Virus record (IMG/VR): IMGVR_UViG_3300048438_000153
Span: 124,001 to 188,000 of that record
DNA: 64,000 bases
Reading direction: 5' to 3' (one strand)
In this document: one piece after another, positions 1 to 64,000 of the stretch
Position numbering within the stretch: position 1 is the stretch's first letter
How the letters are laid out: every line of letters begins with the position of its first letter
The notes under the pieces: generated by a model
What the model was told of the DNA's origin: nothing
Database searches by the model: none
Seen by the model: the letters and a program-made list of their open reading frames with translations, nothing else
Program-made: the position numbers and the translations under genes

Positions 1-2769
1 ATAAGACTTTATCAGCTTTTCGAGGAACTCCTGATGATCACTATCTCCCGCTTTACCTCCCTTTAGGACTGCCAAGAAGTCTGCGTTAGAAACACCCTTA
101 CGCTTGAGCTGTTGCCTTAAGAACTCACCACCACCTTCATGCTTTTGAAGTAGACCTGCGAGCTCTTGATCAGCGCCCTCGTCAGTTAATCTATGAATAG
201 CTTCGCCCCTTGCGCTCCCTGTGTCTATATTCGACGCATATACCTTAGCTTCCTCTTTCTTTATTTTAAGCTCAAGCTCTCTTCTCTTAAACCCGTCCTC
301 GGCCAATTTCCTCTTTTTCTCCTCTTCCTTGATAGCCTTTTCCTTAATTTCAGGGTTTTTCATTTTATCTATCTCAAGTCTTCTCTTAGATGCCCTTTCT
401 CTTTCCTTTTTTCTTTCTTGAAATAGCGTTTTCCTCCCAACCCGAACCTCCTGTCTAGTCTTTTGAGCCTTCTCAAGATTTCCCTGACGGCCTGTATCAA
501 ATCTTAAAAACCAAGAAGCAAGCGACAGTATCGGGTCTAAGATGCTTTGCAATAACGACCCTAAGTGGTTGTTGATAACATCTGCGGAGGTCATTGTCGC
601 ATTAACAACTTCTTGAAGGAGATCCATTTGAGTGAGAGAGTCGAGTTTCTGAGCGTCGAGATCTGCGCCCTGTGCGTGAACATAGTCTTGGATGTTGTCT
701 ATGACGCGCCCTTGCTTATCGACGATTTTTCCATTTTGAACACTAACCTTATCAGAAAGACCAGCCTCTTCAATGGCTTTCTTCATATTCGCTTCGTCAA
801 AACCACCTATACCGTCACTTGCGTTGTCTCTAATCTCCTCCAACACTCTGAAGTCATCCCTCATAGCCATATCGAGCAACCTCATCTGCTCTAGCTCATC
901 GAGGCTCTTTCCAGTCATCTGAGATATCTTCTCCATCTCAATCGCAGTAACATCTCTGAAGCCCTTACCCCCCGTGACATTGTAGAGTTGCTTAAACTGA
1001 GCTGAGAGCGCACCCGACATATCAAGATCACCGAGCGCGAGGGCTTGATTACTCAGACCACCCTTACCTGCTCTAGATAATCTTACTGACTGCATAAGTT
1101 TTCTAGCAGCACCCTCACCTTCTGCACCACCCTTTCTGCGAAGCTCCCCCATTTTTTTTTCTAAGTCAGCGTCGCTCATCTTAGAGAAATCAGTGGCTCG
1201 ATCTATGCCGATTTCTGCCATGATTTTCTTAGTTCTCTTGCTCCTAAAAAGAGCAAAAAAGTCTTTCTTAGTCTGATCTGCTGTCCTCTTGAAAGCTCCC
1301 TTCATGCCTCCCGTCAAGATAATCCTCTTAAACCTTTCTTGGATGCCCTCGCCTTTGAAACCGCCCGCCAAGCCCTTGGTGAAAGCTTGGGCCGCTTCAG
1401 GCCCTAAGACCTTAGAGAGATTGACGAAAAGATTAGCGGCTTCACCTATTCTTATGTTCATCGACCCGATGCCCTGAGACAAGTCCTGAACAACACTGAA
1501 GAAATCCTTTGTGTTAAGAGTGGACTGCTTAGAGAGGTCACGGATGCGCCCGAACTCCTGAGACATCCTCTCCATATAAACTCCGCTTTTGACCGAGATA
1601 CCAAGCTCTTTCCGAAACTCGCTTGAAAATGCAACGAGAGTGCCGAAATCGACACCCAAAGACTTAGCTGAGGCTTGGAAAGTAATTGTAAGGTCTTTAA
1701 TGGTTTCGAGGCTCTTTTTAAGACTCATCCCATCATCTTGAAGAGAGCCGAAGTTAATACCTACCTCATTGAAAGTATAAGCGAGTTGCCTAGCTTCTTC
1801 TAGGGTGACTCCAAGGGCGTTCGCGAAGCCTGCATCAGAAAGACCTTTTCTTATCGTATGGACTGTATCACTAACATTGGTCATCCCATCTGCGAGAAGA
1901 TCCGTCGCACCATAAGAGTCAATGAGCTCTTTGTGTATGCCTTTCATGTTCTCTTCGAGAGCCTGTAAGCCCTTAAAGATCGCAAAAGCCCCCGCTAGCG
2001 TACCTACGGCTACAGTAAGAGTCGTAGTTAATCCCGCAAGACCTTTACCCATCCTAAACATAGAAAGTAAACTAGAACCCTCACTCGTTTGACCCTTGGC
2101 CTGACCCTTCGCCTGAAGAATAGCACTCATGCCCCCGAGCGACTTCTGACTTCCTTTTAAGAACTTTTGAGCTGACCCGAAAACACTGTCTAAGTTCCCT
2201 GAAAGAGCCTCAGAGAAAGTATCTGCTACGCCACCTAACTTATCCTCTAGGTACTCAGAAACAGCATCCATGTCTGTGACAGCAGACTTGCTGAGAGGGT
2301 TTACTTTCGGATCGAATATAGTCCCGTCCATATTACGAGCGAGGCGTTCTTGAACCCTCTCGTACTTTATCAGATCTTTTAGAGCCGTCCTTGCTTTCTT
2401 AGCTTCGTCTCTCTCAAGCTTCTGTATATTCTTCAGCTCATATTTAAGCCTCTCGTCTGCGTATCTGAGGGCTTGAGAATTCCCTCGTGCCTCAAGCTCG
2501 TTTCTTTCTTTCACTAGCCCTACAATGTTCGCGTACTGAGCAGCCACACTCTCCGCAACACCCACTAAGTTCCTAGAAAGCCCTAACGCACCTTTACTAC
2601 TAGCTCTCTTAAGACCTGAAGATATGCGCTCAATCTCATCATTGAGCTTTTGAGCATTTTTTAGCTCATCTCCAAAGAGAGCTCCCGAAGTCTTAGCGAT
2701 CTTCTCGATCTCTTTTAGGGTCTTCGGGAGAGTTTTTTGTAGGTCTACGAAGTTGTCCATCGAGCCCAT
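1..2769 (-). CDS. Tape measure protein, 3' end outside window (not in ORF track)
   Basis: Starts at ATG 2769 (MGSMDNFVDLQKTLPKTLKEIEKIAK...) with SD GAGGTG. I translated the first ~350 and last 20 codons by hand; they are open and in the same frame (implying >920 aa). Helical/coiled-coil with a Gly/Ala hydrophobic stretch (GLAGLTTTLTVAVGTLAGAFAIF); follows tube and chaperone genes. Confidence 0.8.
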   Translation of the reverse strand, partial: MGSMDNFVDLQKTLPKTLKEIEKIAKTSGALFGDELKNAQKLNDEIERISSGLKRASSKGALGLSRNLVGVAESVAAQYANIVGLVKERNELEARGNSQALRYADERLKYELKNIQKLERDEAKKARTALKDLIKYERVQERLARNMDGTIFDPKVNPLSKSAVTDMDAVSEYLEDKLGGVADTFSEALSGNLDSVFGSAQKFLKGSQKSLGGMSAILQAKGQAKGQTSEGSSLLSMFRMGKGLAGLTTTLTVAVGTLAGAFAIFKGLQALEENMKGIHKELIDSYGATDLLADGMTNVSDTVHTIRKGLSDAGFANALGVTLEEARQLAYTFNEVGINFGSLQDDGMSLKKSLETIKDLTITFQASAKSLGVDFGTLVAFSSEFRKELGISVKSGVYMERMSQEFGRIRDLSKQSTLNTKDFFSVVQDLSQGIGSMNIRIGEAANLFVNLSKVLGPEAAQAFTKGLAGGFKGEGIQERFKRIILTGGMKGAFKRTADQTKKDFFALFRSKRTKKIMAEIGIDRATDFSKMSDADLEKKMGELRRKGGAEGEGAARKLMQSVRLSRAGKGGLSNQALALGDLDMSGALSAQFKQLYNVTGGKGFRDVTAIEMEKISQMTGKSLDELEQMRLLDMAMRDDFRVLEEIRDNASDGIGGFDEANMKKAIEEAGLSDKVSVQNGKIVDKQGRVIDNIQDYVHAQGADLDAQKLDSLTQMDLLQEVVNATMTSADVINNHLGSLLQSILDPILSLASWFLRFDTGRQGNLEKAQKTRQEVRVGRKTLFQERKKERERASKRRLEIDKMKNPEIKEKAIKEEEKKRKLAEDGFKRRELELKIKKEEAKVYASNIDTGSARGEAIHRLTDEGADQELAGLLQKHEGGGEFLRQQLKRKGVSNADFLAVLKGGKAGDSDHQEFLEKLIKSY

Positions 2770-2777
2770 AAATCACC

Positions 2778-3890
2778 TCAATCTAACTTAGGAGTTCTAT
2801 TAGAAATCTGATCCATCAGAGACTTCTTCTGAGGGACATCAGAGACAAGATTGCCCTCTTCATCCACTGAGACATTAGGGCTGACCTCGCGCGCCGTAAT
2901 GTAACGCTCTTTAACGTGCTCAAACTTCTCGGCGTGTTCATCATAGCTCCTGTACGTCTTAGTCTTACTCGCAATACGAGAGACTTCCTCATCAGTCAGA
3001 CCCATAATAGGATTTGAAATAGATGAGTTATTTCTGAGCGTCGAGATGTCCTCCATCCTCTTGATGTTTCTTTCCCTAGCCTCCGCCACTCTCTTCTTCT
3101 CACCCTCGATCTTCTTATACATCGACTGCTTGTACTCGCGCACTACCCTGTCATGCTCATCCTCTTCCCCTGAAACCCATCTCTTCATCTCTTCTTTCAG
3201 ATCATCATAGTTGTCTTTCTTCTTTCTCTGCTCCCTAAGATAAACAGGGTCGATCTTCCCTTCCCTAGCCTGTTTCATCAGGTTATCCCTATACTCCTCC
3301 GTCCTCATATCCTCGTTCTCCCAACCCCCCCTGATCTCTTTCGCGCCCTTAGCGTTCATAGCAGAGGTTACTAAGAGTGCTTGCTCCCACTCAGTACGGA
3401 CTTTCTTTCTCTCGTCCTCCATCTGATTCCATATGATCCAATTGAGCTGTACGCTGTTCAGCTCCTTCTCTGTTGGCGCTGAGAAAGCAGATCGGGCTCT
3501 CCAAGACATCCACATAGAGCGAGACTCGTTCTCATAAGAATAAGCCTCTAAATACTCATAGGCTCGTTGACTCTCCCCTATCAGTGAGTTGAGGGTGATC
3601 AAGAGCCTACGATAAACAGGTATAGGGAGCGCGGAGACTTCCTCTAAGACCGAATAGACAGAGTAGCCCATCTCATCAAACACACGCCCATTGATCGAGT
3701 GTATACACCGAGAGAGGAGAGCGGTTTCTCTTTCTTGAGGGACAAAGGGCGAGTGTTCATACGCCCAATCTATGTCTCTAGGGTCGGGATTTCTTAACTT
3801 CACATGAAGGTTGTTCACCTTCGACGTGAAAGACCTATAAAGAACGCCCTCAGAAATGAGAGCTCGCACCTCGGCATAGTAGTCCCTCAT
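2778..3890 (-). CDS. Putative tail assembly chaperone 2
   Basis: Directly upstream of the tape measure gene; N-terminus (VKLRNP...ALLSRCIHSING) resembles the adjacent 193-aa protein. Confidence 0.55.
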   Translation of the reverse strand: MRDYYAEVRALISEGVLYRSFTSKVNNLHVKLRNPDPRDIDWAYEHSPFVPQERETALLSRCIHSINGRVFDEMGYSVYSVLEEVSALPIPVYRRLLITLNSLIGESQRAYEYLEAYSYENESRSMWMSWRARSAFSAPTEKELNSVQLNWIIWNQMEDERKKVRTEWEQALLVTSAMNAKGAKEIRGGWENEDMRTEEYRDNLMKQAREGKIDPVYLREQRKKKDNYDDLKEEMKRWVSGEEDEHDRVVREYKQSMYKKIEGEKKRVAEARERNIKRMEDISTLRNNSSISNPIMGLTDEEVSRIASKTKTYRSYDEHAEKFEHVKERYITAREVSPNVSVDEEGNLVSDVPQKKSLMDQISNRTPKLD

Positions 3891-3893
3891 CCC

Positions 3894-4475
3894 TCATTTG
3901 TCCATGTCCTGTAGAGCCTCAGAATACTCTGAAACCTTCTTGGTCATGCCCTGAGCGAGCTCATCTGACTCCTCGATGTTCTGAGCTTGGTTAATCTCAA
4001 CGATACGCGCCTCTAAGACCTTCTTCTCTTCCTCAAGGTCTTTCCTCTGAGGGACAAGCTTGGAAACAGCATCTTCAGCCTCACTCGTAAGGTCAGTGAG
4101 TTGAGTAAAAAGCTCATTGGCGACGGCGCGACTGAGGTCATCAAGAATGTCAGAAACAGCCTCGATCTTCTTAACCTTGACAGAAGTACCATCAGCGAGA
4201 AGATCTCCTGTCTCGATGTACTCCTGATCAAGATTAAGATCGCCAACACGAACAATCGCTCGGCTCAGAGCCTCTTTCCTAAAGAGGTCGAGGTACTCCA
4301 TCGTAGTGGTGTCCTCATCCTCTCTTAAGATCGCTAGCGCCTTTTGGATTTCTGCATCCTCTCTTGCATTGAGCGTCCTGAGAGTCAGAGAAAGACCAAA
4401 AACTTCGACCTCTTTACGGAGACTACCGATCTCCGCAAGGGGCGAGAAAGCCTTTTTGAGTTGCGACAAATTCAT
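3894..4475 (-). CDS. Putative tail assembly chaperone 1
   Basis: Acidic 193-aa protein between tube and tape measure genes; LTLRTLN...EALSRAIVRVG pattern. Confidence 0.6.
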   Translation of the reverse strand: MNLSQLKKAFSPLAEIGSLRKEVEVFGLSLTLRTLNAREDAEIQKALAILREDEDTTTMEYLDLFRKEALSRAIVRVGDLNLDQEYIETGDLLADGTSVKVKKIEAVSDILDDLSRAVANELFTQLTDLTSEAEDAVSKLVPQRKDLEEEKKVLEARIVEINQAQNIEESDELAQGMTKKVSEYSEALQDMDK

Positions 4476-4523
4476 GATGTAAATCCTATCCGTTTATTTG
4501 ATGAGAGGGTACGGCTACCCCCT

Positions 4524-4531
4524 GTTATACC
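4524..4531 (-). promoter_or_regulatory. GGTATAAC, sigma70-like -10 box (also at 13403-13410 and 56500-56507)
   Basis: Identical 8-mer ~30-50 nt upstream of three minus-strand gene starts. Confidence 0.4.
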
Positions 4532-4540
4532 AAGCTAATC

Positions 4541-5380
4541 TTAGTTTACGGGAAAGACACCGCCCTGATTACCTTGACCGACTCTCTCAGAATCTATCCT
4601 ATCAGAACCTGACTGAGCAGCAGTAAATTCTGCTGCGAGTGTGTTGTGTCTAATCGTAGCCACTTGACCCTTAGTAGGATCATTGCCACTAGGCAAGAAC
4701 TCGCCGTAAGTAGAGAAGAGATCATGCACGTCTTGAGCGGCTGCCGAGATACTCTGAGTCATGAGAGACGAGTCAGCAGAAGGGTTAGCACCTGAAATAG
4801 AGGTCATCCAACACGCCTCGAAATAGGTGATGATCGCCTTATGACTTTGTTCTGCGCCATAAGCTTCAGTCGCTCCCGTGACATTTTGACCGCTGAAGTC
4901 AATGTCTCGGATGCCTTTCTGATGATCCTCGTTTGTCGTACCTGACTCAGCATCTGCAATCGTTGAGAATACCAACTGTTGCTCGATGTCGAAAGGCCAC
5001 CTGTGGTGCTGAAGAGTACGGACAGGACCGTCCACACCGCCCGCAAAACCGAAGGCTTGGTGTCCGTTAGAAAGATATAAGAGTGTGCGCTCGATAGAAA
5101 CGTCAACGGGGTCTGAGACGCCAGGGACGCGCTCTGCGATCTGATCACCGAAGCCGATACCGCGAATGTCCTCTACGCCCCTGTTGAAGTCAGCGTTCAT
5201 ACTAGAGCAAACACCCAACTGATAAAGAAGAGAGTTGTTATCAGCTCCGGGTCGGTAAACAGGGCTGAGAAGTCTTACTTTCTGAGAAATCGCGGCTCTA
5301 GTGTTTGGACTGGCGTTGTAGTCGTAAATATGACTTGAGCCTTGAGCTCCGTTTGCGGGCTTTGAGTCAGTGTTCGCCAT
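4541..5380 (-). CDS. Tail tube protein
   Basis: 279 aa; RGVEDIRGIGFGDQIAERVPG...VSIERTLLY pattern as in myovirus tube proteins; synteny with chaperones and tape measure. Confidence 0.7.
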   Translation of the reverse strand: MANTDSKPANGAQGSSHIYDYNASPNTRAAISQKVRLLSPVYRPGADNNSLLYQLGVCSSMNADFNRGVEDIRGIGFGDQIAERVPGVSDPVDVSIERTLLYLSNGHQAFGFAGGVDGPVRTLQHHRWPFDIEQQLVFSTIADAESGTTNEDHQKGIRDIDFSGQNVTGATEAYGAEQSHKAIITYFEACWMTSISGANPSADSSLMTQSISAAAQDVHDLFSTYGEFLPSGNDPTKGQVATIRHNTLAAEFTAAQSGSDRIDSERVGQGNQGGVFPVN

Positions 5381-5429
5381 GACGCATCTCCTCTTTCTTA
5401 ATATTGTCCACTCATACTGAGTCGGCTGA

Positions 5430-5483
5430 TAAGTGTTTTATCAATAAGCCTTACATAAATGTTCTATCAATAAGCCTCACATA
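5430..5483 (+). promoter_or_regulatory. Tandem duplicated promoter-like motif (24-bp direct repeat, period 26)
   Basis: tgttttatcaataagccttacata (5434-5457) and tgttctatcaataagcctcacata (5460-5483); each overlaps a TAA-N4-T[TC]TATC site (5430, 5456). Confidence 0.6.
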
Positions 5484-5511
5484 GAATAACTATCGCACAG
5501 GAGAAAAGAGA

Positions 5512-6402
5512 ATGAAATTCTTCGACTTGAACGACAAAGATGACTTCGATTACTTAGCTTTTAAATTCACACGCTCACCTGAGTTTAAGATTTGGAAGTC
5601 TGAAGAAAGAAAGAAAGAGAAGGAAAGAACTAAGAGACATACTCTTGAAGATCTTGAGATCCTGTCTGCCATGCTAACCGCAGAGAATCAGAACCATAGG
5701 AAATGGGTGAAAGACACATCGGGGAAACTCTATGCGAGACTCTATATAAGAGGCACGAACTCATACGTCACTCCAACAGGGGATCTTAACGCGAACGGAG
5801 AGGGCGGTGTGTACCCATCTCAATTAAGAAAGATCAACAAAGCCCTCCGCGCATATCTCACTTACCTAGAAAAGATTATAGATGTCAGAGGAGATGAAGC
5901 AGAAATGGAGTTCATGAGATCGCTAGTAGATTGGGCTCAAGAAAGATACACCATCGAGGGTATTGTCGAGGACACAAAAAAGTACATGGTGAAGAGAGCC
6001 TTTGACTCCTATGGAAAAGCCTACGGAGGCTACTCCACCCACTCCCTACCGACAAGGAACGCGGAGAAGATGGGCGAGAGCAAGCCTAAGAAGAAGAGAA
6101 AAGAGAACCCTAAGTCCATTGACAGGTACGTCAAAGAATACGCAGAGCAGAAAGGCTACAGCTCCGCAGAAGACATCCCTAAGAATGAGAAGGGAAAAGC
6201 CTACGCGATTGCTTGGTCTAGGTACTGCTCAAAGCGCCCTAACTCTCCGCGCTGTCAGAAAGAAAAAGACACTTACTTCCCGAACCGCCCTAATGTGGCT
6301 AAGGGCATCGAGAAGAGCATGGCAGAGAAAAGAAAGAAGCGTCAGAAGAAAGCGATGGCAGAGAGAATCGCGTACCTCTACGAGACATCAAAAGACCTTT
6401 AA
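5512..6402 (+). CDS. Hypothetical basic protein with C-terminal KKAMAERIAYLY motif
   Basis: 296-aa ORF with SD AGGAG; C-terminus matches the R[VI]AxxYL motif family. Confidence 0.7.
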   Translation: MKFFDLNDKDDFDYLAFKFTRSPEFKIWKSEERKKEKERTKRHTLEDLEILSAMLTAENQNHRKWVKDTSGKLYARLYIRGTNSYVTPTGDLNANGEGGVYPSQLRKINKALRAYLTYLEKIIDVRGDEAEMEFMRSLVDWAQERYTIEGIVEDTKKYMVKRAFDSYGKAYGGYSTHSLPTRNAEKMGESKPKKKRKENPKSIDRYVKEYAEQKGYSSAEDIPKNEKGKAYAIAWSRYCSKRPNSPRCQKEKDTYFPNRPNVAKGIEKSMAEKRKKRQKKAMAERIAYLYETSKDL

Positions 6403-6972
6403 GACTACTTGTTTTACAATCTCAGTCATCTCCTCATCACTCATATCTTTCCAATCAACATGGATGACCTGAGTGTCGGGTCTGAGCCGATAAGGGATAT
6501 TCTCAATCTCTCTCTTCAAGTTCTCAAGGTAAGTCAAGCTCAGACCTGACTCATAGCTCCTGTCTCTCTTATGGACTCTTTCTAGCGCGACTTGAGGAGT
6601 AGTGTTAAGAAAGATGCAAGCCGATAAAGTTGGGATCTTAGGCTCAAGTATCTCGTAGTGAGAGACATAACAGTCATGCTCTCTCGCAGACATGATGCCG
6701 TCTTGATGGAGCATATCTGCGAATGGGATATCCCCATACAAAGAGCGGTCAAGAATGAGATCTCCCTCCTCTGTATGGTCTTGGTATCTCCTGTAGAGAA
6801 AGTAAGACTGAAGAGTGTAAGCCCATCGCTTAGGGTCTTCATAGAAGAGGGGGAGGAAAGGGTTGTCGTCAACACTCTCATACTTTGGCGTAAAGTGAGT
6901 GATCTCAGAGAACTTCTTAACGAAAGTAGACTTCCCGACCCCTATTAGCCCTTCAACGGCAATATGCATCAT
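6388..6972 (-). CDS. Deoxynucleoside kinase (dNK family)
   Basis: P-loop IAVEGLIGVGKST, YEDPKRWAYTLQSYFL, DRSLYGD, lid R-x-R-x-x-E. Confidence 0.92.
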   Translation of the reverse strand: MMHIAVEGLIGVGKSTFVKKFSEITHFTPKYESVDDNPFLPLFYEDPKRWAYTLQSYFLYRRYQDHTEEGDLILDRSLYGDIPFADMLHQDGIMSAREHDCYVSHYEILEPKIPTLSACIFLNTTPQVALERVHKRDRSYESGLSLTYLENLKREIENIPYRLRPDTQVIHVDWKDMSDEEMTEIVKQVVLKVF

Positions 6973-7210
6973 GCGCTCCCATTTATCATCAGTAGATGTG
7001 ATGATGGGTTTACCGAATGAAGCCTTAACTTTGAACAGTAATATCTGAGATCACCGAACCGCTTTCTGACGTGATTTGGAGGGTTGACCTCCTAGCCCCT
7101 AATGACTACCCATGTAATCAAACATAGGCTGACACGGTGGTACTATGTTAATAGGAACACACCTCCACATTCGATCCCGTAAGACATGATCTCAGAAAAA
7201 GGAGATATTT

Positions 7211-8299
7211 ATGATTGAAAGCATTCTAGCTCATAACCCTAAAGTCATGTACGGCGCGCTCACGCTCTACGCCATTTCTATTGGGAGTCAGATATACACC
7301 AACCACAGAGTGAACCAAGTACAAAACAGGATCACCGAACAGATTGAGGGGAAGCTCGATAGAAAGGCTCAAGAGCTTCAGAGTAAAATAGAGAAGATAG
7401 GTACGGCTCAAGCTCGCATGGTCAGCAAAGAGGAGCTTGAAAGGAAAACCGAAGAAGCTCTCAGTCAGCTCTCAAAAGACACGAAAGACCGACTCGAACA
7501 ATATAAAAGAGACACGAACGCTCAGGTGACAAGTGTTTCCACGAGAGTCAGGAACATTAGAGCAAATCTGAATAAGGGGCGCGCTCAAATCGGACAGAAA
7601 GTTAAAGTAACCACGCCCGCCCCTAAAGATTGGAAGGGTGTCAAAGCAAAAGACGTGTCATGGTGTAAGCAGAACCCATCTAAATGCGATGCTTTTCCTA
7701 TTAGGTGGGACTACCCCCTCAATGGTAGACCTGTGGTTTCTTTTCTTTCAGACAATGTGTTTACAAGGAGCTTTAATCTAAGCTTAGACCTCGGACTCAA
7801 GGTAACTACTGTAGGACTCAGAGACAGGGAAGGAGTTGTCGAGAACCAAGCTGTTTTCTTTGATGTCGGATATCGAGACGAGAGGGGTCGGTTTAAGACT
7901 CTTCAGCACTTCGAGATTAAAGAGGGAGATGGGAAAGAAACCGACGTTTTCTTCCATAAACCCGCTATCAACCCTTTCCTATTCAACGACAAGCTTAGTA
8001 CGTTTGATTTCTCACTCTTACTAGGAGCTTCTTTCGCCCCCACTTTCGAGAGTGGGTCGAGTCTTTCTTTCCGAACAGGAATGAGCATAGGCGGTGGGAT
8101 TGCCAACTTCAAGGAAGGGCAAATTAGAATAGGCGCGAATGCAGTGATCTCTAAGGAAATCTTAGGCGTAGGTTTGTTTACTACCTACCACCCGAAGATT
8201 CTCGGAAAGCACTTCAATCTCGCGCCTATGCTCGGAGTCTTGTACGACTCTAATCTTAACCCGTCTTTACAAGTCGGGTTGAGCTATCAGCTATATTGA
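7211..8299 (+). CDS. Membrane-anchored coiled-coil protein with C-terminal beta-strands (spanin-like candidate)
   Basis: N-terminal hydrophobic segment, ~110-aa coiled coil, C-terminal amphipathic strands ending QVGLSYQLY; SD AAGGAG. Confidence 0.55.
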   Translation: MIESILAHNPKVMYGALTLYAISIGSQIYTNHRVNQVQNRITEQIEGKLDRKAQELQSKIEKIGTAQARMVSKEELERKTEEALSQLSKDTKDRLEQYKRDTNAQVTSVSTRVRNIRANLNKGRAQIGQKVKVTTPAPKDWKGVKAKDVSWCKQNPSKCDAFPIRWDYPLNGRPVVSFLSDNVFTRSFNLSLDLGLKVTTVGLRDREGVVENQAVFFDVGYRDERGRFKTLQHFEIKEGDGKETDVFFHKPAINPFLFNDKLSTFDFSLLLGASFAPTFESGSSLSFRTGMSIGGGIANFKEGQIRIGANAVISKEILGVGLFTTYHPKILGKHFNLAPMLGVLYDSNLNPSLQVGLSYQLY

Positions 8300-9100
8300 T
8301 TAGCGACGTGAAGCTCGGAGAGCCTTAATAGCCTGAGCTTGGAGACGAGATTGTCTCTTAGTAACAGCAGTCTCGATGTCAGCCATGCGCTCCGCAAAGT
8401 TCATGAAACGCTCATGGAGGTTCATACCGCCGACCATACCACGAATAGTCGCAACAGCCTGACCGCGCTTGAGGTTAGGACCTGTGAAGGTGAACTTGAT
8501 GTTTTGAGGAGTCTGCTTAAGGACGAGAGTGTAGTCTCCAGTGCCTGACACGATAGTGTCGTCACCCATGCGTCTCCAACGCTCATTGAACAAGCCATAG
8601 TTGCTAAGAAGATCATGGACGAGGTTAAACTCAGTGGTGAGATCTACTTGACCCATGCCCGTCTCTTCCATGCCAGCATCCTCGTGAAGAGGAGAAGCAT
8701 CAGGGACATCACGAAGGCCGAGATCATAAGCTTTACGAGCAAGGAGAACCTTAACTTCGTCATACTTCATGATGGTCAGAGTGCGAGCGGGTGGGAAAAT
8801 GAGATGATACCCAACCATATCCACATAGATTTTGTGCTGACGAATGCCAAGGTCAATCACAGGATTATCATCATCAAAATCAAGAGTGGCTCTTTTAAAG
8901 CCTAGCATACGAGCAGACCTAAGAAGGTCTTTCGCATTCTTTCTCATCTCAACGAGGCTCAACCGACCCGGAGCACGCTGTCGGCGTTTCTTATTAGGAG
9001 CAACGTCCATCTGCTTTGAAGGGTAAAGGGCTTGGCGCTCAAGGTGAGCGATCCTGATTTCAAGATCAGAGAGGATTTCTGAAGCTGTTCTTCTCATCAT
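8300..9100 (-). CDS. Leader-bearing protein (MRRTASEIL leader), putative head cargo
   Basis: Starts MMRRTASEILSDLEIRIAHLERQA. Confidence 0.7.
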   Translation of the reverse strand: MMRRTASEILSDLEIRIAHLERQALYPSKQMDVAPNKKRRQRAPGRLSLVEMRKNAKDLLRSARMLGFKRATLDFDDDNPVIDLGIRQHKIYVDMVGYHLIFPPARTLTIMKYDEVKVLLARKAYDLGLRDVPDASPLHEDAGMEETGMGQVDLTTEFNLVHDLLSNYGLFNERWRRMGDDTIVSGTGDYTLVLKQTPQNIKFTFTGPNLKRGQAVATIRGMVGGMNLHERFMNFAERMADIETAVTKRQSRLQAQAIKALRASRR

Positions 9101-9176
9101 AGACTCCTATAGTCTCAATCGAGGTGTGTTAGAAAACGTCACCTATAAAAGTAGTATAAAGAGAGTAAAAACTCTC

Positions 9177-9374
9177 TTAGGAAGGGTTCTTAGTCTTAGG
9201 GTCTTTCTCGACTGCCTTGATGAGAACGGTATCGCCCTCAAAAATAACTTGGAAATGCCCCTCAAACTGAAACTTGTGGTTTTTGAGATCACTCAAGATT
9301 ACTTTCTTAAAGACCTCTCCCTCGTCTAATCGAAAATCCACCCACTTTTCTTTCTTCATGTTTTGCACTTTCAT
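9177..9374 (-). CDS. Small hypothetical protein
   Basis: 65-aa ORF filling a gap on the dominant coding strand. Confidence 0.4.
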   Translation of the reverse strand: MKVQNMKKEKWVDFRLDEGEVFKKVILSDLKNHKFQFEGHFQVIFEGDTVLIKAVEKDPKTKNPS

Positions 9375-9433
9375 ATTTAAACCGTATGCGTATGCAACAT
9401 CCTTGATCAGAAAGAAGAGGGGCGCAAGGACTT

Positions 9434-10804
9434 TCAGAAAAAGTCGGGTAGTTTCTTGGCTCTATTGTTAATCATTCTCACGACATCAAAGGCATCACTG
9501 ATCTCTTGCTGATAGATCTCGATCTTTGTGATAGCCGACTCTAGATCATTCCCTAGCCCCTGACCGTGATTAGAGAGGCGAGCCATACTCCCTAAAAGTT
9601 CACCCATTTCACTGCTGAAATGTTGCTCGGCTACAGGGTTAGCCTCAAGCTCAGAAACAATAGAGTAGAGCATATTCACATTCTGCTCAAAATGAGCTCT
9701 CAGGTCAGACAACTCTTTCATGCTCGCGGTACGAGATGCTTTCTTAAGCATCGCTCGAATCTCACCCCTAGAGTAAGACCCTTGAAGCCTGTTTGTGTTC
9801 TTGTAGAGAAGATGCCTAAGCCTCTTAGCTTCATCTTCCGTGAGTGCTGAGAGGTTTCTCCTAGCCTTACGGATGATCATGTAATCATCTCTAGAAAGAT
9901 ACCTTCCATTAGACTCTAAGTCTGAGAGCATATCTGACTGCGGTTGCTCGCTTTCTGAGAGGATGTCTTTCACAACAGCGAGCTGTTTCGGAGAAAGAGT
10001 GCGCCCCCCATCAAGAACAGCCTTGAGCTTACCTAAGAATGCGCTATTAGGCTGATGAGAAAGAGCCTCCTCAATGAGCTTTGACTGAGCCTCGATCTTG
10101 GGATTCGCAGGAGGGTTGATGATGTCCTGAACGACTTGAGCCTGAGCGTCTGAAAGAACACGTCCTCCGTCAAGAACAGCCTTGAGCTTACCTAAGAATG
10201 CGCTATTAGGCTGATGAGAAAGAGCCTCCTCAATGAGCTTTGACTGAGCCTCGATCTTGGGATTCGCAGGAGGGTCAATAATGTTCTGAACTGCTTGAAT
10301 CTGAGCGTCAGACAACTCCCTACCACCCTCAAACTGAGCCTTAATGTCTTTTAAGAAAGAACTTCTCGGAAGGATCGCGAGAGCACTATCCAAGAGAGCC
10401 TCGATCTGAGGATCAGGATTCGCGATACGATCTTCGACCTCATAGAGAATCGCCTCCGCGCCACCACCAAGAGGATCTCCATTCTTAAGGTCTGTAAGGA
10501 CGCTCTCGAAGAACTTGCTTTTGGGATTGAGCGCGAGAACCCCCTCGACCCTAGAAATAGAAAGGTTATCTACGAGGTGATCTCGTAAGCGCATACGGAC
10601 TTCAGCCGCGCCCATTTCATCATCTGAGAACCCATCAGAAGACTCGACAGTCACCATCGTCTGTTGACCTCTGTTCTTTAGAGTCACTAGGTACTCATCA
10701 AGAAACACGCCCTTGTTTCTCTTAAGACCCAATGTCTCTCGGATCTTCTTGGCGGGTAAAAAGACCCTGAAAGTAGTCTCAATGTCGTTCGCTTTTCTTA
10801 TCAT
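9434..10804 (-). CDS. Hypothetical protein with tandem helical repeats (FLxxIxxxxxGGRxLSxxQ)
   Basis: 456 aa, starts MIRKA; 3-4 repeats of ~50 aa; internal KKASRTAS linker. Confidence 0.75.
   Translation of the reverse strand: MIRKANDIETTFRVFLPAKKIRETLGLKRNKGVFLDEYLVTLKNRGQQTMVTVESSDGFSDDEMGAAEVRMRLRDHLVDNLSISRVEGVLALNPKSKFFESVLTDLKNGDPLGGGAEAILYEVEDRIANPDPQIEALLDSALAILPRSSFLKDIKAQFEGGRELSDAQIQAVQNIIDPPANPKIEAQSKLIEEALSHQPNSAFLGKLKAVLDGGRVLSDAQAQVVQDIINPPANPKIEAQSKLIEEALSHQPNSAFLGKLKAVLDGGRTLSPKQLAVVKDILSESEQPQSDMLSDLESNGRYLSRDDYMIIRKARRNLSALTEDEAKRLRHLLYKNTNRLQGSYSRGEIRAMLKKASRTASMKELSDLRAHFEQNVNMLYSIVSELEANPVAEQHFSSEMGELLGSMARLSNHGQGLGNDLESAITKIEIYQQEISDAFDVVRMINNRAKKLPDFF
10011..10275. 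repeat. Intragenic tandem duplication, period 159 bp (53 aa)
   Basis: 10011-10116 is identical to 10170-10275. Confidence 0.9.
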
Positions 10805-10852
10805 AGCTCTTTCTTTCTCTTAGGTAATCAAAGAAAGAGCTTCTATAAAAGA

Positions 10853-11809
10853 TCAAGTGAAGTCTTCTACGAGATCCTTAACCGCTCTCTTGTACTTAGC
10901 GCGGTCGTGCTTCTTCAGGGCTTTAAACCACTCAGAAACCATGATGAACACCATATCCTCTTCAGCGACTCTAGGAGACAACTCCCCGATTACTTTCTTA
11001 ACCGCAGTGTTGAAGTCATTTCCATGATCTTCCATAAGACACTGAACGGCGTGGCAAGAGTCATTAATGCGTGGGTCATATTCGATCTCAGCGAGAGAGT
11101 GACCCTCGTACCCTGAGCCATAATCAAAGCTACTGTGAGAGCCTACATCAGCACCCCCACTGTCGATCTGCAATATGTGGATAAGCTCATGTTCTAAGAC
11201 TGCCCTGAGAGTCCTTCGACCACTTACTAAGTTGAAATCTTGGGCAAGGTTAATCTCAATACTTCGATCTCTCTTGGAGGTCTGAGCTAGAAAGTTTCTA
11301 GAGCTACGAACAAAGAGGAGCTTGATCCCTTCAACTTCACGCTCTGTTTCCTGAAGATCCTTAGAAAGAATCTTGAGAGGAACGACTTTATCCCAATCTG
11401 ATCGGGCTATTTTCTTAAACTTGTTCCATCCGAGCTTGTACTTTCTCAGACCTGACTCCCCATACACATCTTCCCTCTCTAAAAGCTTAGTGAGGTGGTG
11501 TATAGCGGGGATCATATACCCGAAAGCCCATGAGATCTCGTCTTGAAACTCCTCGACCATCTTGATTAAGAGTTTTGCCGAGTGCTTCTCGATCTCAGCG
11601 TAGTCCTTTGAAGAGAGAGCGCGGTCAATCGCCCTCATACGAGGGAACTGCGTGGGATCACGATACATCCCTAAGCCTGTCTCATCTACGTTGCGTCGAA
11701 AGAGCTCTTGTGAAAGCTCTCTTGACTTAGCTAAGACTTGGCTCACTTCGTCGTAAACTGCATCAGCTACGACTTGATCAGGCTTTCTCCTAGATGCGTA
11801 CCTAAACAT
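10853..11809 (-). CDS. Zincin-like metalloprotease-domain protein (paralog family)
   Basis: VLEHELIH followed by HSLAEIEYDPR and WFKALKKH...KYKRAV, matching the paralogs at 47-54 kb. Confidence 0.7.
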   Translation of the reverse strand: MFRYASRRKPDQVVADAVYDEVSQVLAKSRELSQELFRRNVDETGLGMYRDPTQFPRMRAIDRALSSKDYAEIEKHSAKLLIKMVEEFQDEISWAFGYMIPAIHHLTKLLEREDVYGESGLRKYKLGWNKFKKIARSDWDKVVPLKILSKDLQETEREVEGIKLLFVRSSRNFLAQTSKRDRSIEINLAQDFNLVSGRRTLRAVLEHELIHILQIDSGGADVGSHSSFDYGSGYEGHSLAEIEYDPRINDSCHAVQCLMEDHGNDFNTAVKKVIGELSPRVAEEDMVFIMVSEWFKALKKHDRAKYKRAVKDLVEDFT

Positions 11810-11865
11810 CTTTTTCTCCTTTCTGTAATAGAAACGAGAAAGGATAAAAAGTCTATTCCACCATT

Positions 11866-11977
11866 AAGTATTTCAGTGCTTCTTTTCGACCAATGTTTCT
11901 AGGGAGGAGAGCATCATCCCTCTGTATAATACGACACGAAGTATTTCAGTGCTTCTTTTCGACCAGTGTTTCTAGGG
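11866..11977. repeat. 39-bp direct repeat (1 mismatch)
   Basis: aagtatttcagtgcttcttttcgacca[a/g]tgtttctaggg at 11866-11904 and 11939-11977. Confidence 0.85.
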
Positions 11978-12309
11978 TAAAGATAAACAAAATTCTGCTC
12001 TCCGTCTTGATCCACCGCTATGATGACGTGAAAGCTCTCTTCCTCACCCTGAGCTGTACTCATTAAAATTTCAAGTAAGATCTGATCGTCGTCTCCATAA
12101 TCATAATCGACGTGTCTCCTGATCACATCAACATTATCGATAATAGAAAACCCTGTCTTAGTCTTGATCTTGCGCTCAATAAAACCTAAAAGATCAATCT
12201 CTTCCGCAGTTGTATAGGGGCGCATATGACTAGTGTAGCCTGATGTTTTCTCAAGCCGAGCAACTCGGACTTGAAGTTCTCTTAAGATAGATGTGGCGGT
12301 TCTTCTCAT
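11914..12309 (-). CDS. Leader-bearing protein, putative head cargo
   Basis: Starts MRRTATSILRELQVRVARLEKTS. Confidence 0.7.
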   Translation of the reverse strand: MRRTATSILRELQVRVARLEKTSGYTSHMRPYTTAEEIDLLGFIERKIKTKTGFSIIDNVDVIRRHVDYDYGDDDQILLEILMSTAQGEEESFHVIIAVDQDGEQNFVYLYPRNTGRKEALKYFVSYYTEG

Positions 12310-12368
12310 GACGATTCTCCCATGAAGTAAAAAAAAACGTACAGCCCTGGACGAATATAAAAGATATA

Positions 12369-13364
12369 TTAATCTTCGTCGTACTCTTGCTGTGCTAAAA
12401 CTAGCATACCCTTAGACACCGCATGGAAAGGGTCGGAGGCATGACGTACTTCAGAGATCTCAATCGGGAATCTCTTCTTCTTAGTCTCAAACACCTCCTT
12501 GAAGAAATCCATGAATCCACCCGCGAGACTCGTTCCCCCACCCACTACAATAGGGATAGGTTTATTCAGAGTGAGATGACCACCCTTCATCACAAACTGC
12601 TGTGCGATGTTATCAAGGGCGTACTCGATGAGAGCCTTGTAGTAGAAAGAAATCGCCTCCTCTTCGCGATTCTTAGGGTCGTTCAAGTCGATACCTTTCT
12701 CCTTTACCGCACACATCTTAGAAGCAGTCCCACCCACTGATCGAGCCGCGCCTTGATCAATCCAATCACCACCCCGAGCCACTGAGAATGAAAGACCCTC
12801 AATGGTGTTGATAGCGAGAGCAATGTTAGTCATCCCCGAACCGAAAGAAATGCCGATCCCTGAGAAGCCCTCTTTGGCTGTCTCAGAAAATACAATCGCC
12901 ATCGCCTCATTTGCAGGATGTGCGGTGTAACCACACTCTTGAACGATGCGCGTAAACACACCCTTATGGTAGACCACATCCATCTGCACGTCTACAGGAG
13001 CAGCAGGGATTGAGAAATAGCAGTGTTCTCCCTCATGGCTAGGCTCACCGAGCACGTCTTTAACCATGTGTCCTAAGACTGTGAGTGAGTCAATCTCATC
13101 AGGTGAAACAAGACCCGCCTTCAGAGGTCTGCGCCCCTCCCGACCAAACATATTAGCTACCTCCATCGCCTCGTCACCGAGTACAAGAAGATGCTCGTCA
13201 GACTCGATGTATGAAACAGAGCCGAGCTTGAGCATTTTCTTAGCTGTGGCGGGGAGGTCGATGAAGAGATCGCGCATACGGCGGATCTTGATTTCTTTCT
13301 TAGCACCTAATCGCGAAGAGACGAGGTTCATTGTGCCGATGTCTAGTCCTACACCTTTACTCAT
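12369..13364 (-). CDS. Actin-like ATPase (MreB/FtsA/ParM superfamily)
   Basis: Phosphate-1 VGLDIGT, connect-1 NEAMA, phosphate-2 ISFGSGMTN, adenosine VVGGGTS. Confidence 0.85.
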   Translation of the reverse strand: MSKGVGLDIGTMNLVSSRLGAKKEIKIRRMRDLFIDLPATAKKMLKLGSVSYIESDEHLLVLGDEAMEVANMFGREGRRPLKAGLVSPDEIDSLTVLGHMVKDVLGEPSHEGEHCYFSIPAAPVDVQMDVVYHKGVFTRIVQECGYTAHPANEAMAIVFSETAKEGFSGIGISFGSGMTNIALAINTIEGLSFSVARGGDWIDQGAARSVGGTASKMCAVKEKGIDLNDPKNREEEAISFYYKALIEYALDNIAQQFVMKGGHLTLNKPIPIVVGGGTSLAGGFMDFFKEVFETKKKRFPIEISEVRHASDPFHAVSKGMLVLAQQEYDED

Positions 13365-13412
13365 GGTGGGAATCCCTTTCTTTATATGTGGGGCGGTTGT
13401 GGGTTATACCCA

Positions 13413-14006
13413 CTATTTCTGAGCTTTTCTCATGGCTTTTAGAGCGTTCATAGCATCCGATAAGGATGTGTCCTCACCGCTCGTTTCGTTTACTGTAGAT
13501 GCCGAAGAGGACTTCACATCGTCAGATAAAATCTTAGAGGGGATGAAAGTCATCTCCTCTGTCTGCTGTGCTTGATAGGTCTGTGTAGCCGTAGGAGACT
13601 GCTGTACGATAGTCTGTTGCTGAGGGAGCTGACTCGCCACTGCTTGAGCGATCATCTCAGGAGAAAGAACGCCACTCAGCTTCTCTAAGAGTTTACCCAC
13701 AAGATCGTCGAGGTCAACTTGGCTGTCGTGATGGTGAACCTCTGTCTTGTGTATCACCTGTTGCTGAGGCTCTTGGATGGGTACTTTCGGCACACCTACC
13801 CTAGCCACGAGCCCTTTGCTCTTAGACTCTTTCACGATGGGTAACTTTGGGTGCGAGGAAAGAACGCCTGTGGTGACGAGGGTCTTGATCTCTCTGTTAG
13901 TGTCGTAGAGTCGCTTAGGACACTCAAAAGAGTCGCCTTTCTTTAGCTTTATCTTAAGAGAGGGGATCAAGATATTCTCTACCTGACACTTGATTACATA
14001 TATCAT
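13413..14006 (-). CDS. Hypothetical protein, low-complexity middle and C-terminal helix
   Basis: 197-aa ORF coupled to the upstream gene (ATGA overlap). Confidence 0.7.
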   Translation of the reverse strand: MIYVIKCQVENILIPSLKIKLKKGDSFECPKRLYDTNREIKTLVTTGVLSSHPKLPIVKESKSKGLVARVGVPKVPIQEPQQQVIHKTEVHHHDSQVDLDDLVGKLLEKLSGVLSPEMIAQAVASQLPQQQTIVQQSPTATQTYQAQQTEEMTFIPSKILSDDVKSSSASTVNETSGEDTSLSDAMNALKAMRKAQK

Positions 14007-14590
14007 CTCGTCAACGACCCTTCTCTTATCTTAAAGTCTATTAGCCTCTGTACGTCCACCATGGCTCTCCTTATACCTTTCTCTATGCCTTTCTCAAGCC
14101 ATGTACCCTTCGCAATCCCTGGATGAATCCAAGCTTGCTTAGTGGTCAAGGGCGCGGTGCGAACTACCATCTCCCCTGTTTTCTTGTCTCGGAAAGAAAC
14201 AACAGCTCTTTTCCTGTTCTGCTTCTTGTTAAGAACAGGGTGAGTGAGCCAAGTCATAGGAAAGGGCTTCCCTGAGCTCTCAAGGTAGCTACACACCCAA
14301 GACCATCTCTCGTTATATGGGATAGTAATCTTAAAGCTCAGCTTACCTCTCTTGTTTTCGACAATCTCATAGGTGAGCGCAGAGAGAAAGTCAGAGCTTC
14401 TCAAGATCGAGGGCGCGCCCTTATAAGTCGCTTTGATCGCCTCATCCTTGATGTAGAAAAGAGCAGAGTCAGCGAAGATCTTAACGATGTCTTTGTCTTT
14501 GACAGGCATTTTCGATGAACCTATCTCGTTCTTTATCTGAACTCTAGGCGCGTTCCTCTTTTTAAGGACAAAGGGCTTCCTACTAGCCAT
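14003..14590 (-). CDS. Putative neck/tail completion protein (HK97 gp10-like)
   Basis: Basic 195-aa protein with C-terminal WIHPG...WLEKG motif; follows the neck-like gene. Confidence 0.45.
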   Translation of the reverse strand: MASRKPFVLKKRNAPRVQIKNEIGSSKMPVKDKDIVKIFADSALFYIKDEAIKATYKGAPSILRSSDFLSALTYEIVENKRGKLSFKITIPYNERWSWVCSYLESSGKPFPMTWLTHPVLNKKQNRKRAVVSFRDKKTGEMVVRTAPLTTKQAWIHPGIAKGTWLEKGIEKGIRRAMVDVQRLIDFKIREGSLTR

Positions 14591-14602
14591 GAGTCACCTC
14601 CC

Positions 14603-15964
14603 TTAAGAGTGATGGTTTTCCCATGTTCCTGTGCGCCCTCTTACCTCATAGGCATTGGGCTTATCTTTCCTGTCCGTCTCAAGAGGGTAGGCTTGAGTTG
14701 AAGAGGTTAAGAAAGGAGCGTCTGACCTAGCGTGGTAGGTGTCTCTATACGGTCTGTAAGTGTACCTCACGTCTCCCCATGATACAGGCACTCCCACTAC
14801 AGGAACTTTGTACCTGATGTCTCCTGAATCGAGGTATGAGACATTGAAAGTCTGATGGAGGATGTTGCCCCTGTTAGAAGCGAAAGAAACAGGGCCGATA
14901 GAGTATCTGTCGTTGTTCTGTTTAACTACAAAATCGCGCTGATTCACCACAGGGCTAGGGCCAATCCACACACCGTAGTTGTGAGTCTTTCTGCGACCCT
15001 GACTTTCTTGTGTGATCGCTTTCTCACCATCATCAGGTCCAATAATGATGTCGTATGGACCGTCGTAGCCTCCGCGAATACCTGTACCGAAGCACATCAT
15101 ACACAGCGAGTCAGGCTGTTTTGCGTAAATAAGAGTTTCCCGATTGAAGTCACCACACCCACAAGGCTCACCTGTGACTCTACGGACAAAGAGTTTTACT
15201 CTTTCCCCGCCTTGATCGAGAATCCAATTGTTCCTACGGATGCCCTCTCTCCACATATAGTCAACGCGCTCTATTTCTCTATCAGAGAAAGGGGCGCACT
15301 GATCTAGAGGCGTTTCATATAAGTCGCCTGTGGAGGGGTCTTCAGCTACAGTGGTGATCCTGTAGTAGTCTTTCTTATCCGCGCCTACTCGGATGCGACG
15401 ATCAAGGGCGTAAGCTACATAGCTCACAAGCACCTCTGAGTCATCTGAAATGGCTTGAGGGAAGGACTCTTCTCTTAAGTTCTTTGGGTTAGGGTAGGTG
15501 TACTCTCTGAGGGACACCTCGCCTAGCTCCCCGAGCACTGTATGAACAGGCGCGATCTGACCATCTATTGTGACGAGAACATCTTTAGGAGAAACTGAGG
15601 GAGTCCCTAACTCTGATGAGCTAGAGATGGGGTTAGCCGTCCGAAAGCGATACGCTCTCTCGGCTTGATCATCTTTCGCTATCCAATTACGAACGACTTC
15701 ATTGTGAACAGTGAAAGTCTTATTCTCGTCACGAAAGAAAGTCCCACCTACAGGAGTGAGGTTCACTCTGTGGTAAGGACCGAGATCAGAAGCAGATGAT
15801 CTGTATATGTTCACTCCCCTGATGATCCACCCTTCATTCTCATGACGGACGGAGGGGCTCTCCCATCTCAGGTCAATCTTATTCTTGAGATAAGGAGAAA
15901 TGGCGCTCGTAGAAAGCGGGGACAGAGGATATGCTGTCCTGTTTTTATACCAACCTGCTACCAT
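14603..15964 (-). CDS. Putative head closure/neck protein with FN3-like N-terminus and Cys cluster
   Basis: LRWESP...GVNIYRS (FN3-like); CxC...CxxCFGTG..GGY; beta-rich C-terminus. Confidence 0.5.
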   Translation of the reverse strand: MVAGWYKNRTAYPLSPLSTSAISPYLKNKIDLRWESPSVRHENEGWIIRGVNIYRSSASDLGPYHRVNLTPVGGTFFRDENKTFTVHNEVVRNWIAKDDQAERAYRFRTANPISSSSELGTPSVSPKDVLVTIDGQIAPVHTVLGELGEVSLREYTYPNPKNLREESFPQAISDDSEVLVSYVAYALDRRIRVGADKKDYYRITTVAEDPSTGDLYETPLDQCAPFSDREIERVDYMWREGIRRNNWILDQGGERVKLFVRRVTGEPCGCGDFNRETLIYAKQPDSLCMMCFGTGIRGGYDGPYDIIIGPDDGEKAITQESQGRRKTHNYGVWIGPSPVVNQRDFVVKQNNDRYSIGPVSFASNRGNILHQTFNVSYLDSGDIRYKVPVVGVPVSWGDVRYTYRPYRDTYHARSDAPFLTSSTQAYPLETDRKDKPNAYEVRGRTGTWENHHS

Positions 15965-15981
15965 AGCGCACCATTTCTTTC

Positions 15982-16278
15982 TTAGCCCTCCGCGCTCTCA
16001 TCTTCAGCGGAAGTCTGAAGAGCGAAGATCGAACCATCATCACGAATCTGCCAAGGGGTGTCGTCAGTAAGACCCGCGCGCTCACGAGCACTCGCTAAGA
16101 GTGTCTGAGCCTTCTGCTCGTTTGCCTCAAGATCAGCGATCAAGCGTGACTTACGGAGCTCAAGCGATCCGAGCTGTTGGATCATCTGTGAGGCGAGGTT
16201 TCTGACTTGTGTGAACTCTGCGAGCTCTTCTTCTGTAAGTGAACCGACTTGAGTGGGGGTCTGAGATGCGTCACTCAT
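15982..16278 (-). CDS. Small acidic coiled-coil protein
   Basis: 98-aa ORF with SD AAGGAG and ATGA overlap. Confidence 0.7.
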   Translation of the reverse strand: MSDASQTPTQVGSLTEEELAEFTQVRNLASQMIQQLGSLELRKSRLIADLEANEQKAQTLLASARERAGLTDDTPWQIRDDGSIFALQTSAEDESAEG

Positions 16279-16643
16279 TTAGCTTTCTCCTTCATGATCA
16301 GTGCCTCAATAATCTGACACTTTTCTTTGAAACTCTTAGCCTGACTCACAGGATTGGAGTCAGATCCGCTAAGTTGTACCGAGCTAAGATCACGAATCTC
16401 AGGAGACATCAATATAAATCTTGGAGAGCGCGACGACTCAAAGAAAGAGATCTCTTGGTTGAAGCTAGTAGGGTAGATTTGTTTGACCCTAGAAATCCCA
16501 TCCTTAATTTTGCCGAGTTGTCGTTGAGCCTCTTGAGCTTCCGATGCGACGACCTCAATCTGAGGTATTGTCGAAGAGGGCGCTGAAGAGACGAAGAGAA
16601 GTCCGATAACCACGACGGAGAAATAAATGATTGCACTTTTCAT
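16275..16643 (-). CDS. Membrane-anchored/secreted protein
   Basis: Probable start MKSAIIYFSVVVIGLLFVS (hydrophobic anchor), then a short coiled coil. Confidence 0.6.
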   Translation of the reverse strand: MKSAIIYFSVVVIGLLFVSSAPSSTIPQIEVVASEAQEAQRQLGKIKDGISRVKQIYPTSFNQEISFFESSRSPRFILMSPEIRDLSSVQLSGSDSNPVSQAKSFKEKCQIIEALIMKEKAK

Positions 16644-16663
16644 GAGTGAAGCTCCAACAGAAA

Positions 16664-16885
16664 TCACTTTGTGATGTGAAAGAAGATTTTGTTAAGAGTC
16701 TCGTCAGCATCCTTAATGTCCCCCTTGATCTCCTCGATCTCTTTCTGCTGATTATCCACTTTAGTGGCGAGCACAGCAACCTCTGTTGAAAGCTTGAAAG
16801 ACCAAACAATCGCGGGGATCGCGAGCGCGGTCGCGATCTTAAATGTCCAATCTAGTGCTTTTTCCGTTTGCTCTGATAAAGGCAT
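16664..16885 (-). CDS. Small single-TM coiled-coil protein (holin/XhlA-like candidate)
   Basis: 73 aa; hydrophobic IATALAIPAIVWSF followed by heptad repeats. Confidence 0.5.
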   Translation of the reverse strand: MPLSEQTEKALDWTFKIATALAIPAIVWSFKLSTEVAVLATKVDNQQKEIEEIKGDIKDADETLNKIFFHITK

Positions 16886-16933
16886 GACTTAACCCCCCCT
16901 TAACCTATCGTAAAATATGAGTAGATAGAAAAA

Positions 16934-17641
16934 CTATCTAAAGCGTCTCAGTGAAGCGAACTTGTTTCTGTGGTACTCAGACAGCATACGCTGAGCCCTC
17001 GCCCTATTTACCTTGAACTTCCTCATGAGCTTCTCTTCAATCAAGTCCTCACGAAGACTCATTTTGAGCCAAGTGCGAATCTCACTGTTGACCTCAAAGG
17101 GGGGGATGAAAGCATATCTGTCTAGATCACGATTCAGGTAGTCGAAAGAGGCTTTCTTAGCTGTGAACTCGTCTGCGAGATACAACCCAAGCCCTTTTCT
17201 AACGACCTTGCGAATAACAGATTGACTTACGCCCCTGACCTTAATCTTCAACCTACGCATCACATCAACTACTTCTTTACCTGTGTTGGAAAGAAGCGTC
17301 TCTGCTGAGACAAGGTACTTAATACCAATCAATGGAGTGCTCTCGTTGCGAATGAGAACAAACTCATTACCGGGATAATCCTCGAAAACTGAGTCAGGTC
17401 TGACGTCTACTTTTCTTTTTGCTTCAGATAAAGGGACAAGAAAGTAGTCTTCAAAAGAAGAAACTGACTTACTTTCCGCGAGTTCTTCGAGGTCTAGTTC
17501 TCTTGGGTCGTAGATAGATTCTCTGAGAAATCTTTTCACGCTTGACAGGTCTGCCTCTGTTTCTGAGGCAGTGAGGTTTTCTAAGCGAGCGATCCTAATC
17601 TCTAGATCACTAAGGATTTCTGAAGCTGTTCTTCTCATCAT
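16934..17641 (-). CDS. Leader-bearing protein, putative head cargo
   Basis: First 30 aa identical to those of 17744-18307; remainder only weakly similar at best. Confidence 0.75.
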   Translation of the reverse strand: MMRRTASEILSDLEIRIARLENLTASETEADLSSVKRFLRESIYDPRELDLEELAESKSVSSFEDYFLVPLSEAKRKVDVRPDSVFEDYPGNEFVLIRNESTPLIGIKYLVSAETLLSNTGKEVVDVMRRLKIKVRGVSQSVIRKVVRKGLGLYLADEFTAKKASFDYLNRDLDRYAFIPPFEVNSEIRTWLKMSLREDLIEEKLMRKFKVNRARAQRMLSEYHRNKFASLRRFR

Positions 17642-17677
17642 AGAGCCTTTCTTTTTCTCTGAACGAAAGAGATCACT

Positions 17678-17691
17678 CTATAAACAATCTA
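17678..17691 (-). promoter_or_regulatory. Putative late promoter TA[AG]-N4-T[TC]TAT (representative of ~17 sites)
   Basis: TAGATTGTTTATAG. Same pattern at 11843, 16924, 18344, 19299, 21720, 22523, 25540, 27106, 32978, 43273, 44626, 52127, 58870, 60608 (minus) and 5430, 5456, 33081, 56515 (plus). Confidence 0.7.
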
Positions 17692-17743
17692 CTCACTCAA
17701 GATTCAGGATCTCACCGCCCATATACAGGACTGATCAGATGAC

Positions 17744-18307
17744 CTAAATCTTCCTCCTAGATTCTTCTATTACCTTATCCCATTTTTCTTCGTTTGTAAG
17801 ACGACGTGAGTAGATAAATTGACCTAAGCCACTCCTCTCAAACTTTTTCTGATCTGAGTTCGGAACGCAAAACTGCAAGTCCAACTCCTCACAATATTCA
17901 CCCAAAGATCCTCTGCCTGACTTGTTTTTTAAAAGATCATCGGAGTTGGTAATGCGAGCTCCAAAGTAACTTCCTTCTCGCGGATCTCCCATGACGAAGA
18001 CAACCACCCCCCATGTCTTAACACCTCTGAGATGGCAGAAAACCATTTCATTTTCCTCAACCTTCACATAGGGCTTAACGTCTTTAAGGTGGCAGAAAAT
18101 AAGACTACGGTATGGGTTAAGGTAACTCTCCGTGTCGATTTGGTCATCTTCTAAAAGCTTCTGAAGAATCTCCGTTCTTTCGTCAAATACTTTTCTCTTG
18201 AGCCAACCCCCCAAACCAGCCTCTGTTTCTGAGGCAGTGAGGTTTTCTAGGCGAGCGATCCTAATCTCTAGATCACTAAGGATTTCTGAAGCTGTTCTTC
18301 TCATCAT
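17744..18307 (-). CDS. Leader-bearing protein, putative head cargo
   Basis: Starts MMRRTASEILSDLEIRIARLENLTASETEA. Confidence 0.75.
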   Translation of the reverse strand: MMRRTASEILSDLEIRIARLENLTASETEAGLGGWLKRKVFDERTEILQKLLEDDQIDTESYLNPYRSLIFCHLKDVKPYVKVEENEMVFCHLRGVKTWGVVVFVMGDPREGSYFGARITNSDDLLKNKSGRGSLGEYCEELDLQFCVPNSDQKKFERSGLGQFIYSRRLTNEEKWDKVIEESRRKI

Positions 18308-18362
18308 AGAGCCTTTCTTTTTCTCTGAACGAAAGAGAGCACTATATAAACAATCTACTCAC

Positions 18363-19259
18363 TCAAAGAAAGTTTCTCGGACTCAGAACACCCTTACCAA
18401 CATGAGGCCCGAACGCAGACCTGATACCAATGCCGTACTTCGGCTGAGAAAGACCTCTCATGAACTTGGTTGTTCTCGTTTTAGCTTCTACTGACATAGA
18501 CCACATCTGCTCCGCGCTTGACTTAAGACCTTCATATTTAGAAGATCGGTCAAGAGAAAGAGAAATACCGCCTATAGAGTAGTCGAACTCGTCTACAATC
18601 CAATTGGCTTGAAGCGCCATCGCCGCGAACTGAATCGCGCCCTGTAAGATAGGCGTTCTCCACGCGGGCTTCTGCTGAACTAGCTGTGAGAGATTCCTCA
18701 GATTTTCAGTCTCAGGTGGTTGCATATTCCACCAGTCTAACGCCCTCTCTAGGTACTCAAGAAACTCAGCATCCTCCCATACCTGACCGAACACCCTGTT
18801 GTACGCCCCAATACTAGACTCATGCTCAGGTGGCCTGAAGTGATAATACTTGTCAGGGTTCTGATCCCTCAGAAGAAGCCTGAGCTTATCTACCATTTCT
18901 TTCTCTGCTCGGTTCATCGTAGCCACGAGGGTAAGGTCATTCGAGACGATCTCGAACTCTTGAACCACTGTCTGAGGAGGACTGTTTACAAGCTCTTTCA
19001 ACGTCCACCTGATCCTGTAAGTGCCGTAGCTCGCTGTCGGAGGTATTCTTACACTCGCATAGTATTCCCCCACAGAAGGGTTCTCAGGTATACGCGTAGG
19101 ATCTCCAATTAAGACCTCAGCTTCAGGAGGTGTCGGGTCTACATAGTATAGTGCGTATGTGATCTCGGACGCATTTGAGACGTTCCCACTTGAGTTAGTG
19201 AGAAAGATGTCCAAGTCACCTCGACCAAGTATCTGATTTCTCTTAAACAAGACAGCCAT
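18363..19259 (-). CDS. Putative head-tail adaptor protein with N-terminal Ig-like domain
   Basis: Beta-rich N-half (GEYYAS...GTYRIRW); helical C-half (LRLLLRD...LEYLERALD...FDYSIGGISLSLDRS) like adaptor proteins. Confidence 0.55.
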   Translation of the reverse strand: MAVLFKRNQILGRGDLDIFLTNSSGNVSNASEITYALYYVDPTPPEAEVLIGDPTRIPENPSVGEYYASVRIPPTASYGTYRIRWTLKELVNSPPQTVVQEFEIVSNDLTLVATMNRAEKEMVDKLRLLLRDQNPDKYYHFRPPEHESSIGAYNRVFGQVWEDAEFLEYLERALDWWNMQPPETENLRNLSQLVQQKPAWRTPILQGAIQFAAMALQANWIVDEFDYSIGGISLSLDRSSKYEGLKSSAEQMWSMSVEAKTRTTKFMRGLSQPKYGIGIRSAFGPHVGKGVLSPRNFL

Positions 19260-19308
19260 CGCCAAACCCTCTCTTCCTATGTGTGAAAGAGAGAGTGATA
19301 TAAAGGCA

Positions 19309-19743
19309 TTATATGTCTAAGGGGTGACGGAAATCGTACTCTCGACTCTTAAGAGCCCTCAAGATGCTCACCACATCCTTGAAGCTCCATCTCACACCAC
19401 CTGAATCCTGAGCCGTCTCTTGTAAGTCAGGATAAGGTTTGAAGGTAGACAGGTCAATCGCTTGTATGTGTGTATCTCCCTGAGAAAGAGCCTTACACAC
19501 GCGATGACAACCATCCACGATCTCCCCATCCCAAATAAGAATAGGTCGGCTTAGGTCAGCGTCGAGACAACCGCCCAAGTGATCCGCGATGTGATCTTCA
19601 CCCCAAGACCAACCCTCTAAGAAAGAAGGGGGGATTCTCCACATCTGTGAGGGGAGGTCTTGGGAGAGCTGATGTAGACGCTCTACATACCAAACATCAT
19701 TCTTAGAAGGGTCATTCTTCGATCTCTGAGAGAACGTCTGCAT
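19309..19743 (-). CDS. ParB/Srx-like N-terminal domain protein
   Basis: ADLSRPILIWDGEIVDGCHRVCKAL. Confidence 0.65.
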   Translation of the reverse strand: MQTFSQRSKNDPSKNDVWYVERLHQLSQDLPSQMWRIPPSFLEGWSWGEDHIADHLGGCLDADLSRPILIWDGEIVDGCHRVCKALSQGDTHIQAIDLSTFKPYPDLQETAQDSGGVRWSFKDVVSILRALKSREYDFRHPLDI

Positions 19744-19755
19744 AAAGGTAGACTC

Positions 19756-21687
19756 CTAGTCATCAAGATAGTCGCCTAACCCTATATCATCTATGATCGT
19801 TAAGGAAGCCTCTTTCTGCTGAAGGGCAATCTCATCGAAGATGTCTAAATCTGAGGCTTTTTTCTGCTGAGATCTTTCCTTCTTTCTTTGGCGCTTCTTA
19901 TCCGCTCTCTCCTGACGCTTCTTTTTCTTAGAAGCATCCCCGTCCCCCCCCCAAGGGCTACGATTAATACCTAGAGTATTCTCAACAGTATTCCTCTTTC
20001 CAAAGAGTCGGCTAATAGCGCCCTCAGCATTAAAGTTGATGTTCATGTCCTTTTCGATTTCTTTAAGATTGTTCTCGACTTTAACAGGGGAAATCAAACC
20101 TTTGTCCATCGCGCCCTCATACTTCTTCCAAAGAATGTGAGACTTCTGATCCTTGATCTGAGTGTCCCTCCATTTCTTGAAAGCTGTCTCAACGTCTTTC
20201 TTAGTCCACACGTCGCAGTTCTGAGGATTTCTAGGTCTAATAGGTACTTTCTTACCTTTAGCATTAGTGCGTGTCCAACCCTCTGAATGAGGCTTACACG
20301 TCTCTCTCTTAATCTCCCCCACGCTAGGAATACGAGCCATCTTCAAGCTCGCGACCCTCGCGGGATTACCCCCTACTTTACGGATCGAGAAAGAACCATC
20401 GTCATCAAAGTGACTGATCCTCTTAACCTCGAAAGAACACACACCGCGCTCATCGAAGTCTTTATGGAAGCCTAGATACTCACAATCTTCAGGAATGAGA
20501 TAGAGGGAGATCTTTCTCTTATCGAAGTCATAGATGAGCTGAGAACTCGTGAACATATTATCTGTCCGACGCACCACGTTGCGAGGCGAGTTAAAGTCCT
20601 CAAACCTCTGAGCGTAGAGTCTCTCAATCAGCTCTTCGGGAGAAGATATCTGAGGGAGAAGGTCGAGCACTTTCTGAAGCCGAGCTTCAGAGCTTTTCTT
20701 GTTCTCGCCAAGTGTATAGCCCGCGTCAGGATACCTAAGACCGTGATTGGACATCGCGTGATGCTTGTCCTTTCCTGTGAGGTCAGTGATATACGCTTCA
20801 TGCTTAGCTGTATGCTCTATAGAAACAGCCTGTACGCCATCGCTAACAATCGTATGACCCCTGACCCCTCCCTCGTAAGCTAAGGCTGATTCAAGAGCAT
20901 CCTCGAACGTCCTACACTTGAGAGCATTGAGAATCCTAGAGGCATCTCTTGACCCGACAGCGCCTAAGTGACCATTTTCTTTCTTCTTCCCCTTAGATCC
21001 TTCTTTCTCATCCCACAGAACCATAAGCGCCGAGTTCGCGACGGCGATGCCGAACTCGTTGATGCCCTCTAGCCAACCTGTGTTCTCATCCCGAAAGAAA
21101 ACGACCTCTACACCTCCACGATGGGTGTGGAAGACCTTAAGCTGAGGAACGTAGTTTCTGTCCCTATTTTTGAACATGAACTTCTTCCCACCGACTTCAG
21201 AAAAAGCGATGACGCAAGATTGCTTTAACATATTTGCTCGACGGTACATACGCGCCTCTTTCTTGATATATTTTTCATTCCAAGATTCCCACTTGCTATG
21301 TTGTGGGCTAGATTTAAGTGAAGGGTCATGTCCCCAATTTTTAAGACTGATTTCCCACTTAGACATCCCCGTTTCCTCTACGGGCTGACCTGGTTTACCC
21401 CCTAGCATACGGGAGTTAAATCCTATCTCTTGTTTAGAGTTCACAAAATCGTCATCGGACCATTCAGAGAAAGGCTTACTCTTTCTGCGCTTGATGCGGT
21501 GAAAAGAGTCATACCCTGACTGAATCCCACCCTCTTCTTTCGCCTCTTGTCGATTGATAGAGGCGAGTAGGCGGTCTTCATCTTCCGCCCACGAATCAAG
21601 GGCTTTCTGACTCATATTGATGAGCCCATGCCACTTGTCGTAGACCTCTTTCTTCTCTTCTTCTGAAAGTGCTGAATACCTATACAT
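19756..21687 (-). CDS. Multi-module protein: DUF3140-like + Ntn-hydrolase (Cys nucleophile) + basic domain
   Basis: INMS...SLKNWGHDP (DUF3140-like); C158 VIA...FKNRDR...EGINEFGIAV...SNH (Ntn fold); KxA/RVA linkers. Confidence 0.7.
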   Translation of the reverse strand: MYRYSALSEEEKKEVYDKWHGLINMSQKALDSWAEDEDRLLASINRQEAKEEGGIQSGYDSFHRIKRRKSKPFSEWSDDDFVNSKQEIGFNSRMLGGKPGQPVEETGMSKWEISLKNWGHDPSLKSSPQHSKWESWNEKYIKKEARMYRRANMLKQSCVIAFSEVGGKKFMFKNRDRNYVPQLKVFHTHRGGVEVVFFRDENTGWLEGINEFGIAVANSALMVLWDEKEGSKGKKKENGHLGAVGSRDASRILNALKCRTFEDALESALAYEGGVRGHTIVSDGVQAVSIEHTAKHEAYITDLTGKDKHHAMSNHGLRYPDAGYTLGENKKSSEARLQKVLDLLPQISSPEELIERLYAQRFEDFNSPRNVVRRTDNMFTSSQLIYDFDKRKISLYLIPEDCEYLGFHKDFDERGVCSFEVKRISHFDDDGSFSIRKVGGNPARVASLKMARIPSVGEIKRETCKPHSEGWTRTNAKGKKVPIRPRNPQNCDVWTKKDVETAFKKWRDTQIKDQKSHILWKKYEGAMDKGLISPVKVENNLKEIEKDMNINFNAEGAISRLFGKRNTVENTLGINRSPWGGDGDASKKKKRQERADKKRQRKKERSQQKKASDLDIFDEIALQQKEASLTIIDDIGLGDYLDD

Positions 21688-21729
21688 ACTGCGCTCCTAA
21701 TCTTTATCTACTAGAAAGAGATAAAGCGT

Positions 21730-22482
21730 TTACCAACGATATCTCAAGAGGAGCTTTGTTTCAGAGTCATCCACCTGAATATCAGTAGGAGGGCGCGAGT
21801 CATAAGAATAGCTGAAAGTAGGCACTAGAGAGAGCTTCCCAATCACAGACACCTCAAGCTGACCGATAGCGATGATCCGATAGTCTGAGAGTAGCCCCAC
21901 TTTCGGCTGATAGTAGCCTGTGAGGGAGATCTTGACCTTCTTATCCATGAGCGCCTCTGAGAGAGACGCATAAGAAGTGTATCTAGCAGTGAACCCCTCT
22001 CCACCCCCATCCTTGAGTTTTTCGTAGTCAGACATTGCACCTAAGCCGAGCGCCACTTGACCGTCAAACAAGGGAGAAACAAAACGAATATAACCGCCCT
22101 CAAGCTGACGTAAGACTAAATCCTTGAAAGAGTCGTACTGACTCTGCACGAACAGGTCTGTACCTACCCAACCACCCCACATCGAAGTCCATCTCAAGTG
22201 AGCGAAAGCCTGATCTTTGAAAAGCTCGTCACGGCTCTCCCCTCTCGTACCCTCTAGGACGAGAAAGAAGTGGTTGTAGGAGCGAACGTAGTCTGTTCTA
22301 CTCTTTAAGAAATAAGACAGGGTGTCGTTGTTTCCTGAGAGTCTCTCGAAGCCTAAGTCTACGCGTCCTGTAAACCCTTGCTTGGCTTCGCCTCTCGTAT
22401 CTTCTATGTTGACCTGAGCATGGGCGTCAAAAGCATAGAAGCAGATCATTAGGGACAGTAAGATTTTTCTCATAGGCCACAC
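21730..22482 (-). CDS. Outer-membrane beta-barrel protein, DUF481/YdiY-like
   Basis: Signal peptide (..AHA|Q), SGNNDT motif, amphipathic strands, C-terminal LRYRW. Confidence 0.75.
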   Translation of the reverse strand: MWPMRKILLSLMICFYAFDAHAQVNIEDTRGEAKQGFTGRVDLGFERLSGNNDTLSYFLKSRTDYVRSYNHFFLVLEGTRGESRDELFKDQAFAHLRWTSMWGGWVGTDLFVQSQYDSFKDLVLRQLEGGYIRFVSPLFDGQVALGLGAMSDYEKLKDGGGEGFTARYTSYASLSEALMDKKVKISLTGYYQPKVGLLSDYRIIAIGQLEVSVIGKLSLVPTFSYSYDSRPPTDIQVDDSETKLLLRYRW

Positions 22483-22532
22483 GGTTTTTCTTTCTCTAGT
22501 TAATATCCTAAGAGAAAGAAACTATAAATGAC

Positions 22533-22769
22533 TTACGAGTCTGTCCTCGTCATGTAAGTGAGACTTTTCATGTTCCTGATCTCATCGACAAAAGAGAGCG
22601 CAGGGATCTTGGCAGTCCTGTTGAAATACTCTCTCTTAAGATCCCTAATCATATCGCTCTTCTCAAAGAGAAAGAAAACCTTTTGACCTTCTCTCTCCGC
22701 GCCTATGAACCGAACTCCTGCGGTCTTAAGATAAGCTGAGAAATAGAGGTCGGAGGTCTTGTACTTCAT
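22533..22769 (-). CDS. DUF5659-like small protein
   Basis: YKTSDLYFSAYL..G.....KVFFLF pattern. Confidence 0.6.
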   Translation of the reverse strand: MKYKTSDLYFSAYLKTAGVRFIGAEREGQKVFFLFEKSDMIRDLKREYFNRTAKIPALSFVDEIRNMKSLTYMTRTDS

Positions 22770-22990
22770 TAGGACTTGATCTCCAAGATTAGGTCTTGAG
22801 CCTTTCGGACTCCTCGATCATCTGAGGGGATAATGACGAGCTTCCCTTTCTTATCCCACTTGGCGACCAAAGGGAGCTTGCCCCACTTCGCTGTGAGACA
22901 TTCCCCATCAGAAACGAGAACTCGACCATCGTAAGATTTATTATCGAGGAAAGCTCTCACCGCCTTCTTGTCCTGTAAAGCTATCTTCAA
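22769..22990 (-). CDS. Small hypothetical protein
   Basis: 73-aa ORF overlapping its neighbours at start and stop. Confidence 0.6.
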   Translation of the reverse strand: MKIALQDKKAVRAFLDNKSYDGRVLVSDGECLTAKWGKLPLVAKWDKKGKLVIIPSDDRGVRKAQDLILEIKS

Positions 22991-23277
22991 AAGAAATACT
23001 CCTGTGTTTGATTTATTCTCTTTTGTGCTATCTTAAAATAATCTTCGTGAATCTCCGACCCTATGTATTTCCTATTCATTTCTTTAGCGACCTTGGCTGT
23101 AGTTCCACTCCCTAAGAATGGATCGTAAACTACGTCTCCCTCGTTAGACCAAGAAATGATGTGGTCGTGAGCTAGGTTTTCGGGGAATGTGGCTGAGTGC
23201 TTATACGCAATACTGTCAGAATGACCATACCCACCCCCTACAATAAATCTCCAAATATTAAACCTACGGCCAACCAT
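22987..23277 (-). pseudogene. C-terminal fragment of a beta-class N4/N6 DNA methyltransferase
   Basis: HSATFP..L..VYDPFLGSGTT (SAM-binding motif). No catalytic (S/D)PPY; in-frame TGA 24 codons upstream; AT-richer than flanks. Confidence 0.7.
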
Positions 23278-23385
23278 TTTTGGACCTAAGTTTTTGTCGC
23301 CTCTTGGAAGATTTCTGCTGTTAGCACTTTCACTTCTGCAAGAGGTTCAAAAGGTAGCCACGAAGCACCTTGCTCTAAACCTTTC

Positions 23386-24060
23386 TTAGAGTACGTTACC
23401 TGATCCATCGTAGACTACTACGAGTGGGTCAAGTGTTGTACCGCTAACAGGGTCGATTCTAACACTCTTAGCTTTAGAAAGTGCTCCCCTAGCAAGAGAA
23501 AGATAAAAGCTAGAGTCGCTCTCATCAATCGCCTTAAAGACAGTCGTATCAAAAAAGCTGATTGTAGGGAGTGTGAGACCGGGATCAGCATCGAAGATGT
23601 GACCCGTAGGGACAGTGTAGGACGCACCGCTAAGAATAGAAAGGATCTCAGCAGTAGTGGTGCTCGCGTTGTTACCCTCGATCTCGACATTAGGAAGGTT
23701 GAGATCACCTAGACCACCACCCTGAATCAGACCGTTGATCGTAGCCAAATCTAGCGCAAGACCATCCCTCATGCGAGAGATGTAGAGGTCAGCGATACGA
23801 GAGGCATCAGTGACGCTCAGAATGTCTGCATTGTCATCTTGGTTGACGAGGATGTAAGCAGTAAGACCGCTCACCTCTCTCGCGATAGTCAAGCCGTCCA
23901 CTACAGGAGTAGTGTTCACAGGCTGACGAAGGTAACGAGGACCTTGCGCTACAGGATCAACAACAGGGTTGAGCTGTGAGCGGTTAGGGAAGAGGTCTAC
24001 AATCTGAAAGACGTTGTTAGGGATCGTCACATCCCTCATGCAAATAACAGGACTAGCCAT
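23386..24060 (-). CDS. Putative virion structural protein, paralog 1 of 3
   Basis: Shares QI.DLFP..SQ.N..P..GP.Y.R and a C-terminal VVY..xG motif with the next two genes; acidic, Lys-poor. Confidence 0.6.
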   Translation of the reverse strand: MASPVICMRDVTIPNNVFQIVDLFPNRSQLNPVVDPVAQGPRYLRQPVNTTPVVDGLTIAREVSGLTAYILVNQDDNADILSVTDASRIADLYISRMRDGLALDLATINGLIQGGGLGDLNLPNVEIEGNNASTTTAEILSILSGASYTVPTGHIFDADPGLTLPTISFFDTTVFKAIDESDSSFYLSLARGALSKAKSVRIDPVSGTTLDPLVVVYDGSGNVL

Positions 24061-24078
24061 GTCTATTTTCTCCTATTC

Positions 24079-24777
24079 TTACTGAAGGATGAGTGTGCCG
24101 TCGTTGTTATACGCAACGAGGACAGGTGTAGGACTACCCACTGAGTCAGTCTTAGACTGAGCAACAGAGATTTGACCCTGACGAGATGAGATGAAGAAGC
24201 TACCGTCGTTGCTAGAAATATCCTTCACGCCCGTAGGGATTGTAAAGAAAGCATTGACTACGTTAGGGATGAAAGCATCTCCGTTATTCTCATCACCGAC
24301 GTCTGTGTTGGTAGGGAGAGTGAAGATACGAGTCTCAGAAACAATCTGAAGGATCTGCTCAACAGTCGCAGTAGTAGCGCCGTTACCGATGCCGACAGCC
24401 CCTCCTGTGACAGCCTGAATAGCTGTGTTGATCCCTGTAGCGTCGAGAGCCTCTACGCTAGCAACCCTATCGAGAATACTCTGAGCGATAGTGTCAGCCT
24501 GAACAGGCGTAAGTGCGATGTCTCCCGCGTTGCTGTTCTCTACGGTAGCTACGAGATAAGCAGAAAGACCACTCACCTCTTTTTGGACTACAAAAGTAGC
24601 GTCAAGAGAAACAGTCTGAATGAGGTCTCCCGTCCAAGGAGCTCGGAAATAGCGAGGGCCTTGAAAACGAGGTGTGAGAACCGCGTTTGACTGAGACTTG
24701 TGTGGGAAAAGATCAGTAATCTGAACGAGTACTTCATCGGTGCTGTTGGTCACAGCGGGCATACAAATAAAAGGCAT
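24079..24777 (-). CDS. Putative virion structural protein, paralog 2 of 3
   Basis: QITDLFPHKSQSN...QGPRYFR; SGLSAYL. Confidence 0.6.
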   Translation of the reverse strand: MPFICMPAVTNSTDEVLVQITDLFPHKSQSNAVLTPRFQGPRYFRAPWTGDLIQTVSLDATFVVQKEVSGLSAYLVATVENSNAGDIALTPVQADTIAQSILDRVASVEALDATGINTAIQAVTGGAVGIGNGATTATVEQILQIVSETRIFTLPTNTDVGDENNGDAFIPNVVNAFFTIPTGVKDISSNDGSFFISSRQGQISVAQSKTDSVGSPTPVLVAYNNDGTLILQ

Positions 24778-24789
24778 TTTAGACTCCTA

Positions 24790-25494
24790 TTAAGCGAACA
24801 GACTTCCGTCTGAGAGATAGATAGTGACGATAGGGTCTGCGGTCAAAACGCCCGCAAAGCCCCTATCAGCATCCTGAGCTGACGCAAACCCTGCAAGCGC
24901 ACCCTCTTCAGCAGAAATCGCCCAAGAAGAGTCGCCGTTCACAGGGTGACGCACGTCATTCTGAAAGCGAGCGTCTGTGTTCACGTCAGGGATGAAAGCG
25001 CCTGCTTGCTCGACCACAGAGCCGACCGTAACGAGATAAGTCTCGCCCGCCAAAACACGGAGAAGGTTCTCGACTGAACCTGTTGAGAGGTTAGCAGTAA
25101 GAGTCGCTCCCACAGCAACACCGCCGATGATCGCATCGACCGCAACAAGATCAAGAGCGCCACCTGTGCGAATCTCAGAAACCATGAGGCTTGCAATCTC
25201 TCTCGCTTCAGAAAGAGTAAGCGCGGGGCCGTTATTACCTACTTGAATGTTGTTCAAGAGGTAAGCAACAAGACCCTTTGAGTCACGAGCGAAAGAAATA
25301 ACACCCGCCGCAGTTGCGAGCTGAGCGCGGAAAGCGCCTCTAAAGCCCAAGTCAAGCTGACGGACGTAAATAGGTCCTGATGCGGGAGGGTCGATAGAGG
25401 TGTTCCTCTGACTCTCGTTAGGCGAAAGGTCAGTCACCATAACTGATCCATTCTGAACTTCTTTTCTGCGAGCTACCAAGTAAACCTGTGGCAT
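24790..25494 (-). CDS. Putative virion structural protein, paralog 3 of 3
   Basis: VTDLSPNESQRN...SGPIYVR; KGLVAYL. Confidence 0.6.
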   Translation of the reverse strand: MPQVYLVARRKEVQNGSVMVTDLSPNESQRNTSIDPPASGPIYVRQLDLGFRGAFRAQLATAAGVISFARDSKGLVAYLLNNIQVGNNGPALTLSEAREIASLMVSEIRTGGALDLVAVDAIIGGVAVGATLTANLSTGSVENLLRVLAGETYLVTVGSVVEQAGAFIPDVNTDARFQNDVRHPVNGDSSWAISAEEGALAGFASAQDADRGFAGVLTADPIVTIYLSDGSLFA

Positions 25495-25553
25495 AACATT
25501 TTCTCCTTTGGGAAAGAACTGAGTCTGAAAGTGGAGTCACATAAAGGAATTAT

Positions 25554-26282
25554 TTAGCCTCTATTGATAATCCCACATCGAATCGAGAATAGGGGCGTAC
25601 CTCCATCAGAGCCTACGAACACTTCAGGCACAGACACGCCTGTAAGAGAAAGCTCTTCCCCCGGCCTCAACATCGAAGGACTCATCCCCGCAGAAAGAGA
25701 GAAAAAGATGTTCTGCCCTCCCTGCGCCTGAGAAAAGTTCTTAATGTTAAAAGTACCGCTAAAGTAAGGGAGGTGGAGGTTGAGCGCGCCAGCTCCTAAT
25801 GCATCAGGGATCACACCGTTAGTATCTAAGTCAGGCACATTCCCAATCGTAGTGAAATAAGGCACTGTCACGCCGAAGAAATCATACGGAGGCACGACTA
25901 CAATAGGTCCGAACGCTGTGGTTGACCCATCAGACAAGACACCCCTTAGTCTGAGGTAAGCAACGTCGCTATCAGGGGGAGTCCTCGTCTGACCCGCCTG
26001 TGGGACAGAGGCGAAGTCATCGAAGTTGAAAAGAAAACGAGTCTGATCCCTCTTCGTATCTTCCTGACCCCTGATCCGCGCTTGGCGGAGAGATTTAGAG
26101 ACAAAGCTTCTACCTGTCCTTACGGAGAACATCAGAGATGGGTTCAAGAAAGCATCATTTAAGTTGCTTGCGCCATGAACCTCAACATCTGTGATGTTCC
26201 TAAGAATGGTGTTGCTAACGGACATATCAACTACGTTCTTTGAACGATAGTTAAGGCTAGGTAGTAATCGACCTCTAGACAT
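25554..26282 (-). CDS. Hypothetical beta-rich protein (possibly structural)
   Basis: 242-aa ORF within the late-gene run. Confidence 0.6.
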   Translation of the reverse strand: MSRGRLLPSLNYRSKNVVDMSVSNTILRNITDVEVHGASNLNDAFLNPSLMFSVRTGRSFVSKSLRQARIRGQEDTKRDQTRFLFNFDDFASVPQAGQTRTPPDSDVAYLRLRGVLSDGSTTAFGPIVVVPPYDFFGVTVPYFTTIGNVPDLDTNGVIPDALGAGALNLHLPYFSGTFNIKNFSQAQGGQNIFFSLSAGMSPSMLRPGEELSLTGVSVPEVFVGSDGGTPLFSIRCGIINRG

Positions 26283-26285
26283 GGG

Positions 26286-26672
26286 TCACTTCGCTTTCTT
26301 TTCTTTCTCGACCATAGGGGCGTAAGAATCAGTGTTCTTACCCTTAGATTTAGCGAGCTTCTGTGCGTCTGACCACGAGCCCACGCGCTCGCCATCTACG
26401 TTAGGGGCGAGCCGACCACCTACATTAGTGTCTCTCTTCATCTCGTTCTGACGTTGATCGAGCTTCGCGTTCTTTGCTCTCATCTGTTTCTTGATGCGCT
26501 CATTCTTAGTAGACCAACCGTCACCCTTGAAGATCATGTTCGTGGTCGGCTTGAAGAGCTTGAAGGTTTCTTTCCCACACTCAGGACAGGGCTGTGGGGT
26601 CTTGTACTCAGACATAGGTACTTGGCAAGAATACTCAGTGTTGCAGTCAGAACATTTGTAGTCGTAGATCAT
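26286..26672 (-). CDS. FmdB-family zinc-ribbon protein
   Basis: YDYKCSDC...CPECG...FKGDGW. Confidence 0.8.
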   Translation of the reverse strand: MIYDYKCSDCNTEYSCQVPMSEYKTPQPCPECGKETFKLFKPTTNMIFKGDGWSTKNERIKKQMRAKNAKLDQRQNEMKRDTNVGGRLAPNVDGERVGSWSDAQKLAKSKGKNTDSYAPMVEKEKKAK

Positions 26673-26689
26673 GGTTCTCTCTCTTTCTC

Positions 26690-27070
26690 TTAGAAGAAGT
26701 CTCTCAAGACGGCATAGACGTGCTTACACACTTTATGACTACCTTGAGGGTCGCGCTTAGTGGGTTCTTCTGCTGACCCTCTAGGTGTACCAAAAAGATA
26801 ATCATTCTTAAGTGCATGGAACTCACATCCTTGATACCGCCAATAAGAGCAAGTACAAGAAAGAAAGAGGTCGGGCGATGATGAGTCACCCTTTGCATCT
26901 ACAGTGACCTCATACTTATCTACAGTGAAAGTAAGGGGCTCTTTATAGACCTTCTGCTCAAACTCTGAAATCACAGCAGAGATAGACTGAGCTTTAGATA
27001 CGACAGAAGAGTCCAAACCCTCAAGGATCTGACTCTTCTGAGCTGATGTTTTAAATCGTAGGCTATTCAT
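26690..27070 (-). CDS. SWIM-type zinc finger protein
   Basis: SCTCSYWRYQG...VCKHVYAVL. Confidence 0.7.
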   Translation of the reverse strand: MNSLRFKTSAQKSQILEGLDSSVVSKAQSISAVISEFEQKVYKEPLTFTVDKYEVTVDAKGDSSSPDLFLSCTCSYWRYQGCEFHALKNDYLFGTPRGSAEEPTKRDPQGSHKVCKHVYAVLRDFF

Positions 27071-27276
27071 TTATCTAGTCTCCCTATCTCTAGTAAGAAA
27101 GACTAGATAGAAAGACTATCGCTTCGAGTCGTCTTTGTAGGACTTATAAGCCCCTACAAAGAAGAGAGAGTAGGTCATCAAGGTGGCGGAAGATAAGAGT
27201 ATTTCGATAAATCCCATTAGGATGTCTCCTGTTAATATATGTGTTTGCGTGAGGCTTTAGCAAAGGAGACAGCCTA

Positions 27277-27705
27277 ATGCAAACTTTCGTGCCGTATGCG
27301 AGTATAAAAAAATCCGCTGAATCGCTTGACCGCGCTAGATTAGGAAAACAGCGTTCTGAATCGAAGATTATCCTACAAGTCTTAGAGAGAAGGAAGCGGT
27401 CACCCGACGAGAAGTTCGGATGGAAAAACCATCCCGCAGTCCTCATGTGGGAGGGTCACGAAGACTTTCTCCGCGCCTACTCCCTAGCGATCTGCTTAGA
27501 ATGGCGTAAGAGGGGCTATAAGGACACAACCCTCCCCTTCTTCTTAGAGGGGGTCAAACCCAACCCTCAGCCCCCATCTTGGTGGGGAGATGAGAAAGTT
27601 CACGAGTCTCACCGCTCAAAGTTGATTGCAAAATTACCCGATCACTACGAGAATATATTTACTAAGACTCTTCGAGGCTTAGACTACCATTGGCCTACAC
27701 CATAA
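27277..27705 (+). CDS. Pyrimidine-dimer DNA glycosylase-like (MSMEG_6728/DenV-related) protein
   Basis: MQTFVPY...LD..RLGKQR.E...HPAVLMWEGH...PSWWG...HESHRSKL. Confidence 0.8.
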   Translation: MQTFVPYASIKKSAESLDRARLGKQRSESKIILQVLERRKRSPDEKFGWKNHPAVLMWEGHEDFLRAYSLAICLEWRKRGYKDTTLPFFLEGVKPNPQPPSWWGDEKVHESHRSKLIAKLPDHYENIFTKTLRGLDYHWPTP

Positions 27706-27716
27706 GGAGGAGATAA

Positions 27717-27788
27717 ATGTGTGATCACTCAGATGAAGAATGGCGTGATATCCTAGACGACATTCTCAATCCAGTCAGAGATGACTAG
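27717..27788 (+). CDS. 23-aa acidic micropeptide MCDHSDEEWRDILDDILNPVRDD
   Basis: Strong SD AAGGAGGAG directly after the upstream stop; below the ORF-track cutoff. Confidence 0.45.
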   Translation: MCDHSDEEWRDILDDILNPVRDD

Positions 27789-27889
27789 GGAGATAAGATA
27801 ACTGACGCTCAAGTCGAGAAAGACGACGATCAATGTCTCTAAGAACATCAGCCGATCAAGTCAGAACAATCTACTGAATAAAGGGGATG

Positions 27890-28228
27890 TTAAGGCTTGT
27901 GAGCAATCAAAGCAGAGAGCGCGCACAAGAGAAGAGCAACCACTCCTCTCAAGTTGAAGCCAAAGTAGACTGTGTTCAGAATCAAGTCTATGGTCAGACT
28001 ACACACGCCCCATGTCACCCCCGCCCTCCACACGTCTCCGACCTCGATAAGCTTCCACCATGCGTAGAGGGTCATGTAGTTAGTGATAAGACTTGTATAG
28101 AGCCACCAATGGAACGGACTCCAATCAAGACCGTAGAGCTCTTTCGAGTTACCTTTGAACCAAAAGATAATATTCGCCACACAGAGAAGGGCGATGGGTA
28201 CTGTGTATGAGTTTATCAATTGAGACAC
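27890..28228 (-). CDS. Small multi-pass membrane protein
   Basis: 112 aa with ~4 hydrophobic segments. Confidence 0.65.
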   Translation of the reverse strand: MSQLINSYTVPIALLCVANIIFWFKGNSKELYGLDWSPFHWWLYTSLITNYMTLYAWWKLIEVGDVWRAGVTWGVCSLTIDLILNTVYFGFNLRGVVALLLCALSALIAHKP

Positions 28229-28246
28229 CTAATAGGGGTAGTGGGA

Positions 28247-28672
28247 ATGACTAAAGACGTTTTTATGAGCTTTCTTAAAGAATACGTCGTGACGTATAAT
28301 ATAGACCTCAAGAAAGAGCCTCCCCAAGCATCTATCTTTGAGAGGGGGTTGATCGAAGAGAGAGAGGTTCTCGCGCTCTCCTACCCTCATTTACTCTTAG
28401 ATGAAGTGCCACAGGAGTCATGGAGCACTCTGATTCGACTCCACATGAAAGAAACGCCCTCATGCGAAGGCGCTGTCTTTTGGTGTGTAGCAGAAGATAC
28501 TGAGGATGAAAAGAAATCGCATTACTTAATCTTTCTCATCTACAGGAAAGAGAACGATGAGTTGCTCACTTACAAGTCAGATCTCTTTCTCACTACAGCA
28601 GAAGAAGTGTCTCTCGAAGAGACTCTTCCGCTTCTAATGGATGATTACGGGATCGAGATCATGATCCACTAG
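28247..28672 (+). CDS. Hypothetical acidic protein
   Basis: ORF with probable ATG start at 28247; ends ..MIH, similar to the ending of 29105-29572 (..IYH). Confidence 0.6.
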   Translation: MTKDVFMSFLKEYVVTYNIDLKKEPPQASIFERGLIEEREVLALSYPHLLLDEVPQESWSTLIRLHMKETPSCEGAVFWCVAEDTEDEKKSHYLIFLIYRKENDELLTYKSDLFLTTAEEVSLEETLPLLMDDYGIEIMIH

Positions 28673-28848
28673 TAGCCACCTGTCTTAAACCACCCTGAGC
28701 CTTTCAAGATGAAAGAACCCTGAGCAATGGCGCGGTCTGTCTCACCTTTGCACTTAGTACAAGGAGGAGGAGGGTCATCAAACTTTTGGATTTTACTCTG
28801 AGTCTCCGCGCACTTTTTGTCTTTGCACTTGAATACATACATCGGCAT
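28669..28848 (-). CDS. FmdB-family zinc-ribbon protein, 59 aa (not in ORF track)
   Basis: Manual translation MPMYVFKCKDKKC...CTKCKG...SFILKGSGWFKTGGY. Confidence 0.85.
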   Translation of the reverse strand: MPMYVFKCKDKKCAETQSKIQKFDDPPPPCTKCKGETDRAIAQGSFILKGSGWFKTGGY

Positions 28849-28849
28849 T

Positions 28850-29116
28850 TCAACTACCTTCTTTCTTCTTAGATCGTTGATCTTTCTTCTTAGATCGTTG
28901 AGCTTCCTCTTTATACCGCAAGTCTAGCTCTCTCAACACCTGATCTGTTTCTTTCAAAAGATTCGCTAATCTTAGAGTTAAGTCGTCACTCGCTCGCCGA
29001 TTACGATATCTAGGTAAAGAAGCAGAGTCTCGAACTGATGTTCTGAGTATATGCCTACAACCCTCAAGACGAGCAAGTAAGCTCCGAAATAAGCGAGATT
29101 TTTTATGTTCCATCAA
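28850..29116 (-). CDS. Small basic hypothetical protein
   Basis: 88-aa ORF abutting the FmdB gene; 21-bp tandem repeat (QRSKKK x2). Confidence 0.45.
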   Translation of the reverse strand: MMEHKKSRLFRSLLARLEGCRHILRTSVRDSASLPRYRNRRASDDLTLRLANLLKETDQVLRELDLRYKEEAQRSKKKDQRSKKKEGS

Positions 29117-29572
29117 GAACCTCCTCAGAATGAAGTGAGAAGCCTATCGAGAGAGGATGTCGAACGTATCCTCTCAGAAGGCGTAAGTGAGTGTAAGAAG
29201 ATCATGTGCTCTATGATAGAGCAAAGATTACCACTGAATGAAGCGCCAAGTTTCTTTTACACCGTCACCTCTTTCCTACCGAAAGAATTCAACGCGGTGA
29301 TCACAAGAGAAGAGCAAGATGACATGACTCAGCAAATAAGATCAGTCTTAAAGGGAAAAAGCGACCCTATTCTCTCCGCGATGTGCCTGAGATCCGTAGG
29401 AGGACTCACTCAATTTGTAGTGAGTCTATTCTGCCCTTCAGGTGACATATACGCGCTTGTGATCACTCCCCCGTCTCTTAAAGAAGGTATTTACAGATTT
29501 GCTAAACCCACACCATTATCTCAGCCTAAAGTTGCGCTGTCTTTCTTAACCGATGAAGAAATCTACCACTGA
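29105..29572 (+). CDS. Hypothetical protein
   Basis: 155-aa ORF. Confidence 0.6.
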   Translation: MFHQEPPQNEVRSLSREDVERILSEGVSECKKIMCSMIEQRLPLNEAPSFFYTVTSFLPKEFNAVITREEQDDMTQQIRSVLKGKSDPILSAMCLRSVGGLTQFVVSLFCPSGDIYALVITPPSLKEGIYRFAKPTPLSQPKVALSFLTDEEIYH

Positions 29573-29864
29573 TCTAGTTGACCACCCCAATTGGAAGTTT
29601 CTAGTTGGGATGCTCATACACCCGAGCTTCAAAAAAACTCAGAGAATGAGAGTCTCACAGGAGTACACATATGAGGGTTGGTTGCCTGTATTAGAGGACA
29701 AGGCCACCCTAGCGATCTTAAGTCTAATGCTCATTGAATCAGGGGGGCTCTTGAGGTTCTCTGAGGGGTGTTACCACATCGGAGATGACTTCAAGTCTGA
29801 AAGCCTTCAGGAGATCATCTGCGAGGGGCTGATAGAGGCTTGGGATCAGTCCTCTGACTCGTAA
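29553..29864 (+). CDS. Hypothetical protein
   Basis: 103-aa ORF overlapping the upstream gene. Confidence 0.55.
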   Translation: MKKSTTDLVDHPNWKFLVGMLIHPSFKKTQRMRVSQEYTYEGWLPVLEDKATLAILSLMLIESGGLLRFSEGCYHIGDDFKSESLQEIICEGLIEAWDQSSDS

Positions 29865-30421
29865 AACTCGAAAGGAAGATCGAACTTGTCTCCATCACCA
29901 CGCCCGTCGAAGTAGCCGACCTTTACTCTGAGCTTACCTTTAGCCTCAATGATGTTGCCCTTCTCTAAGAGATCATTGCTGTAAGAGGGCTTCACGCCAT
30001 TGACAGCTACCGTGATGTGAGGGTTGTCATTCTGAACAGGTAGGTTCGTGTCGATAAGGACTGCAACACAGTTCTCATCGAAGGCGTAACCTACGATGTT
30101 AATCGTGTAAGAGTTCCCGAGAAACTGCTTGTACCTCTCAAGGTCTTTCGCCTTGCCCTTACCGCCAAGAAACTCCATCGTCATGTGGTGACTCTTAACG
30201 TCCCAACCTGTGATGCTCGGAGCGCCGTCTTGCTGACTGAGCCATGAGGTTAGATCGGTAGGGTTATCAAGAACAGCCTCGATGAAAGTCACCTTAGTGG
30301 GCTTCTTTTTCTTAGCCGCTTGCTTGACCGTAGACTCTCCTGTCACGACAGGGAGAATCTTATTACGGAGATGTGGGTTTTCGTATGCGATACGAATCAG
30401 CTTCGCTCTTAGCTCGCTCAT
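29846..30421 (-). CDS. 2H phosphoesterase with N-terminal LIRIAYENP leader
   Basis: Two HxT motifs (HHMTM, PHITV); leader MSELRAKLIRIAYENPHLRNKILPVV, then KQA. Confidence 0.75.
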   Translation of the reverse strand: MSELRAKLIRIAYENPHLRNKILPVVTGESTVKQAAKKKKPTKVTFIEAVLDNPTDLTSWLSQQDGAPSITGWDVKSHHMTMEFLGGKGKAKDLERYKQFLGNSYTINIVGYAFDENCVAVLIDTNLPVQNDNPHITVAVNGVKPSYSNDLLEKGNIIEAKGKLRVKVGYFDGRGDGDKFDLPFEFYESED

Positions 30422-30490
30422 AAGTCACCTTTTCTTTCTCTATTGAGTGCTGTCTCTGTAGACACATAAATAAAGTAAAGAGAGGGTCAA

Positions 30491-31144
30491 ATGAAGATAC
30501 TCGTGATCAGCACCACCACACATAAAGAAAACTCGACCTCAAAACTCATCTTAGAAGAGGTCATGAGTAAAATTAAGAAAGACCACGACATCGACTACAT
30601 CGACGCCGATCAGCTTCACATCGTAAAGAACCTTTCTTGCTACTCATCGGGGGGAGATAACTGTGCGTCAAAAGACGCAGGGAAGTACCGCTGTTGGGCG
30701 CACAAGCTCAGTCAAGAAAGCCCCTCAGAGTATGGGGGAAAAGACGAGATGGGGATCATATACGATGGTTTAGAGTGGTGCGATGCTGTCATCTTCGCGA
30801 CGAGTGTTCGATGGGGTAGCCACTCTGCGCTCATGCAGAAAATCTTAGAGCGCATGAACACCCTCGAAAACCGAGTCGTAGTCTACAATGAGAAGAACAC
30901 TCTTAAGGGAAAGAAATGCGGAGTCGTGGTGACAGGTCAGCACTACATGGCGCAGTCTGTGGCAGATCACCTACTGACTCAGCTCACCTTTTGGGGCTTC
31001 GAGGCTGAGTCTCGTCTCTGTTGGCAAAAGACACTCGACTTGAGCAAAGAGCAAGAGGGAGACAACAACAAAAGTCTGAAAGAATATCTTTCAAGTGATG
31101 ATGGGAAAGAACAGATAGACTCTTTCCTCAAGACCCTCCTGTGA
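30491..31144 (+). CDS. Flavodoxin-fold NAD(P)H-dependent oxidoreductase (iron-sulfur flavoprotein-like)
   Basis: MKILVIS...ENSTS; Cys cluster; DEM..IY..L...DAVIFATSVRWG; LKGKKCG. Confidence 0.8.
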   Translation: MKILVISTTTHKENSTSKLILEEVMSKIKKDHDIDYIDADQLHIVKNLSCYSSGGDNCASKDAGKYRCWAHKLSQESPSEYGGKDEMGIIYDGLEWCDAVIFATSVRWGSHSALMQKILERMNTLENRVVVYNEKNTLKGKKCGVVVTGQHYMAQSVADHLLTQLTFWGFEAESRLCWQKTLDLSKEQEGDNNKSLKEYLSSDDGKEQIDSFLKTLL

Positions 31145-31751
31145 AGGCATCCCAACGCTTCTGCACGTTATCCCAATTGATCTTCCCTACAATGGCCTTA
31201 AGAAAACCTTCTCTGTCGCTCTTGTAGTCGAGATAGTAAGCGTGTTCCCATAGGTCGATACAGAGAAGAGGGAAATGACCCCTCATGAGGGGAGTGAGCT
31301 GATTATCAAGTGACTGAACTCTTAGTCCTGTGTCAGTGACGATCAGCCAAACCCAACCGCTCCCGAAGTGGCTCTTTCCTGACTCTATGAGTTTCTTCTT
31401 AAGCTCATAGATGCCTCCGAAGTCTTTCTCTATCTGCGCTCCAAAAGACCCACTGAAATAGGGTTCTTTCGTATAGGGAGAAATAGATTTCCAAAAGAGG
31501 TTATGAGTGTAGACACCGCCTCCGAAGTTGACGACATCTTTCTTAACATCTAGGGGAATGTATTTCGGGTTGGCGAGGAGCGCGCCGAGCCCCCCTACTC
31601 TTTCTAGGAGGGTAGGGTATGAGGAGAGAGTCTTATTGAGTTTCTCGACATATCCTTTGTGGTGTTTTCTGTGGTGCTCCCACATAGCTTCCTTACCGAT
31701 GATCGGCTCTAGGTCTTCGTAGTCGAAAGGTAGTGGAGGTAAGCGCACCAT
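31128..31751 (-). CDS. sodA: Fe/Mn superoxide dismutase (Mn-type signatures)
   Basis: LPPLPFDYEDLEP, HHRKHHKGYV, GGG..HNLFW, FGSGWVWL, NQ, DLWEHAYY. Confidence 0.93.
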   Translation of the reverse strand: MVRLPPLPFDYEDLEPIIGKEAMWEHHRKHHKGYVEKLNKTLSSYPTLLERVGGLGALLANPKYIPLDVKKDVVNFGGGVYTHNLFWKSISPYTKEPYFSGSFGAQIEKDFGGIYELKKKLIESGKSHFGSGWVWLIVTDTGLRVQSLDNQLTPLMRGHFPLLCIDLWEHAYYLDYKSDREGFLKAIVGKINWDNVQKRWDAFTGGS

Positions 31752-31771
31752 GAGAAACCGCTCTTTCTTTC

Positions 31772-32929
31772 TTAAAAGATGATGTCGAAATCTAAGCTTG
31801 CCGTTTTAGCAGATACTTCGACATCAACTTCTGCGTCAGTTCCCGTAACACTCTCTTCGGTGGGCTTTGCTGAACCTTTACTCTTACCAAAGAGATACTT
31901 TCTCACTTCGTCAGCATCTTTACCTTCACTTAACATTGCCTCTGCTTTCGCCTTCTTTTTAGGGTCTTTTATGCCGTCAAGGAGCTTCTTTTTCTTATCC
32001 TCTTCAGACACTTCTTTCTTCGCGCCATCTGCGCCATCTGACTTAGGAGCTGAACCACCCTCTGACTTAGGAGCTGAATCACCCTCTGACTTGTCGCCCT
32101 CAGAGTCGCTGGATCCGATCTCTTTCTTAGCTAAGGTAAATAAGGGCTTAACCCAAAGTTCAGTTCTCTTTCCTATAGCGTATTCTCTAGTCTCTTCTTT
32201 GTTCATTAATGTGTTCCATTGAACCTCCTCGCTACCCCTACCACTATCACGGTCATAGCTCGGATCTTTAAGAAGCGTCTTCCCATTAAGATAATCATTC
32301 CATTTATCTATAAGAGCCTTCAATCTCGGTGTTTGAGAGATTTTCTTACCACCTCTGATCATAGCTTTGACCTTCTTGATAATCGCGTTCCTTCTCACTT
32401 TATTCGTTGAGTCATCCTTGTATTCGTTCTCAAGCCTCGCCAGCTCGGCTTTAGGATTTAAGTTTTGCGCTTCAAGTCGCTCTTGCTTCCTATCGCTTTT
32501 TCTGCCCTCTGCTTTCGGAGCTCTGTCCTGAGTTCTCTTGAGATCCCTCCCTCGTAGCTTCGCATCTTGTTGAGCTGCCGCAGAAATAACTCTCTTCAAA
32601 AGAGGATAAGAGTCAATAAGATTTGTTAAAGAAGCCCCCCCCACACTAGCAACACGATTATTGTGATGCGACTCTAGAGCCTCTGTGTATAACTCAACGG
32701 TGTCTGAGGCGTAAGGGGTCTGAGTAGCCCATTTGTGTGTAGCGAAAGCCCTCTGCCAATACTCTGAAGGCTGACTCGCAACACGAGATCCCCTCTCAGA
32801 AAGAAAAGCTACGCGAGCATTATGCTCCCTCTCCGCCTCCGCCATAGAAAGAAGGTAGTCACCCGTCACCTGACTGACCGCACCATGTGGAATCTCCGCA
32901 GAGATCTTAATCAAAGCCGTAATGTTCAT
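31772..32929 (-). CDS. Linker-motif-rich protein, putative head cargo
   Basis: RVAFL, RVAS x2, terminal KTAS-LDFDIIF; 24-bp repeats (SEGDSAPK/SEGGSAPK). Confidence 0.65.
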   Translation of the reverse strand: MNITALIKISAEIPHGAVSQVTGDYLLSMAEAEREHNARVAFLSERGSRVASQPSEYWQRAFATHKWATQTPYASDTVELYTEALESHHNNRVASVGGASLTNLIDSYPLLKRVISAAAQQDAKLRGRDLKRTQDRAPKAEGRKSDRKQERLEAQNLNPKAELARLENEYKDDSTNKVRRNAIIKKVKAMIRGGKKISQTPRLKALIDKWNDYLNGKTLLKDPSYDRDSGRGSEEVQWNTLMNKEETREYAIGKRTELWVKPLFTLAKKEIGSSDSEGDKSEGDSAPKSEGGSAPKSDGADGAKKEVSEEDKKKKLLDGIKDPKKKAKAEAMLSEGKDADEVRKYLFGKSKGSAKPTEESVTGTDAEVDVEVSAKTASLDFDIIF

Positions 32930-33006
32930 GTCTCACCTCTATGTGGTTGATCGTTTATCATTCTCTGAATGTGAGAACATAAAGACTCTATTAAAGGAGG
33001 TAAGTT

Positions 33007-33075
33007 ATGAGCTGTTTCTACTCAGAAGAACTACAGATGTGCTTATGCATCATCTATGAAATAATCGTGGCCTAG
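33007..33075 (+). CDS. 22-aa Cys-containing micropeptide MSCFYSEELQMCLCIIYEIIVA
   Basis: Perfect SD AAGGAGGT 5 nt before the ATG, in an intergenic gap. Confidence 0.4.
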   Translation: MSCFYSEELQMCLCIIYEIIVA

Positions 33076-33138
33076 ACCTATAGACGCTTTATCTTTCTTA
33101 TATGAAAGAGTAACACCACAGACAGAAAGGATCAGAAG

Positions 33139-34212
33139 ATGTCTAGAGTACTCTCCACATCAGTACAGATCATGGGCGGAGATGACACCCCGAGAGAGAT
33201 TCAATCAACGCTCGGCATTCGCATCAACACAGTAAGAATGGTAGACGTTGATGACAACAGTAGACCAAGCTCTTTCTTATTAGACGGACTAGAGTTCAAA
33301 GGTTGGCTCGCCCCTTTCGGATCAGGATTTGGTCTTAGCCTTGTAGATGGGGATTTACCCGCAGAAATCGGGGCGTCTCACATCGCGAGCAAACTTAAAG
33401 AAGAGCGCATAAATGTTGAGGGTATCTTTGACATGAAAGACCCTTCAGATAAGAACCGCTTTCAGCGATGGGTGACAGGGAAGCTCGTAGGAAGCAACAG
33501 CTCACCCCAAGCCCCTAGCCCTCGTAATCCAGGACTAAAAGCTCGGCTAGACGCTATCCAAGCGCAAATGCCGAATGACCGCTTTATCAAGTCTCTACAA
33601 GATCATCTTAAGAGGCGAGGGGGACTCACCCAAAATCAAATCAATGCTATCACTAAGATTGAGAACAAACTTGCCAACCCTCAACCGATAGATCAGGCGA
33701 CAATCGACAGGATCAACGCAGTTCTTTCTAAGATGAATCAAGGCAACTCTTTCCTAGAGAGTATCCGAGATCAAGTCGCCAACGGCAGATCTCTTTCCAC
33801 GAAGCAACTCGAAGCACTCGCTAAGTTCGAGCAACCTAAGAAGTCTAGGACTCGTAGGACTCGTAGGACTCGACAAGATGGGGGTCAGTACGTCAATCTT
33901 AGTGAGTTCCACACTTGGGACTTGTATCATCAGCTCAACGCGCTCGCGGGTGGGCACGTCGCTAGGGCTTTGTACGGCGTTCCTGAAATGGGTAGTGATG
34001 AAGAAAGAATCTTCATTCTCTTGGCAGACGTAGCGAGCGCAAGCCATGCTCAGATGAACACCCTGACTCGTCTCTCGGCGCTGAGGAAGATTCTCCCTCA
34101 TCTCAGGAAGCACCCTCTTCTTAAGAACCTCCCTGAAGACATCGCAAAAGACATTCTCAGAAAAGTCATCGTAGACGGACAGCCTTGGCGAGATGATGTC
34201 TCTATGCTCTAA
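33139..34212 (+). CDS. Hypothetical protein with two FLxS..GRxLSxKQ repeats
   Basis: Shares the repeat with 9434-10804; preceded by the TAG-N4-TTTATC motif. Confidence 0.7.
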   Translation: MSRVLSTSVQIMGGDDTPREIQSTLGIRINTVRMVDVDDNSRPSSFLLDGLEFKGWLAPFGSGFGLSLVDGDLPAEIGASHIASKLKEERINVEGIFDMKDPSDKNRFQRWVTGKLVGSNSSPQAPSPRNPGLKARLDAIQAQMPNDRFIKSLQDHLKRRGGLTQNQINAITKIENKLANPQPIDQATIDRINAVLSKMNQGNSFLESIRDQVANGRSLSTKQLEALAKFEQPKKSRTRRTRRTRQDGGQYVNLSEFHTWDLYHQLNALAGGHVARALYGVPEMGSDEERIFILLADVASASHAQMNTLTRLSALRKILPHLRKHPLLKNLPEDIAKDILRKVIVDGQPWRDDVSML

Positions 34213-34886
34213 GAGAAGTACCTTCTCATCAGAGCCTCGCCACCCGTAGACCAAACCTCATTGGGATCTTTCCCTCTGTAGTTGCACAGGTAAACACGAC
34301 CGCCGAGCGCCGTCAACTTGGCCTTGAGCCAATCGGCTTTCTTACGTCCTGTCTCATCGTTATCGTAGGCGATGTAGATCGAGTTTCGGGGCGTAATGAA
34401 GCGAGAGATCATGTTGACTGAGTTGTTGTCCATACCCGCCCTGAGCGTAGAGATAACTGCATCAGAGTTAGGCACGACTTTCTCTAGGGCGATCATGTCA
34501 AAGATCCCCTCAACTACCCACAGATCGTAGCCCTCATAGAGAGTCTCAAAGGCTCTTGGAGCGCCTAGAAAGTAGGGATTCCACTGAGCCTGATCAGTCC
34601 GATACTGAAGGACTTTCTTATTGCCGTTATCGAGGTGTCGAGCTTCCATACCCAACAGCGCGCCTCTAGGTGAATAGATAGGTGTGATCAAGTTACCTTG
34701 AAGCCTACGTCCTGTGTAGCCAAAGTTAGCGATGAACCTCTCGCAAGGGCAAGACGACTTAGGGGAATCCCATGTGTAGAAAGAAACAGAGGAGTTCCGA
34801 TCAACCCCCCTCTTCTTAAGGTACTTCTTGTGCTGAGAAGAGAGGGGATTGAAGCCTTGCTCAAGCCAAGAGGTCACACCGCCCAT
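34209..34886 (-). CDS. DnaG-like primase, TOPRIM core
   Basis: YLKKRGV, PIYSPRG.LLGMEAR, VVEGIFDMIAL, IAYDNDETG, KDPNE. Confidence 0.85.
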   Translation of the reverse strand: MGGVTSWLEQGFNPLSSQHKKYLKKRGVDRNSSVSFYTWDSPKSSCPCERFIANFGYTGRRLQGNLITPIYSPRGALLGMEARHLDNGNKKVLQYRTDQAQWNPYFLGAPRAFETLYEGYDLWVVEGIFDMIALEKVVPNSDAVISTLRAGMDNNSVNMISRFITPRNSIYIAYDNDETGRKKADWLKAKLTALGGRVYLCNYRGKDPNEVWSTGGEALMRRYFS

Positions 34887-35635
34887 GAGGGTGCTGTCTC
34901 CTCTCCATTCTTTACTTTCTCAGCGAGGTTATAGCCCGACATATAGACTTCGCTGTCTTTATTCTGAGGCTCTTTACCCGCCATGTAATCAAGGTAGCCT
35001 TGAATCTTATCAATCGGGGCGGTAGGTGTGGGAGATCCTGTTCTCATCATAGCCATAGTGTTCTGAACCCTTTCATCACAAACAAATTTAGAAGTCTCGA
35101 AAAATGCAATCCAAAAGTCAACGCGCTCATCGTACCACTCGTCACAAGTGCCGTAAACTCCGCTGTTATGGTGACAGGAGGGCTTACCCTTTCGATCAAG
35201 AATATCGAGCAACTTAGACATAGTTTCCACAGCGTAAGTTACTCCCCTTAGCTTATTACATTCACGCCTTATAAGGCGCTTATTATCAGGGTCTTTCGCA
35301 TCCCAACCTACATACCCTCTCTTCCTACGAAAGAGAGGGTATGAGTGCCGAGCGTGAATCTGAAAGATCCCACAAGCCTGACCTCGATCTCCCAATCTCG
35401 GGAAGGGGCGTAAGCGACTCTCCATCCAAGCAAGAGCGAAGTAGCGCACGTCGAGGCTTTCGCCTTCACTCTCCTTAAGAGAGAGCTTGTAGAGATTCTC
35501 AAGGAAACGACGGTTTCTCATAGGGCGACCCACATGAGTCCTGAAGGGCTTAAGGATCTCGATGCTTGACGCGGTAATCATGTGGTCAATAAAGCACTGC
35601 ATTGAAATGGAAGATGCGAGGATAAATGAAAGCAT
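34874..35635 (-). CDS. Lytic transglycosylase (SLT/lysozyme-like fold)
   Basis: AWMESRL (catalytic Glu), GDRGQACGIFQI, HNSG. Confidence 0.65.
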   Translation of the reverse strand: MLSFILASSISMQCFIDHMITASSIEILKPFRTHVGRPMRNRRFLENLYKLSLKESEGESLDVRYFALAWMESRLRPFPRLGDRGQACGIFQIHARHSYPLFRRKRGYVGWDAKDPDNKRLIRRECNKLRGVTYAVETMSKLLDILDRKGKPSCHHNSGVYGTCDEWYDERVDFWIAFFETSKFVCDERVQNTMAMMRTGSPTPTAPIDKIQGYLDYMAGKEPQNKDSEVYMSGYNLAEKVKNGEETAPSWAV

Positions 35636-35640
35636 TGGTC

Positions 35641-36675
35641 TTAGTCTCCGCTGATGTTGTAGTCTATAATCATACAGGCGATGAGGTATACAAACCCTGA
35701 GATAGTAGAGTCAAGGGAAGTCCAATCATCATCAAAGATACTCTGAGACACCTTGATCTGCTGAAGAGTCTTTCTAACGAGAGCCTTGATCTCTGACCGC
35801 CTCTCAGGATCATCTACTCTTTCCGCCACGAGCCTCTTAAGTGGAGTCATAGGGAAAGCCATCATCATCGCCGTAGAAAGAAGGAACTTATTCATGCCGT
35901 CATTCTTGACGAGAGTATCAAGCGACTCACCATAGACTTTCTTGTAGAGCGGTCTGAGCGTGTTACGGAAGCGGTCGAAGTTGTAACTCTGAAGAACGAT
36001 GCTGACGTCTTCCCCTAAAGCGTCATTGACAAAGCGGAAGCCCGATTCCGTACCGTCGAGGTAGTCATAGAGCGCGATAGGCACTTTCCAACTCTTTGCC
36101 TCTCGGCGCTCAATCAAGAAGACCCACAGATCAGAGAGTCCATCGAGCTGAGAGAGATCAACCGTGTAGAAGCGCGTTCGAGTCCTGATAGGTCTAGTAG
36201 GGTCGTTCTCTAAGCGACTCTTAAAGCCCACTAAGTCCAACTCGCTTGTGATCTTCCGAAGCACACCCTTTGTAGGTTCAACGTCAGCTAGACAGCAAAT
36301 CTGAAGACCCGAGATGCTGATGTTGTTATCGTGTGCTAGGCTCGACAGAAAGAGGTGTATCTCAGAGTCGTTCAAGAACCAACTCTTAGGCTCACTCGCC
36401 TCGCCTACCACTACCTCTGACAGATCACGTAAGACCCCATCCACATCAAGTGAGGTTTCAGGTTCGGGATCAGGTATCGAAACAGGTGCAGACTCAGGCT
36501 TAGAGAAGAGGGATTTGAGCGCATCTTGAGGCAAGCCGTACTCAAGACCCTTCTCATAGAGGGAGAGTGTCTCAGAGGCTTTATCAAGCCCCTGAGAGGA
36601 TAGAAATTCTCTTGGAGAGAGGAGCTTTTGCTCTTCTAGCCTCTCAAGTGTTCGGATCAAGTCAGAAATATCCAC
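35641..36675 (-). CDS. Hypothetical protein
   Basis: 344-aa ORF, GTG start with SD AAGGA. Confidence 0.7.
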   Translation of the reverse strand: MDISDLIRTLERLEEQKLLSPREFLSSQGLDKASETLSLYEKGLEYGLPQDALKSLFSKPESAPVSIPDPEPETSLDVDGVLRDLSEVVVGEASEPKSWFLNDSEIHLFLSSLAHDNNISISGLQICCLADVEPTKGVLRKITSELDLVGFKSRLENDPTRPIRTRTRFYTVDLSQLDGLSDLWVFLIERREAKSWKVPIALYDYLDGTESGFRFVNDALGEDVSIVLQSYNFDRFRNTLRPLYKKVYGESLDTLVKNDGMNKFLLSTAMMMAFPMTPLKRLVAERVDDPERRSEIKALVRKTLQQIKVSQSIFDDDWTSLDSTISGFVYLIACMIIDYNISGD

Positions 36676-36739
36676 TTGACATCCTTTCTTAGTAAAGATT
36701 AGCTGTTGAAGTCATTATCCCGAGGAGGACACCAACTCA

Positions 36740-37429
36740 ATGCTTACATATACTAATGCAGAGCGCCCTAAGCTGAAAAAATGGCAGATAGGGGTGATAG
36801 CACTATCCTCTTTCTCCTTTAAGAAACCACAGAAAAAAGCACACTCAGCCCCTCTCAGAGTGATCAACACAAACAAGACCAAGAAGAGAGAAGAAAGAAG
36901 TGCTAAGGGAATCGACCTCAGCCTGAGACACAATGAGGTTAAGAAGATCTTCCTAAAGCACTGCTCTAAAATGTGCCTCGACAACAGGTGTGATCCTGAA
37001 GATGTTCTCCAAGAAGTCTACAAAGGAATCATCATCAGAAACAGTGGTAAATGCCCCTTTGATGAGAGCAAGTCTGCGTTCAGCACCTACGTCGTTATGG
37101 TCTCCAAGTGCGTCACTATCAACTACGTTAATAAGATTGGAAAGAAAACCTATGGCGAAGTCTATGGGAAAGAAGACACGATTGAGAATGAAGACCACAA
37201 TATCGGAGGGTGCGAAGAGTCCTCTGCGGAAGACGTGATGTATTTCAGTGAGCTCAGGAATCTCCTTAAGAAAGAACAAGCAGAGATTTATGATGACCTG
37301 TTAGACGGCCATAAGATTAGCCACATATCTAGGCGAAGAAGCATCGACTCTCGTAAGGTAAACAAGTATATCAGTGAGATCAGAAAGATCCTCCAACCCT
37401 ACATGGAAAGTGAAATGAGCCCATGCTGA
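36740..37429 (+). CDS. Phage sigma70-family RNA polymerase sigma factor
   Basis: Region 2 DPEDVLQEVYKGI...FDESKSAFSTYV; region 4 HTH-like C-terminus. Start uncertain. Confidence 0.75.
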   Translation: MLTYTNAERPKLKKWQIGVIALSSFSFKKPQKKAHSAPLRVINTNKTKKREERSAKGIDLSLRHNEVKKIFLKHCSKMCLDNRCDPEDVLQEVYKGIIIRNSGKCPFDESKSAFSTYVVMVSKCVTINYVNKIGKKTYGEVYGKEDTIENEDHNIGGCEESSAEDVMYFSELRNLLKKEQAEIYDDLLDGHKISHISRRRSIDSRKVNKYISEIRKILQPYMESEMSPC

Positions 37430-38013
37430 CTTTTATCTACTCCACCGTCAACGCTGGGAAGTCTGCTAACCTACTTATGAGAGCCCATTCCTGTTCAGAA
37501 AGAGGAATGAAGTTCCTTATCCTCGCACCTGACATAACAGAGAGCAGAGATGGAGTTGGTCAGGTTGCATCCCGAATCGGGTTCAAGCACGAAGCAGTAC
37601 CTCTTTCTAAGAATTGCGACCCTCTTGAGATCGTCTTCAGGAAGCAACTGAAACAATCTACCACATATGACGTGATCTTCATTGATGAGTCTCAGTTCTT
37701 AACGAGAGAACAGGTAATGCAAGTCACTCGAATCACGGACAATCTGAGTATCCCTGTGTTCGCCTATGGACTTAGGACAGATTTCATGGGAAACCCGTTT
37801 GAGGGCGCTAGTTTCTTAATGGCTTGGTCAGACAAGATTGAGGAGATCGCTACCTTCGCTGTGGGCGGAGAGAAAGCCATCTTCAATCAGAAAGTGGGCG
37901 TAAACGGAGAGCGCGTCACTGAAGGTGAAGTGGTAGACGTGGGCTTCCACTACCTCCCTGTGACGCGCTCAGAGTTTGACCTCCAATCATATTGGAAGTC
38001 AGACCTCTCTTAG
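37423..38013 (+). CDS. tdk: Thymidine kinase
   Basis: YSTVNAGKS, ASRIG, IDESQFL, YGLRTDF..PFEGA. Confidence 0.93.
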   Translation: MLTFIYSTVNAGKSANLLMRAHSCSERGMKFLILAPDITESRDGVGQVASRIGFKHEAVPLSKNCDPLEIVFRKQLKQSTTYDVIFIDESQFLTREQVMQVTRITDNLSIPVFAYGLRTDFMGNPFEGASFLMAWSDKIEEIATFAVGGEKAIFNQKVGVNGERVTEGEVVDVGFHYLPVTRSEFDLQSYWKSDLS

Positions 38014-41000
38014 ATTGAGCTACGGACGTTGAACGTAAACTGAATGTAGAGGAGAGGGAAGATCGGCTTGTAGTAAACCTCTACAAGCAACCCAGTTGGG
38101 TCTTCAGGATCGCGGTCAACAGAAAGACCTGTGTAAGAGTCAATAATCTGCTCTTTCACGAGATCCTTAAACATCATGTTCACGCGACCCTCCACTTGAC
38201 CAACAACGCTAGGGAGGTACTTCTCGCCAATGTAACCATTAAGAAGGTTACGAGCGCGGAGGTGAACCTCATCTGCGATCTGAACTACCGTAGGAGTCTT
38301 AGAAAGAATAGAAGTTCCGTCAGTGGTAAGACCCTGACGCACGTTCAAGACTGCGCCCTGTTGCTGAAGAATCGTCACACCTGATGAAGCAGCCTTATTG
38401 GCGTCAACCGCATCAAGATTTCTCAAGAGCCCATTGAAGCCAACCACTGTGCGGTTCGTCCAAGGCGTAGCTACGTCGATGTTCGCTGAGGTAGTTACGA
38501 AAGCCAACGCAACTGCGAGGTAACGACCATCTACAATCACATTCTGAGACACGCCGTTGGTGTCCGTGAGAGTGAGGCTCACGATGTCAGGATAGATCAA
38601 GCGAACTCGACTATTTCTGACGTTCCTCGCGAGAGTAGATGCTTGCTCAGGTGAAGTCCCTGCGGGAACACCCAAGATCGCTGTGCGCTCAGAGCGGAAT
38701 CTCAAGCTAGACTGAACATCACAGTGAACTGAGATGTCAGAAAGAAGCTCAGAAGAAGCTGGAATGAGAGGCACGATCACAGATGGAGAAACACCTACAG
38801 CGATCTCTCCCTCAACCTCGATGAGCGCCTGACTCATCTGAGCGACAGAAGGCTCAGCTTGACCCTCTTCAAGAGGGATCTGCTTGAGAGCGATGGTCTG
38901 CGCTCCGTTTAAGAAAGCAATGTACGCACCGAGAGAAAGTGGGTTGTCTACAGCAACAGGCCCGTAAGCAGAAACCACGTCAGAAAGACGATTGAAGATG
39001 CCTGTGTTGTAAACAGTCTTTCTGCGAGTCACATCCATGAAGTACGGAGTGCCGATAGAAGGCTCTTTACCATCCTTAAGATATGTCTCGATGATCGCTG
39101 TGTCTCCAACCTCTGTACCCACCGTGTTTGACACGATGAGGCTCACGCCTGTAATCGCGCTCACAGGGATGTTAGCGTTCGCCCTGATTGCACGAGAAAC
39201 CTTGAAGCTCAGAGTTGAGTTGACGCCTGTAGGATAAGGCTGAGCGCCCACTCTAGGGAGAAGCGTGAAAGAGAAGCCTGTCACTGCGTCAACGTAAGTC
39301 TGACCGATCACGCCGTCTGCACCTGTTCCGTCATTAAGAACTGAGGTGTTCGCAGACCCCGATCCTGATGCGTTTGTAGAGGTTACGAAGAAGCCCTGAT
39401 AAGCGTTCTCACCTACTTCGCCGTCACCTGAAACAACACCCAATCTCGTGGTGTGCCTGAGAAAAGCTGTAGCACTGCCGAAAGAAAGGATTGAAGAGAT
39501 GCCTGTAGTAAGAGACTCGAAAGCAACGAAGCTCTCACCGATAGCGTTCTTCTCGATGTAAGAAATACCCTGAGATCCGAAGCCGCCTACGGGAAGAACA
39601 CTCGTCATCACCGCGCCTACGCTCGCTGAGCTGTGTTGCATGACCGCAGAAGAAAGAGCGGTTGCTGAAACGAGAGTCGCCACTTCAGTCTGATCCCCAA
39701 ACAAGCCGAGAAGATCATTAGCAGTACCCTCTAAGACTCTGATGTAGTCATCCTCAGTGTTGCCTGTAGCGACAATCCTGAGTCGATCACCTTCAATGAC
39801 GACAGAGCCGAGAGCGCCGAGCGCAGTGTTAATCTGAGCCCATGCGGTACCAGCATCCGTCAAGCCGTCCTTGAACAAGTCTGTGTCAGTACCCGCGCCT
39901 GATGCTGAGAAAGTAACAGAGACAGTCTCACCTGATATATCGAGGTTAAGCGTATTATTCTGAGCGAACAGAGCATTCGTTCCGTCATAGAAAGTAATCT
40001 CAGGACTACCGTTCACAGCAGACTGAGCATTCCTACCTACTCTTAAGAGGAGAGAAGGACTCTCGACCACTGAACTACGCGCAGAAAGAACTTCTTCAAG
40101 CTCAAGACCTGACTCCGCCAACAGTGATCCGCCTGTTACCTCAAGACCAAGCTGAACAGGTGCAGTATAGTTTGCACCGACACGAGTTCTGTTTCTGAGG
40201 ACGAGCCTATCCTTGAGCGCGTTAGAGTCAGCAGAAAGGTCGGTAGAAACGAAGCTCGCTACAGGGAGAATACCGAACTTAGTCTGAGCACCGCCAACGC
40301 CCGTGTCTGTGTCGATACCTGAGATCAGAGCAAAGTCGGTGTCGTCTCCTGTAGAAAGGAACTCGATGTAACCGCTCGTATCTCCCGCCTCAAGACCGTC
40401 AAGAGTAAAGACGAGGAAACCATCTTCTACAGATACGTTGAGGTCAACCGCCCCATTGAAGTTAGCAAGATCGTCAATCTGAGTCTCTATCTCTGTCGCC
40501 ACATCACTTGCGTTGTCGTAAGCCTGAGCTGTGAGAGTGAGGTCATGCTGAGTCGCACCGTTAGCATCACCTACATAGTTAACTCTAAGGACGTTGTGCC
40601 TACCTGATGAGAGATCAACCGCGCCCATTGTGACCATTGAGTAGTATTTAGCGCCAACAGCGTTGAACGCAGTGTTGATCGCTAAAGCGAAGTCCGTTGC
40701 AGTGGCGTTAGCAACAGCGAGGAGGTTCACAGAAACGTCCACGTTGTCGATCTTTAAGAAGATGTCACCGCTGATCGCGTCATTACCCAAGTCAGCGTTG
40801 TCAGTCTCAGGTACATATGGGAGAGGGTTGCCCACATGATAAGTGAAGAGACTTGACCCTTGAGTGGAAGGCGAGCTGAGGTTGATTGTGTTCTCACCGT
40901 TGCTATCTACTGTAATCTTAAATTCGTCTGAGTTGCCCGAAATGAACGCGAAAGGCGCTGGGTTCGGAGCGACGAAGATAGAGGGAGTCGGATCGAAACT

Positions 41001-42809
41001 TCCGATCTGAACAGAAACGGTTTCTTCAACTGCCCTACCTGAACCGAGAGTCGCATCAGAGAGCGTCTCACTACCTGAAGGGAAGTTAAGACTGATGAGA
41101 GAGAGGTCAGAACCCTTACCCTCGAAAGAAACGCCGTAGAGAGGCAATCCTGAGCGCGAGAGGCTGTATGTACCGACGTTTGACCCACCGATAGAAGCCA
41201 CTGTGACCTCATAGCCACCGCCTGCAATCTCAAACTCATCTTGGATGTTGTTGTAGTAGAAAGTAGCAAACACTTTTTGACCGAAAGGAACAGTCTCGCT
41301 GAGGGTGACTGTTGAGTCGGTGGGGTTAACTCTTACAACGTCTACAGGATCGTTTTCGAGCGCGTCTGAAATATTAGACCCAATGCGAACGATGACCTTT
41401 GTCGTGTTGCTTGTAGGAGTCCCCATCCCAGTACCGTCAGTAGGCTGATGAGGGAGCTTGAACACGTTCGGGAGAACGCGAGGAGGCACGACTGAGGTGT
41501 CAGAAACAGGAGTACACTCTGCTAAGAATATTCTCTCGTCTTTGAGGGTCGCAGTGATCTGATTTCTACCGAAAGAAACCTGACCGTTCTGAGTCGTACC
41601 CTCAGAGACAGATGCGAAAGTACCCCAATAAATCTTGTCGTCCTTGAGCACCCAACTGACACCCTCAATGAAGATCGAGTCTGCGCCACCGCCTTCAGGG
41701 ATGAGAGACACTCGATTGACTGAGGTCACGTCCCTTGAAGGGATATAGTCGAAGTTGTCACGGAAAGAGTTGAAGAAGTAAGAAATAGCTACTGTCTGAC
41801 CGACTCTAGGAGGCTGTGCGAGCGTTACCGCGCCTGTCGCGGGATCAAGTGATACAGGGATCACAGGCGCGCCGTCTACAGTTAATGTGACGTCGCTCAC
41901 CTCAGAGGTAGTAATACCACCGTTAGTGCCGTCTACAATCGGAGCTTGGTCGGTGAAGAAAGTAGCGTTTCTAGCTGATCCGCGCTGACCCTCGAAAAGA
42001 CCGACGACCTCATTTGCTGAGCCTGTCCCTACGAGGATAGACCCATCAGCAACGAGCTTAAGATTCGTCGATCCCTTGTGGTCAACGTATGAGCTCGCAA
42101 CGAGAGTTCCGATGCTAGATGCGTTGATCTTTCCGAGGATCGCGTTGAGGTGATTCTCGCGAGTGGTGTTCTGAGGCTTAAGAGGAAGCTCAACCACACT
42201 CGCTGTTCCGTCAACGGTAATGATCAGAGTTCGTGTATTAACACCAACCTCCATAGATCCTGACGCGCCGAAGATATCTGATGTCTCAGCAGAGACTTGA
42301 TCAGTAATATCTTCTGAATCCACGAAGGTATCAGTACGGTTAAAGAAATATGAAATACGAACGTCATCGCCCTCATTAGGGGCTTCAGAAAGAGTCACAA
42401 GACCATCTGCGCCCTTGATCGCGAGCACCACTACAGGAGAGCCGTTGATCGTAGCAGAAACAGATCCCGCTGACGTCGCTGTTGAGCCTGAGCCGTCTCC
42501 TGTGACGATAGGCCAATGGAGGGTTCTCACTACGTTAGTCTGACCGTCGAAAGCACCTAAGTTATAAGTGCCGTTCGGGTTCTGAGAAAGAGCAACGCGA
42601 CCTGACGCATCCTCCTCAACTATTTCCTGATCAACGGTAGCACTCGACCCTCGAACGAGAGTGATCCCATTCTGAGCAAAAGTCTCAGTACCCGATCCGA
42701 TAAGAAGGGGGAGTCTCCCCGAAAAGTTACTCTGAGGAGTAGGAGACTCAAATACTGTCTCCGTATATACTCCGGGTGGTGCGTATCCGCCACGAATAGC
42801 CATAGTCAT
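38010..42809 (-). CDS. Tail sheath protein, very large with inserted domains
   Basis: N-terminal YAPPGVYTE; C-terminal sheath core (SERTAILG, RVRLIYPD, VRQGLTT, VYYKPIFPLLYIQFTF). Confidence 0.88.
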   Translation of the reverse strand: MTMAIRGGYAPPGVYTETVFESPTPQSNFSGRLPLLIGSGTETFAQNGITLVRGSSATVDQEIVEEDASGRVALSQNPNGTYNLGAFDGQTNVVRTLHWPIVTGDGSGSTATSAGSVSATINGSPVVVLAIKGADGLVTLSEAPNEGDDVRISYFFNRTDTFVDSEDITDQVSAETSDIFGASGSMEVGVNTRTLIITVDGTASVVELPLKPQNTTRENHLNAILGKINASSIGTLVASSYVDHKGSTNLKLVADGSILVGTGSANEVVGLFEGQRGSARNATFFTDQAPIVDGTNGGITTSEVSDVTLTVDGAPVIPVSLDPATGAVTLAQPPRVGQTVAISYFFNSFRDNFDYIPSRDVTSVNRVSLIPEGGGADSIFIEGVSWVLKDDKIYWGTFASVSEGTTQNGQVSFGRNQITATLKDERIFLAECTPVSDTSVVPPRVLPNVFKLPHQPTDGTGMGTPTSNTTKVIVRIGSNISDALENDPVDVVRVNPTDSTVTLSETVPFGQKVFATFYYNNIQDEFEIAGGGYEVTVASIGGSNVGTYSLSRSGLPLYGVSFEGKGSDLSLISLNFPSGSETLSDATLGSGRAVEETVSVQIGSFDPTPSIFVAPNPAPFAFISGNSDEFKITVDSNGENTINLSSPSTQGSSLFTYHVGNPLPYVPETDNADLGNDAISGDIFLKIDNVDVSVNLLAVANATATDFALAINTAFNAVGAKYYSMVTMGAVDLSSGRHNVLRVNYVGDANGATQHDLTLTAQAYDNASDVATEIETQIDDLANFNGAVDLNVSVEDGFLVFTLDGLEAGDTSGYIEFLSTGDDTDFALISGIDTDTGVGGAQTKFGILPVASFVSTDLSADSNALKDRLVLRNRTRVGANYTAPVQLGLEVTGGSLLAESGLELEEVLSARSSVVESPSLLLRVGRNAQSAVNGSPEITFYDGTNALFAQNNTLNLDISGETVSVTFSASGAGTDTDLFKDGLTDAGTAWAQINTALGALGSVVIEGDRLRIVATGNTEDDYIRVLEGTANDLLGLFGDQTEVATLVSATALSSAVMQHSSASVGAVMTSVLPVGGFGSQGISYIEKNAIGESFVAFESLTTGISSILSFGSATAFLRHTTRLGVVSGDGEVGENAYQGFFVTSTNASGSGSANTSVLNDGTGADGVIGQTYVDAVTGFSFTLLPRVGAQPYPTGVNSTLSFKVSRAIRANANIPVSAITGVSLIVSNTVGTEVGDTAIIETYLKDGKEPSIGTPYFMDVTRRKTVYNTGIFNRLSDVVSAYGPVAVDNPLSLGAYIAFLNGAQTIALKQIPLEEGQAEPSVAQMSQALIEVEGEIAVGVSPSVIVPLIPASSELLSDISVHCDVQSSLRFRSERTAILGVPAGTSPEQASTLARNVRNSRVRLIYPDIVSLTLTDTNGVSQNVIVDGRYLAVALAFVTTSANIDVATPWTNRTVVGFNGLLRNLDAVDANKAASSGVTILQQQGAVLNVRQGLTTDGTSILSKTPTVVQIADEVHLRARNLLNGYIGEKYLPSVVGQVEGRVNMMFKDLVKEQIIDSYTGLSVDRDPEDPTGLLVEVYYKPIFPLLYIQFTFNVRSSI

Positions 42810-43240
42810 TTCTCCTGTTTGTTAGTGGATGAGCTAGATTTCATATTGTCCATAGCAGTGACCCTGCTAGTGCGGAGTGTCTCTCCCATCTTAGGGAGAA
42901 CTTCATAGGTTTGGTCAGGCATTCTTATAAGGTCATTTCCTGTGACCTTATAAGACTCGATGATGTCCCACTTGTCTCTCCGCCTCTTGTAAATCTGCTC
43001 CCATTTCTGACGAGCATCCTCACCGATCACTCGGTCATAGTCTAAATCGAAAGACTCAACCCCTGTGGCCTGAGCTTTCATCGACTGACCTACTTTTCCT
43101 GTGAAGCCCACAGAAGCAGAGACGCTGTTTTCAACGCGAGCTTGATCGCCACAGTCACACTTAAGAGTGCCTGTGCCTCTACGCACTCTCTTTCTCGACG
43201 AAAGGCCGCACGATCCGCATTGAAACTTCAAGATAGGCAT
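42806..43240 (-). CDS. Zinc-ribbon protein (FmdB-like N-terminus)
   Basis: MPILKFQCGSCG...CDCG. Confidence 0.65.
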   Translation of the reverse strand: MPILKFQCGSCGLSSRKRVRRGTGTLKCDCGDQARVENSVSASVGFTGKVGQSMKAQATGVESFDLDYDRVIGEDARQKWEQIYKRRRDKWDIIESYKVTGNDLIRMPDQTYEVLPKMGETLRTSRVTAMDNMKSSSSTNKQEK

Positions 43241-43282
43241 AAAGAGTCCTCCTTCTATATTCTTATGCTTGAGATAGAATAA

Positions 43283-44395
43283 CTATAAAAGACGCTGAAC
43301 AAAGTCAGGGGAGCGATTTCCAAGACCCGTGACAGGACTCGTAATCGAAGTGAGCTCAATGCCCTGTTTAGAAATACTATGGATCGGCACAACGAGAGGG
43401 AAATGAATAAACCAATCTACCTGAAGAGAGAAACTTAAACTCGCCGTGTAGAAATAGTCATCCCCATTGTCGTCGTAGACCTCCTCAGACTCACCGCCTA
43501 AAGAAACATCAGAGAGCTCTAGCCCCAAGTTCGTGAGCTTAGGTCTGAGCTGAGCCCATAACCACACCGCAGTCTGATCCGCAATATCAGCCTGTGAATG
43601 AACGTCTCTTGTGATTAAGTCTATGTCCACACTCACATCCCATCGACCACCGTATTCGTGAGCAACCTGTTCTCTTTCTTCAGCTACGATGATCGCTACT
43701 TCATCACCTTTTCTTAAACGCCTCCCGAAAGAAATAACCACACCTTTGATGATCTTTCTGTACGCAACTGCGGGCTTCACTCTGAAAGGACCTTGTTGGG
43801 TGTTCTCCTCGGTATAAAGCGCCCTTAGACGCAACCCTCTACGCACTTCTTCCATCAGCGTGACCGCACTATCCTGTAAGACGTACTCAGACATCCCTAG
43901 AATACGGCCTGACGGCTCTTCTATAATCCTAAGAGAATCCTCTATAGGAGTGCCGTTAAGTGTGATCTCTGTAGGTGACGAGAACATTAAGTTGTCCTCT
44001 ACTACGCGCCGATACCTTGTGTAGTAGACATCGAACTCTCTCGACGCGGGATCAACACCCTCAGCCTCGTGAACAGAAAGCACGTAGACTCCAGGCTCAT
44101 CGGGCATCTGATGAGAATCCTCTCTAACCCAATCTACTGATCCCAAGTAATTCTTATCAGGAAGCCTCGCGAGGCTCACATAGCCTTCAACCGTACCTAT
44201 AAAGTTGTCGGGAGAAAGAACCACGTTATTAGCACCCCCTGTCCTCACAACCATGCCGAACTGAGGACGCTCTTCAAAGCTGTACTTACCCTGTATATTC
44301 TGAGCGAAATCAGGGTAGCGTGGGTGATCAGACCAAAAGTCTCTCAGCTCCCGAATCACTCTGTCTCGGACAGCTAAAGTTAAATGGTGGAACAT
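43283..44395 (-). CDS. Putative tail completion/terminator protein
   Basis: Just upstream of the sheath; beta-rich C-terminus (WDVSVDIDLITRD...YTASLSFSLQVDW). Confidence 0.45.
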   Translation of the reverse strand: MFHHLTLAVRDRVIRELRDFWSDHPRYPDFAQNIQGKYSFEERPQFGMVVRTGGANNVVLSPDNFIGTVEGYVSLARLPDKNYLGSVDWVREDSHQMPDEPGVYVLSVHEAEGVDPASREFDVYYTRYRRVVEDNLMFSSPTEITLNGTPIEDSLRIIEEPSGRILGMSEYVLQDSAVTLMEEVRRGLRLRALYTEENTQQGPFRVKPAVAYRKIIKGVVISFGRRLRKGDEVAIIVAEEREQVAHEYGGRWDVSVDIDLITRDVHSQADIADQTAVWLWAQLRPKLTNLGLELSDVSLGGESEEVYDDNGDDYFYTASLSFSLQVDWFIHFPLVVPIHSISKQGIELTSITSPVTGLGNRSPDFVQRLL

Positions 44396-44400
44396 AACGT

Positions 44401-44592
44401 CTACTCCTCTTTAACGAACACAATAAGAGTGTCGTTGACCATCTGTACGGACACAGCACCCTTCAAGTGGAGATCAGAGACGTGTAGTCCATCTCGACTC
44501 TCTTGAACGACTTTGAGCCTCTGAAAGCCTATGCTTTCTTTCTTGTCTACACCCACTAAGATTACGGGATATGTCGGGTTTTTTTCTCTCAT
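44401..44592 (-). CDS. Small hypothetical protein
   Basis: Start likely MREKNP (44592), because the promoter motif lies at 44626-44638. Confidence 0.55.
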   Translation of the reverse strand: MREKNPTYPVILVGVDKKESIGFQRLKVVQESRDGLHVSDLHLKGAVSVQMVNDTLIVFVKEE

Positions 44593-44635
44593 GCTAGACT
44601 CTCTTTCTTTTATAAGAAAGTCTAGCATAAATGTT

Positions 44636-45655
44636 TTATCCTAGAGCGATCTTCGTAGAAAGAACAAGCTCCTTAGAAACCCTGTATGGGTCAGCGTTCG
44701 CGTTGGGTCTTCTATCCTCGAAATAGCCCTTAGAATTCTGAACTGTCTCAAGAGGTATTCGGACGCTCGCGGTACGGTCAGACGCGCCCCACCTAAACTC
44801 GTCATAGCGACACGTCTCATGCTTACCCGTGAGGCGGATCTCGTAGCCGTCTCCATAGGCTTCAAGGTGACCTGTCAGTCGCCCTGACATGGTTTTAAGA
44901 ATCTTCTCTATGTTCGAGAAGCCCACGCCGTCCTCTCTAGTGCTCGCAGTAGAGAAGTTAGTGTGCATACCCGCGCCATTCCAATCTCCGGGGACGGGCT
45001 TAGGGTCAAGGGTCGCAGAGAGATTGAACTCTTCCCCAACACGATATAAGAGCCATCTTGCGATCCACACATAGTCTGAAGAATCAACGATGTCTATGTG
45101 TGGACCTCCAACTTGGAACTCCCACTGACCGGGCATGACCTCAGCGTTCACACCTGTGATGGGGATGTCTGCTTTAAGACAAAGCTCAAGATGCTTTTCT
45201 ACAAGAGCGCGTCCCGCCACCTCATCTGAGCCCACTCCGCAGTAGTAAGGTCCTTGAGCGGGTGGGAATCTTCTTTCTGAGGGAAAACCCACAGGCTTCG
45301 ATCCCTCAAAAAGAGTATACTCTTGCTCAAAGCCTCCCCACGCCATCATTTCTCTATCGTAGACGCTCGTTAGCTGAGATCTGTAGTTAGAGGGGTGAGG
45401 AGTCACACCATCTGCGAGAAAGACTTCACAGAGGACGAGCACATTCTGATCTCCCCGAATAGGGTCGCTTACGACCTTTACAGGGCGTAAGACGCAATCA
45501 GAGTTGTCTCCCACAGCTTGCTCTGTGGACGAGCCGTCGAAAGACCAATCAGGGAATTGAGGGAGTCCGTTTACAGGAGGAAGAACCCTAGTCTTAGAAC
45601 GAACTCTCGCGGTGGGCGAGCCTCCATCAATCCAAATATATTCTGCAATCACCAT
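44636..45655 (-). CDS. glnII: Glutamine synthetase type II
   Basis: AEYIWIDG, WSFDGSST.QA, QGPYYCGVG, NAEVMPGQWEFQVG, DWNGAGMHTNFS, RLTGKHET, GYFEDRRP. Confidence 0.96.
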   Translation of the reverse strand: MVIAEYIWIDGGSPTARVRSKTRVLPPVNGLPQFPDWSFDGSSTEQAVGDNSDCVLRPVKVVSDPIRGDQNVLVLCEVFLADGVTPHPSNYRSQLTSVYDREMMAWGGFEQEYTLFEGSKPVGFPSERRFPPAQGPYYCGVGSDEVAGRALVEKHLELCLKADIPITGVNAEVMPGQWEFQVGGPHIDIVDSSDYVWIARWLLYRVGEEFNLSATLDPKPVPGDWNGAGMHTNFSTASTREDGVGFSNIEKILKTMSGRLTGHLEAYGDGYEIRLTGKHETCRYDEFRWGASDRTASVRIPLETVQNSKGYFEDRRPNANADPYRVSKELVLSTKIALG

Positions 45656-45736
45656 TGGCGCAGTCCTTTACGTTCGGGGGAAGAAAGAAACCACTGTACC
45701 ATATATCCACTAAGATTTAATCCTAGCGGATGCAAA

Positions 45737-47383
45737 TCATACGACTTGATCCAAGAGATGAGTGACCACCGCGCTCTTGATGTACTTGAAGCTCTTGGGT
45801 GTTAAGACTCCGCCGATCTCAAAGTACGTTTTAGATCTTTTCAGAGCCTCCATGAAATGATCTCTAATCGACTCTTTAGAAAGACCGTAGTTCTTTCTCA
45901 GATACTCTTCGGACTCAGACGCAATCTGCTGTAGAAAAGCCTTAACCTCTGAGCTGTGGTTCACATACCTCCGAGCCTCAGCTACTGACTTATTCTTTCT
46001 CCCGTATCCCTCCATATTCTTATGGTAAAGAATCTTGTCGTAGGCATGAGTCACCTCATGCTCAAGGATACCTAAGAACTCTCTTTTGAATTTAGCCTCG
46101 AAGTTTGAATATTTACGAGTCAAAGGGTGTGTCAGGTTCGCGGGGTAGTCCTTTATCCGAATGATGATGTGATGGTCATTAAAGATATATAGCCCACTAC
46201 CTTCTCTATCTTTATCAATCTCAGCAGTGACATAGACACTCTCTTCACCGACACTAAGTTTGCCTACTAGAAAGTGAGGAAACCTAGAAGCCTCAGAGAT
46301 ATAAGACACACCCTTCTCTGTAGCTTTCTCGGCGCGTTTCTCAATCTGACCCCAAGCTTGGTCTGTAAGCTCTCTTAAAGGGCGCTTATCTATACGGATG
46401 GGGCGAGCCGCCGATTTGTCTTTGATCAAGTCCTTGCCCTCTTCAGAGAACGTCGGTGTGAGAACAGGCTTCTGACCCTCACTCTTAGCCTCCTCACTCC
46501 TCTTCTTGCGCGCCAACGTAGCCCTCTGTTCTTTCGTGAGATCGTGGGCTTTGTCTCTCGGCATACACTTGAGTGGGTTCTTTCCTCCATCCGTGACGCT
46601 TCTCCAACTCGGCTCACTAGAGATGGCACATGGGCCAACAATGTCTCCTGCCTCATAAGTCTTAGACTCCCCGTTTTCTTTCTCTACGGTGTGTTTGATC
46701 GGAGTGATCGCGATCCAATCACCCCATGTAGCTCGCTCATCGGGCTTACCCCCACCATGACCCGCAAACCAAGTGGAAAGACCGCCATGACCTGTATTCT
46801 TAAGTTTGGGGCCATCTCTCTGTGCTGATCGTAGATATCGGGAAGCTACCCTATATGGACTACTAGACCCTTTTTTGACCCCATAGCAGTTCTTATATGG
46901 TCTACAAGACGCTTTCTCTGAGAAGCCCATCTCGCCACAGATCTTGGACTCACAGTGCTCTTTATCCCACTTACGAGGCTTCTTGTACGAAGTATCTTTC
47001 CCCGAAGAGTTCTTTCTCAGAGAAGGGTTTCTGAGCATGGTATCTCTTGTCCTGAAATCTTTGTTCCTACCCTTGTTAGGCTTGAACCCAAATCTCCTAT
47101 AAAACTTAGTCAAACGAGACACGGAGCTCGCGCCGAAGTCTGTTGAAGGAGAAAGAGATAACATAACACCATGATCATCAGCCCAAGAGATAATCTGAGA
47201 CATGACCTCTGAACCCAAACCTTGCTTTCGATTTTCTGAGGGGATCTGAACTGTCATGATCCTGACGATAGGGGCGTGATATTCATCCCCGCTCGATAGG
47301 AAAGAAGTCCATAAAACAAGACCCTGATATCGTCTCTCTAAGTTATCTTCTAGTGTCTTTAGCGACTGCTCTAAAATAGACAT
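45737..47383 (-). CDS. Multi-module protein: GNAT-like + small Cys domain + basic domain + zincin
   Basis: RKQGLGS...LTKFYRRFGF (GNAT); RVASRYLRSA and KSA linkers; ILEHEVTHAYD...YVNHSSEVKAF. Confidence 0.7.
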   Translation of the reverse strand: MSILEQSLKTLEDNLERRYQGLVLWTSFLSSGDEYHAPIVRIMTVQIPSENRKQGLGSEVMSQIISWADDHGVMLSLSPSTDFGASSVSRLTKFYRRFGFKPNKGRNKDFRTRDTMLRNPSLRKNSSGKDTSYKKPRKWDKEHCESKICGEMGFSEKASCRPYKNCYGVKKGSSSPYRVASRYLRSAQRDGPKLKNTGHGGLSTWFAGHGGGKPDERATWGDWIAITPIKHTVEKENGESKTYEAGDIVGPCAISSEPSWRSVTDGGKNPLKCMPRDKAHDLTKEQRATLARKKRSEEAKSEGQKPVLTPTFSEEGKDLIKDKSAARPIRIDKRPLRELTDQAWGQIEKRAEKATEKGVSYISEASRFPHFLVGKLSVGEESVYVTAEIDKDREGSGLYIFNDHHIIIRIKDYPANLTHPLTRKYSNFEAKFKREFLGILEHEVTHAYDKILYHKNMEGYGRKNKSVAEARRYVNHSSEVKAFLQQIASESEEYLRKNYGLSKESIRDHFMEALKRSKTYFEIGGVLTPKSFKYIKSAVVTHLLDQVV

Positions 47384-47384
47384 A

Positions 47385-48515
47385 TTACACGACCTCATTC
47401 ACGAAGATGCCCACCGCTTTCTTCCAATTTCTAGGCTTGTACCTTTTAAGAGATTGAAAGAACTTCCTGTGGTTTAAGTAGCTTCTAATGTCACTGTTCT
47501 TAGGCTGAGGATTTCTCTCCCTAAAGTTAGTCACCTCATCTAAGAGACGAGAATAAAACTCAATGTCGTCGAGCGCATGGATCGAAATGAGACTAGGATC
47601 AAGACCCTCAGATCTGTACTGATTTCTGAGGGTCTTTTCTTTCTCCCTGTCGTGTTGCCGAAAAGTTCTGTCTCTACTTGAGGTAGGTAAACCCGCTTCA
47701 GAAACTCCCGCATTTAAAGCCATCTGTCTCTGAAAAGCATGGACAAGCTCATGTCGGGCAAAGTCCTCAATCTCTCTCAGCTCTTCCACACCTAAGTTTC
47801 TTTCCTCTGAGAACATGACCACGCCTATAATATGCTTTTTCTCTCTAGAAAGAGAAATCGAATCTTGACTCGGATCATAGAGCTTATAGTAAGCAGGACT
47901 CTTTTCAGAACTCTTAGACCCCTGTTCTACTTTCCCTACTAATGTGAGATCTCCAAGCTCCTCTGTATGAAGTACATTAGTCTTAATAGAATCCTGAATC
48001 TTGGCAAGTCTCTCATATAAAGGTCTTGCCGAAGCAGATATGAAAGGAGTCCGACCCTTGTAAAGACTCTTAAGGTCGGACATCAGACTGAAAAAGTCCC
48101 CCTCTAAATCACCAACGGAGCGCCTAAAATCTCTAGGGCTGTCCGAATAGCTTAAAGACTTCAGATCACGGATCTTCGCCTTCACCCTGTTAAGAGAAGA
48201 TGGCTGTTTCAAGCCCCCTCTCCAAGACGATGTGAGCTCATCAAGAAAAAGCTCGGCGCGATCTAACAGCCTGATGTAGCGAACACCATTATCTCTCCTA
48301 AGCGAGTCAGAAGCGTCTTCTAAATCCTCAAAAGACTCGTTTAGGTCTGATATCAGATCCTTATTTAAGAAAGAACTCTCTTCTAGGAGATTCTGCTTGT
48401 TGACCCAATAGCTCGCAAACTTAGCCTGAAGCCTTTCAGTAACTTCTTCTACGAGGTGTCTTGGAGGTCTTATCAAGCCCGCACTTTTAGGTTCAGATGC
48501 TCTTACTCTCATCAC
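47385..48515 (-). CDS. Zincin-like metalloprotease-domain protein
   Basis: KSA-GLIRPP start; RHELVH; HALDDIEFYSRL. Confidence 0.75.
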   Translation of the reverse strand: MMRVRASEPKSAGLIRPPRHLVEEVTERLQAKFASYWVNKQNLLEESSFLNKDLISDLNESFEDLEDASDSLRRDNGVRYIRLLDRAELFLDELTSSWRGGLKQPSSLNRVKAKIRDLKSLSYSDSPRDFRRSVGDLEGDFFSLMSDLKSLYKGRTPFISASARPLYERLAKIQDSIKTNVLHTEELGDLTLVGKVEQGSKSSEKSPAYYKLYDPSQDSISLSREKKHIIGVVMFSEERNLGVEELREIEDFARHELVHAFQRQMALNAGVSEAGLPTSSRDRTFRQHDREKEKTLRNQYRSEGLDPSLISIHALDDIEFYSRLLDEVTNFRERNPQPKNSDIRSYLNHRKFFQSLKRYKPRNWKKAVGIFVNEVV

Positions 48516-48750
48516 ACAACCTCATCCACGAAGATGCCCACCGCTTTCTTCCAATTTCTAGGCTTGTACCTTTTAAGAGATTGAAAGAACTGACTGCGGT
48601 CTAGGTGAGCGCGTATATCCCTGTTCTTAGGCTGAGGATTTCTCTTCCTAAAGTTAGTCACCTCATCTAAGAGACGGGAATAAAACTCAATATCATCGAG
48701 CGCATGAACAGAAATAAGACGAGGGTCTAGACCCTCAGATCTGTACTGAT
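47387..48750. repeat. ~237-bp near-identical 3' ends of adjacent zincin genes (47387-47623 and 48514-48750)
   Basis: Long identical blocks at offset 1127. Confidence 0.88.
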
Positions 48751-50512
48751 CCCTCATTGACTTCAGTAGCTCTTTCTTATCTTCAACATCATCCGAGTCA
48801 AAGATGTTAGGTTGCCTGAAAGTCTTGTCATATCTTGAGCGTGGGAGCCCTGTATCTCTGTATTCTCTAGGAGAAACATTCGGCTTACTTAAGTGGCGCT
48901 GAATAGCGATTTCTTTCTGCATGAGGTGAACTAACTCATGTCTCGCCACATCCTCTATCTTATCAAGCTCAAAAGCCCCCCAAGTGGTCTTCCCTGAATC
49001 GAAATAGAAAGTGATGATGTGTGCCGTATTACCGAAACCATAAGACCCTCCCGCCCTAAGAGGACTCTTAAACTCTACATTCACATAGAGAGGGTGAGAA
49101 AGAGATGGATCACTCAATCGCCACGAGTAGCCCGACCTTGAAACCTTACGTCTGTGTGAGTTCTTCTGAAAAGCCTCTTCGTACTTCTCTTTCGCGTAAG
49201 GATTGATCAGGCTCATGCCTGAGCCATTCGCGCCCTCAAAAAGATCTCTGAACAAGTCTGAAAGAGTCCTGATATCCTCTTTGTACAAGCTCACTTTTTC
49301 TAAGAGGTCTTGAGGGTTGAGCCTAGAAATGATCTCGTGCGCGTCTATGATCTTAGAGAGATCATCGCTGTCTGTAACTTTCCCACTGAGAGTGTTCAAG
49401 TAGTTCTTTCCGCTCTTGAGTTGGAAAGAAACATCGCTCAGAGACTCCTCACCTCTCTTAATACCTTTCGGAAGATAGGCGAAATCATCAGCAAAAGCCT
49501 CAAGGATGTCTAGGTCGTCTGAGCTGTAGGGGCTACTGTTTCTAGCTTCCATATCGAGTAGATACTCAGCGAGCGCGCCCTTAGCAATCTCGGTCAGCTC
49601 TTTGACGAGGTGTTGAGGTGGTCTAATCAACCCTGCTTTTCTTAAAGCAGATCCGTTGTTCGCGAATCCACTGTCGTAAGGGATAACACGCGCAGAACCG
49701 CTACCGCTGTCATGGACGTATCCCAAGTCGAGTCGGTTGGCGGGAGTCCTCCCGTTAGCCTCAGACTTATCGAGATTTCGGTACTTCAGATTGGGTGAAT
49801 CAGGGGAAGGTCTACCTATGTTTCTTGCCGAGTCTCCATTGGGGAGCGCGCTGTGTGCGTCCGTTCCATCGGGATTGTCTGAACGACCGATGGGAGTACC
49901 TTGTGTCAGGCTTGAGAGCTGATCAGGTGGAGTGACTTCTCTATAGAAATCAGCCCTTCTTTCTAGCGAAGCAGTCTTACCTGTGTCTGCGATATGGTTG
50001 AGCCAAACACTCTCTAGGTCTGTGTTGAAGACAGAAATCTCTATGGGCTTAGAATAGCGCCATGTGGAGACAGTCGTTTTCTGCTCTGTAGTCCACTGAG
50101 AGTTCCCCCAACCAGGTTCTTGAGAATAGGTAGTCTCTACTTGATAGAAAGCGTTCCCTTTGAAAGTGACCTTTGGAGATCGGGAGTAGAAATCGACCTC
50201 AAGCTCTCCCGCTAGACCGATAATCTGAGGATCGACTTTAGACGAGGTGAGTCTATCGGCGATCCTCTTCATTTCTGTCGTGCTTACATTGAAAGGGGAT
50301 ACTGCGTAAGACCAAGGTACGTTACCATTCTTATTAAACCACGCAGACGTGAGAGACTTGATCTCACTCTCTACTTCGGCGTACCTGTTGAACGTAGAAA
50401 TGTTGCTGAGAAGAGCGGTCTTGACGGCTTCCCTGAGATCAGGGTTATCGTGCTTAACAGTTACCGAAATATCATTAGGACTTGAGTACCAATCAGATGA
50501 CGTTCTTCTCAT
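48512..50512 (-). CDS. Multi-module protein with C-terminal zincin domain
   Basis: Starts MRRTS; linkers RYA, KTAS, RRA; RKA-GLIRPP, then RHELVH and HALDDIEFYSRL. Confidence 0.75.
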   Translation of the reverse strand: MRRTSSDWYSSPNDISVTVKHDNPDLREAVKTALLSNISTFNRYAEVESEIKSLTSAWFNKNGNVPWSYAVSPFNVSTTEMKRIADRLTSSKVDPQIIGLAGELEVDFYSRSPKVTFKGNAFYQVETTYSQEPGWGNSQWTTEQKTTVSTWRYSKPIEISVFNTDLESVWLNHIADTGKTASLERRADFYREVTPPDQLSSLTQGTPIGRSDNPDGTDAHSALPNGDSARNIGRPSPDSPNLKYRNLDKSEANGRTPANRLDLGYVHDSGSGSARVIPYDSGFANNGSALRKAGLIRPPQHLVKELTEIAKGALAEYLLDMEARNSSPYSSDDLDILEAFADDFAYLPKGIKRGEESLSDVSFQLKSGKNYLNTLSGKVTDSDDLSKIIDAHEIISRLNPQDLLEKVSLYKEDIRTLSDLFRDLFEGANGSGMSLINPYAKEKYEEAFQKNSHRRKVSRSGYSWRLSDPSLSHPLYVNVEFKSPLRAGGSYGFGNTAHIITFYFDSGKTTWGAFELDKIEDVARHELVHLMQKEIAIQRHLSKPNVSPREYRDTGLPRSRYDKTFRQPNIFDSDDVEDKKELLKSMRDQYRSEGLDPRLISVHALDDIEFYSRLLDEVTNFRKRNPQPKNRDIRAHLDRSQFFQSLKRYKPRNWKKAVGIFVDEVV

Positions 50513-50526
50513 GAGGTAGCTCTTTC

Positions 50527-52077
50527 TTAGTTAGAGAGACAAGCTCTAATATCAGCGAGCGCGTAGTGACTCCGAGGAACTTGGAGGAGCTGAAGAAGCT
50601 GAGGTCGATACTTAGGGTTCTCGTAAGCGAGCTTAACGACAGCAGTCTTAGCTACAAAGGCGTCCTCTCCAAGCTCGTCCTTAACTACTTCTACTTCTCT
50701 CTTAGCTTCCTCTCCCTTTTCTTTCTTAGCCTCAGAAACAGCTTTATCAAGGTTCTTCTTAACCTCAGCGTGGAAAGCCTCAGTCTGCTTTTTCATATCG
50801 GCCTGAAATGCTTTTAAGTCAAAGCCGTTCGGAGTGACAAACTGAGAAAGGTAGTCAATCTGATCAGCATCAATTGTTGAATAATACTCAATGATTTTCT
50901 GCTTGAGAGATTCAATGTCCTCTTCAGAAGCACTCTTAAACCAGCTCTTTAAACCTGACACACCTTTACTGCCCTTCCCCACTCCTTTCTGAGTTAAACC
51001 TCCAATACCCTCAGCGATACCTTTAACTCCTTTTAAAGCGATTGCACTAACACCCGCAACGGAGGTTACAGCCATTGCGACTGCTTGTGCTCCAGCCACC
51101 GCACCTCCTGCTGAAAGTCCGACTGCACTTCCAAATGCTTCTATGCCCATATCAGCAAAACTTGAGCTCGCTTCTGAAGCACCCTCAGCTTGAGCGTCAT
51201 TAAGACCATTCTTCTTAAAAATGGAATGATGGGCTTTTTTTATCTTATTTCGACTCTCTTCCCCCCACTTACCAATCGCCTTTAATTTTGTTTGTAACTC
51301 TTCAGCACTCTCAGGAATAGATTCGGTGAGAGTTTTTCCCGCTTGACTAAGAGTATTACTACCCTTTTCATCTAGCTTACTCGCCTCCTCAAGAGCCATA
51401 TCTATCGCGATACCTACGTCTTGAGAGCTGTCGAGAACTAACTGTCTCTTCACTTCAGCAGAAATCTCTGAAGCTAACTGAGCTCCGCCCTCTTTAAGAG
51501 CAGACACAGCTTTCTCCTCACCCTCAGTCAGTTGCTTTTGCTTGTTCCACTTTTCTGCAAGATCTGCGATAGCTTTCTTAGCTTGTTCATGGAGACTAGA
51601 TGCCTCATCAAGCGCATAACCTATTGCAGTAGAAACGGCTAGTGATCCCTCCATAGCCTCAGAGATTTCGACCCTTTGGTTTTGCAAAGACCTCTCAAAC
51701 TCAGATTGACTCTCAATAGGTACACCTATCGCAGTCTCTAGTTTAGACTTCTTTTTGTCTTTTTTGTTCTTGTTGTCTTTCTTATTCTTGTCGTCCTTCT
51801 TATTGCGCTTATCCGCTCTGTTCTGTTTTCTCTTCTCTCCCTTGTTACCCCTATTCTTAGTCTTCTTCGCCTTAGACCTACCTGCCTCTTTAAAGATGTC
51901 TCCCGTGAAGAAAGGAAGCACATAATCCCTGATCTCAGGGTTCGCATAAGCGAGCTTGATGACCCTCGAAATAAGATCTTCTTCTGAAGCTGTCCTGAGA
52001 GAGATCAGAGGGAGGATATCGCCTCTAGTTTCCTCGTTTTCGTAAGCAGTACGGATCAAGTATTCTCTAATGTTCAT
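50527..52077 (-). CDS. Protein with three xAY(E/A)N motifs and a Gly/Ala-rich hydrophobic segment, putative head/ejection protein
   Basis: LIRTAYENEETR, VIKLAYANPEIR, VVKLAYENPKYR; AVGLSAGGAVAGAQAVAMAVTSVAGVSAIAL. Confidence 0.65.
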   Translation of the reverse strand: MNIREYLIRTAYENEETRGDILPLISLRTASEEDLISRVIKLAYANPEIRDYVLPFFTGDIFKEAGRSKAKKTKNRGNKGEKRKQNRADKRNKKDDKNKKDNKNKKDKKKSKLETAIGVPIESQSEFERSLQNQRVEISEAMEGSLAVSTAIGYALDEASSLHEQAKKAIADLAEKWNKQKQLTEGEEKAVSALKEGGAQLASEISAEVKRQLVLDSSQDVGIAIDMALEEASKLDEKGSNTLSQAGKTLTESIPESAEELQTKLKAIGKWGEESRNKIKKAHHSIFKKNGLNDAQAEGASEASSSFADMGIEAFGSAVGLSAGGAVAGAQAVAMAVTSVAGVSAIALKGVKGIAEGIGGLTQKGVGKGSKGVSGLKSWFKSASEEDIESLKQKIIEYYSTIDADQIDYLSQFVTPNGFDLKAFQADMKKQTEAFHAEVKKNLDKAVSEAKKEKGEEAKREVEVVKDELGEDAFVAKTAVVKLAYENPKYRPQLLQLLQVPRSHYALADIRACLSN

Positions 52078-52136
52078 TGGGTTTGCCCTTTCTAAGCGCA
52101 AGTTTCTTTTCTTAACTTAACGACGAGATAAAAAAA

Positions 52137-54785
52137 TTACTCAACCCTCTGTCTGAGGAGATAAAGGTTAGTCTCGTGAGCGTTCGCCATAGACATAATA
52201 AAGTCGTCCATCCCTAGAGTGAGAACGTCCATTTCTTTCAGCGCCTTATAGATATTCTTGAAGGCTACCTGTAGAGCTTCCTCCACAATCAGAGCGCGGA
52301 GAATAGGGTTGTCTTCAGCCTGAACCTCAGCGATAGGGAGAATCGTGTTCGCCATCAACTGTGCCTGATCTACAGGAGAGACAGCTCGACCTCCGTATGT
52401 ACCCACGATCTTCTCAGCGAGCGTGTCGATCTCTTCGATAAGACTTTGGTAAATCCTCTCTAGTAAGAGATGATCTCCATACTGACTCTCACCCTTCACT
52501 TGCCAATGACTCGTCCAATGAGCCCAATGCGCGCCCCTCAATATGGCGAGCAGAACTTGGAGCGTAGAGAGGGCCATGTCTTTCTCAGAGGCTTTCTTTC
52601 TCCAACCCCCACCTAGCTCTTTGTAAGACTTACTAGCCCAACCGTTCGCATAGGCGCTAGGGTACTTCCTAAAGCCTTCTCCGCCACGAACAGGATTGAT
52701 AATCTTATCACCCCTAGAAACAGGGTTCTTTCTATCGCCTTTAGCGAGGTCTATAATCTCGCCCCACAGCTTAGGGTCAGTAGGCATATTCTCAGCCCCC
52801 CTCTCTATGAAGTTAATGTGCTGAAAAGAGTCCACAGGGATTTGACGATACATCCTAGAAAGAATAGACCTCACGGCCTCTCTCTGCATCGCTTTCTTTC
52901 TTAGTTGCACTTTTCTCGATTTTTGGTTCTTCTGAGTCACGGTCGAACTCCCCCCACCTTCTAGGCGTTTATATCTTTTAGGGTTGTCTCTTCTCCTCTT
53001 ACCTGAAAGGAGAAGCTTGGTCTTATTTCGGAGGTAGTACCTCTTGTTGTCTCTCTTCATCTGACCACGATCTCTACGTTTTTTCTTAACATAGTCGATC
53101 TTGTTCTTTCTGTTGAGAGTCCCCTTAGTATCTCTTTGCTTTCTTCTAGGTGGGCGCAAAGTGATCTTAGCTCTCCCCCGATGCTTCGGGTCAGCTATTC
53201 TTTCTTCTTGAGCCATCTTAGGTCTGCGAGCTAAGCCTGTGGTTTTATTAGCGTCCACATAGGGGTGTCCATATTGATCTCCAGGTATGCCTGAGCTTCT
53301 AGGGCGTTGATGAAGAGGCTTACCATCAGGCTGATTAGGTAGTGCGTTCGGATTCGGTGCTTTCCCGTAGTTAAGAGAAGCTCCTGAGCTGTCTGAAGGC
53401 GTGTTGGAAACAGGAGGCCCTGATCGGTACTCGTCACGCCCTTTCGGATGACCGCTAGGAAGGGGCAGAACTCTATCTCTTTGCGACTTACCATCCTCAT
53501 AGTCTTGACGGCTAGGTTCGGGGGCAGAGGTGTCGTTATCGAGTCCGTCTTGACGACTCTTGCTAACCCAAGTCTGAACGCCCGCTAAGTCCTGTATAAG
53601 TTGCCTAGCAACACGGGTGTTAGAGTCCTCCGTGACAGCCTGATAGAACAAGCCAACAGCTTTGTCCCAAGACTTTCTCTTAAAGTGCTTGAGAGCCCTA
53701 AAGAAAGGACTACTGTTGATGTGTCTACGAACGGTGGAGTTGTTTTTTCTGAGAATGGGATTTCTGAAGTAGCGAGATCTGAACTCCTCAACCTCGTCTA
53801 AGAGTCTCGTATAAAACTCAACGTCATCAAGGGCATGGAAGTTAGCTAAGTTAGGGTCTAAGCCTAAGTCCTTGAGCTCCTGACGCACTTGACGCTCTTT
53901 TGACTTATTATGCTGAGTGATCTTAGTGTCTCTTCTCTTAAAGGGTAAGCCCCCTCTATCTGACAAGCCCTCTCTCTGCCCTATTTCTGACTGAACCGCG
54001 TGGACTAACTCATGCCTAACAGTGCCCTTCACCTGAGCCAAGTCATCTCGGCTGTAATCGGTCTTCTCAGGGATCATAATCTTGATGTGGTGAGCGGAGT
54101 TCCGAAAGCTGTGCGTACCGAGTACGTTTGAATCCATAAACTTAAAAGACAGGACTATGGGATAAACAAATTCAGGGTGAGTGATTCTCGCCTCCACACC
54201 CAAGTCTATGTGGGTGTGGGAGGTCTTAAGATACTCTCGGGGAAACCGACTTTGAGCGAGCTCAAACATATCCTTATCTTGATAAGGATATGACTCTTTC
54301 TTTTCCTTCAGATTTTTAGACACATATAGAAGGCATAAAGAGAGCTTCATAACATCTATCTTGTTATCCCTAAGAACCTTGAGCGACTTATCTGAATTTG
54401 AAAGAGTTTCGAGGTCATTCCAACTAAGAATCTTCTCAAAGAGAGTAAGTGCAAGGTTAGCGTCGTCTCTTATGTTCTTATTTTTATAAGTGTTTTTCTT
54501 AGTGTCTGCGATGACTATTCGGAGTACGTCATGATAGTCATGAAGGAGATCTTCGAGAAGCTCGAATAGCTCTTCCATGTCTTCGTTTTCAAAGTCTTTA
54601 AGATACTCCGAAATCTCTTTCGCCATGCCTTCAAGGTCTTCGATCTCCTCTTCGCTCACTATAGAACTAAAAATTTTAGTGAGAACGTGATCAGCTAACA
54701 CACCCTGAGCTATTTCAGCCACTATTCTAAAAAGCTCGGGAGGAGGCTTCATTAAGCCTGCTTCTTTGTCTGAGAACCTTGCCAT
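52137..54785 (-). CDS. Multi-module protein: zincin + basic modules + Dps/ferritin-like domain
   Basis: KEA-GLMKPP, RHELVH, HALDDVEFYTRL; C-terminal HWQVKG...DHLLLERIY....EIDTLAEKI. Confidence 0.78.
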   Translation of the reverse strand: MARFSDKEAGLMKPPPELFRIVAEIAQGVLADHVLTKIFSSIVSEEEIEDLEGMAKEISEYLKDFENEDMEELFELLEDLLHDYHDVLRIVIADTKKNTYKNKNIRDDANLALTLFEKILSWNDLETLSNSDKSLKVLRDNKIDVMKLSLCLLYVSKNLKEKKESYPYQDKDMFELAQSRFPREYLKTSHTHIDLGVEARITHPEFVYPIVLSFKFMDSNVLGTHSFRNSAHHIKIMIPEKTDYSRDDLAQVKGTVRHELVHAVQSEIGQREGLSDRGGLPFKRRDTKITQHNKSKERQVRQELKDLGLDPNLANFHALDDVEFYTRLLDEVEEFRSRYFRNPILRKNNSTVRRHINSSPFFRALKHFKRKSWDKAVGLFYQAVTEDSNTRVARQLIQDLAGVQTWVSKSRQDGLDNDTSAPEPSRQDYEDGKSQRDRVLPLPSGHPKGRDEYRSGPPVSNTPSDSSGASLNYGKAPNPNALPNQPDGKPLHQRPRSSGIPGDQYGHPYVDANKTTGLARRPKMAQEERIADPKHRGRAKITLRPPRRKQRDTKGTLNRKNKIDYVKKKRRDRGQMKRDNKRYYLRNKTKLLLSGKRRRDNPKRYKRLEGGGSSTVTQKNQKSRKVQLRKKAMQREAVRSILSRMYRQIPVDSFQHINFIERGAENMPTDPKLWGEIIDLAKGDRKNPVSRGDKIINPVRGGEGFRKYPSAYANGWASKSYKELGGGWRKKASEKDMALSTLQVLLAILRGAHWAHWTSHWQVKGESQYGDHLLLERIYQSLIEEIDTLAEKIVGTYGGRAVSPVDQAQLMANTILPIAEVQAEDNPILRALIVEEALQVAFKNIYKALKEMDVLTLGMDDFIMSMANAHETNLYLLRQRVE

Positions 54786-54829
54786 AAGAACCTACCTAAA
54801 GCGCAGTTAAGGAAATGTAGAAAGTAACC

Positions 54830-55396
54830 TTAAGAAAGAAACTCGCTTACACCTTCAGGAGTAACTACGACGTAAGACCCGAAGTTCTGCACAAACCCCT
54901 CTCTCTCGTACTCCAAGAGAGCGCGGAAGTAGTTACTTGGTAACTCTCCTCTAGTGATGACAACCTCACCATCATCAATCATCTTTTCTGAGATGATGTC
55001 AGCGATCTCCTGAAAGAAAGCACCCGAAGCGCCCGCCACCCTAACCTCAGAGTTAATATTCCTCGCCGCTTCGGGGGCGGGGTTATACTTAGAGGCGATG
55101 TCTACAGTCTCACGATCACTGTGAGGGAGGCGTTGACGGTAGAAATCAGCACCCATCGTGATGAGAGCGTAGTTAGTCTTATCTAGGTGTCTCTCGATCT
55201 TAGCGAGGGTGTCGGGGATCGTGAGAAAGGTATCTCCACAGAGACGGTAGACTTCTTCGATAGCGGGCGAGTCTTGAAGCGCCTTAACCATCTGATCTAC
55301 TGCTATTCTTAGACGGTAAGCCTCAACCCTTGCGTCAGAGACGCCACCCGCCAAAATTGACCAAGATGCTTGGCTCGATGCTTTCTTATCTCTCAT
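54830..55396 (-). CDS. Linker-motif protein, putative head cargo
   Basis: Starts MRDKKAS; internal RVA-G linker. Confidence 0.65.
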   Translation of the reverse strand: MRDKKASSQASWSILAGGVSDARVEAYRLRIAVDQMVKALQDSPAIEEVYRLCGDTFLTIPDTLAKIERHLDKTNYALITMGADFYRQRLPHSDRETVDIASKYNPAPEAARNINSEVRVAGASGAFFQEIADIISEKMIDDGEVVITRGELPSNYFRALLEYEREGFVQNFGSYVVVTPEGVSEFLS

Positions 55397-55447
55397 TGTC
55401 TTTCTCCTACTTTGAGTGTCTGAGAAAGACTGAGTATCAAGAGAGTA

Positions 55448-56467
55448 TTAAGCCCCGACCCCTTTCTTGATTACCTTCACTACGCCGTCGCTCTCGACTT
55501 CCATGATCGCCTCAAGAATCTCAGGATGACCCTTATAAAGCTCAAGGGCGAGAGACGCTCTCTTACGCCAGTGTGGAGACATATCCCAATCAATCCCTAC
55601 AGGTAGACTCTTAACCTTACTATTGTCCTCGCCTACTGTGACTGCTCCCTGAGTAGGCTGAACCTCACCCTCAACAGCAGAAAGGATCTGCTGTGCTTCT
55701 TTCTCTTGCTCGTCTGCAAGAGAAATCTCAGGCTCAGAAGCCTCCTCCTCAACAACAAATTCTTCTACGTCATCGTCGAGTAAGTCTGAAAGCTCGATGT
55801 CTTCTTCAGCGGAGGGCTCTTTAACAGGCTTCTCAGAAGCAAGAGCCTCTCTCTGTAGGTTCTCAAGGCGAGAAATCTCAGAACTCGCTTGTGATCCATC
55901 AGAAATCACAGTCTTTTGCTTAGAAGCTGTCTTAATCTTGATCTTCCCTACTGACTCAGCACCCTGAGACTCAGCGAGTCCTCCATCAGATGTTTCCGCG
56001 CTTGAAGCTGAGTTAATGGTAGCGCCACTCTTAGTCTCAACCTTAGAGACTGCGATCATGTCATCGTCCTGAGACTCTACGACCAAAGGGAACTTCTTTG
56101 TTGTGGGCTCAATCTTATCCGAAATCGTGACGTCATTCTTAGAAGAGGTCTTAGAAGAGGTCTTAGAGACTTCTGCGACAGCACGCTCCTCGTCATAGAC
56201 AGTCTCGATCTTCATAACTTTCTTAGCTGGTGCGGGGGCGGTGATTTCTTTCTCAACAGGAGCTGAAGCAGTCCCATCTGAGAGCTTGAGCCAACCGCGC
56301 TTGATTCCCGCCTTAAGCTCAGGCATCGGAGTCTCCTTGCCTGAAAACTTAAGGGTGTAGCCATCGAACTCTACGAGATCGCCTTTGGTGAGGTTGCGCT
56401 CAAGACGACCTAAGTGAACGGTGGTCTGTGCCTCCAAAGTCTGATAGTTTCCTCTAACGAACTCCAT
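55448..56467 (-). CDS. Acidic low-complexity hypothetical protein
   Basis: ORF with SD GGAGG; 12-bp repeat (SKTS). Confidence 0.7.
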   Translation of the reverse strand: MEFVRGNYQTLEAQTTVHLGRLERNLTKGDLVEFDGYTLKFSGKETPMPELKAGIKRGWLKLSDGTASAPVEKEITAPAPAKKVMKIETVYDEERAVAEVSKTSSKTSSKNDVTISDKIEPTTKKFPLVVESQDDDMIAVSKVETKSGATINSASSAETSDGGLAESQGAESVGKIKIKTASKQKTVISDGSQASSEISRLENLQREALASEKPVKEPSAEEDIELSDLLDDDVEEFVVEEEASEPEISLADEQEKEAQQILSAVEGEVQPTQGAVTVGEDNSKVKSLPVGIDWDMSPHWRKRASLALELYKGHPEILEAIMEVESDGVVKVIKKGVGA

Positions 56468-56555
56468 TGTTTCCTCCAATGTGTCATGGTTTAGTGTCAG
56501 TTATACCCTTACCATAAGAGTTTTATAAATAAACATAGGGTGAGGGGACACAAAC

Positions 56556-57011
56556 ATGGAATCCTCACTCAAGTACAGTACCGAAAGGATAAGAGTTACC
56601 ATGAAAAACGTCTATTACTTCGCATACGGAACGAACCTCGAAGAACACTCTATGAAAGATAGATATCCCTCAGCAGAAATCTTCAAGTTCGGTGTTCTTA
56701 AAGGGTTCAAGCTCAAGTTCAAGAACGGAGTGAGCTCAGTAGAAGAAAGAGAGCGATCCGACTATGTTGAAGGACTCATTTACACCATCAACGAAAACGA
56801 TATTGAAGATCCCTTGAAAGGGTCAACCCGATGTGAGGTAGACGTGATTACGGACTGCGGAAACACAGTGCGCGCTATCCTCTTCTTCGCCAAGAAGAAA
56901 GAAGAGTCTCGACCCTCTGAAGAATACCTCTCAAGGATGCTTAAGAAATACGGAGACTATGGGTTCAATAAGAGGCACTTGGAGAGCGCGTTTCTTTCGG
57001 CAGATAGTTAA
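56556..57011 (+). CDS. Gamma-glutamylcyclotransferase (AIG2/GGCT-like)
   Basis: YYFAYGTNL, VEGLIY, PSEEYL. Confidence 0.75.
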   Translation: MESSLKYSTERIRVTMKNVYYFAYGTNLEEHSMKDRYPSAEIFKFGVLKGFKLKFKNGVSSVEERERSDYVEGLIYTINENDIEDPLKGSTRCEVDVITDCGNTVRAILFFAKKKEESRPSEEYLSRMLKKYGDYGFNKRHLESAFLSADS

Positions 57012-57514
57012 CGGTCGAGTAATATCACCATATCTTTGGATTTATACACCCTAGAAAGAGACTTCCACACACGACGGGCGTGTTCTGATGTAGTTGCGTT
57101 GTCACTTGGGTTGCAATAGTTAGGGATGAAGAGAAAAGGCTTCCCATTTGTCCGACTATTTAAGGTGTGTCGAGCTAGTCTTAAATACCCTTCCAAGCCA
57201 CACTTTTTTCCCCAAAAGTCTTTACTTAGCTTGGAGTACACGACTTCAACCACATAAACCTCCCCATTAGAGTTTGATAGAGAAGGGTTCGCGTCGATCA
57301 GTTGAAGCATTTCGTCTGCACAGTAATACTCAGAAATACTCTCACGATCTAATAGATAAACGGTAGCCTCAAACTCACCCACTTCTTTTCCGTCTATTGA
57401 GTATGCCTCAATCAGAGTCGTGGGTTCGCCCCACTCAAACCCCGTTGTTTCTTTGAAAGTGACTCCTGAGCACTGCCTCAGATAAGCATTCGCAACTCTT
57501 TGTATTAGGTTCAT
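57008..57514 (-). CDS. RVAxxYL-leader protein, possibly GNAT-like
   Basis: Starts MNLIQRVANAYLRQC; WGKKCGLEGY...SEHARRVWKSL. Confidence 0.6.
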   Translation of the reverse strand: MNLIQRVANAYLRQCSGVTFKETTGFEWGEPTTLIEAYSIDGKEVGEFEATVYLLDRESISEYYCADEMLQLIDANPSLSNSNGEVYVVEVVYSKLSKDFWGKKCGLEGYLRLARHTLNSRTNGKPFLFIPNYCNPSDNATTSEHARRVWKSLSRVYKSKDMVILLDR

Positions 57515-57529
57515 ATCTACTCTCCATTC

Positions 57530-58192
57530 CTAGCTTATCTTGATCATATCAGATTCAATTCTCTTAGTTGACTGAAACCATTTCACAGAACCTGACTTCG
57601 TTTCTAAGAGAAACCTACGAGGGATCTTCACCTGATATACTTCTCTCCCCCTGTCACGAGCTAATCCAAAAGCATCACTCGCGTCAGAGGTGAAGAACAT
57701 CCCCTCACGGATAAACCTCTCTTTCTCGAAACCTCTCGGTTGCGCCGTGTAGAGCGTGAGAGTCTTAGTAGTTCGAGTCGAGTTCGGCTCAAGAATCTCA
57801 CTAACGAGGTTCTGATAGTCTTTCATCTCCTCCTGTGAAGAAAAATCCTGAAACTCCTCTAGGATGTCTCCAATACTCTTATCACCTAAGTGCGTGAAAG
57901 AAGCCTCTCCCACGTACACAGAGAGCGCCCAAGAGTACCCACCCTGACCCTCGTTATATATATCTTCAGAAAGACTAGAAACAGCCACCTCAATAGGTGA
58001 TCCATTCCAATGAGGGATGCGCCTTTTGGCTGAGTCTGCTTTTCTCTCCAAAAACTCCATGTCAGATAGAATCCAACCGCTTACTCTGATCACCTCATCG
58101 TCTAGCTCTTCTTGAGAAAGAAAATCACCCCTAGCGTCAAGGATTATGAAGTTGAGAATAGAGGTGATGTCTTTATTGTTTCTTAACCTCAT
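57530..58192 (-). CDS. Hypothetical protein
   Basis: Probable start at the TGATG overlap (58192); C-terminus LYTAQP...GMFFTSD..DA...VYQVKIP. Confidence 0.6.
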   Translation of the reverse strand: MRLRNNKDITSILNFIILDARGDFLSQEELDDEVIRVSGWILSDMEFLERKADSAKRRIPHWNGSPIEVAVSSLSEDIYNEGQGGYSWALSVYVGEASFTHLGDKSIGDILEEFQDFSSQEEMKDYQNLVSEILEPNSTRTTKTLTLYTAQPRGFEKERFIREGMFFTSDASDAFGLARDRGREVYQVKIPRRFLLETKSGSVKWFQSTKRIESDMIKIS

Positions 58193-58743
58193 CAGAAACG
58201 CTTCCCCATGCCATAGACCAATCCCCAAACGATCTCTCCATCAGAGTTATAGGGGGATGTGGTCAGACCTATGAAAGCCGAGCTCCTGTCGCCCATGAGA
58301 AACTTAAAGCGCGACGCTCCTACAGGAAAGAAAAGACCTTCTAAAGCGATGGTTCTCCCTATAGATAGTCCTATGTCCATGCCGAAAGTATCCGTTTCAG
58401 AGACATCAATCTTAAAGAGTTGATAACTCCCCCCTAACATGAAAGAAGGAGGGGTCAAAGTCTCTTCAATCAAACCCTCGCCATTCACTTTCCTATTAGG
58501 AGAAAGAGGAAGGTTAAACACAGACCAAAGACTGAAGCTCTCAGAAAGAGAATATCCTAGTACGACAGTAGCTGAGGAGGTCGGCACAGGGAGAGATCCC
58601 TTTCCATACCAACCGATAACCATCTGCGTAGTGCCGAAGGTCAGCTCCCAAGGTCTAGAAGTCTTAGTAGGCTCAGGGCAGACCTCTTGAGCGTGAGCTA
58701 AAGGGGCTGTCATCAAGAGAAGTAACGTGATCAGTCTGTTCAT
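58192..58743 (-). CDS. Small outer-membrane beta-barrel protein
   Basis: Signal peptide (..AHA|Q), ~8 amphipathic strands, C-terminal YGMGKRF. Confidence 0.65.
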   Translation of the reverse strand: MNRLITLLLLMTAPLAHAQEVCPEPTKTSRPWELTFGTTQMVIGWYGKGSLPVPTSSATVVLGYSLSESFSLWSVFNLPLSPNRKVNGEGLIEETLTPPSFMLGGSYQLFKIDVSETDTFGMDIGLSIGRTIALEGLFFPVGASRFKFLMGDRSSAFIGLTTSPYNSDGEIVWGLVYGMGKRF

Positions 58744-58802
58744 AGTTGTTATCCTTTCTAGTGTCGTTCTTAATGAACGAATAGAAAGACAAAAAATATT
58801 GT

Positions 58803-58882
58803 TTACCTACGAGTTCTTCTCATGCCATTTCTCCTTACAAGGTAATTATAGATAACACCTAACGGAGACCATAAATGATCTA
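58803..58882 (-). other. Promoter + RBS + 6-codon minigene MRRTRR
   Basis: TAGATCATTTATG (58870-58882), SD AAGGAG, ATG AGA AGA ACT CGT AGG TAA (58823-58803). Confidence 0.45.
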
Positions 58883-58899
58883 AAGAAACCCGAGAAACG

Positions 58900-58933
58900 A
58901 AAAAAGCCCCGTCTCCATCAGGAAACGAGGCTT
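58900..58933 (-). terminator. Intrinsic terminator after the major capsid gene
   Basis: AAGCCTCGTTTCC-TGAT-GGAGACGGGGCTT stem followed by a T run. Confidence 0.85.
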
Positions 58934-58993
58934 CTTTCTGATCACCTCTAAGCCCACTAAAAGCGAGCTGAGTTACAAGCTATTTCTTAAAGA

Positions 58994-59872
58994 TTAGCGA
59001 GTAACGGTGAGGCGAGCAAGACCGCGTGGGTTGTACGCGCCGATACCCAAATTCTCAAAGACTGAGAAACCGATGGTGCGAGCCTTCGGATCGTCAGCAG
59101 AAAGAACAGTAAGCTCAGTACGGACAGGGATGCGTCCGAACATCTCAGGCTCACAGCAGACGTACACAGTGCCGACAGGAACTAGACGGCTAGTGATGAT
59201 CTGTGCGCCCCAAAGAGTAGCCTGAAGACCAGTCTTAAGGAGCGCTGCTTGGCTCTCGATGTCGAGAATGTCGCGACCAAACTTACGGATGTCAGCGTAG
59301 TCACGAGCGTTCATGAAGACGCGAGAGACACGGAGGTCGTGACGCTCGATAAGAGCGTATGCGTCAGCGAGAACAGCACCGTTAAGAGGAGCGATGACAG
59401 GAATGTCAGCGTTAGTCTGACCAGGGAGACTGTCGAAGCCTTGAGTCGCAACCGCGTCGAGGATAGCGAATACACGCTCGTCCTCAGCCGCCTGAATCTG
59501 AGCGCGAGCCAAGTCTTGAGCCCTCTCGATCAGATCGAAGCGACGCTCCTTGATCTGAGTGAGTGGGATCTCAGGGTTTGATGCGATCTCGAAAAGAGGG
59601 AAGATCACACGACGTGGCTTGGTGATAGCGAGGATGTTCTCGCCCTCTTCACCTACCACGAACGCGGTCACGTCAGGGTCTTTGTCGTAGATCGGAAGCG
59701 CACCATCAGGAAGTTGCTCTACGAGGAAAGTCTTACGACCAACGCTCGTATAGTCACGACGGAGACGGAGAGGTTGTGTCATTGAAGCGGCTAGCTTCGC
59801 ACGACCTTGTGGGGTCTTAATGTAGTCAGCAATGATCTTTTGCTTTACTGCGTTATCGACGTTGTTACTCAT
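58994..59872 (-). CDS. Major capsid protein (HK97 fold)
   Basis: 292 aa; order protease-scaffold-decoration-MCP followed by a terminator; IQAAEDERVFAILD spine helix, VFMNARDYADI, LWGAQIITS. Confidence 0.82.
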   Translation of the reverse strand: MSNNVDNAVKQKIIADYIKTPQGRAKLAASMTQPLRLRRDYTSVGRKTFLVEQLPDGALPIYDKDPDVTAFVVGEEGENILAITKPRRVIFPLFEIASNPEIPLTQIKERRFDLIERAQDLARAQIQAAEDERVFAILDAVATQGFDSLPGQTNADIPVIAPLNGAVLADAYALIERHDLRVSRVFMNARDYADIRKFGRDILDIESQAALLKTGLQATLWGAQIITSRLVPVGTVYVCCEPEMFGRIPVRTELTVLSADDPKARTIGFSVFENLGIGAYNPRGLARLTVTR

Positions 59873-59888
59873 TGTAGACTCCTTTCTA

Positions 59889-60497
59889 TCAGATGCGTTG
59901 GTCGTAGACTAACTCATCAGAGTTTGAGTCAGGAACAATTTTAAGAATACCGATGGTAAGAGCAGTCGCCTTCGAGACAGCACCTGCGATGGTGACGTCA
60001 GCGTCAGTCACATCTGCGTTGCTACTAGAAGTCAAGTAACCATTGATAGAAGCACAGAGAGTCTCACCTACAGAATAAGTGAGATCAACACCAGCGTTAG
60101 CGAGATCGCCCTTAGTCTCATAGAGCTTGTTGCCATAAGTACCTTGCGCTGAAACGTAAGGACCTCTGTTCGATGCAACACCAGGCTGATTCTCAAAAGC
60201 ATTTCCAACAGCGTTGTTGATAAATACACCGAGAACAGCAGTAGCGTTAAGAACGCCACCGTGAGTGTTGTCGCCTGAGTTATCGGCAAAAGCGATAGAA
60301 CCACTAAGTACACCGCGAACTACGCCATCAAGAAGACCTGATGCCTCAGTTGCATTTGTTGCGTTCGTAGGGGGGTTAGTCTGAGTGAAAGCACTCGCAG
60401 AAAGCTGACCGACGGTGTTACGAACACCGACGTGCAAAATTCTGAGAGCAGAGCTTGCTTCAGTAAACCCACCACTAGCTTGTCCAAGTAGAGCCAT
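59889..60497 (-). CDS. Putative capsid decoration/cement protein
   Basis: Immediately upstream of MCP; Gly/Ala/Thr-rich; YSVGETL...GYLT pattern. Confidence 0.6.
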   Translation of the reverse strand: MALLGQASGGFTEASSALRILHVGVRNTVGQLSASAFTQTNPPTNATNATEASGLLDGVVRGVLSGSIAFADNSGDNTHGGVLNATAVLGVFINNAVGNAFENQPGVASNRGPYVSAQGTYGNKLYETKGDLANAGVDLTYSVGETLCASINGYLTSSSNADVTDADVTIAGAVSKATALTIGILKIVPDSNSDELVYDQRI

Positions 60498-60639
60498 AGT
60501 ATTTCTCCTAGAAGCTCATACTCTCTGTTTTCAAGAGAGTAGTGTGTTAATAAAGATAGGGGCGGGAAACCCAACCCCCCGAAAGGTTCAATAATAAAGC
60601 AGAGAGATATAAAGGAACTAAAGTACCCTTATTTCTTTC

Positions 60640-62649
60640 TTAACCGAAGTACTTGCTGACGTCGGGAGCTGACTCCCAAAGCTTAGAAAGCTCGTCAGAA
60701 GCAGAGCTTGCTTCACGGCTGATGTTACCGAGTGTCTTAACAGACGCTTGGCGAGCCTGAGTCTGAGGGCGGAAAGAAGCTGATTTCTGAGTAGTAGCGG
60801 TAGCCTCCTCTTCAGACGCCTCCTCCTCAGATGCCTCTTCATCAGCGGCTTGGAAGATACGAGCGAGCTTAGGATCGACATCGACATTATCTGAAGCCAT
60901 GTGAAGACCCATTACGTCCTCAGCCATGTCCTCAGCCATATCCTCAGCCATATCCTCAGCCATCATGGTTGCCTCGTGATCCTCAGCCATCATGGTTGCC
61001 TCGTGATCCTCAGCCATATGATGCATCGCCATTTCTTCTTCAGCAGTCATGTCGAATTGGCTAGGATCATTCTGATCAGCCATCATCATCTCTGCTTCCA
61101 TCTCAGCGAGCATCTCATTAAGCATTGCTTGCTCTTCAGAAGCTAGACGCATCTCATCGAAATGAGCTTTCTTCTTCTTAGGAACACGTTGACCTTCAAC
61201 ATTGTGCTTGTAAGGGCGAGGTCTTGCCTTCTGACCCTGTGGGTTTGACTTTGAAGGCCAACGCTCAGGGTTGTTCACATAGTAGGTGTGGTTGTAACTA
61301 GCCTTTGATCCAGGCTCTTGCAACAATTCTTTGCGAGCTTTAGTCTTAGGTCGTTTACCCTTCTGACCACTGCGATTCCAATTCCAAATAGCCTTTCTAT
61401 CTTCATCAGAAAGATAGTCTTGCCAATCGGGATTAGCCTTACCGTAATCCTTAATGCCCTTACCGCGACGACCCCAAGCCTCTTTGTCCTCAGCCATCAT
61501 GTCCATCTCAGCCATGATCTCTGCGAACTCTTCATCAGAAAGAATATCCTCAGCCATCAACTCGTCGTTGGCTTTTTTCTCTTTTTTTCCTTCTGATTGA
61601 GGAACACCCCAAAAGAGATGTTTGTACTTCTGATAGTACTCTTTGTTGTGCTCTTGCTTGTCCTCATCAGTCCAACCCGTAGTTCCGGGAGAAGAGCGGT
61701 ACTGACCTCTCATCTTGGAGTCCATATACTCAAATTTGTCTAGAGTTTTTCCGTAGGGCTCTTGCGTGTGAGGAGATTTAAGTTTGCCTGGATCCGTGAA
61801 TGACTTCCATCCATCTTCTTTCTTGCCCCAAGCACCTTTAGCAACGATGTTCATCTCAGCCATGATCTCAGCCATGCGGTCTGCATCGCCCATGTGAGAA
61901 GCCTCGTGCATCATCTCAGCGAGAATGGCCATGTCCTCTGACATCATTTCTGAGGCGAGTTTCTTAGTAGGACCTTCGCCCTCTTCCTCGTCGAGAACCT
62001 CAACGCTCTCGTCGTCGCCCTCATGACCTGTCTCTTGCTGAACTACGTCCTCTGCCATGCGACGCATTTTAGAAGCGAGACGGGCGTTAGCCGCTTTGAG
62101 CATGGCGATTTCTTCAGCCATGTCTTCTTCAGCCATCATCTCAGCCATGACGTTATCTACGCCCTCGTCATCACCCTCGTAGCCTGTAGCCTCTTGCATC
62201 GCATCCTCTCCAAGAAAGTCTGAAGCGATACGCTGGATCTTGGCATTGATCTGACGTGATGGGAGATCCATGTAACGAAGGGCAAGATCCTCGATCTCAT
62301 CCTGTGATGCAGTCCTACCGAGACGGCTCTCAGCAATCTCGATGCACTTAGAAGCCTTGCGCTCCATAGCCTTGCGGAGATTCTGCTCGTAGAGGTCAGA
62401 AGTCTCCTCATAGTCTGAAATGATGTCCTCAGTAGCTGCGGGATGATCTGCTTCCCAACTGTATGAAGCGGGGGCAGGTCCTGAGCGGTAAGGACCTTCG
62501 TGAACGCCCTCGCCAAATTCTGAGTCGATGCCATAAGCGTCAACTGAGGGCTGTGCTTGTGATGCGGGATGACCGAAGCTCTCGAAGCCCTGATCATCAT
62601 AACCTGGTAGGCTAGAAGTGTTAGCCCTACGGAAACTATTCCTAGACAT
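60640..62649 (-). CDS. Putative scaffold/core protein with MAE repeats
   Basis: Between protease and capsid genes; very acidic and Met-rich with many MAE(D) units; probable start MSRNSFRRA with SD AAGGA. Confidence 0.65.
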   Translation of the reverse strand: MSRNSFRRANTSSLPGYDDQGFESFGHPASQAQPSVDAYGIDSEFGEGVHEGPYRSGPAPASYSWEADHPAATEDIISDYEETSDLYEQNLRKAMERKASKCIEIAESRLGRTASQDEIEDLALRYMDLPSRQINAKIQRIASDFLGEDAMQEATGYEGDDEGVDNVMAEMMAEEDMAEEIAMLKAANARLASKMRRMAEDVVQQETGHEGDDESVEVLDEEEGEGPTKKLASEMMSEDMAILAEMMHEASHMGDADRMAEIMAEMNIVAKGAWGKKEDGWKSFTDPGKLKSPHTQEPYGKTLDKFEYMDSKMRGQYRSSPGTTGWTDEDKQEHNKEYYQKYKHLFWGVPQSEGKKEKKANDELMAEDILSDEEFAEIMAEMDMMAEDKEAWGRRGKGIKDYGKANPDWQDYLSDEDRKAIWNWNRSGQKGKRPKTKARKELLQEPGSKASYNHTYYVNNPERWPSKSNPQGQKARPRPYKHNVEGQRVPKKKKAHFDEMRLASEEQAMLNEMLAEMEAEMMMADQNDPSQFDMTAEEEMAMHHMAEDHEATMMAEDHEATMMAEDMAEDMAEDMAEDVMGLHMASDNVDVDPKLARIFQAADEEASEEEASEEEATATTQKSASFRPQTQARQASVKTLGNISREASSASDELSKLWESAPDVSKYFG
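60916..61017. repeat. Coding tandem repeats (12-bp MAED and 27-bp MAEDHEATM units)
   Basis: Repeated tcctcagccat units. Confidence 0.85.
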
Positions 62650-62674
62650 AGGATTTCCTTTCTGCATGAAGGGC

Positions 62675-64000
62675 TTACCGCCCATGAACGAATGTGATAA
62701 GCTTGGAAAGTCTTACCAAGCGAAGTGAGTCTTTGCGAGTTAACTTTGAACCATGACACTCCTCAGCGTCAGAGATAAAGCTAGCCACTTTATTATACCT
62801 GTCTGCTGAGTCTATTTGACTAGCAATACGGTACAGGTAAGAAGGTAGGTAGACGTCGAAACGATCATTGACGAGTCTGATGTTATCGACTGCCTCTTTC
62901 TTAGAGGAGGCGATCTTCACAGCGGTGTCAAGAGCTGAGAAATAGAGATTCTTTCTCTTTATCTTTCTCTTACTCTTGCCCTCTTTAATGATTGTATCGT
63001 CAGCGGTAGTAGGGTCGCCTGTTGCGGGTACATTAACCGCTTTCTGAGCGAGCTCCTCTTTGATCTCCTTTTCGAGCTTCTTTCTCATGCGACCAACGAG
63101 AGCTTCAGTCACTACGCCCTCAAGTTGATCGAGAATAGAATCAGGAGTCTCTTCTTTCTTAGTGGATTCACCCTCTTCATCGCCCTCGCCATCTCCGAAG
63201 TCGAAAGGACCTGCGAGATGGGATGAAGCAGACTTGCTCAACCACTGCGGAGGAACTTGATTAAGTTTTTCCTCTTGTGGGTTGGCGTCAGCGGAAGGGA
63301 TTTCAAGAGTATTCCTAGCGACCGCGCCCTTAAAGGCAGGTATGGCAACCCAAGAAGCCTCAATGAAGGTTACGCCACCTGTTTCCCCCGTAGTCTCATG
63401 ACCACAAAGCTCGGCAACACGGTGCTTGTTTCCATTCTCATCGAAGAAAACATTACCCTTCTCATACTTAACGTGTCGGCACATCTGAGGCTCATCAGCC
63501 GCGACGTGACCGCACTTGGTGCAGATGGTGAAATCGACAGAACAACCCATCGACATACCGTTCATTTCACCCGATAAGATTTGTCTAACGAGATCTTCGT
63601 GCTTTCTATCTGTGGCTACAAGAATATCCACATAGATAGATTCACCAATATCTCGCATAACAGCATCAATGATACGCCCTTTAGAGAGCTCTTCAACTTG
63701 AACGTGTTCAACAAAGTTATGCGCCCCCACAAACGTCTTATAAGACTTCTTAATAACGCCCCTAGACCAACAGTCGAGGTTGTTATTGATGTACTTATCT
63801 GTCTCGGAGGTGACTCGATAGTCTGCATACTTTCTGTTAATATTCTGACCCTCTTCCTCAACTGAACCTGTCTTTACATTAGGGACAGAAACAGCGTCTA
63901 CGGAGCACACAATCGTAGAGTGTGTGAGTAGAAACCGATCAGGAGTGAAGGGCTCGCCTAAAAGCTCTTCTGCTTTCTTCTTAAGGCTCGAATCGAGGCG
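62675..64000 (-). CDS. Prohead maturation protease (HK97/assemblin-type, with Zn-binding insert), 5' end outside window
   Basis: Frame open to 64000; FVEH...GRIIDA, GMSMG, CxxC..C.H insert, FIEASWVAIPA. Confidence 0.8.
   Translation of the reverse strand, partial: RLDSSLKKKAEELLGEPFTPDRFLLTHSTIVCSVDAVSVPNVKTGSVEEEGQNINRKYADYRVTSETDKYINNNLDCWSRGVIKKSYKTFVGAHNFVEHVQVEELSKGRIIDAVMRDIGESIYVDILVATDRKHEDLVRQILSGEMNGMSMGCSVDFTICTKCGHVAADEPQMCRHVKYEKGNVFFDENGNKHRVAELCGHETTGETGGVTFIEASWVAIPAFKGAVARNTLEIPSADANPQEEKLNQVPPQWLSKSASSHLAGPFDFGDGEGDEEGESTKKEETPDSILDQLEGVVTEALVGRMRKKLEKEIKEELAQKAVNVPATGDPTTADDTIIKEGKSKRKIKRKNLYFSALDTAVKIASSKKEAVDNIRLVNDRFDVYLPSYLYRIASQIDSADRYNKVASFISDAEECHGSKLTRKDSLRLVRLSKLITFVHGR

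What the first reader, a model, noticed from the sequence alone, without database searches (positions are those of the whole stretch)
5512..62649. Candidate system: capsid-addressed, protease-processed modular cargo proteins
Seen: ~15 otherwise unrelated ORFs share three short helical motifs. (A) MRRTA(S/T)xILxxLxxR[IV]AxLE at 8300, 11914, 16934 and 17744. (B) [LV][IV][RK]xAY[EA]NxxxR at 29846 and three times in 50527. (C) R[VI]A followed by hydrophobic residues (xxYL/FL) at 5512, 19756, 31772, 45737, 52137 and 57008. Recognisable enzyme modules start at or just after [KR]-x-[AS] tripeptides (KSA/RKA/KEA-GL..PP, KQS-C, KQA-2H domain). The same sites are frequent in the scaffold (RRA, RKAS, RTAS, RIAS, KSAS, RQAS, REAS). 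Established: T4 internal proteins carry a capsid-targeting leader removed by gp21; phiKZ-type heads contain protease-processed paralog families; herpesvirus assemblins, which share the fold of HK97-type prohead proteases, cleave Ala-Ser bonds. Inference: these motifs are prohead-docking tags and cut sites of the protease at 62675-64000, so the phage packages polyproteins that are cut into an injected enzyme payload. I cannot tell whether this has already been described for relatives.
Basis: partly seen in the sequence, partly recalled or inferred. Interest (0 to 1): 0.92.

Follow-up and report, generated by a model that had tools for sequence, protein, structure and literature searches.

The report
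Cut-site motif and address tags, megaphage head
This giant phage, a relative of Bacillus phage G, carries a four-residue motif ([RK]-x-A-S) packed into its head protease and scaffold, plus two short helical tags fused to many unrelated proteins. Together they look like a capsid-loading and trimming system of the phage T4 kind, not described before for this group.

Summary

- **Motifs A and B are real.** A is the first 22-31 residues of four proteins that are otherwise unrelated. B occurs four times in two proteins.
- **Motif C is not a separate motif.**
- **The cut site needs refining.** The sharper [RK]-x-A-S is enriched (43 seen, 14 expected, z about 8). Only R/K, A and S are tolerated at their positions, and scrambled versions are not enriched.
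- **Where the sites sit.** They concentrate in the scaffold-like protein (9), outside the protease's catalytic domain, and in a subset of unknown proteins. The major capsid protein, sheath and recognisable enzymes are at background.
- **Relatives.** All 45 related head loci show the excess, phage G included.
- **Tags and sites go together.** About half of distinct tag copies are followed within 14 residues by [RK]-x-A-[SGA] (background 2-6%). Tag B matches 3,666 protein clusters worldwide.

The best reading is a prohead serine protease that cuts at [RK]-x-A|S, with removable loading tags. Cleavage, packaging and injection are all inferred, not shown. No description of this was found in the literature held.

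The parts
62675..64000 (-). Prohead serine protease, cut by the window end. The full protein has 472 aa (L003:9818-11236). [RK]xAS sites lie after the catalytic domain at 63224-63235 (KSAS), 62906-62917 (KIAS), 62819-62830 (RIAS) and 62780-62791 (KVAS). A conserved N-terminal RVAS site lies just outside the window.
   Evidence: phrog_18299 'head maturation protease' at 1.2e-15. BFVD fold matches to prohead proteases, including phage G gp19 at 9e-14. H130 and S181 are invariant and H207 nearly so. In 89 orthologues site density is 1.07 per 1000 aa inside the catalytic domain and 10.3 outside.
60640..62685 (-). Scaffold-like protein of 681 aa, acidic (21% D+E) and Met-rich, with nine [RK]xAS sites at residues 109, 124, 152, 202, 242, 513, 634, 645 and 657.
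   Evidence: It lies between the protease and the major capsid protein. Sites are listed. Thirty orthologues hold 218 sites against 22 expected. Site positions are conserved in 27/30, 29/30 and 21/30 sequences while the x residue varies.
58994..60497 (-). Major capsid protein (58994-59872) and decoration-like protein (59889-60497). Neither has a site in the window. Listed as context.
   Evidence: phrog_2522 'major head protein' at 3.9e-51. The MCP is 38% identical to phage G gp27. MCP orthologues hold 5 sites against 3.7 expected, and decoration orthologues 0 against 2.7.
8300..9100 (-). Leader A protein of 266 aa. The leader is at 9032-9100.
11914..12309 (-). Leader A protein of 131 aa. It carries a variant leader (RTAT in place of RTAS) at 12244-12309.
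16934..17641 (-). Leader A protein of 235 aa. The leader plus a second TASE element is at 17549-17641. Further sites are KKAS (residue 162) and KFAS (residue 227).
   Evidence: Metagenomic orthologues keep the leader, and two of them have RTAS at the second element.
17744..18307 (-). Leader A protein of 187 aa. The leader is at 18215-18307. Its upstream DNA and leader are nearly identical to those of 16934-17641.
29846..30421 (-). Tag B protein of 191 aa. The N-terminal tag plus K-Q-A-A is at 30302-30421, followed by a 2H phosphoesterase-like domain.
   Evidence: Pfam tRNA_lig_CPD at 7e-08. Alignment A6.
50527..52101 (-). A 524-aa protein with three tag B copies: B1 plus RTAS at 51985-52077, B2 plus KEAG at 51871-51984, and a C-terminal B3 at 50530-50652. 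It also has KSAS at residue 389.
52137..54785 (-). An 882-aa multidomain protein. An HExxH paralogue domain (residues 7-385) begins at K-E-A-G-L (54741-54767). A basic middle region follows. KKAS (52587-52598) sits directly before a Dps/ferritin-like domain (52140-52583).
   Evidence: for the paralogue domain. DUF5856, phrog_858, phrog_3636 and PDB Dps hits begin at residues 733-735.
47385..50512 (-). Two further paralogues of the HExxH domain. 47385-48515 is the whole 376-aa protein, with the domain starting at K-S-A-G-L (48462-48488). 48512-50512 holds the domain at residues 291-666, after R-K-A-G-L (49625-49654), and has KTAS at 49967-49978.
   Evidence: BLASTP at 7.6e-62 and 3.9e-34. Alignment A4.
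45737..47398 (-). A 553-aa protein with a GNAT-like region (residues 47-137) and RVAS at 46841-46852.
   Evidence: phrog_10691 at 7.5e-21, matching part of a 3,925-position profile, and Pfam Acetyltransf_7 below threshold.
54830..56479 (-). Two conserved genes downstream of the head module. 54830-55396 (188 aa) has KKAS at residues 4-7. 55448-56479 (343 aa) has KTAS (residue 183), conserved in 9 of 11 orthologues, and KRAS (residue 306).
   Evidence: Orthologues hold 20 sites against 3.6 expected, and 7 against 1.5.
19756..21687 (-). A 643-aa protein with four sites. KKAS and KEAS lie in the last 35 residues (19759-19863). There is a possible Ntn-hydrolase self-processing site, KQS|C, at residues 155-158.
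31772..32929 (-). A 385-aa protein with three sites. One is KTAS, seven residues before the C-terminus (KTAS and that tail together span 31775-31807).
9434..11809 (-). 9434-10804 (456 aa) has tandem KKAS-RTAS at 9722-9745. 10853-11809 (318 aa) has RYAS at residues 3-6.

Best explanation
The window comes from a huge myophage of the Bacillus phage G lineage. The proposed mechanism has four steps.

1. **Cutting.** The head module encodes a prohead serine protease of the HK97/assemblin fold class. Its most likely recognition motif is [RK]-x-A-S, with G or A sometimes replacing S. By analogy with assemblins, the cut probably falls between A and S.
2. **Self-processing and scaffold removal.** The protease would free its own catalytic domain at conserved sites on both sides of it. 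It would cut the scaffold-like protein at nine sites, most fragments being short.
3. **Loading.** Two short helical tags recruit otherwise unrelated proteins into the assembling prohead, probably by binding the scaffold core or the protease itself.
   - Tag A is an N-terminal [RK]-x-A-S followed by a two-heptad amphipathic helix.
   - Tag B is a helix-Pro-helix unit, roughly L-[IV]-[RK]-x-A-[YH]-E-N-P-x-x-R-x-x-L-L-P.
4. **Trimming.** The tags are then clipped at the flanking sites, as the T4 capsid targeting sequence is removed by gp21.

**Shown here:** the motif's specificity, its distribution and its conservation; the modularity of the tags; the coupling of tags to sites; and the protease's identity by HMM and fold.

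**Inferred:** that the motif is cleaved, where the scissile bond lies, that tagged proteins enter capsids, and that any of them is delivered into the host.
For: **The motif is real and specific.**
- The window has 43 sites against 13.8-14.1 expected (z 8.1-8.3). Nine divergent relatives have 156 against 47 (z 16.5). Reversed and scrambled versions give ratios of 0.8-1.1.
- Position 1 accepts only R or K (3.1-3.7x), position 3 only A (3.3x), and position 4 only S (3.3x). At x, the residues G, D, N and P are disfavoured.

**Its distribution fits a protease.**
- Protease plus scaffold-like protein: 14 sites in 1,153 aa (Poisson P 4e-13).
- MCP, decoration and sheath: 1 in 2,093 aa.
- Nine Pfam-recognised enzymes: 2 in 2,101 aa.
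- All other ORFs: 3 in 7,637 aa.
- In 89 protease orthologues the density is 1.07 per 1000 aa inside the catalytic domain and 10.3 outside. The N-terminal site is present in 72/89, or 87/89 allowing G or A.
- In the AF2 model these two flanking sites fall in low-confidence segments (residues 1-32 and 265-321) around a confident core.

**It is conserved across the clade.**
- All 45 related loci show an excess of sites (weakest in two loci, z 1.4 and 2.2), including phage G (16 against 4.8) and Tunturi_5 (15 against 6.9).
- Scaffold site positions are kept in 27/30 and 29/30 sequences while x varies.

**The protease call is supported**.

**Tag A is modular and selected.**
- There are 29 distinct IMG/VR proteins of 72-364 aa (a few cut at a contig end), and the tag is always N-terminal.
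- Between two window copies, 7 codon differences are synonymous and 2 are not.

**Tag B is modular, widespread and linked to head genes.**
- In the complete 485-kb relative LR745208.1, nine ORFs carry it. Two lie in or beside the head module, one of them between the scaffold and decoration genes.
- A profile of the tag matches 3,666 cluster representatives at E<=1e-3.

**Tags and sites are coupled.**
- [RK]xA[SGA] lies within 14 aa after tag A in 17/36 cases (background 2.2%) and after tag B in 14/28 (background 6.2%).
- In 150 unrelated tag B proteins, [RK]xAS is seen 176 times against 66 expected (z 12.5). C-terminal copies are preceded by a site in 24/43 cases, and N-terminal copies are followed by one in 38/91 (background 7.8%).

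**Some sites sit exactly at domain boundaries.** KKAS lies directly before the Dps-like domain, and K-x-A-G sits at the start of all three HExxH paralogues.
Against: - There is no experimental evidence for cleavage or packaging in this clade. No cleavage data for phage G could be read: Gonzalez et al. 2020 is not held, and the 2025 phage G proteomics paper has no supplements held.
- The four large genes at 45737-54785 (50527-52101 left out) are not significantly enriched for strict sites, with 4 in 2,477 aa.
- About half of the tag copies lack an adjacent site.
- In leader A the first site sits at residues 3-7, so cutting there would remove only five or six residues. That is odd for a pure cut site. 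It suggests that 'site plus helix' may be one recognition unit.
- The window's own second element reads LTAS, not [RK]TAS.
- The 150 tag B proteins analysed are the top-scoring hits and are biased towards multi-copy proteins.
- Fold matches to solved structures are not significant. Herpesvirus proteases recur among the top hits, but with probability <=0.41.
- Phage G and Tunturi_5 have site enrichment but no detectable tag A or B.
Confidence: 0.6

Rival explanations
1. [RK]-x-A-S is a binding or modification motif and is not cleaved. It could be a docking site for the protease or capsid interior, or a basophilic kinase site with R/K at -3 of the serine. The tags would then be assembly or oligomerisation helices that remain on the mature proteins.
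For: - The motif has R/K three residues before an invariant Ser.
- In leader A it lies at residues 3-7, where cutting achieves little.
- Sites are often followed by an amphipathic acidic helix, as if site plus helix were one unit.
- About half of the tags have no second site.
Against: - The invariant Ala before Ser, and the replacement of Ser by Gly or Ala at aligned positions, fit a small P1/P1' pair better than a phospho-acceptor.
- Sites bracket the catalytic domain of the protease itself, in segments predicted to be disordered, and riddle the scaffold-like protein. That is the classic layout of prohead protease substrates.
- No kinase was identified in the window.
Confidence: 0.15
2. The tags address proteins to something other than the capsid interior, such as a tail or baseplate assembly, an intracellular structure, or a protein hub like the triple-tagged 50527 product. 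The flanking sites might then be cut by a different peptidase, for example the HExxH paralogues.
For: - Leader A genes in the window lie 40-50 kb from the head module, near an actin-like gene.
- Three HExxH-domain paralogues are encoded next to the tag B hub.
- Tag B occurs in up to seven copies per protein and at either terminus, which would suit a multivalent interaction module.
Against: - The same tetrapeptide that flanks the tags is concentrated in the prohead protease and the scaffold.
- In relatives, tag A genes (L017, L043) and tag B genes (LR745208.1) sit inside or beside the head module.
- The zincin nature of the HExxH domain was not established: Pfam, PHROG and PDB sequence searches all gave no hit.
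Confidence: 0.15
3. The shared N-termini are by-products of recent duplication or cassette recombination (a shared promoter, ribosome-binding site and first codons), and the tetrapeptide excess is a compositional artefact.
For: 16934 and 17744 share nearly identical upstream DNA and leader. The AS dipeptide itself is somewhat enriched, 152 seen against 113 expected.
Against: - Scrambled and reversed motifs are not enriched.
- The excess is confined to particular proteins and to particular parts of them.
- The leader is kept at the protein level through synonymous changes, 7 against 2.
- It is found on 29 unrelated cargo proteins in about two dozen contigs.
- Tag B is found in 3,666 clusters.
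Confidence: 0.03

Closest known systems
Phage T4 capsid targeting sequence (CTS) of internal proteins IPII and IPIII, removed by the gp21 prohead protease
   Same: - A short N-terminal leader shared by otherwise unrelated small proteins and followed by the protease's motif.
- The protease also destroys the scaffold core and processes itself.
- Gene order is portal, core, protease, scaffold, capsid.
- The T4 leader suffices to load foreign proteins (PMC9958956, read).
   Different: - There is no sequence similarity.
- The motif here is [RK]-x-A-S, not the Glu-ending T4 motif. [LI]-x-E is only mildly enriched and A-x-E not at all.
- The tags are longer (about 20-30 aa).
- There are two tag families, and tag B also works at C-termini and in multiple copies.
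- The capsid protein here has no sites in the window.
Herpesvirus assemblin with its R-site and M-site (Ala|Ser) processing of the protease-scaffold precursor
   Same: - An invariant Ala-Ser pair.
- A site immediately after the catalytic domain, then a helical C-terminal domain, and sites close to the C-terminal end of the scaffold.
- Herpesvirus proteases recur among the top, though non-significant, PDB fold hits.
   Different: - The upstream position is basic (R/K) here, not hydrophobic.
- The protease and scaffold are separate genes.
- The position of the scissile bond is not determined.
Processed head proteins and ejection proteins of phiKZ-like and SPN3US giant phages
   Same: Many head proteins carry N-terminal propeptides removed by the prohead protease, and there are paralogue families among the internal head proteins (PMC10052503, read).
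   Different: - That group's motif ends in Glu.
- No shared modular leader has been reported there.
- The two phage lineages are unrelated.
HK97 protease C-terminal targeting tail, and encapsulin cargo-loading peptides
   Same: Short terminal peptides that dock cargo to the inside of an HK97-fold shell and work on foreign proteins (own knowledge).
   Different: Encapsulin peptides are not removed by a protease. The sequences are unrelated, and tag B is often multi-copy.
Polyvalent proteins of phages and conjugative elements (Iyer et al. 2017, PMC5512222)
   Same: Large multidomain proteins, predicted to be packaged, that combine enzymatic modules with HExxH peptidase domains. An assemblin-like peptidase is noted in some. 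The GNAT region of 45737 matches part of a 3,925-position PHROG profile.
   Different: The window's proteins are smaller, with two or three modules. The zincin fold of the HExxH domain was not verified, and that paper describes no tag or tetrapeptide code.

Membership tests
Prohead (capsid maturation) serine protease, HK97/assemblin fold class | Sequence-profile similarity to known prohead proteases | tested here: met
   phrog_18299 'head maturation protease' at E 1.2e-15, and phrog_2774 at 1.1e-25. It is homologous to phage G gp19 and Tunturi_5 gp331, both annotated as head maturation protease. There is no Pfam hit.
Prohead (capsid maturation) serine protease, HK97/assemblin fold class | Characteristic fold | tested here: met
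   The AF2 model has pLDDT 80-95 in the catalytic domain. BFVD gives 105 hits at E<=1e-3, many named prohead (serine) protease, HK97 family, COG3740 or XkdF. These targets are themselves predicted structures. Against solved structures nothing is significant, though herpesvirus proteases recur among the top hits.
Prohead (capsid maturation) serine protease, HK97/assemblin fold class | Conserved catalytic Ser and His | tested here: inconclusive
   H130 and S181 are invariant and H207 nearly so in 89 sequences. S181, in the segment G-x-M-x-x-M-S-M-G, aligns with the Ser at residue 114 of HK97 gp4 and residue 140 of T4 gp21. Those hhalign alignments are not significant, at probability 2.3% and 0.3%. 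That these are the catalytic residues is from memory.
Prohead (capsid maturation) serine protease, HK97/assemblin fold class | Gene placed between the portal and the scaffold/capsid genes | tested here: met
   The order in L003 is TerL, portal (phrog_16240), a 1146-aa ORF, protease, scaffold-like, decoration-like, MCP.
T4-type capsid targeting sequence system | A short terminal leader shared by otherwise unrelated proteins | tested here: met
   Tag A: four window proteins with no similarity beyond the leader, and 29 distinct proteins in IMG/VR, always N-terminal. Tag B.
T4-type capsid targeting sequence system | Leader followed by the prohead protease's cleavage motif | tested here: inconclusive
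   [RK]xA[SGA] lies within 14 aa in 17/36 (tag A) and 14/28 (tag B) cases, against 2-6% background. That this motif is the cleavage motif is itself inferred.
T4-type capsid targeting sequence system | Homology to the T4 leader and its Glu-ending motif | tested here: not met
   The leader sequences here have a different composition. A-x-E is not enriched and [LI]-x-E only mildly so (z 3.2), without clustering in the scaffold. This is an analogue, not a member.
T4-type capsid targeting sequence system | Tagged proteins are found inside heads with the leader removed, and the leader suffices to load a reporter | not testable with these tools
   This needs virion proteomics with N-terminomics and reporter fusions.
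Assemblin-type Ala|Ser processing | Small P1 Ala and P1' Ser at sites that flank the catalytic domain and lie near the scaffold C-terminus | tested here: inconclusive
   A and S are invariant. Site positions are given. The scissile bond was not determined.
Assemblin-type Ala|Ser processing | A hydrophobic residue two positions before the Ala | tested here: not met
   That position is R or K only (3.1-3.7x), and no hydrophobic residue exceeds 1.5x there.
Polyvalent proteins (packaged multidomain effectors) | Several unrelated effector domains plus a zincin-like peptidase in one polypeptide | tested here: inconclusive
   52137 combines an HExxH domain with a Dps-like domain, and 45737 has a GNAT-like region. 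The zincin fold was not tested because too few homologues were retrieved.

The most novel reading that the evidence does not exclude
Megaphages of the phage G lineage use a readable 'loading code'. Multivalent helical tags (A and B) sit at N-termini, at C-termini and between modules, each bracketed by [RK]-x-A|S cut sites. Together they load polyproteins into the prohead, and the maturation protease then dices them into a defined set of free proteins (Dps-like, GNAT, 2H phosphoesterase, HExxH peptidase and many unknowns) that are delivered with the DNA. If so, the packaged and injected proteome of thousands of uncultured huge phages could be predicted from sequence alone. The tags would also be portable tools for loading proteins into large capsids.
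Probability: 0.25. Interest if true: 0.85.

Novelty: new variant of a known kind. Interest (0 to 1): 0.66.

Why it matters
- **It opens the phage G lineage to prediction.** How proteins are chosen for packaging into phage heads is understood for very few phages. Even for T4 the docking partner of the targeting sequence is unknown (PMC9958956). No maturation motif, targeting signal or packaged proteome was found described for the phage G lineage, which holds the largest cultured phage and many uncultured megaphages.
- **It gives sequence signatures that can be searched for.** A four-residue motif with about ten-fold enrichment in scaffolds, plus two tag families, lets one nominate protease substrates and candidate packaged proteins directly from metagenomes. 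Tag B alone matches 3,666 protein clusters.
- **It is directly testable.** Existing phage G mass-spectrometry data, or simple co-expression in E. coli, would test it.
- **It may yield tools.** It offers candidate peptides for loading foreign proteins into very large capsids.
- **It bears on evolution.** An Ala-Ser motif in a phage protease of the assemblin fold class adds to the picture of shared ancestry between phage and herpesvirus maturation.

Tried and rejected
No enrichment, so it was replaced by the tetrapeptide.
- **T4-like ([LI]-x-E) and phiKZ-like ([AGS]-x-E, A-x-E) motifs.** These gave no signal or only a mild one. 'TASE' occurs only in the leader family and once elsewhere.
- **Motif C as a third tag.** Rejected as heterogeneous.
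- **Flanking preferences around the site.** None is strong.
- **Protease searches.** Pfam and PDB sequence searches found nothing. The first AF2 model, from 13 sequences, was too poor to use. A second model from 89 sequences worked.
- **hhalign against single HK97 gp4 and T4 gp21 sequences.** Not significant.
- **Word-index search with tag B.** It returned only three candidates.
- **tblastn of tag A against isolated phages.** No match.
- **HExxH paralogue domain.** Pfam, PHROG and PDB searches gave no hit, and only four related loci were found. No structure was predicted for it.
- **Mycobacteriophage Myrna head locus.** Only a weak excess, 7 seen against 3.3 expected, so the motif is not claimed for cluster C phages.
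- **Literature.** Gonzalez et al. 2020 on the phage G proteome is not held, and the 2025 phage G paper has no supplements held. Literal motif strings appear in no relevant paper.
- **PHROG searches of about 20 further ORFs.** These gave no functional names.

Full report
**What the window is.**
- The window is part of a 275-kb IMG/VR contig.
- Its major capsid protein (58994-59872, phrog_2522 at 3.9e-51) is 88.6% identical to that of the 485-kb uncultured phage LR745208.1. It is 47% identical to Tunturiibacter phage Tunturi_5 and 38% to Bacillus phage G gp27.
- The head module reads, on the minus strand: protease (62675-64000), a 681-aa scaffold-like ORF (60640-62685), a decoration-like ORF (59889-60497), then the capsid protein.
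- In the same contig, TerL (which contains an intein), a portal (phrog_16240) and a 1146-aa ORF lie upstream.
- The window end cuts the protease. The full protein has 472 aa.

**Checking the observation.**
- Motif A is exactly the N-terminus of four ORFs, and motif B occurs once in 29846-30421 and three times in 50527-52101.
- Beyond the leader, the four motif A proteins share no detectable similarity.
- Motif C is a loose R[VI]A pattern. Its excess is partly made of R[VI]AS sites and the leader's own R[IV]A.

**A sharper motif.**
- [RK]-x-A-S occurs 43 times against about 14 expected in the window (z 8.1-8.3). In nine divergent relatives it occurs 156 times against 47 expected (z 16.5). Reversed or scrambled arrangements give ratios of 0.8-1.1.
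- A position-by-position scan shows that only R or K, only A and only S are favoured at positions 1, 3 and 4 (3.1-3.7x). T, V, K, Q and L are preferred at x, and G, D, N and P are avoided.
- Flanking positions show no strong preference.

**Where the sites are.** Site counts by class in the window:

| Class | Sites | Residues |
|---|---|---|
| Protease plus scaffold-like protein | 14 (P 4e-13) | 1,153 |
| Capsid, decoration-like and sheath | 1 | 2,093 |
| Nine Pfam-recognised enzymes (dNK, TK, SOD, FMN reductase, pyrimidine-dimer glycosylase, Toprim, glutamine synthetase, volactin, DUF481) | 2 | 2,101 |
| All remaining ORFs | 3 | 7,637 |

- The rest of the excess lies in the leader A proteins, in 54830 and 55448, and in 9434, 10853, 19756 and 31772. 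That last group was picked after seeing the counts, so its P value is not independent.
- Sites outside the protease and scaffold lie within 50 residues of a terminus in 16 of 30 cases, where 36% is expected (P 0.036).

**Conservation.**
- All 45 related head loci show an excess of sites (weakest in two loci, z 1.4 and 2.2). This includes phage G (16 against 4.8) and Tunturi_5 (15 against 6.9).
- Thirty scaffold orthologues hold 218 sites against 22 expected. Capsid orthologues hold 5 against 3.7, and decoration orthologues 0 against 2.7.
- Individual scaffold sites are kept in 27/30, 29/30 and 21/30 sequences while the x residue changes.
- In 89 protease orthologues the density is 1.07 per 1000 aa inside the catalytic domain and 10.3 outside. 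One site about 25 residues from the N-terminus is present in 72/89, or 87/89 allowing G or A. Another lies just after the catalytic domain and is conserved as far as Tunturi_5 and phage G.
- In the AF2 model (pLDDT 72.6, core 80-95), both sites fall in low-confidence segments that flank the core. The remaining sites lie at helix ends in a confident C-terminal helical domain.
- Mycobacteriophage Myrna, a more distant relative by capsid protein, shows only a weak excess.

**Is it a protease?**
- PHROG annotates it as a head maturation protease at 1.2e-15.
- The model matches 105 predicted viral structures at E<=1e-3. These include phage G gp19 and many entries named prohead serine protease, HK97 family, COG3740 or XkdF.
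- Against solved structures nothing is significant, although herpesvirus proteases recur among the top hits.
- H130 and S181 are invariant and H207 nearly so. S181 aligns with the serine at residue 114 of HK97 gp4 and residue 140 of T4 gp21 in non-significant hhalign alignments.

**The tags.**

*Tag A*
- A degenerate DNA pattern for leader A finds 44 stretches in about two dozen IMG/VR contigs and 29 distinct proteins of 72-364 aa (a few cut at a contig end). The motif always starts at residues 2-4 of the protein, and the sequences downstream are unrelated.
- One 290-kb contig has at least seven copies.
- Two window copies differ by seven synonymous and two non-synonymous codons. Copies 16934 and 17744 share nearly identical upstream DNA, which points to cassette exchange.
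- The helix has a 3-4-3 hydrophobic spacing typical of coiled coils. This is read from the sequence.

*Tag B*
- It is found in 20 IMG/VR stretches, mostly at residues 6-11 of proteins of 150-575 aa.
- In the complete genome LR745208.1, nine ORFs carry it. Eight have it at the true N-terminus. One of those is encoded between the scaffold and decoration genes, and another a few genes after the capsid gene. That genome has no tag A.
- A profile of 14 tag B copies matches 3,666 representatives of 50%-identity clusters at E<=1e-3, with up to seven copies per protein.
- No Pfam family covers it. Only sub-threshold DUF6193 hits appear.

**Tags and sites go together.**
- Within 14 residues after tag A, 17 of 36 distinct proteins have [RK]-x-A-[SGA] (background 2.2%). 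After tag B, 14 of 28 do (background 6.2%).
- In the 150 best tag B proteins of the global library, [RK]-x-A-S occurs 176 times against 66 expected (z 12.5). Sites precede 24 of 43 C-terminal copies and follow 38 of 91 N-terminal copies (background 7.8%). A strict site lies within 16 residues upstream of 75 of 277 copies (background 3.3%).
- That list is biased towards multi-copy proteins.
- Internal copies read '[RK]-x-A-S-L-R-x-K...', while N-terminal copies read 'M-[ST]-x-L-R-x-K...'. A cut between A and S would therefore recreate the native N-terminal form. This is an inference.

**Multidomain candidates.**
- 47385 (the whole protein), 48512 (residues 291-666) and 52137 (residues 7-385) share a domain with an invariant HExxH. 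In all three it begins K-x-A-G-L-[IM]-[RK]-P-P, after N-terminal extensions of 9, 289 and 6 residues.
- In 52137, KKAS (residues 730-733) directly precedes a Dps/ferritin-like domain. In some relatives that domain sits on a shorter protein.
- 45737 has a GNAT-like region that matches part of a 3,925-position PHROG profile.
- As a class, however, these large genes are not enriched for strict sites.
- 'KQS-C' in 19756 more likely marks Ntn-hydrolase self-processing.

**Interpretation.**
- The layout matches what is known for T4 and for herpesvirus assemblin. In T4 the leader is removed, the scaffold destroyed and the protease self-processed (PMC9958956). Assemblin has Ala|Ser sites after the protease domain and near the scaffold's C-terminus (own knowledge).
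- I therefore read [RK]-x-A-S as the cleavage motif of this protease, and tags A and B as removable prohead-loading tags.
- A variant that the data do not exclude is that 'site plus helix' is a single substrate-recognition unit that binds the protease itself.
- Delivery of the cargo into the host is conjecture.

**Novelty.** Searches of the held literature found no cleavage motif, targeting signal or tag for this lineage. The concept is known, but the motif, the two tags and their scale are new. I class this as a new variant of a known kind.

Noticed in passing
window 12369-13364 (-): A full-length actin-like 'Volactin' protein (Pfam PF25216, E 4.5e-72), encoded among the leader A genes.
   Followed up: no
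L003:1304-4438 (same contig, outside the window): The large terminase is 1,044 aa long and contains an intein with a LAGLIDADG homing-endonuclease domain (Pfam Intein_splicing and LAGLIDADG_3).
   Followed up: no
Protease residues 184-207 (window about 63290-63361): The catalytic serine is followed by an invariant Cys cluster (C184, C191, C194, C205, with H207 nearly invariant). It resembles a zinc-ribbon insertion, which is unusual for a prohead protease.
   Followed up: partly
LR745208.1 compared with the window head module: The capsid protein is 88.6% identical to LR745208.1, but the adjacent protease is only 39.7% identical. The head module is mosaic.
   Followed up: no
window 17642-17701 and 18308-18367, plus upstream regions of many minus-strand genes: 16934 and 17744 share nearly identical upstream DNA. 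A CTTTAT[AT]-like box lies about 35-50 nt upstream of the leader A genes, the decoration-like gene, 55448, 29846, 19756, 31772, 9434, 18363 and 24790. It may be a late promoter. This was not tested statistically.
   Followed up: partly
window 23386-25494 (-): Three tandem paralogues of 224, 232 and 234 aa (27-35% identical) with no family match.
   Followed up: no
window 9434-10804 (-) and 33139-34212 (+): These two ORFs share an internally repeated unit of about 50 aa (three BLASTP alignments in different registers).
   Followed up: no
window 44636-45655, 31128-31751, 30491-31144, 27277-27705, 6388-6972, 37423-38013: A set of auxiliary genes: glutamine synthetase-like, Fe/Mn superoxide dismutase, FMN reductase, pyrimidine-dimer DNA glycosylase, deoxynucleoside kinase and thymidine kinase.
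   Followed up: no
window 21730-22482 (-): A DUF481 protein (E 1.6e-10) whose N-terminus looks like a signal peptide. This is unexpected in a phage.
   Followed up: no
window 1-2772 (-): An open frame of more than 923 aa runs off the left end of the window. It has no family match and one [RK]xAS site.
   Followed up: partly
window 19756-21687 (-), residues 155-158: 'KQS|C' precedes a weak match to the AAT (Ntn-hydrolase) family. It may be a self-activating Cys-nucleophile hydrolase with a site-flanked C-terminal tail.
   Followed up: partly
window 38010-42809 (-): The 1,599-aa ORF has only a sub-threshold match to the C-terminal domain of phage tail sheaths. It is 33% identical to an ORF in a related locus and is unusually long for a sheath.
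   Followed up: no

What the first reader, a model, noticed from the sequence alone, without database searches (positions are those of the whole stretch)
17553..18366. Portable promoter-RBS-leader cassette copied onto different payloads
A 148-bp unit occurs twice, 666 bp apart, with ~3 mismatches. It spans the promoter motif, the RBS and 30 codons of leader. Identity ends abruptly after ...TASETEA and the two genes then diverge strongly. The leader codons recur at 9035-9100. This suggests new genes join the cargo set by acquiring the cassette, or that 5' ends are homogenised by recombination, with the junction at the predicted Ala cut site.
Basis: partly seen in the sequence, partly recalled or inferred. 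Interest (0 to 1): 0.78.

Follow-up and report, generated by a model that had tools for sequence, protein, structure and literature searches.

The report
Shared leader tag on phage cargo genes
Two neighbouring genes of an uncultured marine giant phage share a near-identical promoter, ribosome site and 30-codon leader because recombination recently copied one 5' end onto the other, and the leader peptide is a clade-wide N-terminal tag on over a thousand small unknown proteins, probably a signal for loading them into the phage head.

Summary
A 148-nt direct repeat (17553-17700 / 18219-18366, 3 mismatches, 666 nt apart) lies on the minus strand. It covers a TTTATA box, 5'UTR, RBS and 30 codons of two tandem genes, A (16934-17641) and B (17744-18307).

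The payloads are not unrelated. A metagenomic intermediate links them as old, strongly diverged paralogs.

The near-identity comes from recent gene conversion:
- The two cassettes are 97-98% identical, but only 85-89% identical to their own orthologs.
- Leader dS is 0.10 between the paralogs and 0.66 between orthologs.
- An independent tandem pair in a related phage shows the same pattern.

The leader peptide (MRRTASEIL.DLE.RIARLE, then often [KR]xA[SG]) starts 11-13 genes in this 275-kb genome and 10-31 genes in related genomes. It also starts 1,119 cluster representatives in public data, almost all ORFan payloads. It is under strong peptide-level selection (dN/dS 0.02-0.12).

The slot holding A and B is a hypervariable hotspot. 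The window also encodes a head maturation protease, a scaffold and a phage-G-type capsid protein. The scaffold carries conserved [KR]xAS sites.

Best reading, inferred and not shown: a T4 CTS-like capsid-targeting and processing propeptide. This is a new variant of a known kind.

The parts
17552..17700 (-). Cassette copy 1 (gene A). TTTATA box at 17679-17684, 5'UTR with a degraded hairpin, RBS-like GAAAGG at 17646-17651, double ATG at 17636-17641, and 30 leader codons at 17552-17641.
18218..18366 (-). Cassette copy 2 (gene B). TTTATA box at 18345-18350, RBS-like GAAAGG at 18312-18317, and 30 leader codons at 18218-18307. Its upstream end overlaps the 3' end of the 300-aa gene.
16934..17641 (-). 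Gene A, 235 aa: leader plus an ORFan payload. The AF2 model gives a leader helix at residues 6-21 and an alpha/beta core at 45-150. No fold or family match.
17744..18307 (-). Gene B, 187 aa: the same leader on a payload that is a remote paralog of A. There is only a weak ESM-atlas lead to PemK/MazF-like proteins.
8300..9100 (-). Third leader-tagged gene in the window (266 aa, MMRRTASEILSDLEIRIAHLERQA...). Two TTTATA boxes lie upstream.
11914..12309 (-). Fourth leader-tagged gene in the window (131 aa, MRRTATSILRELQVRVARLEKTSG...). A TTTATA box lies upstream.
18363..19265 (-). Conserved 300-aa gene that bounds the hypervariable slot on the upstream side. It has its own TTTATA box and a strong 5'UTR hairpin at about 19266-19310.
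16664..16885 (-). Conserved 73-aa gene that bounds the hypervariable slot on the downstream side.
62675..64000 (-). Head maturation protease. The ORF runs past the window end; the full protein is 472 aa (L013:6678-8093:-).
60640..62685 (-). Putative scaffold, 681 aa, acidic with MAED repeats. It has conserved [KR]xAS sites, including ...KCIEIAESRLGRTAS... and ...ARQASVKTLGN....
58994..59872 (-). HK97-fold major capsid protein, homologous to Bacillus phage G gp27.

Best explanation
The window comes from an uncultured marine myovirus of about 275 kb or more. Its capsid protein is of the Bacillus phage G type.

Genes A and B are tandem paralogs in a hypervariable slot of the structural region. 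Each is expressed from its own TTTATA-box promoter and RBS. Each starts with a leader of 21-30 residues: MRRTAS, an amphipathic helix (EILSDLEIRIARLE), then a short tail that in most family members reads [KR]xA[SG].

The near-identity of the two 150-nt 5' ends comes from recent gene conversion between the two copies, probably from B to A. Homologous recombination needs the conserved leader as its substrate and stops where the payloads are too different. The same substrate also allows genes in the slot to be deleted or duplicated.

The leader itself is a clade-wide N-terminal tag. The most likely function is a capsid-targeting and processing propeptide. In this model the helix docks the protein to the scaffolding core of the prohead. 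The head maturation protease, encoded 45 kb away in the same window, then removes it at or near the [KR]xA|[SG] site. The diverse small payloads stay in the head and enter the host with the DNA, as T4 internal proteins do.

Shown: the repeat, the paralogy, the conversion signature, the hotspot, the size and diversity of the leader family, peptide-level selection, and the presence of protease, scaffold and capsid genes.

Inferred: promoter activity, targeting to the head, cleavage and its position, and injection.
For: Repeat and boundaries.

Paralogy of A and B through the intermediate P0005.

Gene conversion:
- The window's A and B cassettes are 97-98% identical, against 85-89% to their L020 orthologs. 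Payload orthologs are 78-89% identical and A against B is about 37%.
- Leader dS is 0.10 between the window's A and B, and 0.66 between orthologs. Leader dS between window A and L020 A (0.66) exceeds payload dS (0.32).
- The UTR signature CGTTCAGAG is shared with the B lineage.
- An independent tandem pair in G002 has a cassette of about 195 nt.
- The single A gene of L021 sits on B's upstream flank (86% identity).

Hotspot: the slot holds 0, 1, 2, 4 or other sets of genes in relatives.

Leader family:
- 11 strong copies in the genome, plus a short form at genome position 31946 and a degenerate copy at 111451.
- 17, 31 and 9 copies in relatives, and a divergent 10-gene dialect in G001.
- 1,119 cluster representatives, with the leader at residue 1 in 147 of the top 150.
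- Payloads fall into 63 BLAST families from 75 proteins and 120 from 144, with almost no Pfam hits.

Peptide-level constraint: dN/dS 0.02-0.12.

Concerted evolution: genome-specific leader dialects are carried by orthologous payloads, and codon identity is in excess.

Head machinery: protease, capsid protein, and scaffold with conserved [KR]xAS sites enriched over shuffles.

Motif after the helix: 30 of 66 leader proteins have it, against 2.6% background. Internal RIARLEKxAS linkers and a duplicated leader unit occur in P0020, P0021 and P0022.

Promoter box: TTTATA is under-represented genome-wide, peaks at -50 to -41, and is present upstream of 6 of 11 leader genes against 18 of 248 other genes (Fisher P 1e-4).

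Precedent for the mechanism: the T4 CTS (PMC9026906, PMC5694885, PMC3012670, PMC12373910).
Against: No direct evidence that any leader protein is in virions, is cleaved or is injected.

- The complex prediction gave no answer.
- The [KR]xA[SG] motif was defined after looking at the data, and only about half of the leader proteins have it. A and B themselves read NLTAS, with no basic residue.
- The leader HMM does not hit the scaffold. The resemblance is limited to about 7 residues.
- The protease's specificity is unknown, and its model was too poor to use.
- The phage is uncultured, and cultured relatives (phage G, Tunturi_5) lack this leader.
- Logan contigs showed no cassette-to-cassette deletion joints.
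- The B-to-A direction of conversion rests on two or three diagnostic sites.
Confidence: 0.55

Rival explanations
1. The leader is a localisation or assembly tag for a destination other than the head interior. Candidates are the tail tube or baseplate lumen (as with eCIS/PVC cargo signals), a membrane or an intracellular compartment. It could also be simply a short coiled-coil oligomerisation handle. The 5' conversion still applies.
For: The A/B slot lies among tail-type genes. The neighbouring 453-aa protein matches a 'minor tail protein' of Tunturi_5, and a giant sheath-domain ORF lies in the window. The helix has a heptad-like pattern. No direct link to the head was obtained.
Against: The tail of the leader shares a [KR]xAS motif with conserved sites in the scaffold and with the protease linker. 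Internal copies of the helix end plus the motif occur as inter-domain linkers, which suits a processing site better than a docking handle. Leader genes are scattered over the whole genome, not clustered in the tail module.
Confidence: 0.22
2. There was no gene conversion. The near-identity reflects a very recent partial duplication that placed a copy of one gene's 5' end in front of a pre-existing gene, as in the reader's first option (a payload acquires the cassette).
For: The tract has sharp edges on both sides. At clade level, payload families exist with and without the leader helix: G003_149648 against G002_214381, and G001_245812.
Against: The B ortholog in L020 already has the cassette and the same 30-residue leader, at 85-87% nucleotide identity to the window's copy. 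The association therefore predates the split, and only the homogenisation is recent. A and B payloads are homologous through P0005.
Confidence: 0.1
3. The conserved 5' coding sequence is mainly an RNA-level element, such as a translation-control or sRNA target site, rather than a peptide signal.
For: Runs of 23-27 identical nucleotides at the start of several leader genes. Codon identity within a genome is 0.53-0.57 against 0.32 expected. Hairpins in the 5'UTR pair with the RBS.
Against: Between orthologs the leader has dS 0.66 with dN/dS 0.02-0.12. Dialects differ in codons yet keep the helix pattern. The hairpin is degraded in the window's own A and B copies.
Confidence: 0.04
4. The repeat is an assembly artefact.
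For: Short-read assemblies break at the repeat.
Against: L022 has the same arrangement at 100% identity (though it may not be an independent assembly), and L020 has it in diverged form. Contigs from several seawater runs bridge from payload to cassette.
Confidence: 0.01

Closest known systems
T4 / T-even capsid targeting sequence (CTS) of internal proteins Ip1-3 and Alt
   Same: A short N-terminal leader shared by otherwise unrelated small proteins. The genes lie in hypervariable hotspots. Adjacent genes have identical propeptides (IPII and IPIII). In T4 the leader targets proteins to the scaffolding core and the prohead protease removes it (PMC9026906, PMC5694885, PMC3012670, PMC12373910).
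   Different: There is no sequence similarity: the leader has no tblastn match in 50,697 phage records. The leader is longer (21-30 aa against about 10) and helix-forming. The protease is of a different family: PF03420 is absent and the enzyme is related to phage G gp19. The candidate cleavage motif is [KR]xA|[SG], not cleavage after Glu. The scale is much larger: 11-31 genes per genome and 1,119 clusters. Packaging and cleavage are unproven here.
Propeptides of giant phages SPN3US, phiKZ and 201phi2-1 (for example SPN3US paralogs gp53 and gp54, which share an identical N-terminal 15 residues)
   Same: Giant-phage head proteins carry N-terminal propeptides that the prohead protease removes. 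Paralogs have identical N-termini (PMC5694885).
   Different: Those propeptides are long (often over 100 aa), are not one conserved sequence across dozens of genes, and are cut at A/S/G-x-E. Here one conserved 21-aa leader is shared genome-wide.
Concerted evolution (gene conversion) between tandem paralogs
   Same: Paralog identity exceeds ortholog identity in a sharply bounded tract, and synonymous sites are homogenised.
   Different: The tract is confined to the promoter, RBS and leader module of genes whose remaining sequence has diverged almost beyond recognition.
Encapsulin cargo-loading peptides and eCIS/PVC N-terminal cargo signals (recalled from memory, not checked here)
   Same: A short terminal peptide directs diverse cargo into an HK97-fold shell or a contractile particle.
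   Different: These are different sequences, in different systems and usually at a different terminus. No homology was tested.

Membership tests
T4-type CTS-bearing internal proteins | An N-terminal peptide shared by otherwise unrelated small proteins of one phage | tested here: met
   11 strong copies in the genome. 75 payloads fall into 63 BLAST families.
T4-type CTS-bearing internal proteins | Sequence homology to the T4 CTS, and a gp21-type (Peptidase_S77) prohead protease | tested here: not met
   The leader has no tblastn match in the phage collection at E<=10. PF03420 is absent from the genome. The protease is of the phage G gp19 / Tunturi_5 type.
T4-type CTS-bearing internal proteins | The leader is removed by the prohead protease at a consensus site | not testable with these tools
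   Indirect evidence only. The [KR]xA[SG] motif follows the helix in 30 of 66 proteins, and conserved copies occur in the scaffold and the protease linker.
T4-type CTS-bearing internal proteins | The proteins are packaged in the head and injected with the DNA | not testable with these tools
   The phage is uncultured. The complex prediction gave no answer.
T4-type CTS-bearing internal proteins | The genes lie in hypervariable genomic hotspots | tested here: met
   In relatives, the slot between the 300-aa and 73-aa genes holds 0, 1, 2 or 4 genes, or different leader genes.
Gene conversion between paralogs | In the tract, paralogs within a genome are more alike than orthologs between genomes | tested here: met
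   97-98% against 85-89% nucleotide identity. Leader dS 0.10 against 0.66.
Gene conversion between paralogs | A sharply bounded tract inside otherwise diverged homologous genes | tested here: met
   The tract runs from -59 to +91 with unrelated flanks. The payloads are homologous only through the intermediate P0005.
Sigma-70-independent late-type promoter (T4 TATAAATA-like box) | A conserved AT-rich box at a fixed distance upstream of late genes, with a mapped transcription start | tested here: inconclusive
   TTTATA is under-represented (88 found against 181 expected), peaks at -50 to -41, and is 15-fold enriched at leader genes. No transcript data are available.
Phage G-type huge phages (HK97-fold capsid protein gp27 family) | A major capsid protein homologous to phage G gp27 | tested here: met
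   PDB 6WKK chain A at E 7e-63. NF042927 at 156 bits against a cut-off of 80. phrog_2522 at E 4e-51.

The most novel reading that the evidence does not exclude
The leader is a general cargo-loading and processing tag for a phage-G-type capsid. On this reading it marks, from sequence alone, a repertoire of more than 1,000 families of small proteins that uncultured marine giant phages package and inject, probably as host-takeover or anti-defence effectors. The tag evolves in genome-specific dialects together with the scaffold and protease. The tag-coding DNA also serves as the recombination substrate that shuffles, duplicates and deletes cargo genes.
Probability: 0.4. Interest if true: 0.75.

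Novelty: new variant of a known kind. Interest (0 to 1): 0.6.

Why it matters
If the tag is a head-targeting signal, the packaged and injected proteome of a whole clade of uncultured marine giant phages can be read from sequence alone. That covers 10-30 genes per genome and more than 1,100 protein clusters, nearly all ORFans. It gives a concrete candidate list for anti-defence and host-takeover functions.

It would also be a second, independent case beside the T4 CTS of a leader that both addresses cargo and acts as the recombination handle through which cargo genes are exchanged. Here it sits in a different capsid and protease lineage.

The conversion signature is a clean natural example of concerted evolution confined to a promoter-RBS-leader module.

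Tried and rejected
- Megablast and tblastn of the locus and of the leader against 50,697 phage records found no match.
- Pfam and PHROGs on 10 leader proteins gave only WGR, on the degenerate member, and weak noise.
- PF03420, PF04586, PF05065 and PF07068 were searched in the genome and none was found. The head module was found later with PHROGs.
- The word-indexed search restricted to the leader region collected only 22 candidates, which is too insensitive.
- Logan contigs from four seawater runs were laid on the locus. The contigs break at the repeat and show no joints. The loose ends are other leader genes. This is no evidence for or against deletion variants.
- A four-chain complex prediction (protease, scaffold N-domain, capsid protein, leader) scored 0.00 with the verdict 'no answer'.
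- An AF2 model of gene A found no fold match in PDB or AFDB clusters.
- The AF2 model of the protease had pLDDT 42 and was unusable.
- The ESM atlas gave only a sub-threshold PemK/MazF lead for B.
- Repoila et al. 1994 (PMC395341) is not held. The phage G multi-omics paper reports nothing on shared leaders.
- The RNA-element reading was rejected on dN/dS. The assembly-artefact reading was rejected on the diverged L020 copy of the same arrangement.
Full report
**Observation**

The window is positions 124,001-188,000 of a single 275,102-bp IMG/VR virus contig (linear, CheckV 88% complete). The repeat finder returns a 148-nt direct repeat at 17553-17700 and 18219-18366, 98% identical and 666 nt apart. 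A genome-wide blastn finds the full unit only at these two places.

The genes are on the minus strand. Gene A (16934-17641, 235 aa) and gene B (17744-18307, 187 aa) both begin MMRRTASEILSDLEIRIARLENLTASETEA.

Numbered from the first ATG, the identical tract runs from -59 to +91. It has four mismatches: -37, -32, +58 (Leu, synonymous) and +90 (Ala, synonymous). The sequence on either side is unrelated. The leader codons recur at 9046-9103.

**What the two genes are**

Direct BLASTP of the two payloads gives nothing (E 0.95). Database searches recover three sets of relatives:
- orthologs of A: P0002 to P0004, 64-89% identity;
- an ortholog of B: P0007, 72% identity;
- a 165-aa protein, P0005, that matches both A and B.

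With its leader removed, P0005 still hits payload A at E 4e-12 and payload B at E 3e-8. A and B are therefore old, strongly diverged tandem paralogs, not unrelated payloads.

Neither payload has a Pfam or PHROG family. An AF2 model of A (pLDDT 73.6) has the leader as a helix at residues 6-21 and a confident alpha/beta core. It has no fold relative in PDB or AFDB clusters.

**Why the 5' ends are identical**

Two syntenic relatives were fetched.
- L020 has 305 aa | 104 | 259 (pentapeptide) | B | A | 73 | ... | 453.
- L021 has 298 aa | A | 73 | ... | 453.

Nucleotide identities from the aligned cassettes:

| Comparison | Cassette | Payload |
|---|---|---|
| Window A vs window B | 97-98% | about 37% |
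| Window copy vs its L020 ortholog | 85-89% | 89% (A), 78% (B) |

NG86 estimates agree:
- Leader dS is 0.10 between the window's A and B, and 0.66 between orthologs.
- The leader dS between window A and L020 A (0.66) exceeds their payload dS (0.32).
- In L020 the A and B leaders have dS 0.65, while their payloads are saturated.

This is the signature of a recent gene conversion in the window's lineage, on top of older homogenisation. A UTR signature (CGTTCAGAG, shared with the B lineage, against CAGTCAAAG in A orthologs) suggests the direction was B to A. That rests on few sites.

The far-upstream flank of L021's single A gene is 86% identical to the window's B flank. This is what a cassette-by-cassette deletion of B would leave.

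An independent tandem pair in the related genome G002 (149808 and 150463) shares a cassette of about 195 nt on diverged payloads. The phenomenon therefore recurs.

**The locus is a hotspot**

Forty-one IMG/VR loci were retrieved through the flanking 300-aa gene. The space before the conserved 73-aa gene varies as follows:

| Locus | Content of the slot |
|---|---|
| Five relatives (e.g. L024) | Gap of 33-64 nt (empty) |
| L051 | Also empty (ORF listing) |
| L021 | A only |
| Window | B + A |
| L020 | Four genes (104, 259, B, A) |
| L023 (flank 94% identical) | A 474-aa zinc-finger protein, three different leader genes and a 113-aa ORF |
| L039, L048 | Other leader genes |

**The leader is a large family**

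A 22-column profile (A2) finds 11 strong copies in this genome. There is also a short form at genome position 31946 (MDRLYDLMVRVARLERTS) and a degenerate copy on a WGR-domain protein at 111451.

| Related genome | Leader genes |
|---|---|
| G002 | 17 |
| G003 | 31 |
| G005 | 9 |
| G001 | 10, in a divergent dialect (MISQKLASLEARIAKLE...K[KQ]AS) |

Phage G, Tunturi_5 and a 485-kb uncultured phage lack the leader.

An exhaustive HMM search of 1.84 billion cluster representatives finds 1,119 proteins at E<=0.001. The leader starts at residue 1 in 147 of the best 150.

Payloads are short (median about 134-144 aa) and highly diverse. They form 63 BLAST families from 75 proteins and 120 from 144. Only 2 of 150 and 2 of 61 proteins have a Pfam hit.

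Between orthologs the leader has dN/dS of 0.02-0.12. The constraint therefore acts on the peptide, not on an RNA sequence.

Leaders also form genome-specific dialects. Orthologous payloads carry the dialect of their own genome. Within a genome, synonymous codon identity is 0.53-0.57 against 0.32 expected.

Leaders can be lost or duplicated:
- G003_149648 keeps MRRTAT but lacks the helix present in its G002 ortholog.
- P0021 has the unit KRTAS-helix-RKAS twice.

**Link to head assembly**

PHROGs and BLAST identify three head genes in the window:
- A head maturation protease at 62675 to beyond the window end. It hits phrog_18299 at E 1e-15. It is homologous to the Tunturi_5 head maturation protease (E 3e-33) and to phage G gp19.
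- An acidic 681-aa repeat protein in the scaffold position (60640-62685).
- An HK97-fold capsid protein at 58994-59872. It hits phrog_2522 at E 4e-51, PDB 6WKK phage G gp27 at E 7e-63, and NF042927.

After the helix, 30 of 66 leader proteins carry [KR][QTKRSN]A[SG] within 16 residues, against 2.6% of background ORFs. The motif was defined post hoc, and the leaders are not independent of one another.

The scaffold has the same motif at sites conserved in all four genomes...KCIxIAExxLG[RK]xAS... and ...AR[QK]A[SA]VKTLGNISREA.... It is enriched over shuffles at P 0.0005-0.03. Three of the four proteases have the motif in the linker after the catalytic domain.

Some metagenomic proteins carry an internal RIARLEK[QS]AS between domains.

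Together this suggests a targeting helix followed by a maturation-protease site. It is inference. The complex prediction gave no answer, and the protease model was unusable.

**Promoter and UTR**

TTTATA occurs 88 times in the genome against about 181 expected. When it lies upstream of a gene it peaks at -50 to -41. It is present there for 6 of 11 leader genes against 18 of 248 other genes (odds ratio 15, P 1e-4). This fits a promoter box, but no transcript data exist.

Between the box and the RBS there is a hairpin (CUCUCUUUC, loop, GAAAGAGA). It is strong in L020 A and B, in L021 A and in the 300-aa gene (z -3.1 to -4.1). It is degraded in the window's own A and B.

**Comparison with known systems**

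The closest known system is the T4 capsid targeting sequence. It is a leader of about 10 residues, shared by otherwise unrelated internal proteins. It targets them to the scaffolding core and is removed by gp21. The IPII and IPIII propeptides are identical, and the ip genes lie in a variable hotspot (PMC9026906, PMC5694885, PMC3012670, PMC12373910). The SPN3US paralogs gp53 and gp54 also share identical N-termini (PMC5694885).

The present system works like these but is not a member:
- There is no sequence similarity.
- There is no gp21-type protease.
- The leader is longer and helical.
- The candidate cleavage motif is different.
- The scale is far larger.

Literature searches found no description of this leader.

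**Verdict**

This is a new variant of a known kind. The conversion and the family-wide tag are well supported. The head-targeting and cleavage function is the best-supported inference but remains untested.

Noticed in passing
window 19266-19310 (-); also genome positions 134849, 208667 and 146528 (minus strand): Several TTTATA-box transcription units have a 5'UTR hairpin. A CTCTTTC-type tract pairs with the purine-rich RBS region. It is 12 bp and -20.9 kcal/mol upstream of the 300-aa gene. It could mask the RBS or stabilise the 5' end. It is not universal.
   Followed up: partly
window 60640-62685 (-): The 681-aa putative scaffold has acidic, Met-rich MAED/MMAED repeats. Its N-terminal domain (about residues 26-176) and its C-terminal 35 residues (VKTLGNISREASSASDELSKLWESAPDVSKYFG) are conserved. 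The middle varies greatly in length between genomes (494-690 aa in total).
   Followed up: partly
window 62675-64000 (-) / L013:6678-8093:-: The head maturation protease carries an invariant Cys/His cluster (C191-x2-C194 ... C205-x-H207) inserted after the GMSMGCS motif. This looks like a zinc-ribbon insertion.
   Followed up: no
window 19756-21687 (-): A 643-aa ORF next to the hotspot has a weak hit to the peptidase C45 / acyl-CoA:6-APA acyltransferase (Ntn-hydrolase) family. A related 469-aa ORF lies in the equivalent slot of L029.
   Followed up: no
window 38010-42809 (-): A 1,599-aa ORF has a tail-sheath C-terminal domain at its very end (weak hit). It is unusually long for a sheath protein.
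   Followed up: no
window 52137-54785 (-): An 882-aa ORF has a C-terminal Dps/ferritin-like DNA-binding domain (phrog_3636, phrog_858, DUF5856) within the structural region.
   Followed up: no
genome 228.1-231.8 kb (outside the window; L015/L016): A tandem array of units of about 336 nt (also read as 129- and 465-nt periods), 82-90% matching. It produces a family of eight ORFs with similar N-termini (MVFPSAEILSR...).
   Followed up: no
P0021; G003 149648 (-) = L070; G002 214381 (+): The leader unit is bounded by two R[TK]A[ST] motifs. P0021 has the unit duplicated in tandem. The G003 ortholog of a G002 leader gene has exactly the helix deleted (MRRTAT|QWPP...). This suggests slippage or recombination between the two short repeats.
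   Followed up: partly
L002:12259-12840:+ (genome 27259): A leader-tagged 194-aa protein has a Cys-rich zinc-ribbon-like segment (CPDC...CEKC) directly after the leader.
   Followed up: no
L023 6978-8402, L039 7001-8380, L029 7035-8138, L048 8504-9844: In many relatives the first gene of the hotspot is a 370-470-aa protein that starts with a CPxCKK zinc-finger motif. It is absent from the window.
   Followed up: no
window 12369-13364 (-): The ortholog of this 331-aa ORF in L021 carries a precomputed Pfam hit to PF25216 (Volactin, an actin-like family).
   Followed up: no

What the first reader, a model, noticed from the sequence alone, without database searches (positions are those of the whole stretch)
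19756..21687. Ntn-hydrolase buried in a polyprotein, catalytic Cys directly after a K-x-S site
Residue 158 begins CVIAFS...FKNRDR...EGINEFG...SNH, the pattern of Cys-nucleophile Ntn hydrolases (C45/NRDE-like). Established: these enzymes need the Cys as a free N-terminus. It follows KKEA-RMYRRA-NMLKQS, lies behind an unrelated DUF3140-like domain, and is followed by an RVASLKMA linker and a basic module. Cleavage at KQS|C is therefore needed for activity, which is the best internal support for processing. Autocleavage is the alternative explanation.
Basis: partly seen in the sequence, partly recalled or inferred. Interest (0 to 1): 0.75.

Follow-up and report, generated by a model that had tools for sequence, protein, structure and literature searches.

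The report
Protease-gated Ntn hydrolase in jumbo phage
A jumbo-phage gene joins three modules, the middle one an amide-cleaving enzyme whose catalytic cysteine is masked until the chain is cut just before it; in hundreds of phage relatives the cut site matches the phage lineage's own capsid-maturation protease.

Summary
It has three modules: a viral DUF3140-type helical domain (1-143), a Cys-Ntn hydrolase (158-440) and a basic/acidic tail (453-643). In the AlphaFold model, Cys158 superposes on the nucleophile of IAT, NAAA, BSH and PVA (Z 15-19). Cys158 and the K-x-R-D-R-x-Y, E-G-x-N and N-H-G motifs are invariant in 175 relatives.

The family is almost entirely viral and often sits inside giant multi-enzyme proteins.

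The three residues before the Cys fall into two strict classes:
- [KR]-x-[ASG] in 127 relatives, including this protein (KQS).
- [LIVM]-x-E in 39 relatives, which is the known T4 gp21 cleavage motif.

The class tracks the protease. Phages with the second class carry a gp21-type protease. Phages with the first class carry this window's phage-G-type protease instead. Their proteomes are enriched in [RK]-x-A-[SN] at N-termini and module borders.

However, the split is essentially one evolutionary event, nothing shows packaging or cleavage directly, and self-cleavage is the rule for this fold. Autoprocessing therefore remains a strong rival. The substrate is unknown.

The parts
19756..21687 (-). 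Whole ORF, 643 aa plus stop: three-module fusion protein
21259..21687 (-). Module 1, residues 1-143: helical DUF3140-type domain, 39 invariant columns in 85 relatives, fold without a PDB match
21217..21258 (-). Linker 1, residues 144-157 (KEA-RMYRRA-NMLKQS), predicted disordered (pLDDT below 50); holds KEA|R, RRA|N and KQS|C
21214..21216 (-). Codon of Cys158, the predicted N-terminal nucleophile; invariant in 175 relatives
20368..21216 (-). Module 2, residues 158-440: Cys-Ntn hydrolase domain (AAT/C45-like)
20335..20358 (-). RVASLKMA (residues 444-451) in linker 2; the NP-[AS]-[RK]-[VI]-A-S-L motif follows the Ntn domain in many relatives
19759..20331 (-). Module 3, residues 453-643: low-confidence basic region, K/R run, acidic tail with KKA|S and KEA|S; shared only with the two closest relatives
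62675..64000 (-). Head maturation protease (472 aa; ORF runs to 64093, beyond the window); phage-G gp19 / mycobacteriophage cluster C type; candidate processing enzyme
58994..59872 (-). Major head protein (292 aa, phrog_2522); shows this is a phage head module
16934..18307 (-). Two genes (16934-17641, 17744-18307) that share the lineage-typical N-terminal leader starting MMRRTAS and carrying two [RK]-x-A sites; a third is at 8300-9100

Best explanation
The gene encodes a modular effector of a roughly 275-kb jumbo phage: a DUF3140-type domain, a Cys-Ntn amidohydrolase and a basic tail, joined by disordered linkers. As translated, the hydrolase is a zymogen, because its nucleophile Cys158 is blocked by 157 upstream residues. 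I propose that the protein is taken into the prohead, and that the phage's own head-maturation protease (window 62675-64093) cuts at [KR]-x-[AS] sites in the linkers, including K155-Q-S157|C158. That cut creates the free N-terminal Cys and switches the enzyme on inside the capsid. The pieces would then leave the capsid with the DNA and act in the next host on an unknown amide substrate. Shown here: the fold, the nucleophile position, the motif classes, their link to protease type and the motif enrichment. Inferred: packaging, who cuts, timing and substrate.
For: Fold and nucleophile. C158, K173, R175, D176, R177, Y179, D200, E207, G208, N210, N314, H315 and R336 are invariant in 175 relatives.

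Pre-Cys residues in 174 relatives: [KR]-x-[ASG] in 127, [LIVM]-x-E in 39, Met alone in 6. P2, P4 and P5 vary.

L/I-x-E is the published gp21 site (PMC9026906).

Peptidase_S77 (gp21 type):
- Found in 8 of 11 IMG/VR records of the x-E class, including 4 of 4 that are at least 90% complete, and in phage MA9V-2.
- Found in 0 of 13 records of the K/R class and not in this genome.

This window's protease type:
- Found in 9 of 13 K/R-class records, including 5 of 5 that are at least 90% complete.
- Found in 0 of 12 x-E-class records.

In two gp21-type genomes the major head protein and genes beside the protease start with leaders such as MNLKKLITE|S. The Ntn enzyme there starts MKKDILINE|C.

Motif counts against shuffles:
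- [RK].A[SN] in the first 40 residues of this genome: 38 against 8.9 +/- 3.3 expected.
- [RKH][VILT]AS in the first 40 residues: 24 against 1.8 expected.
- The same enrichment appears in an independent genome of the lineage and in neither gp21-type genome.
- The motif follows the DUF3140 domain in 84 of 91 proteins.
- It is conserved at the ends of the protease's catalytic domain in 7 orthologues.
- It occurs 7 times in this protein against 2.2 expected, P 0.004, and 5 of the 7 lie in disordered linkers or the tail.

Relatives are parts of multi-enzyme proteins with TopoIB, RNA ligase, 2H phosphoesterase or SOD, typical of injected polyvalent proteins (PMC5512222).
Against: From established knowledge, every characterised Ntn hydrolase with a propeptide frees its nucleophile by itself or through Met aminopeptidase; none is known to need a foreign protease. 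The scissile bond sits at the start of a buried central strand, which is hard for another enzyme to reach.

The motif-protease association is essentially one evolutionary split. Monophyly of the non-K/R classes is not rejected (AU p 0.26), so it could be clade history.

No proteomic or other direct evidence shows that this protein is in the virion. The specificity of the phage-G-type protease is unpublished in the literature I could search and was inferred here partly from the same motif.

Leaders as short as MINE|C or MKKQS|C leave no room for a T4-style targeting sequence. Six relatives start M|C and need no protease. The complex prediction gave no answer.
Confidence: 0.5

Rival explanations
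1. Autoprocessing. The Ntn domain cuts the S157|C158 bond itself by an N-to-S acyl shift, as IAT, NAAA, acid ceramidase and penicillin V acylase do. This releases the DUF3140 module and activates the enzyme in the infected cell, without the prohead protease. The conserved P3/P1 residues would serve the self-cleavage geometry, and their two versions would be clade history.
For: The fold and full catalytic set are conserved. The best structural matches are self-processing enzymes, including precursor structures 2x1c, 6dxw, 5u84 and 2iwm. About 50 of the relatives sampled are stand-alone genes with leaders of only 4-5 residues, like the 3-residue leader of PVA. The motif classes map to one or a few clades. 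A P1 acid assisting self-cleavage is known from glycosylasparaginase (my own knowledge).
Against: It gives no reason why the conserved pre-Cys tripeptide should equal the gp21 site in exactly the phages that carry gp21. It gives no reason why it should equal the proteome-wide enriched [RK]-x-A-[SN] motif in the other lineage. Strict conservation of P3 with a free P2 is the signature of protease recognition. From my knowledge it is not usual for Ntn self-cleavage sites.
Confidence: 0.37
2. The Ntn domain is itself the processing peptidase of these modular proteins. It first cleaves its own N-terminal border and then cuts [KR]-x-A|S borders of other modules in trans.
For: The self-site and the linker motifs look alike. 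The domain sits inside many giant multi-enzyme proteins that presumably need cutting.
Against: In gp21-type phages the L/I-x-E sites are known substrates of gp21, and T4 has no such Ntn enzyme (PMC9026906). The motif is enriched across about 270 genes of a genome that has a single Ntn copy and a canonical head protease. The nearest folds are small-molecule amidases rather than endopeptidases.
Confidence: 0.05
3. No cleavage of the fusion is needed. An internal start makes a short-leader or leaderless enzyme (Met148 has an AAGAGG box 5 nt upstream; Met153 is the start codon of the stand-alone homologue), or the fused copy is a catalytically silent remnant.
For: The closest relative starts the gene at the equivalent of Met153 with its own GAGGAG box. 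Met at -5 is retained in most fused homologues. There is a Shine-Dalgarno-like box before Met148.
Against: An internal start still leaves a 5- or 10-residue leader before Cys158, so a cut is still needed. There is no Shine-Dalgarno box before Met153 in this genome. The fused architecture is conserved down to about 45% identity in at least 13 clusters, and the catalytic residues are intact, so it is not a remnant.
Confidence: 0.04

Closest known systems
Isopenicillin-N acyltransferase (AAT/IAT, MEROPS C45; PDB 2x1c, 2x1d) and protein CV2077 (3gvz)
   Same: Same Ntn fold (Z 18-19). Cys158 superposes on Cys103. A precursor form carries an N-terminal segment that must be removed. There is a weak Pfam PF03417 match.
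   Different: About 16-19% identity, and the query is below the Pfam cut-off. IAT cuts itself at Gly|Cys and keeps both chains as a heterodimer. Here the upstream part is an unrelated domain, P1 is Ser/Ala with a basic P3, and the family is viral.
NAAA, acid ceramidase, bile salt hydrolase and penicillin V acylase (Cys-Ntn amidases)
   Same: Fold, nucleophile position and an Arg/Asp pair 17-18 residues after the Cys. PVA has a 3-residue leader and BSH has Met-Cys, like the short-leader and M|C members of this family.
   Different: Those enzymes are cellular or lysosomal with known lipid, bile or antibiotic substrates, and they self-process. No substrate is known here.
T4 internal proteins IPI-III and Alt, which have a capsid-targeting leader removed by gp21 at L/I-x-E
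   Same: Short N-terminal leader ending in a protease motif, head-internal location, and delivery with the DNA. Homologues in gp21-type phages have leaders such as MKKDILINE|C that fit this pattern.
   Different: In T4 the cut only removes a targeting tag. Here it would also create the catalytic residue. This window's phage has no gp21-type protease and a different motif.
Inner-body and ejection proteins of phiKZ and SPN3US, cut by gp175/gp245 at S/A/G-x-E
   Same: A jumbo phage in which many head-internal proteins carry propeptides and a short lineage-specific cleavage motif.
   Different: A different protease clade (phage G / cluster C mycobacteriophage type) and a motif with basic P3 and Ala/Ser P1 instead of Glu P1.
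Polyvalent proteins of phages and conjugative elements (Iyer et al. 2017, PMC5512222)
   Same: Several unrelated enzyme domains in one chain, in phages, with proposed proteolytic release. Relatives combine the Ntn domain with TopoIB, RNA ligase, 2H phosphoesterase, PAP2 or SOD.
   Different: That survey does not list an Ntn hydrolase or DUF3140 among the domains. Its proposed processing enzymes are zincin-like metallopeptidases.

Membership tests
Ntn-hydrolase superfamily, Cys-nucleophile branch (AAT/C45-like) | Four-layer alpha-beta-beta-alpha fold | tested here: met
   Model pLDDT above 90 over 159-440. Foldseek E 7e-10 to IAT. VIA-align Z 15-19 to more than 40 Ntn entries.
Ntn-hydrolase superfamily, Cys-nucleophile branch (AAT/C45-like) | Nucleophile is the first residue of the mature chain, at the start of a central strand | tested here: met
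   Residue 158 aligns with C103 of IAT, C126 of NAAA, C2 of BSH and C1 of PVA. Cys is invariant in 175 relatives.
Ntn-hydrolase superfamily, Cys-nucleophile branch (AAT/C45-like) | Conserved helper residues (Arg/Asp after the nucleophile, Asn oxyanion hole, distal Arg) | tested here: met
   R175, D176, N210, N314 and R336 are invariant. Their roles are assigned by analogy and were not tested.
Ntn-hydrolase superfamily, Cys-nucleophile branch (AAT/C45-like) | Pfam PF03417 score above the gathering cut-off | tested here: not met
   The query scores 17.6 bits against a 23.2 cut-off. Some relatives pass: P0129 30.9 bits, P0125 25.0 bits. This makes it a divergent viral branch rather than a typical member.
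Ntn-hydrolase superfamily, Cys-nucleophile branch (AAT/C45-like) | Precursor is cleaved to give a free N-terminal Cys, and the enzyme is active only afterwards | not testable with these tools
   Needs expression and N-terminal mapping.
Prohead-protease substrates with a leader (T4 CTS / gp21 type) | Leader or linker ends in the cleavage motif of the phage's own head protease | tested here: inconclusive
   Met for x-E-class homologues ([LIVM]-x-E with Peptidase_S77 in the genome). For this protein the motif fits the lineage-wide enriched [RK]-x-A-[SN], but that protease's specificity is not known experimentally.
Prohead-protease substrates with a leader (T4 CTS / gp21 type) | Protein is present in the head and is cut by the head protease | not testable with these tools
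   No virion proteomics is available. The complex prediction gave no answer.
Polyvalent proteins (Iyer et al. 2017) | Two or more unrelated effector-type domains in one phage-encoded polypeptide | tested here: met
   DUF3140-type, Ntn and basic module. Relatives reach 2792 aa with 5-6 enzyme domains.
Polyvalent proteins (Iyer et al. 2017) | Packaged in the virion and injected | not testable with these tools
   Inferred only.
DUF3140 (PF11338) | Profile match above the cut-off | tested here: inconclusive
   The query scores 16.9-19.5 bits against a 25 cut-off. 66 of 85 close relatives match at E up to 0.01, best 5e-12. Atlas look-alikes are small viral DUF3140 proteins.

The most novel reading that the evidence does not exclude
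A large, almost purely viral family of Cys-Ntn hydrolases are capsid-carried zymogens. Their catalytic N-terminus is made not by self-cleavage, as in all known Ntn enzymes, but by the phage's head-maturation protease. The three residues before the Cys have been retuned to whichever protease the lineage uses: L/I/V-x-E with gp21, and K/R-x-A/S/G with the phage-G/cluster-C type. As a by-product, this would give the unknown cleavage specificity of that second protease clade and a list of its likely substrates.
Probability: 0.45. Interest if true: 0.8.

Novelty: new variant of a known kind. Interest (0 to 1): 0.66.

Why it matters
If the head protease creates the catalytic residue, this would be the first Ntn hydrolase activated in trans. 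It would also be a clean example of a phage keeping an injected enzyme switched off until the capsid matures. It would give a testable cleavage rule ([KR]-x-[AS] before Ser, Asn or Cys) for a widespread but uncharacterised clade of prohead proteases found in phage G, cluster C mycobacteriophages and many marine and freshwater jumbo phages. It would mark out their packaged proteins by sequence alone. It also adds an unlisted enzyme and an unlisted conserved domain (viral DUF3140) to the repertoire of injected polyvalent proteins. If the enzyme simply cleaves itself, the finding is a routine new viral branch of a known enzyme family.

Tried and rejected
- PHROGs on the query: no family.
- Sequence searches of the PDB with the protein, the N-domain profile and the Ntn profile: nothing significant.
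- Fold search of the N-domain: no match better than E 2.
- Atlas search of the C-terminal module: nothing above chance.
- Megablast of 16 kb against cultured phages: no match.
- tblastn against cultured phages found only Chryseobacterium phages MA9V-1 and MA9V-2. Their paper has only an SDS-PAGE gel and no mass spectrometry.
- The search for related loci with a wide alignment failed for lack of a conserved stretch. It worked with a narrower one.
- Complex prediction of the protease with residues 140-172: 'no answer', so it is not used as evidence.
- I looked for several independent motif switches on the tree to break the phylogenetic confounding. The labels are clustered, and one switch is not rejected.
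- Major head protein N-termini could not be compared because they are 96.6% identical between two genomes of the lineage.
- I considered the window's fusion being a recent deletion accident. I rejected this because the fused architecture recurs down to about 45% identity.
- I considered R-x-x-S in RVAS being a basophilic kinase site. I did not pursue it, because most pre-Cys sites have Ala rather than Ser.
- Literature searches for DUF3140, for Ntn hydrolases in virions, or for the cleavage motif of this protease clade found nothing.
Full report
**What is there.**
The coordinates 19756-21687 hold one intact ORF of 643 aa on the minus strand. The plus strand is full of stops. The window is part of a single 275,102-bp IMG/VR virus record, about 88% complete.

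The window and its flank carry a normal tailed-phage head module:
- major head protein at 58994-59872;
- head maturation protease at 62675-64093;
- portal and large terminase just beyond the window.

The genome has a single copy of each of the three modules of this protein.

**Anatomy.**
The AlphaFold2 model was built on 123 aligned relatives. It shows:
- a confident helical domain, residues 10-143;
- a disordered linker, residues 144-156 (pLDDT below 50);
- a confident mixed alpha/beta domain starting with a strand at 159 and ending near 440;
- a low-confidence remainder, residues 445-643.

Pfam gives only weak hits, to DUF3140 (19-116) and to AAT (191-397). The Cys158 codon is at 21214-21216.

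**The Ntn fold is real.**
Foldseek finds isopenicillin-N acyltransferase, CV2077, choloylglycine hydrolases, NAAA and acid ceramidase, with E from 7e-10 down to 1e-3. VIA-align gives Z 15-19. In row after row, model residue 158 pairs with the first residue of the mature chain: C103 of IAT, C126 of NAAA, C2 of BSH, C1 of PVA, C249 of the 66.3-kDa PLBD protein.

In a 175-sequence alignment the following are invariant: C158, K173, R175, D176, R177, Y179, D200, E207, G208, N210, L221, D226, G277, N314, H315, G323 and R336. By what is established for this fold, the enzyme cannot work until the bond S157|C158 is broken.

**A viral, modular family.**
An exhaustive profile-free search found 426 cluster representatives. 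Two pattern scans of IMG/VR found 475 and 328 loci. A scan of one genome for each of 185,579 prokaryote species found only two MAG contigs.

The domain occurs alone, at the N-terminus, in the middle or at the C-terminus of proteins up to 2792 aa. Examples are:
- RNA ligase + nucleotidyltransferase + HAD + 2H phosphoesterase + Ntn + topoisomerase IB;
- 2H + superoxide dismutase + DUF5661 + Ntn;
- PAP2 + Ntn;
- Ntn + topoisomerase IB, three more times;
- Ntn + ChaC-type gamma-glutamylcyclotransferase.

This is the style of the injected 'polyvalent proteins' of Iyer et al. (PMC5512222). Their survey and their later jumbo-phage survey do not mention an Ntn hydrolase.

**The fusion.**
The closest relative is 96% identical, on a 32-kb contig. 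It has two genes where this window has one. The first is a 507-aa gene with the same DUF3140-type domain joined to a different module that includes a hydrophobic, membrane-span-like stretch. A 25-nt spacer with GAGGAG follows, and then a 491-aa gene starting MLKQS|C.

The fused DUF3140-Ntn form recurs in at least 13 clusters down to about 45% identity, so it is not an accident. The DUF3140-type domain is the most conserved part, with 39 invariant columns in 85 proteins. It can sit at either end of many different partners. It belongs to PF11338 (66 of 85 match) and has no structural relative in the PDB. In another genome of the lineage it lies 4 kb from the Ntn gene. It is absent from the two gp21-type genomes examined.

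**The key result: the residues before the Cys.**
In 174 relatives the residue at -1 is:

| Residue at -1 | Count |
|---|---|
| Ala | 94 |
| Glu | 39 |
| Ser | 24 |
| Gly | 9 |
| the initiator Met | 6 |
| Gln | 1 |
| Val | 1 |

Position -3 is coupled to it. It is K or R with A/S/G in 127 cases, and L/I/V/M (once T) with E in 39. Positions -2, -4 and -5 vary. The same rule holds in 160 IMG/VR loci, down to leaders as short as MINE|C and MKKQS|C.

The second version is exactly the published cleavage motif of the T4 prohead protease gp21, L/I-x-E (PMC9026906).

**The motif class tracks the protease type.**

| Motif class | Genomes with Peptidase_S77 (gp21 type) | Genomes with this window's protease type |
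|---|---|---|
| x-E | 8 of 11 long IMG/VR records (4 of 4 at least 90% complete), plus cultured Chryseobacterium phage MA9V-2 | 0 of 12 |
| K/R | 0 of 13 records (0 of 5 at least 90% complete), and not in this genome | 9 of 13 (5 of 5 at least 90% complete) |

Relatives of this window's protease are phage G gp19, cluster C mycobacteriophage proteases and Tunturi_5.

In two gp21-type genomes, N-terminal leaders of the form M...hydrophobic-hydrophobic-x-E are about 2.4-fold over-represented. They head the major head protein and the genes between it and the protease (MKINNILNE|S, MKKLKDLLKE|S, MNLKKLITE|S). The Ntn enzyme there begins MKKDILINE|C or MKKLINE|C.

**The K/R-x-A motif in this lineage.**
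Counts in this genome against shuffled controls are:

| Motif and region | Observed | Expected |
|---|---|---|
| [RK][IVLT]AS[MLEYF], whole genome | 29 | 4.1 +/- 2.0 |
| [RK].A[SN], first 40 residues | 38 | 8.9 +/- 3.3 |
| [RKH][VILT]AS, first 40 residues | 24 | 1.8 +/- 1.3 |

An independent genome of the lineage (38% GC, protease 63% identical) shows the same enrichment. The two gp21-type genomes show none.

At least eight genes share an N-terminal leader that starts M(M)RRTAS and contains two such sites. The motif is conserved at the N-terminal end of the protease and just after its catalytic domain in seven orthologues. It follows the DUF3140-type domain in 84 of 91 proteins. It follows the Ntn domain as NP-[AS]-[RK]-[VI]-A-S-L in many relatives, and it occurs at extreme C-termini.

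In this protein [RK].[AS][SNC] occurs 7 times against 2.2 expected (P 0.004). Five of the seven lie in disordered linkers or the tail: RRA|N at 149, KQS|C at 155, RVA|S at 444, KKA|S at 609 and KEA|S at 625.

**Weighing the two mechanisms.**
For self-cleavage:
- It is the rule for the fold.
- The best structural matches are self-processing enzymes.
- Short leaders exist elsewhere, as in PVA.
- Some relatives start M|C.
- The scissile bond is at the start of a buried strand.

For the head protease:
- P3 and P1 are as conserved as the active site while P2 is free.
- The tripeptide equals the known gp21 site only in phages that have gp21.
- It equals the proteome-wide enriched motif in the other lineage.
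- The leaders resemble those of head proteins in the same genomes.

The main weakness is that the two classes form one or a few clades. Monophyly of the non-K/R classes is not rejected (AU p 0.26). The association is therefore close to a single evolutionary event. Its force comes from the a priori match to a published motif, not from counts. Nothing here shows packaging or cleavage, and the complex prediction returned no answer. I put the protease model at about 0.5 and autoprocessing at about 0.37.

**Function.**
The substrate is unknown. The nearest folds cleave non-peptide amides or dipeptides. The repeated fusion to ChaC-type gamma-glutamylcyclotransferases hints at gamma-glutamyl or Cys-Gly compounds, but this is only a lead. 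The company the domain keeps (topoisomerase IB, RNA repair enzymes, 2H phosphoesterases, SOD) fits an enzyme delivered with the DNA to act early in the next host.

**Novelty.**
I found no paper in the searchable library that links an Ntn hydrolase to a phage head or to a prohead protease. I found none that mentions DUF3140, and none that gives the specificity of this protease clade. The parts are known kinds: an Ntn zymogen, protease-processed head-internal proteins and polyvalent proteins. The proposed combination, a head protease creating the catalytic residue with the site retuned per lineage, would be a new variant.

Noticed in passing
window 8300-9100, 16934-17641, 17744-18307 (all minus strand); also genome 215107-215940 and others: At least eight otherwise different genes share a roughly 20-residue N-terminal leader, M(M)RRTASE-ILSDLE-IR[IV]A[RSH]LE. 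It is amphipathic and holds two [RK]-x-A sites. The same leader type occurs in an independent genome of the lineage. It looks like a capsid-targeting or propeptide leader of this jumbo-phage group.
   Followed up: partly
whole genome; e.g. window 57008-57514, 62675-64093: The short motif [RKH]-[VILT]-A-S is 5- to 13-fold over-represented in the proteome, most strongly in the first 40 residues. It is not over-represented in gp21-type phages. It could be a cleavage site, a docking peptide or both.
   Followed up: partly
window 21730-22482 (-) and 58192-58743 (-): Two phage genes carry signal peptides. The first matches DUF481, a bacterial outer-membrane beta-barrel family (E 1.6e-10), and lies directly upstream of the Ntn gene. 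It is conserved in the closest relative.
   Followed up: no
window 22987-23277 (-): A 96-aa ORF matches only the last third (143-221 of 221) of the N6/N4 DNA methylase profile, so it looks like a truncated methylase gene. The closest relative lacks this stretch.
   Followed up: no
window 23386-26282 (-): Four tandem genes of 224-242 aa. By eye the first three share sequence features and look like paralogues. They have no family match and are conserved in the closest relative. They may be structural proteins.
   Followed up: no
window 19309-19743 (-): The 144-aa gene directly downstream of the Ntn gene has a D-G-x-H-R stretch reminiscent of ParB/sulfiredoxin-type nucleases, but no Pfam hit. It keeps the same position in the closest relative.
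   Followed up: no
window 62675-64093 (-), protease residues about 190-245: The catalytic domain of the head protease carries a conserved Cys/His cluster (C-x2-C, then C-x-H, then C-G-H) in all seven orthologues. This suggests a zinc-binding insert, which is unusual for prohead proteases.
   Followed up: no
window 58994-59872 (-): The 292-aa major head protein is 96.6% identical to that of a genome with 38% GC (this one is about 47%). That genome's protease is only 63% identical. The conservation is striking, or the capsid gene was exchanged recently.
   Followed up: no
window 52137-54785 (-): An 882-aa protein has a C-terminal region matching Dps-like / starvation-inducible DNA-binding protein families (phrog_3636, phrog_858).
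   Followed up: no
L001:4452-5975: In the closest relative the DUF3140-type domain is joined to a roughly 350-aa module with a hydrophobic, membrane-span-like stretch, instead of the Ntn enzyme. This shows cassette-like swapping at the KKEA-RMYR-[RQ]-A border.
   Followed up: partly
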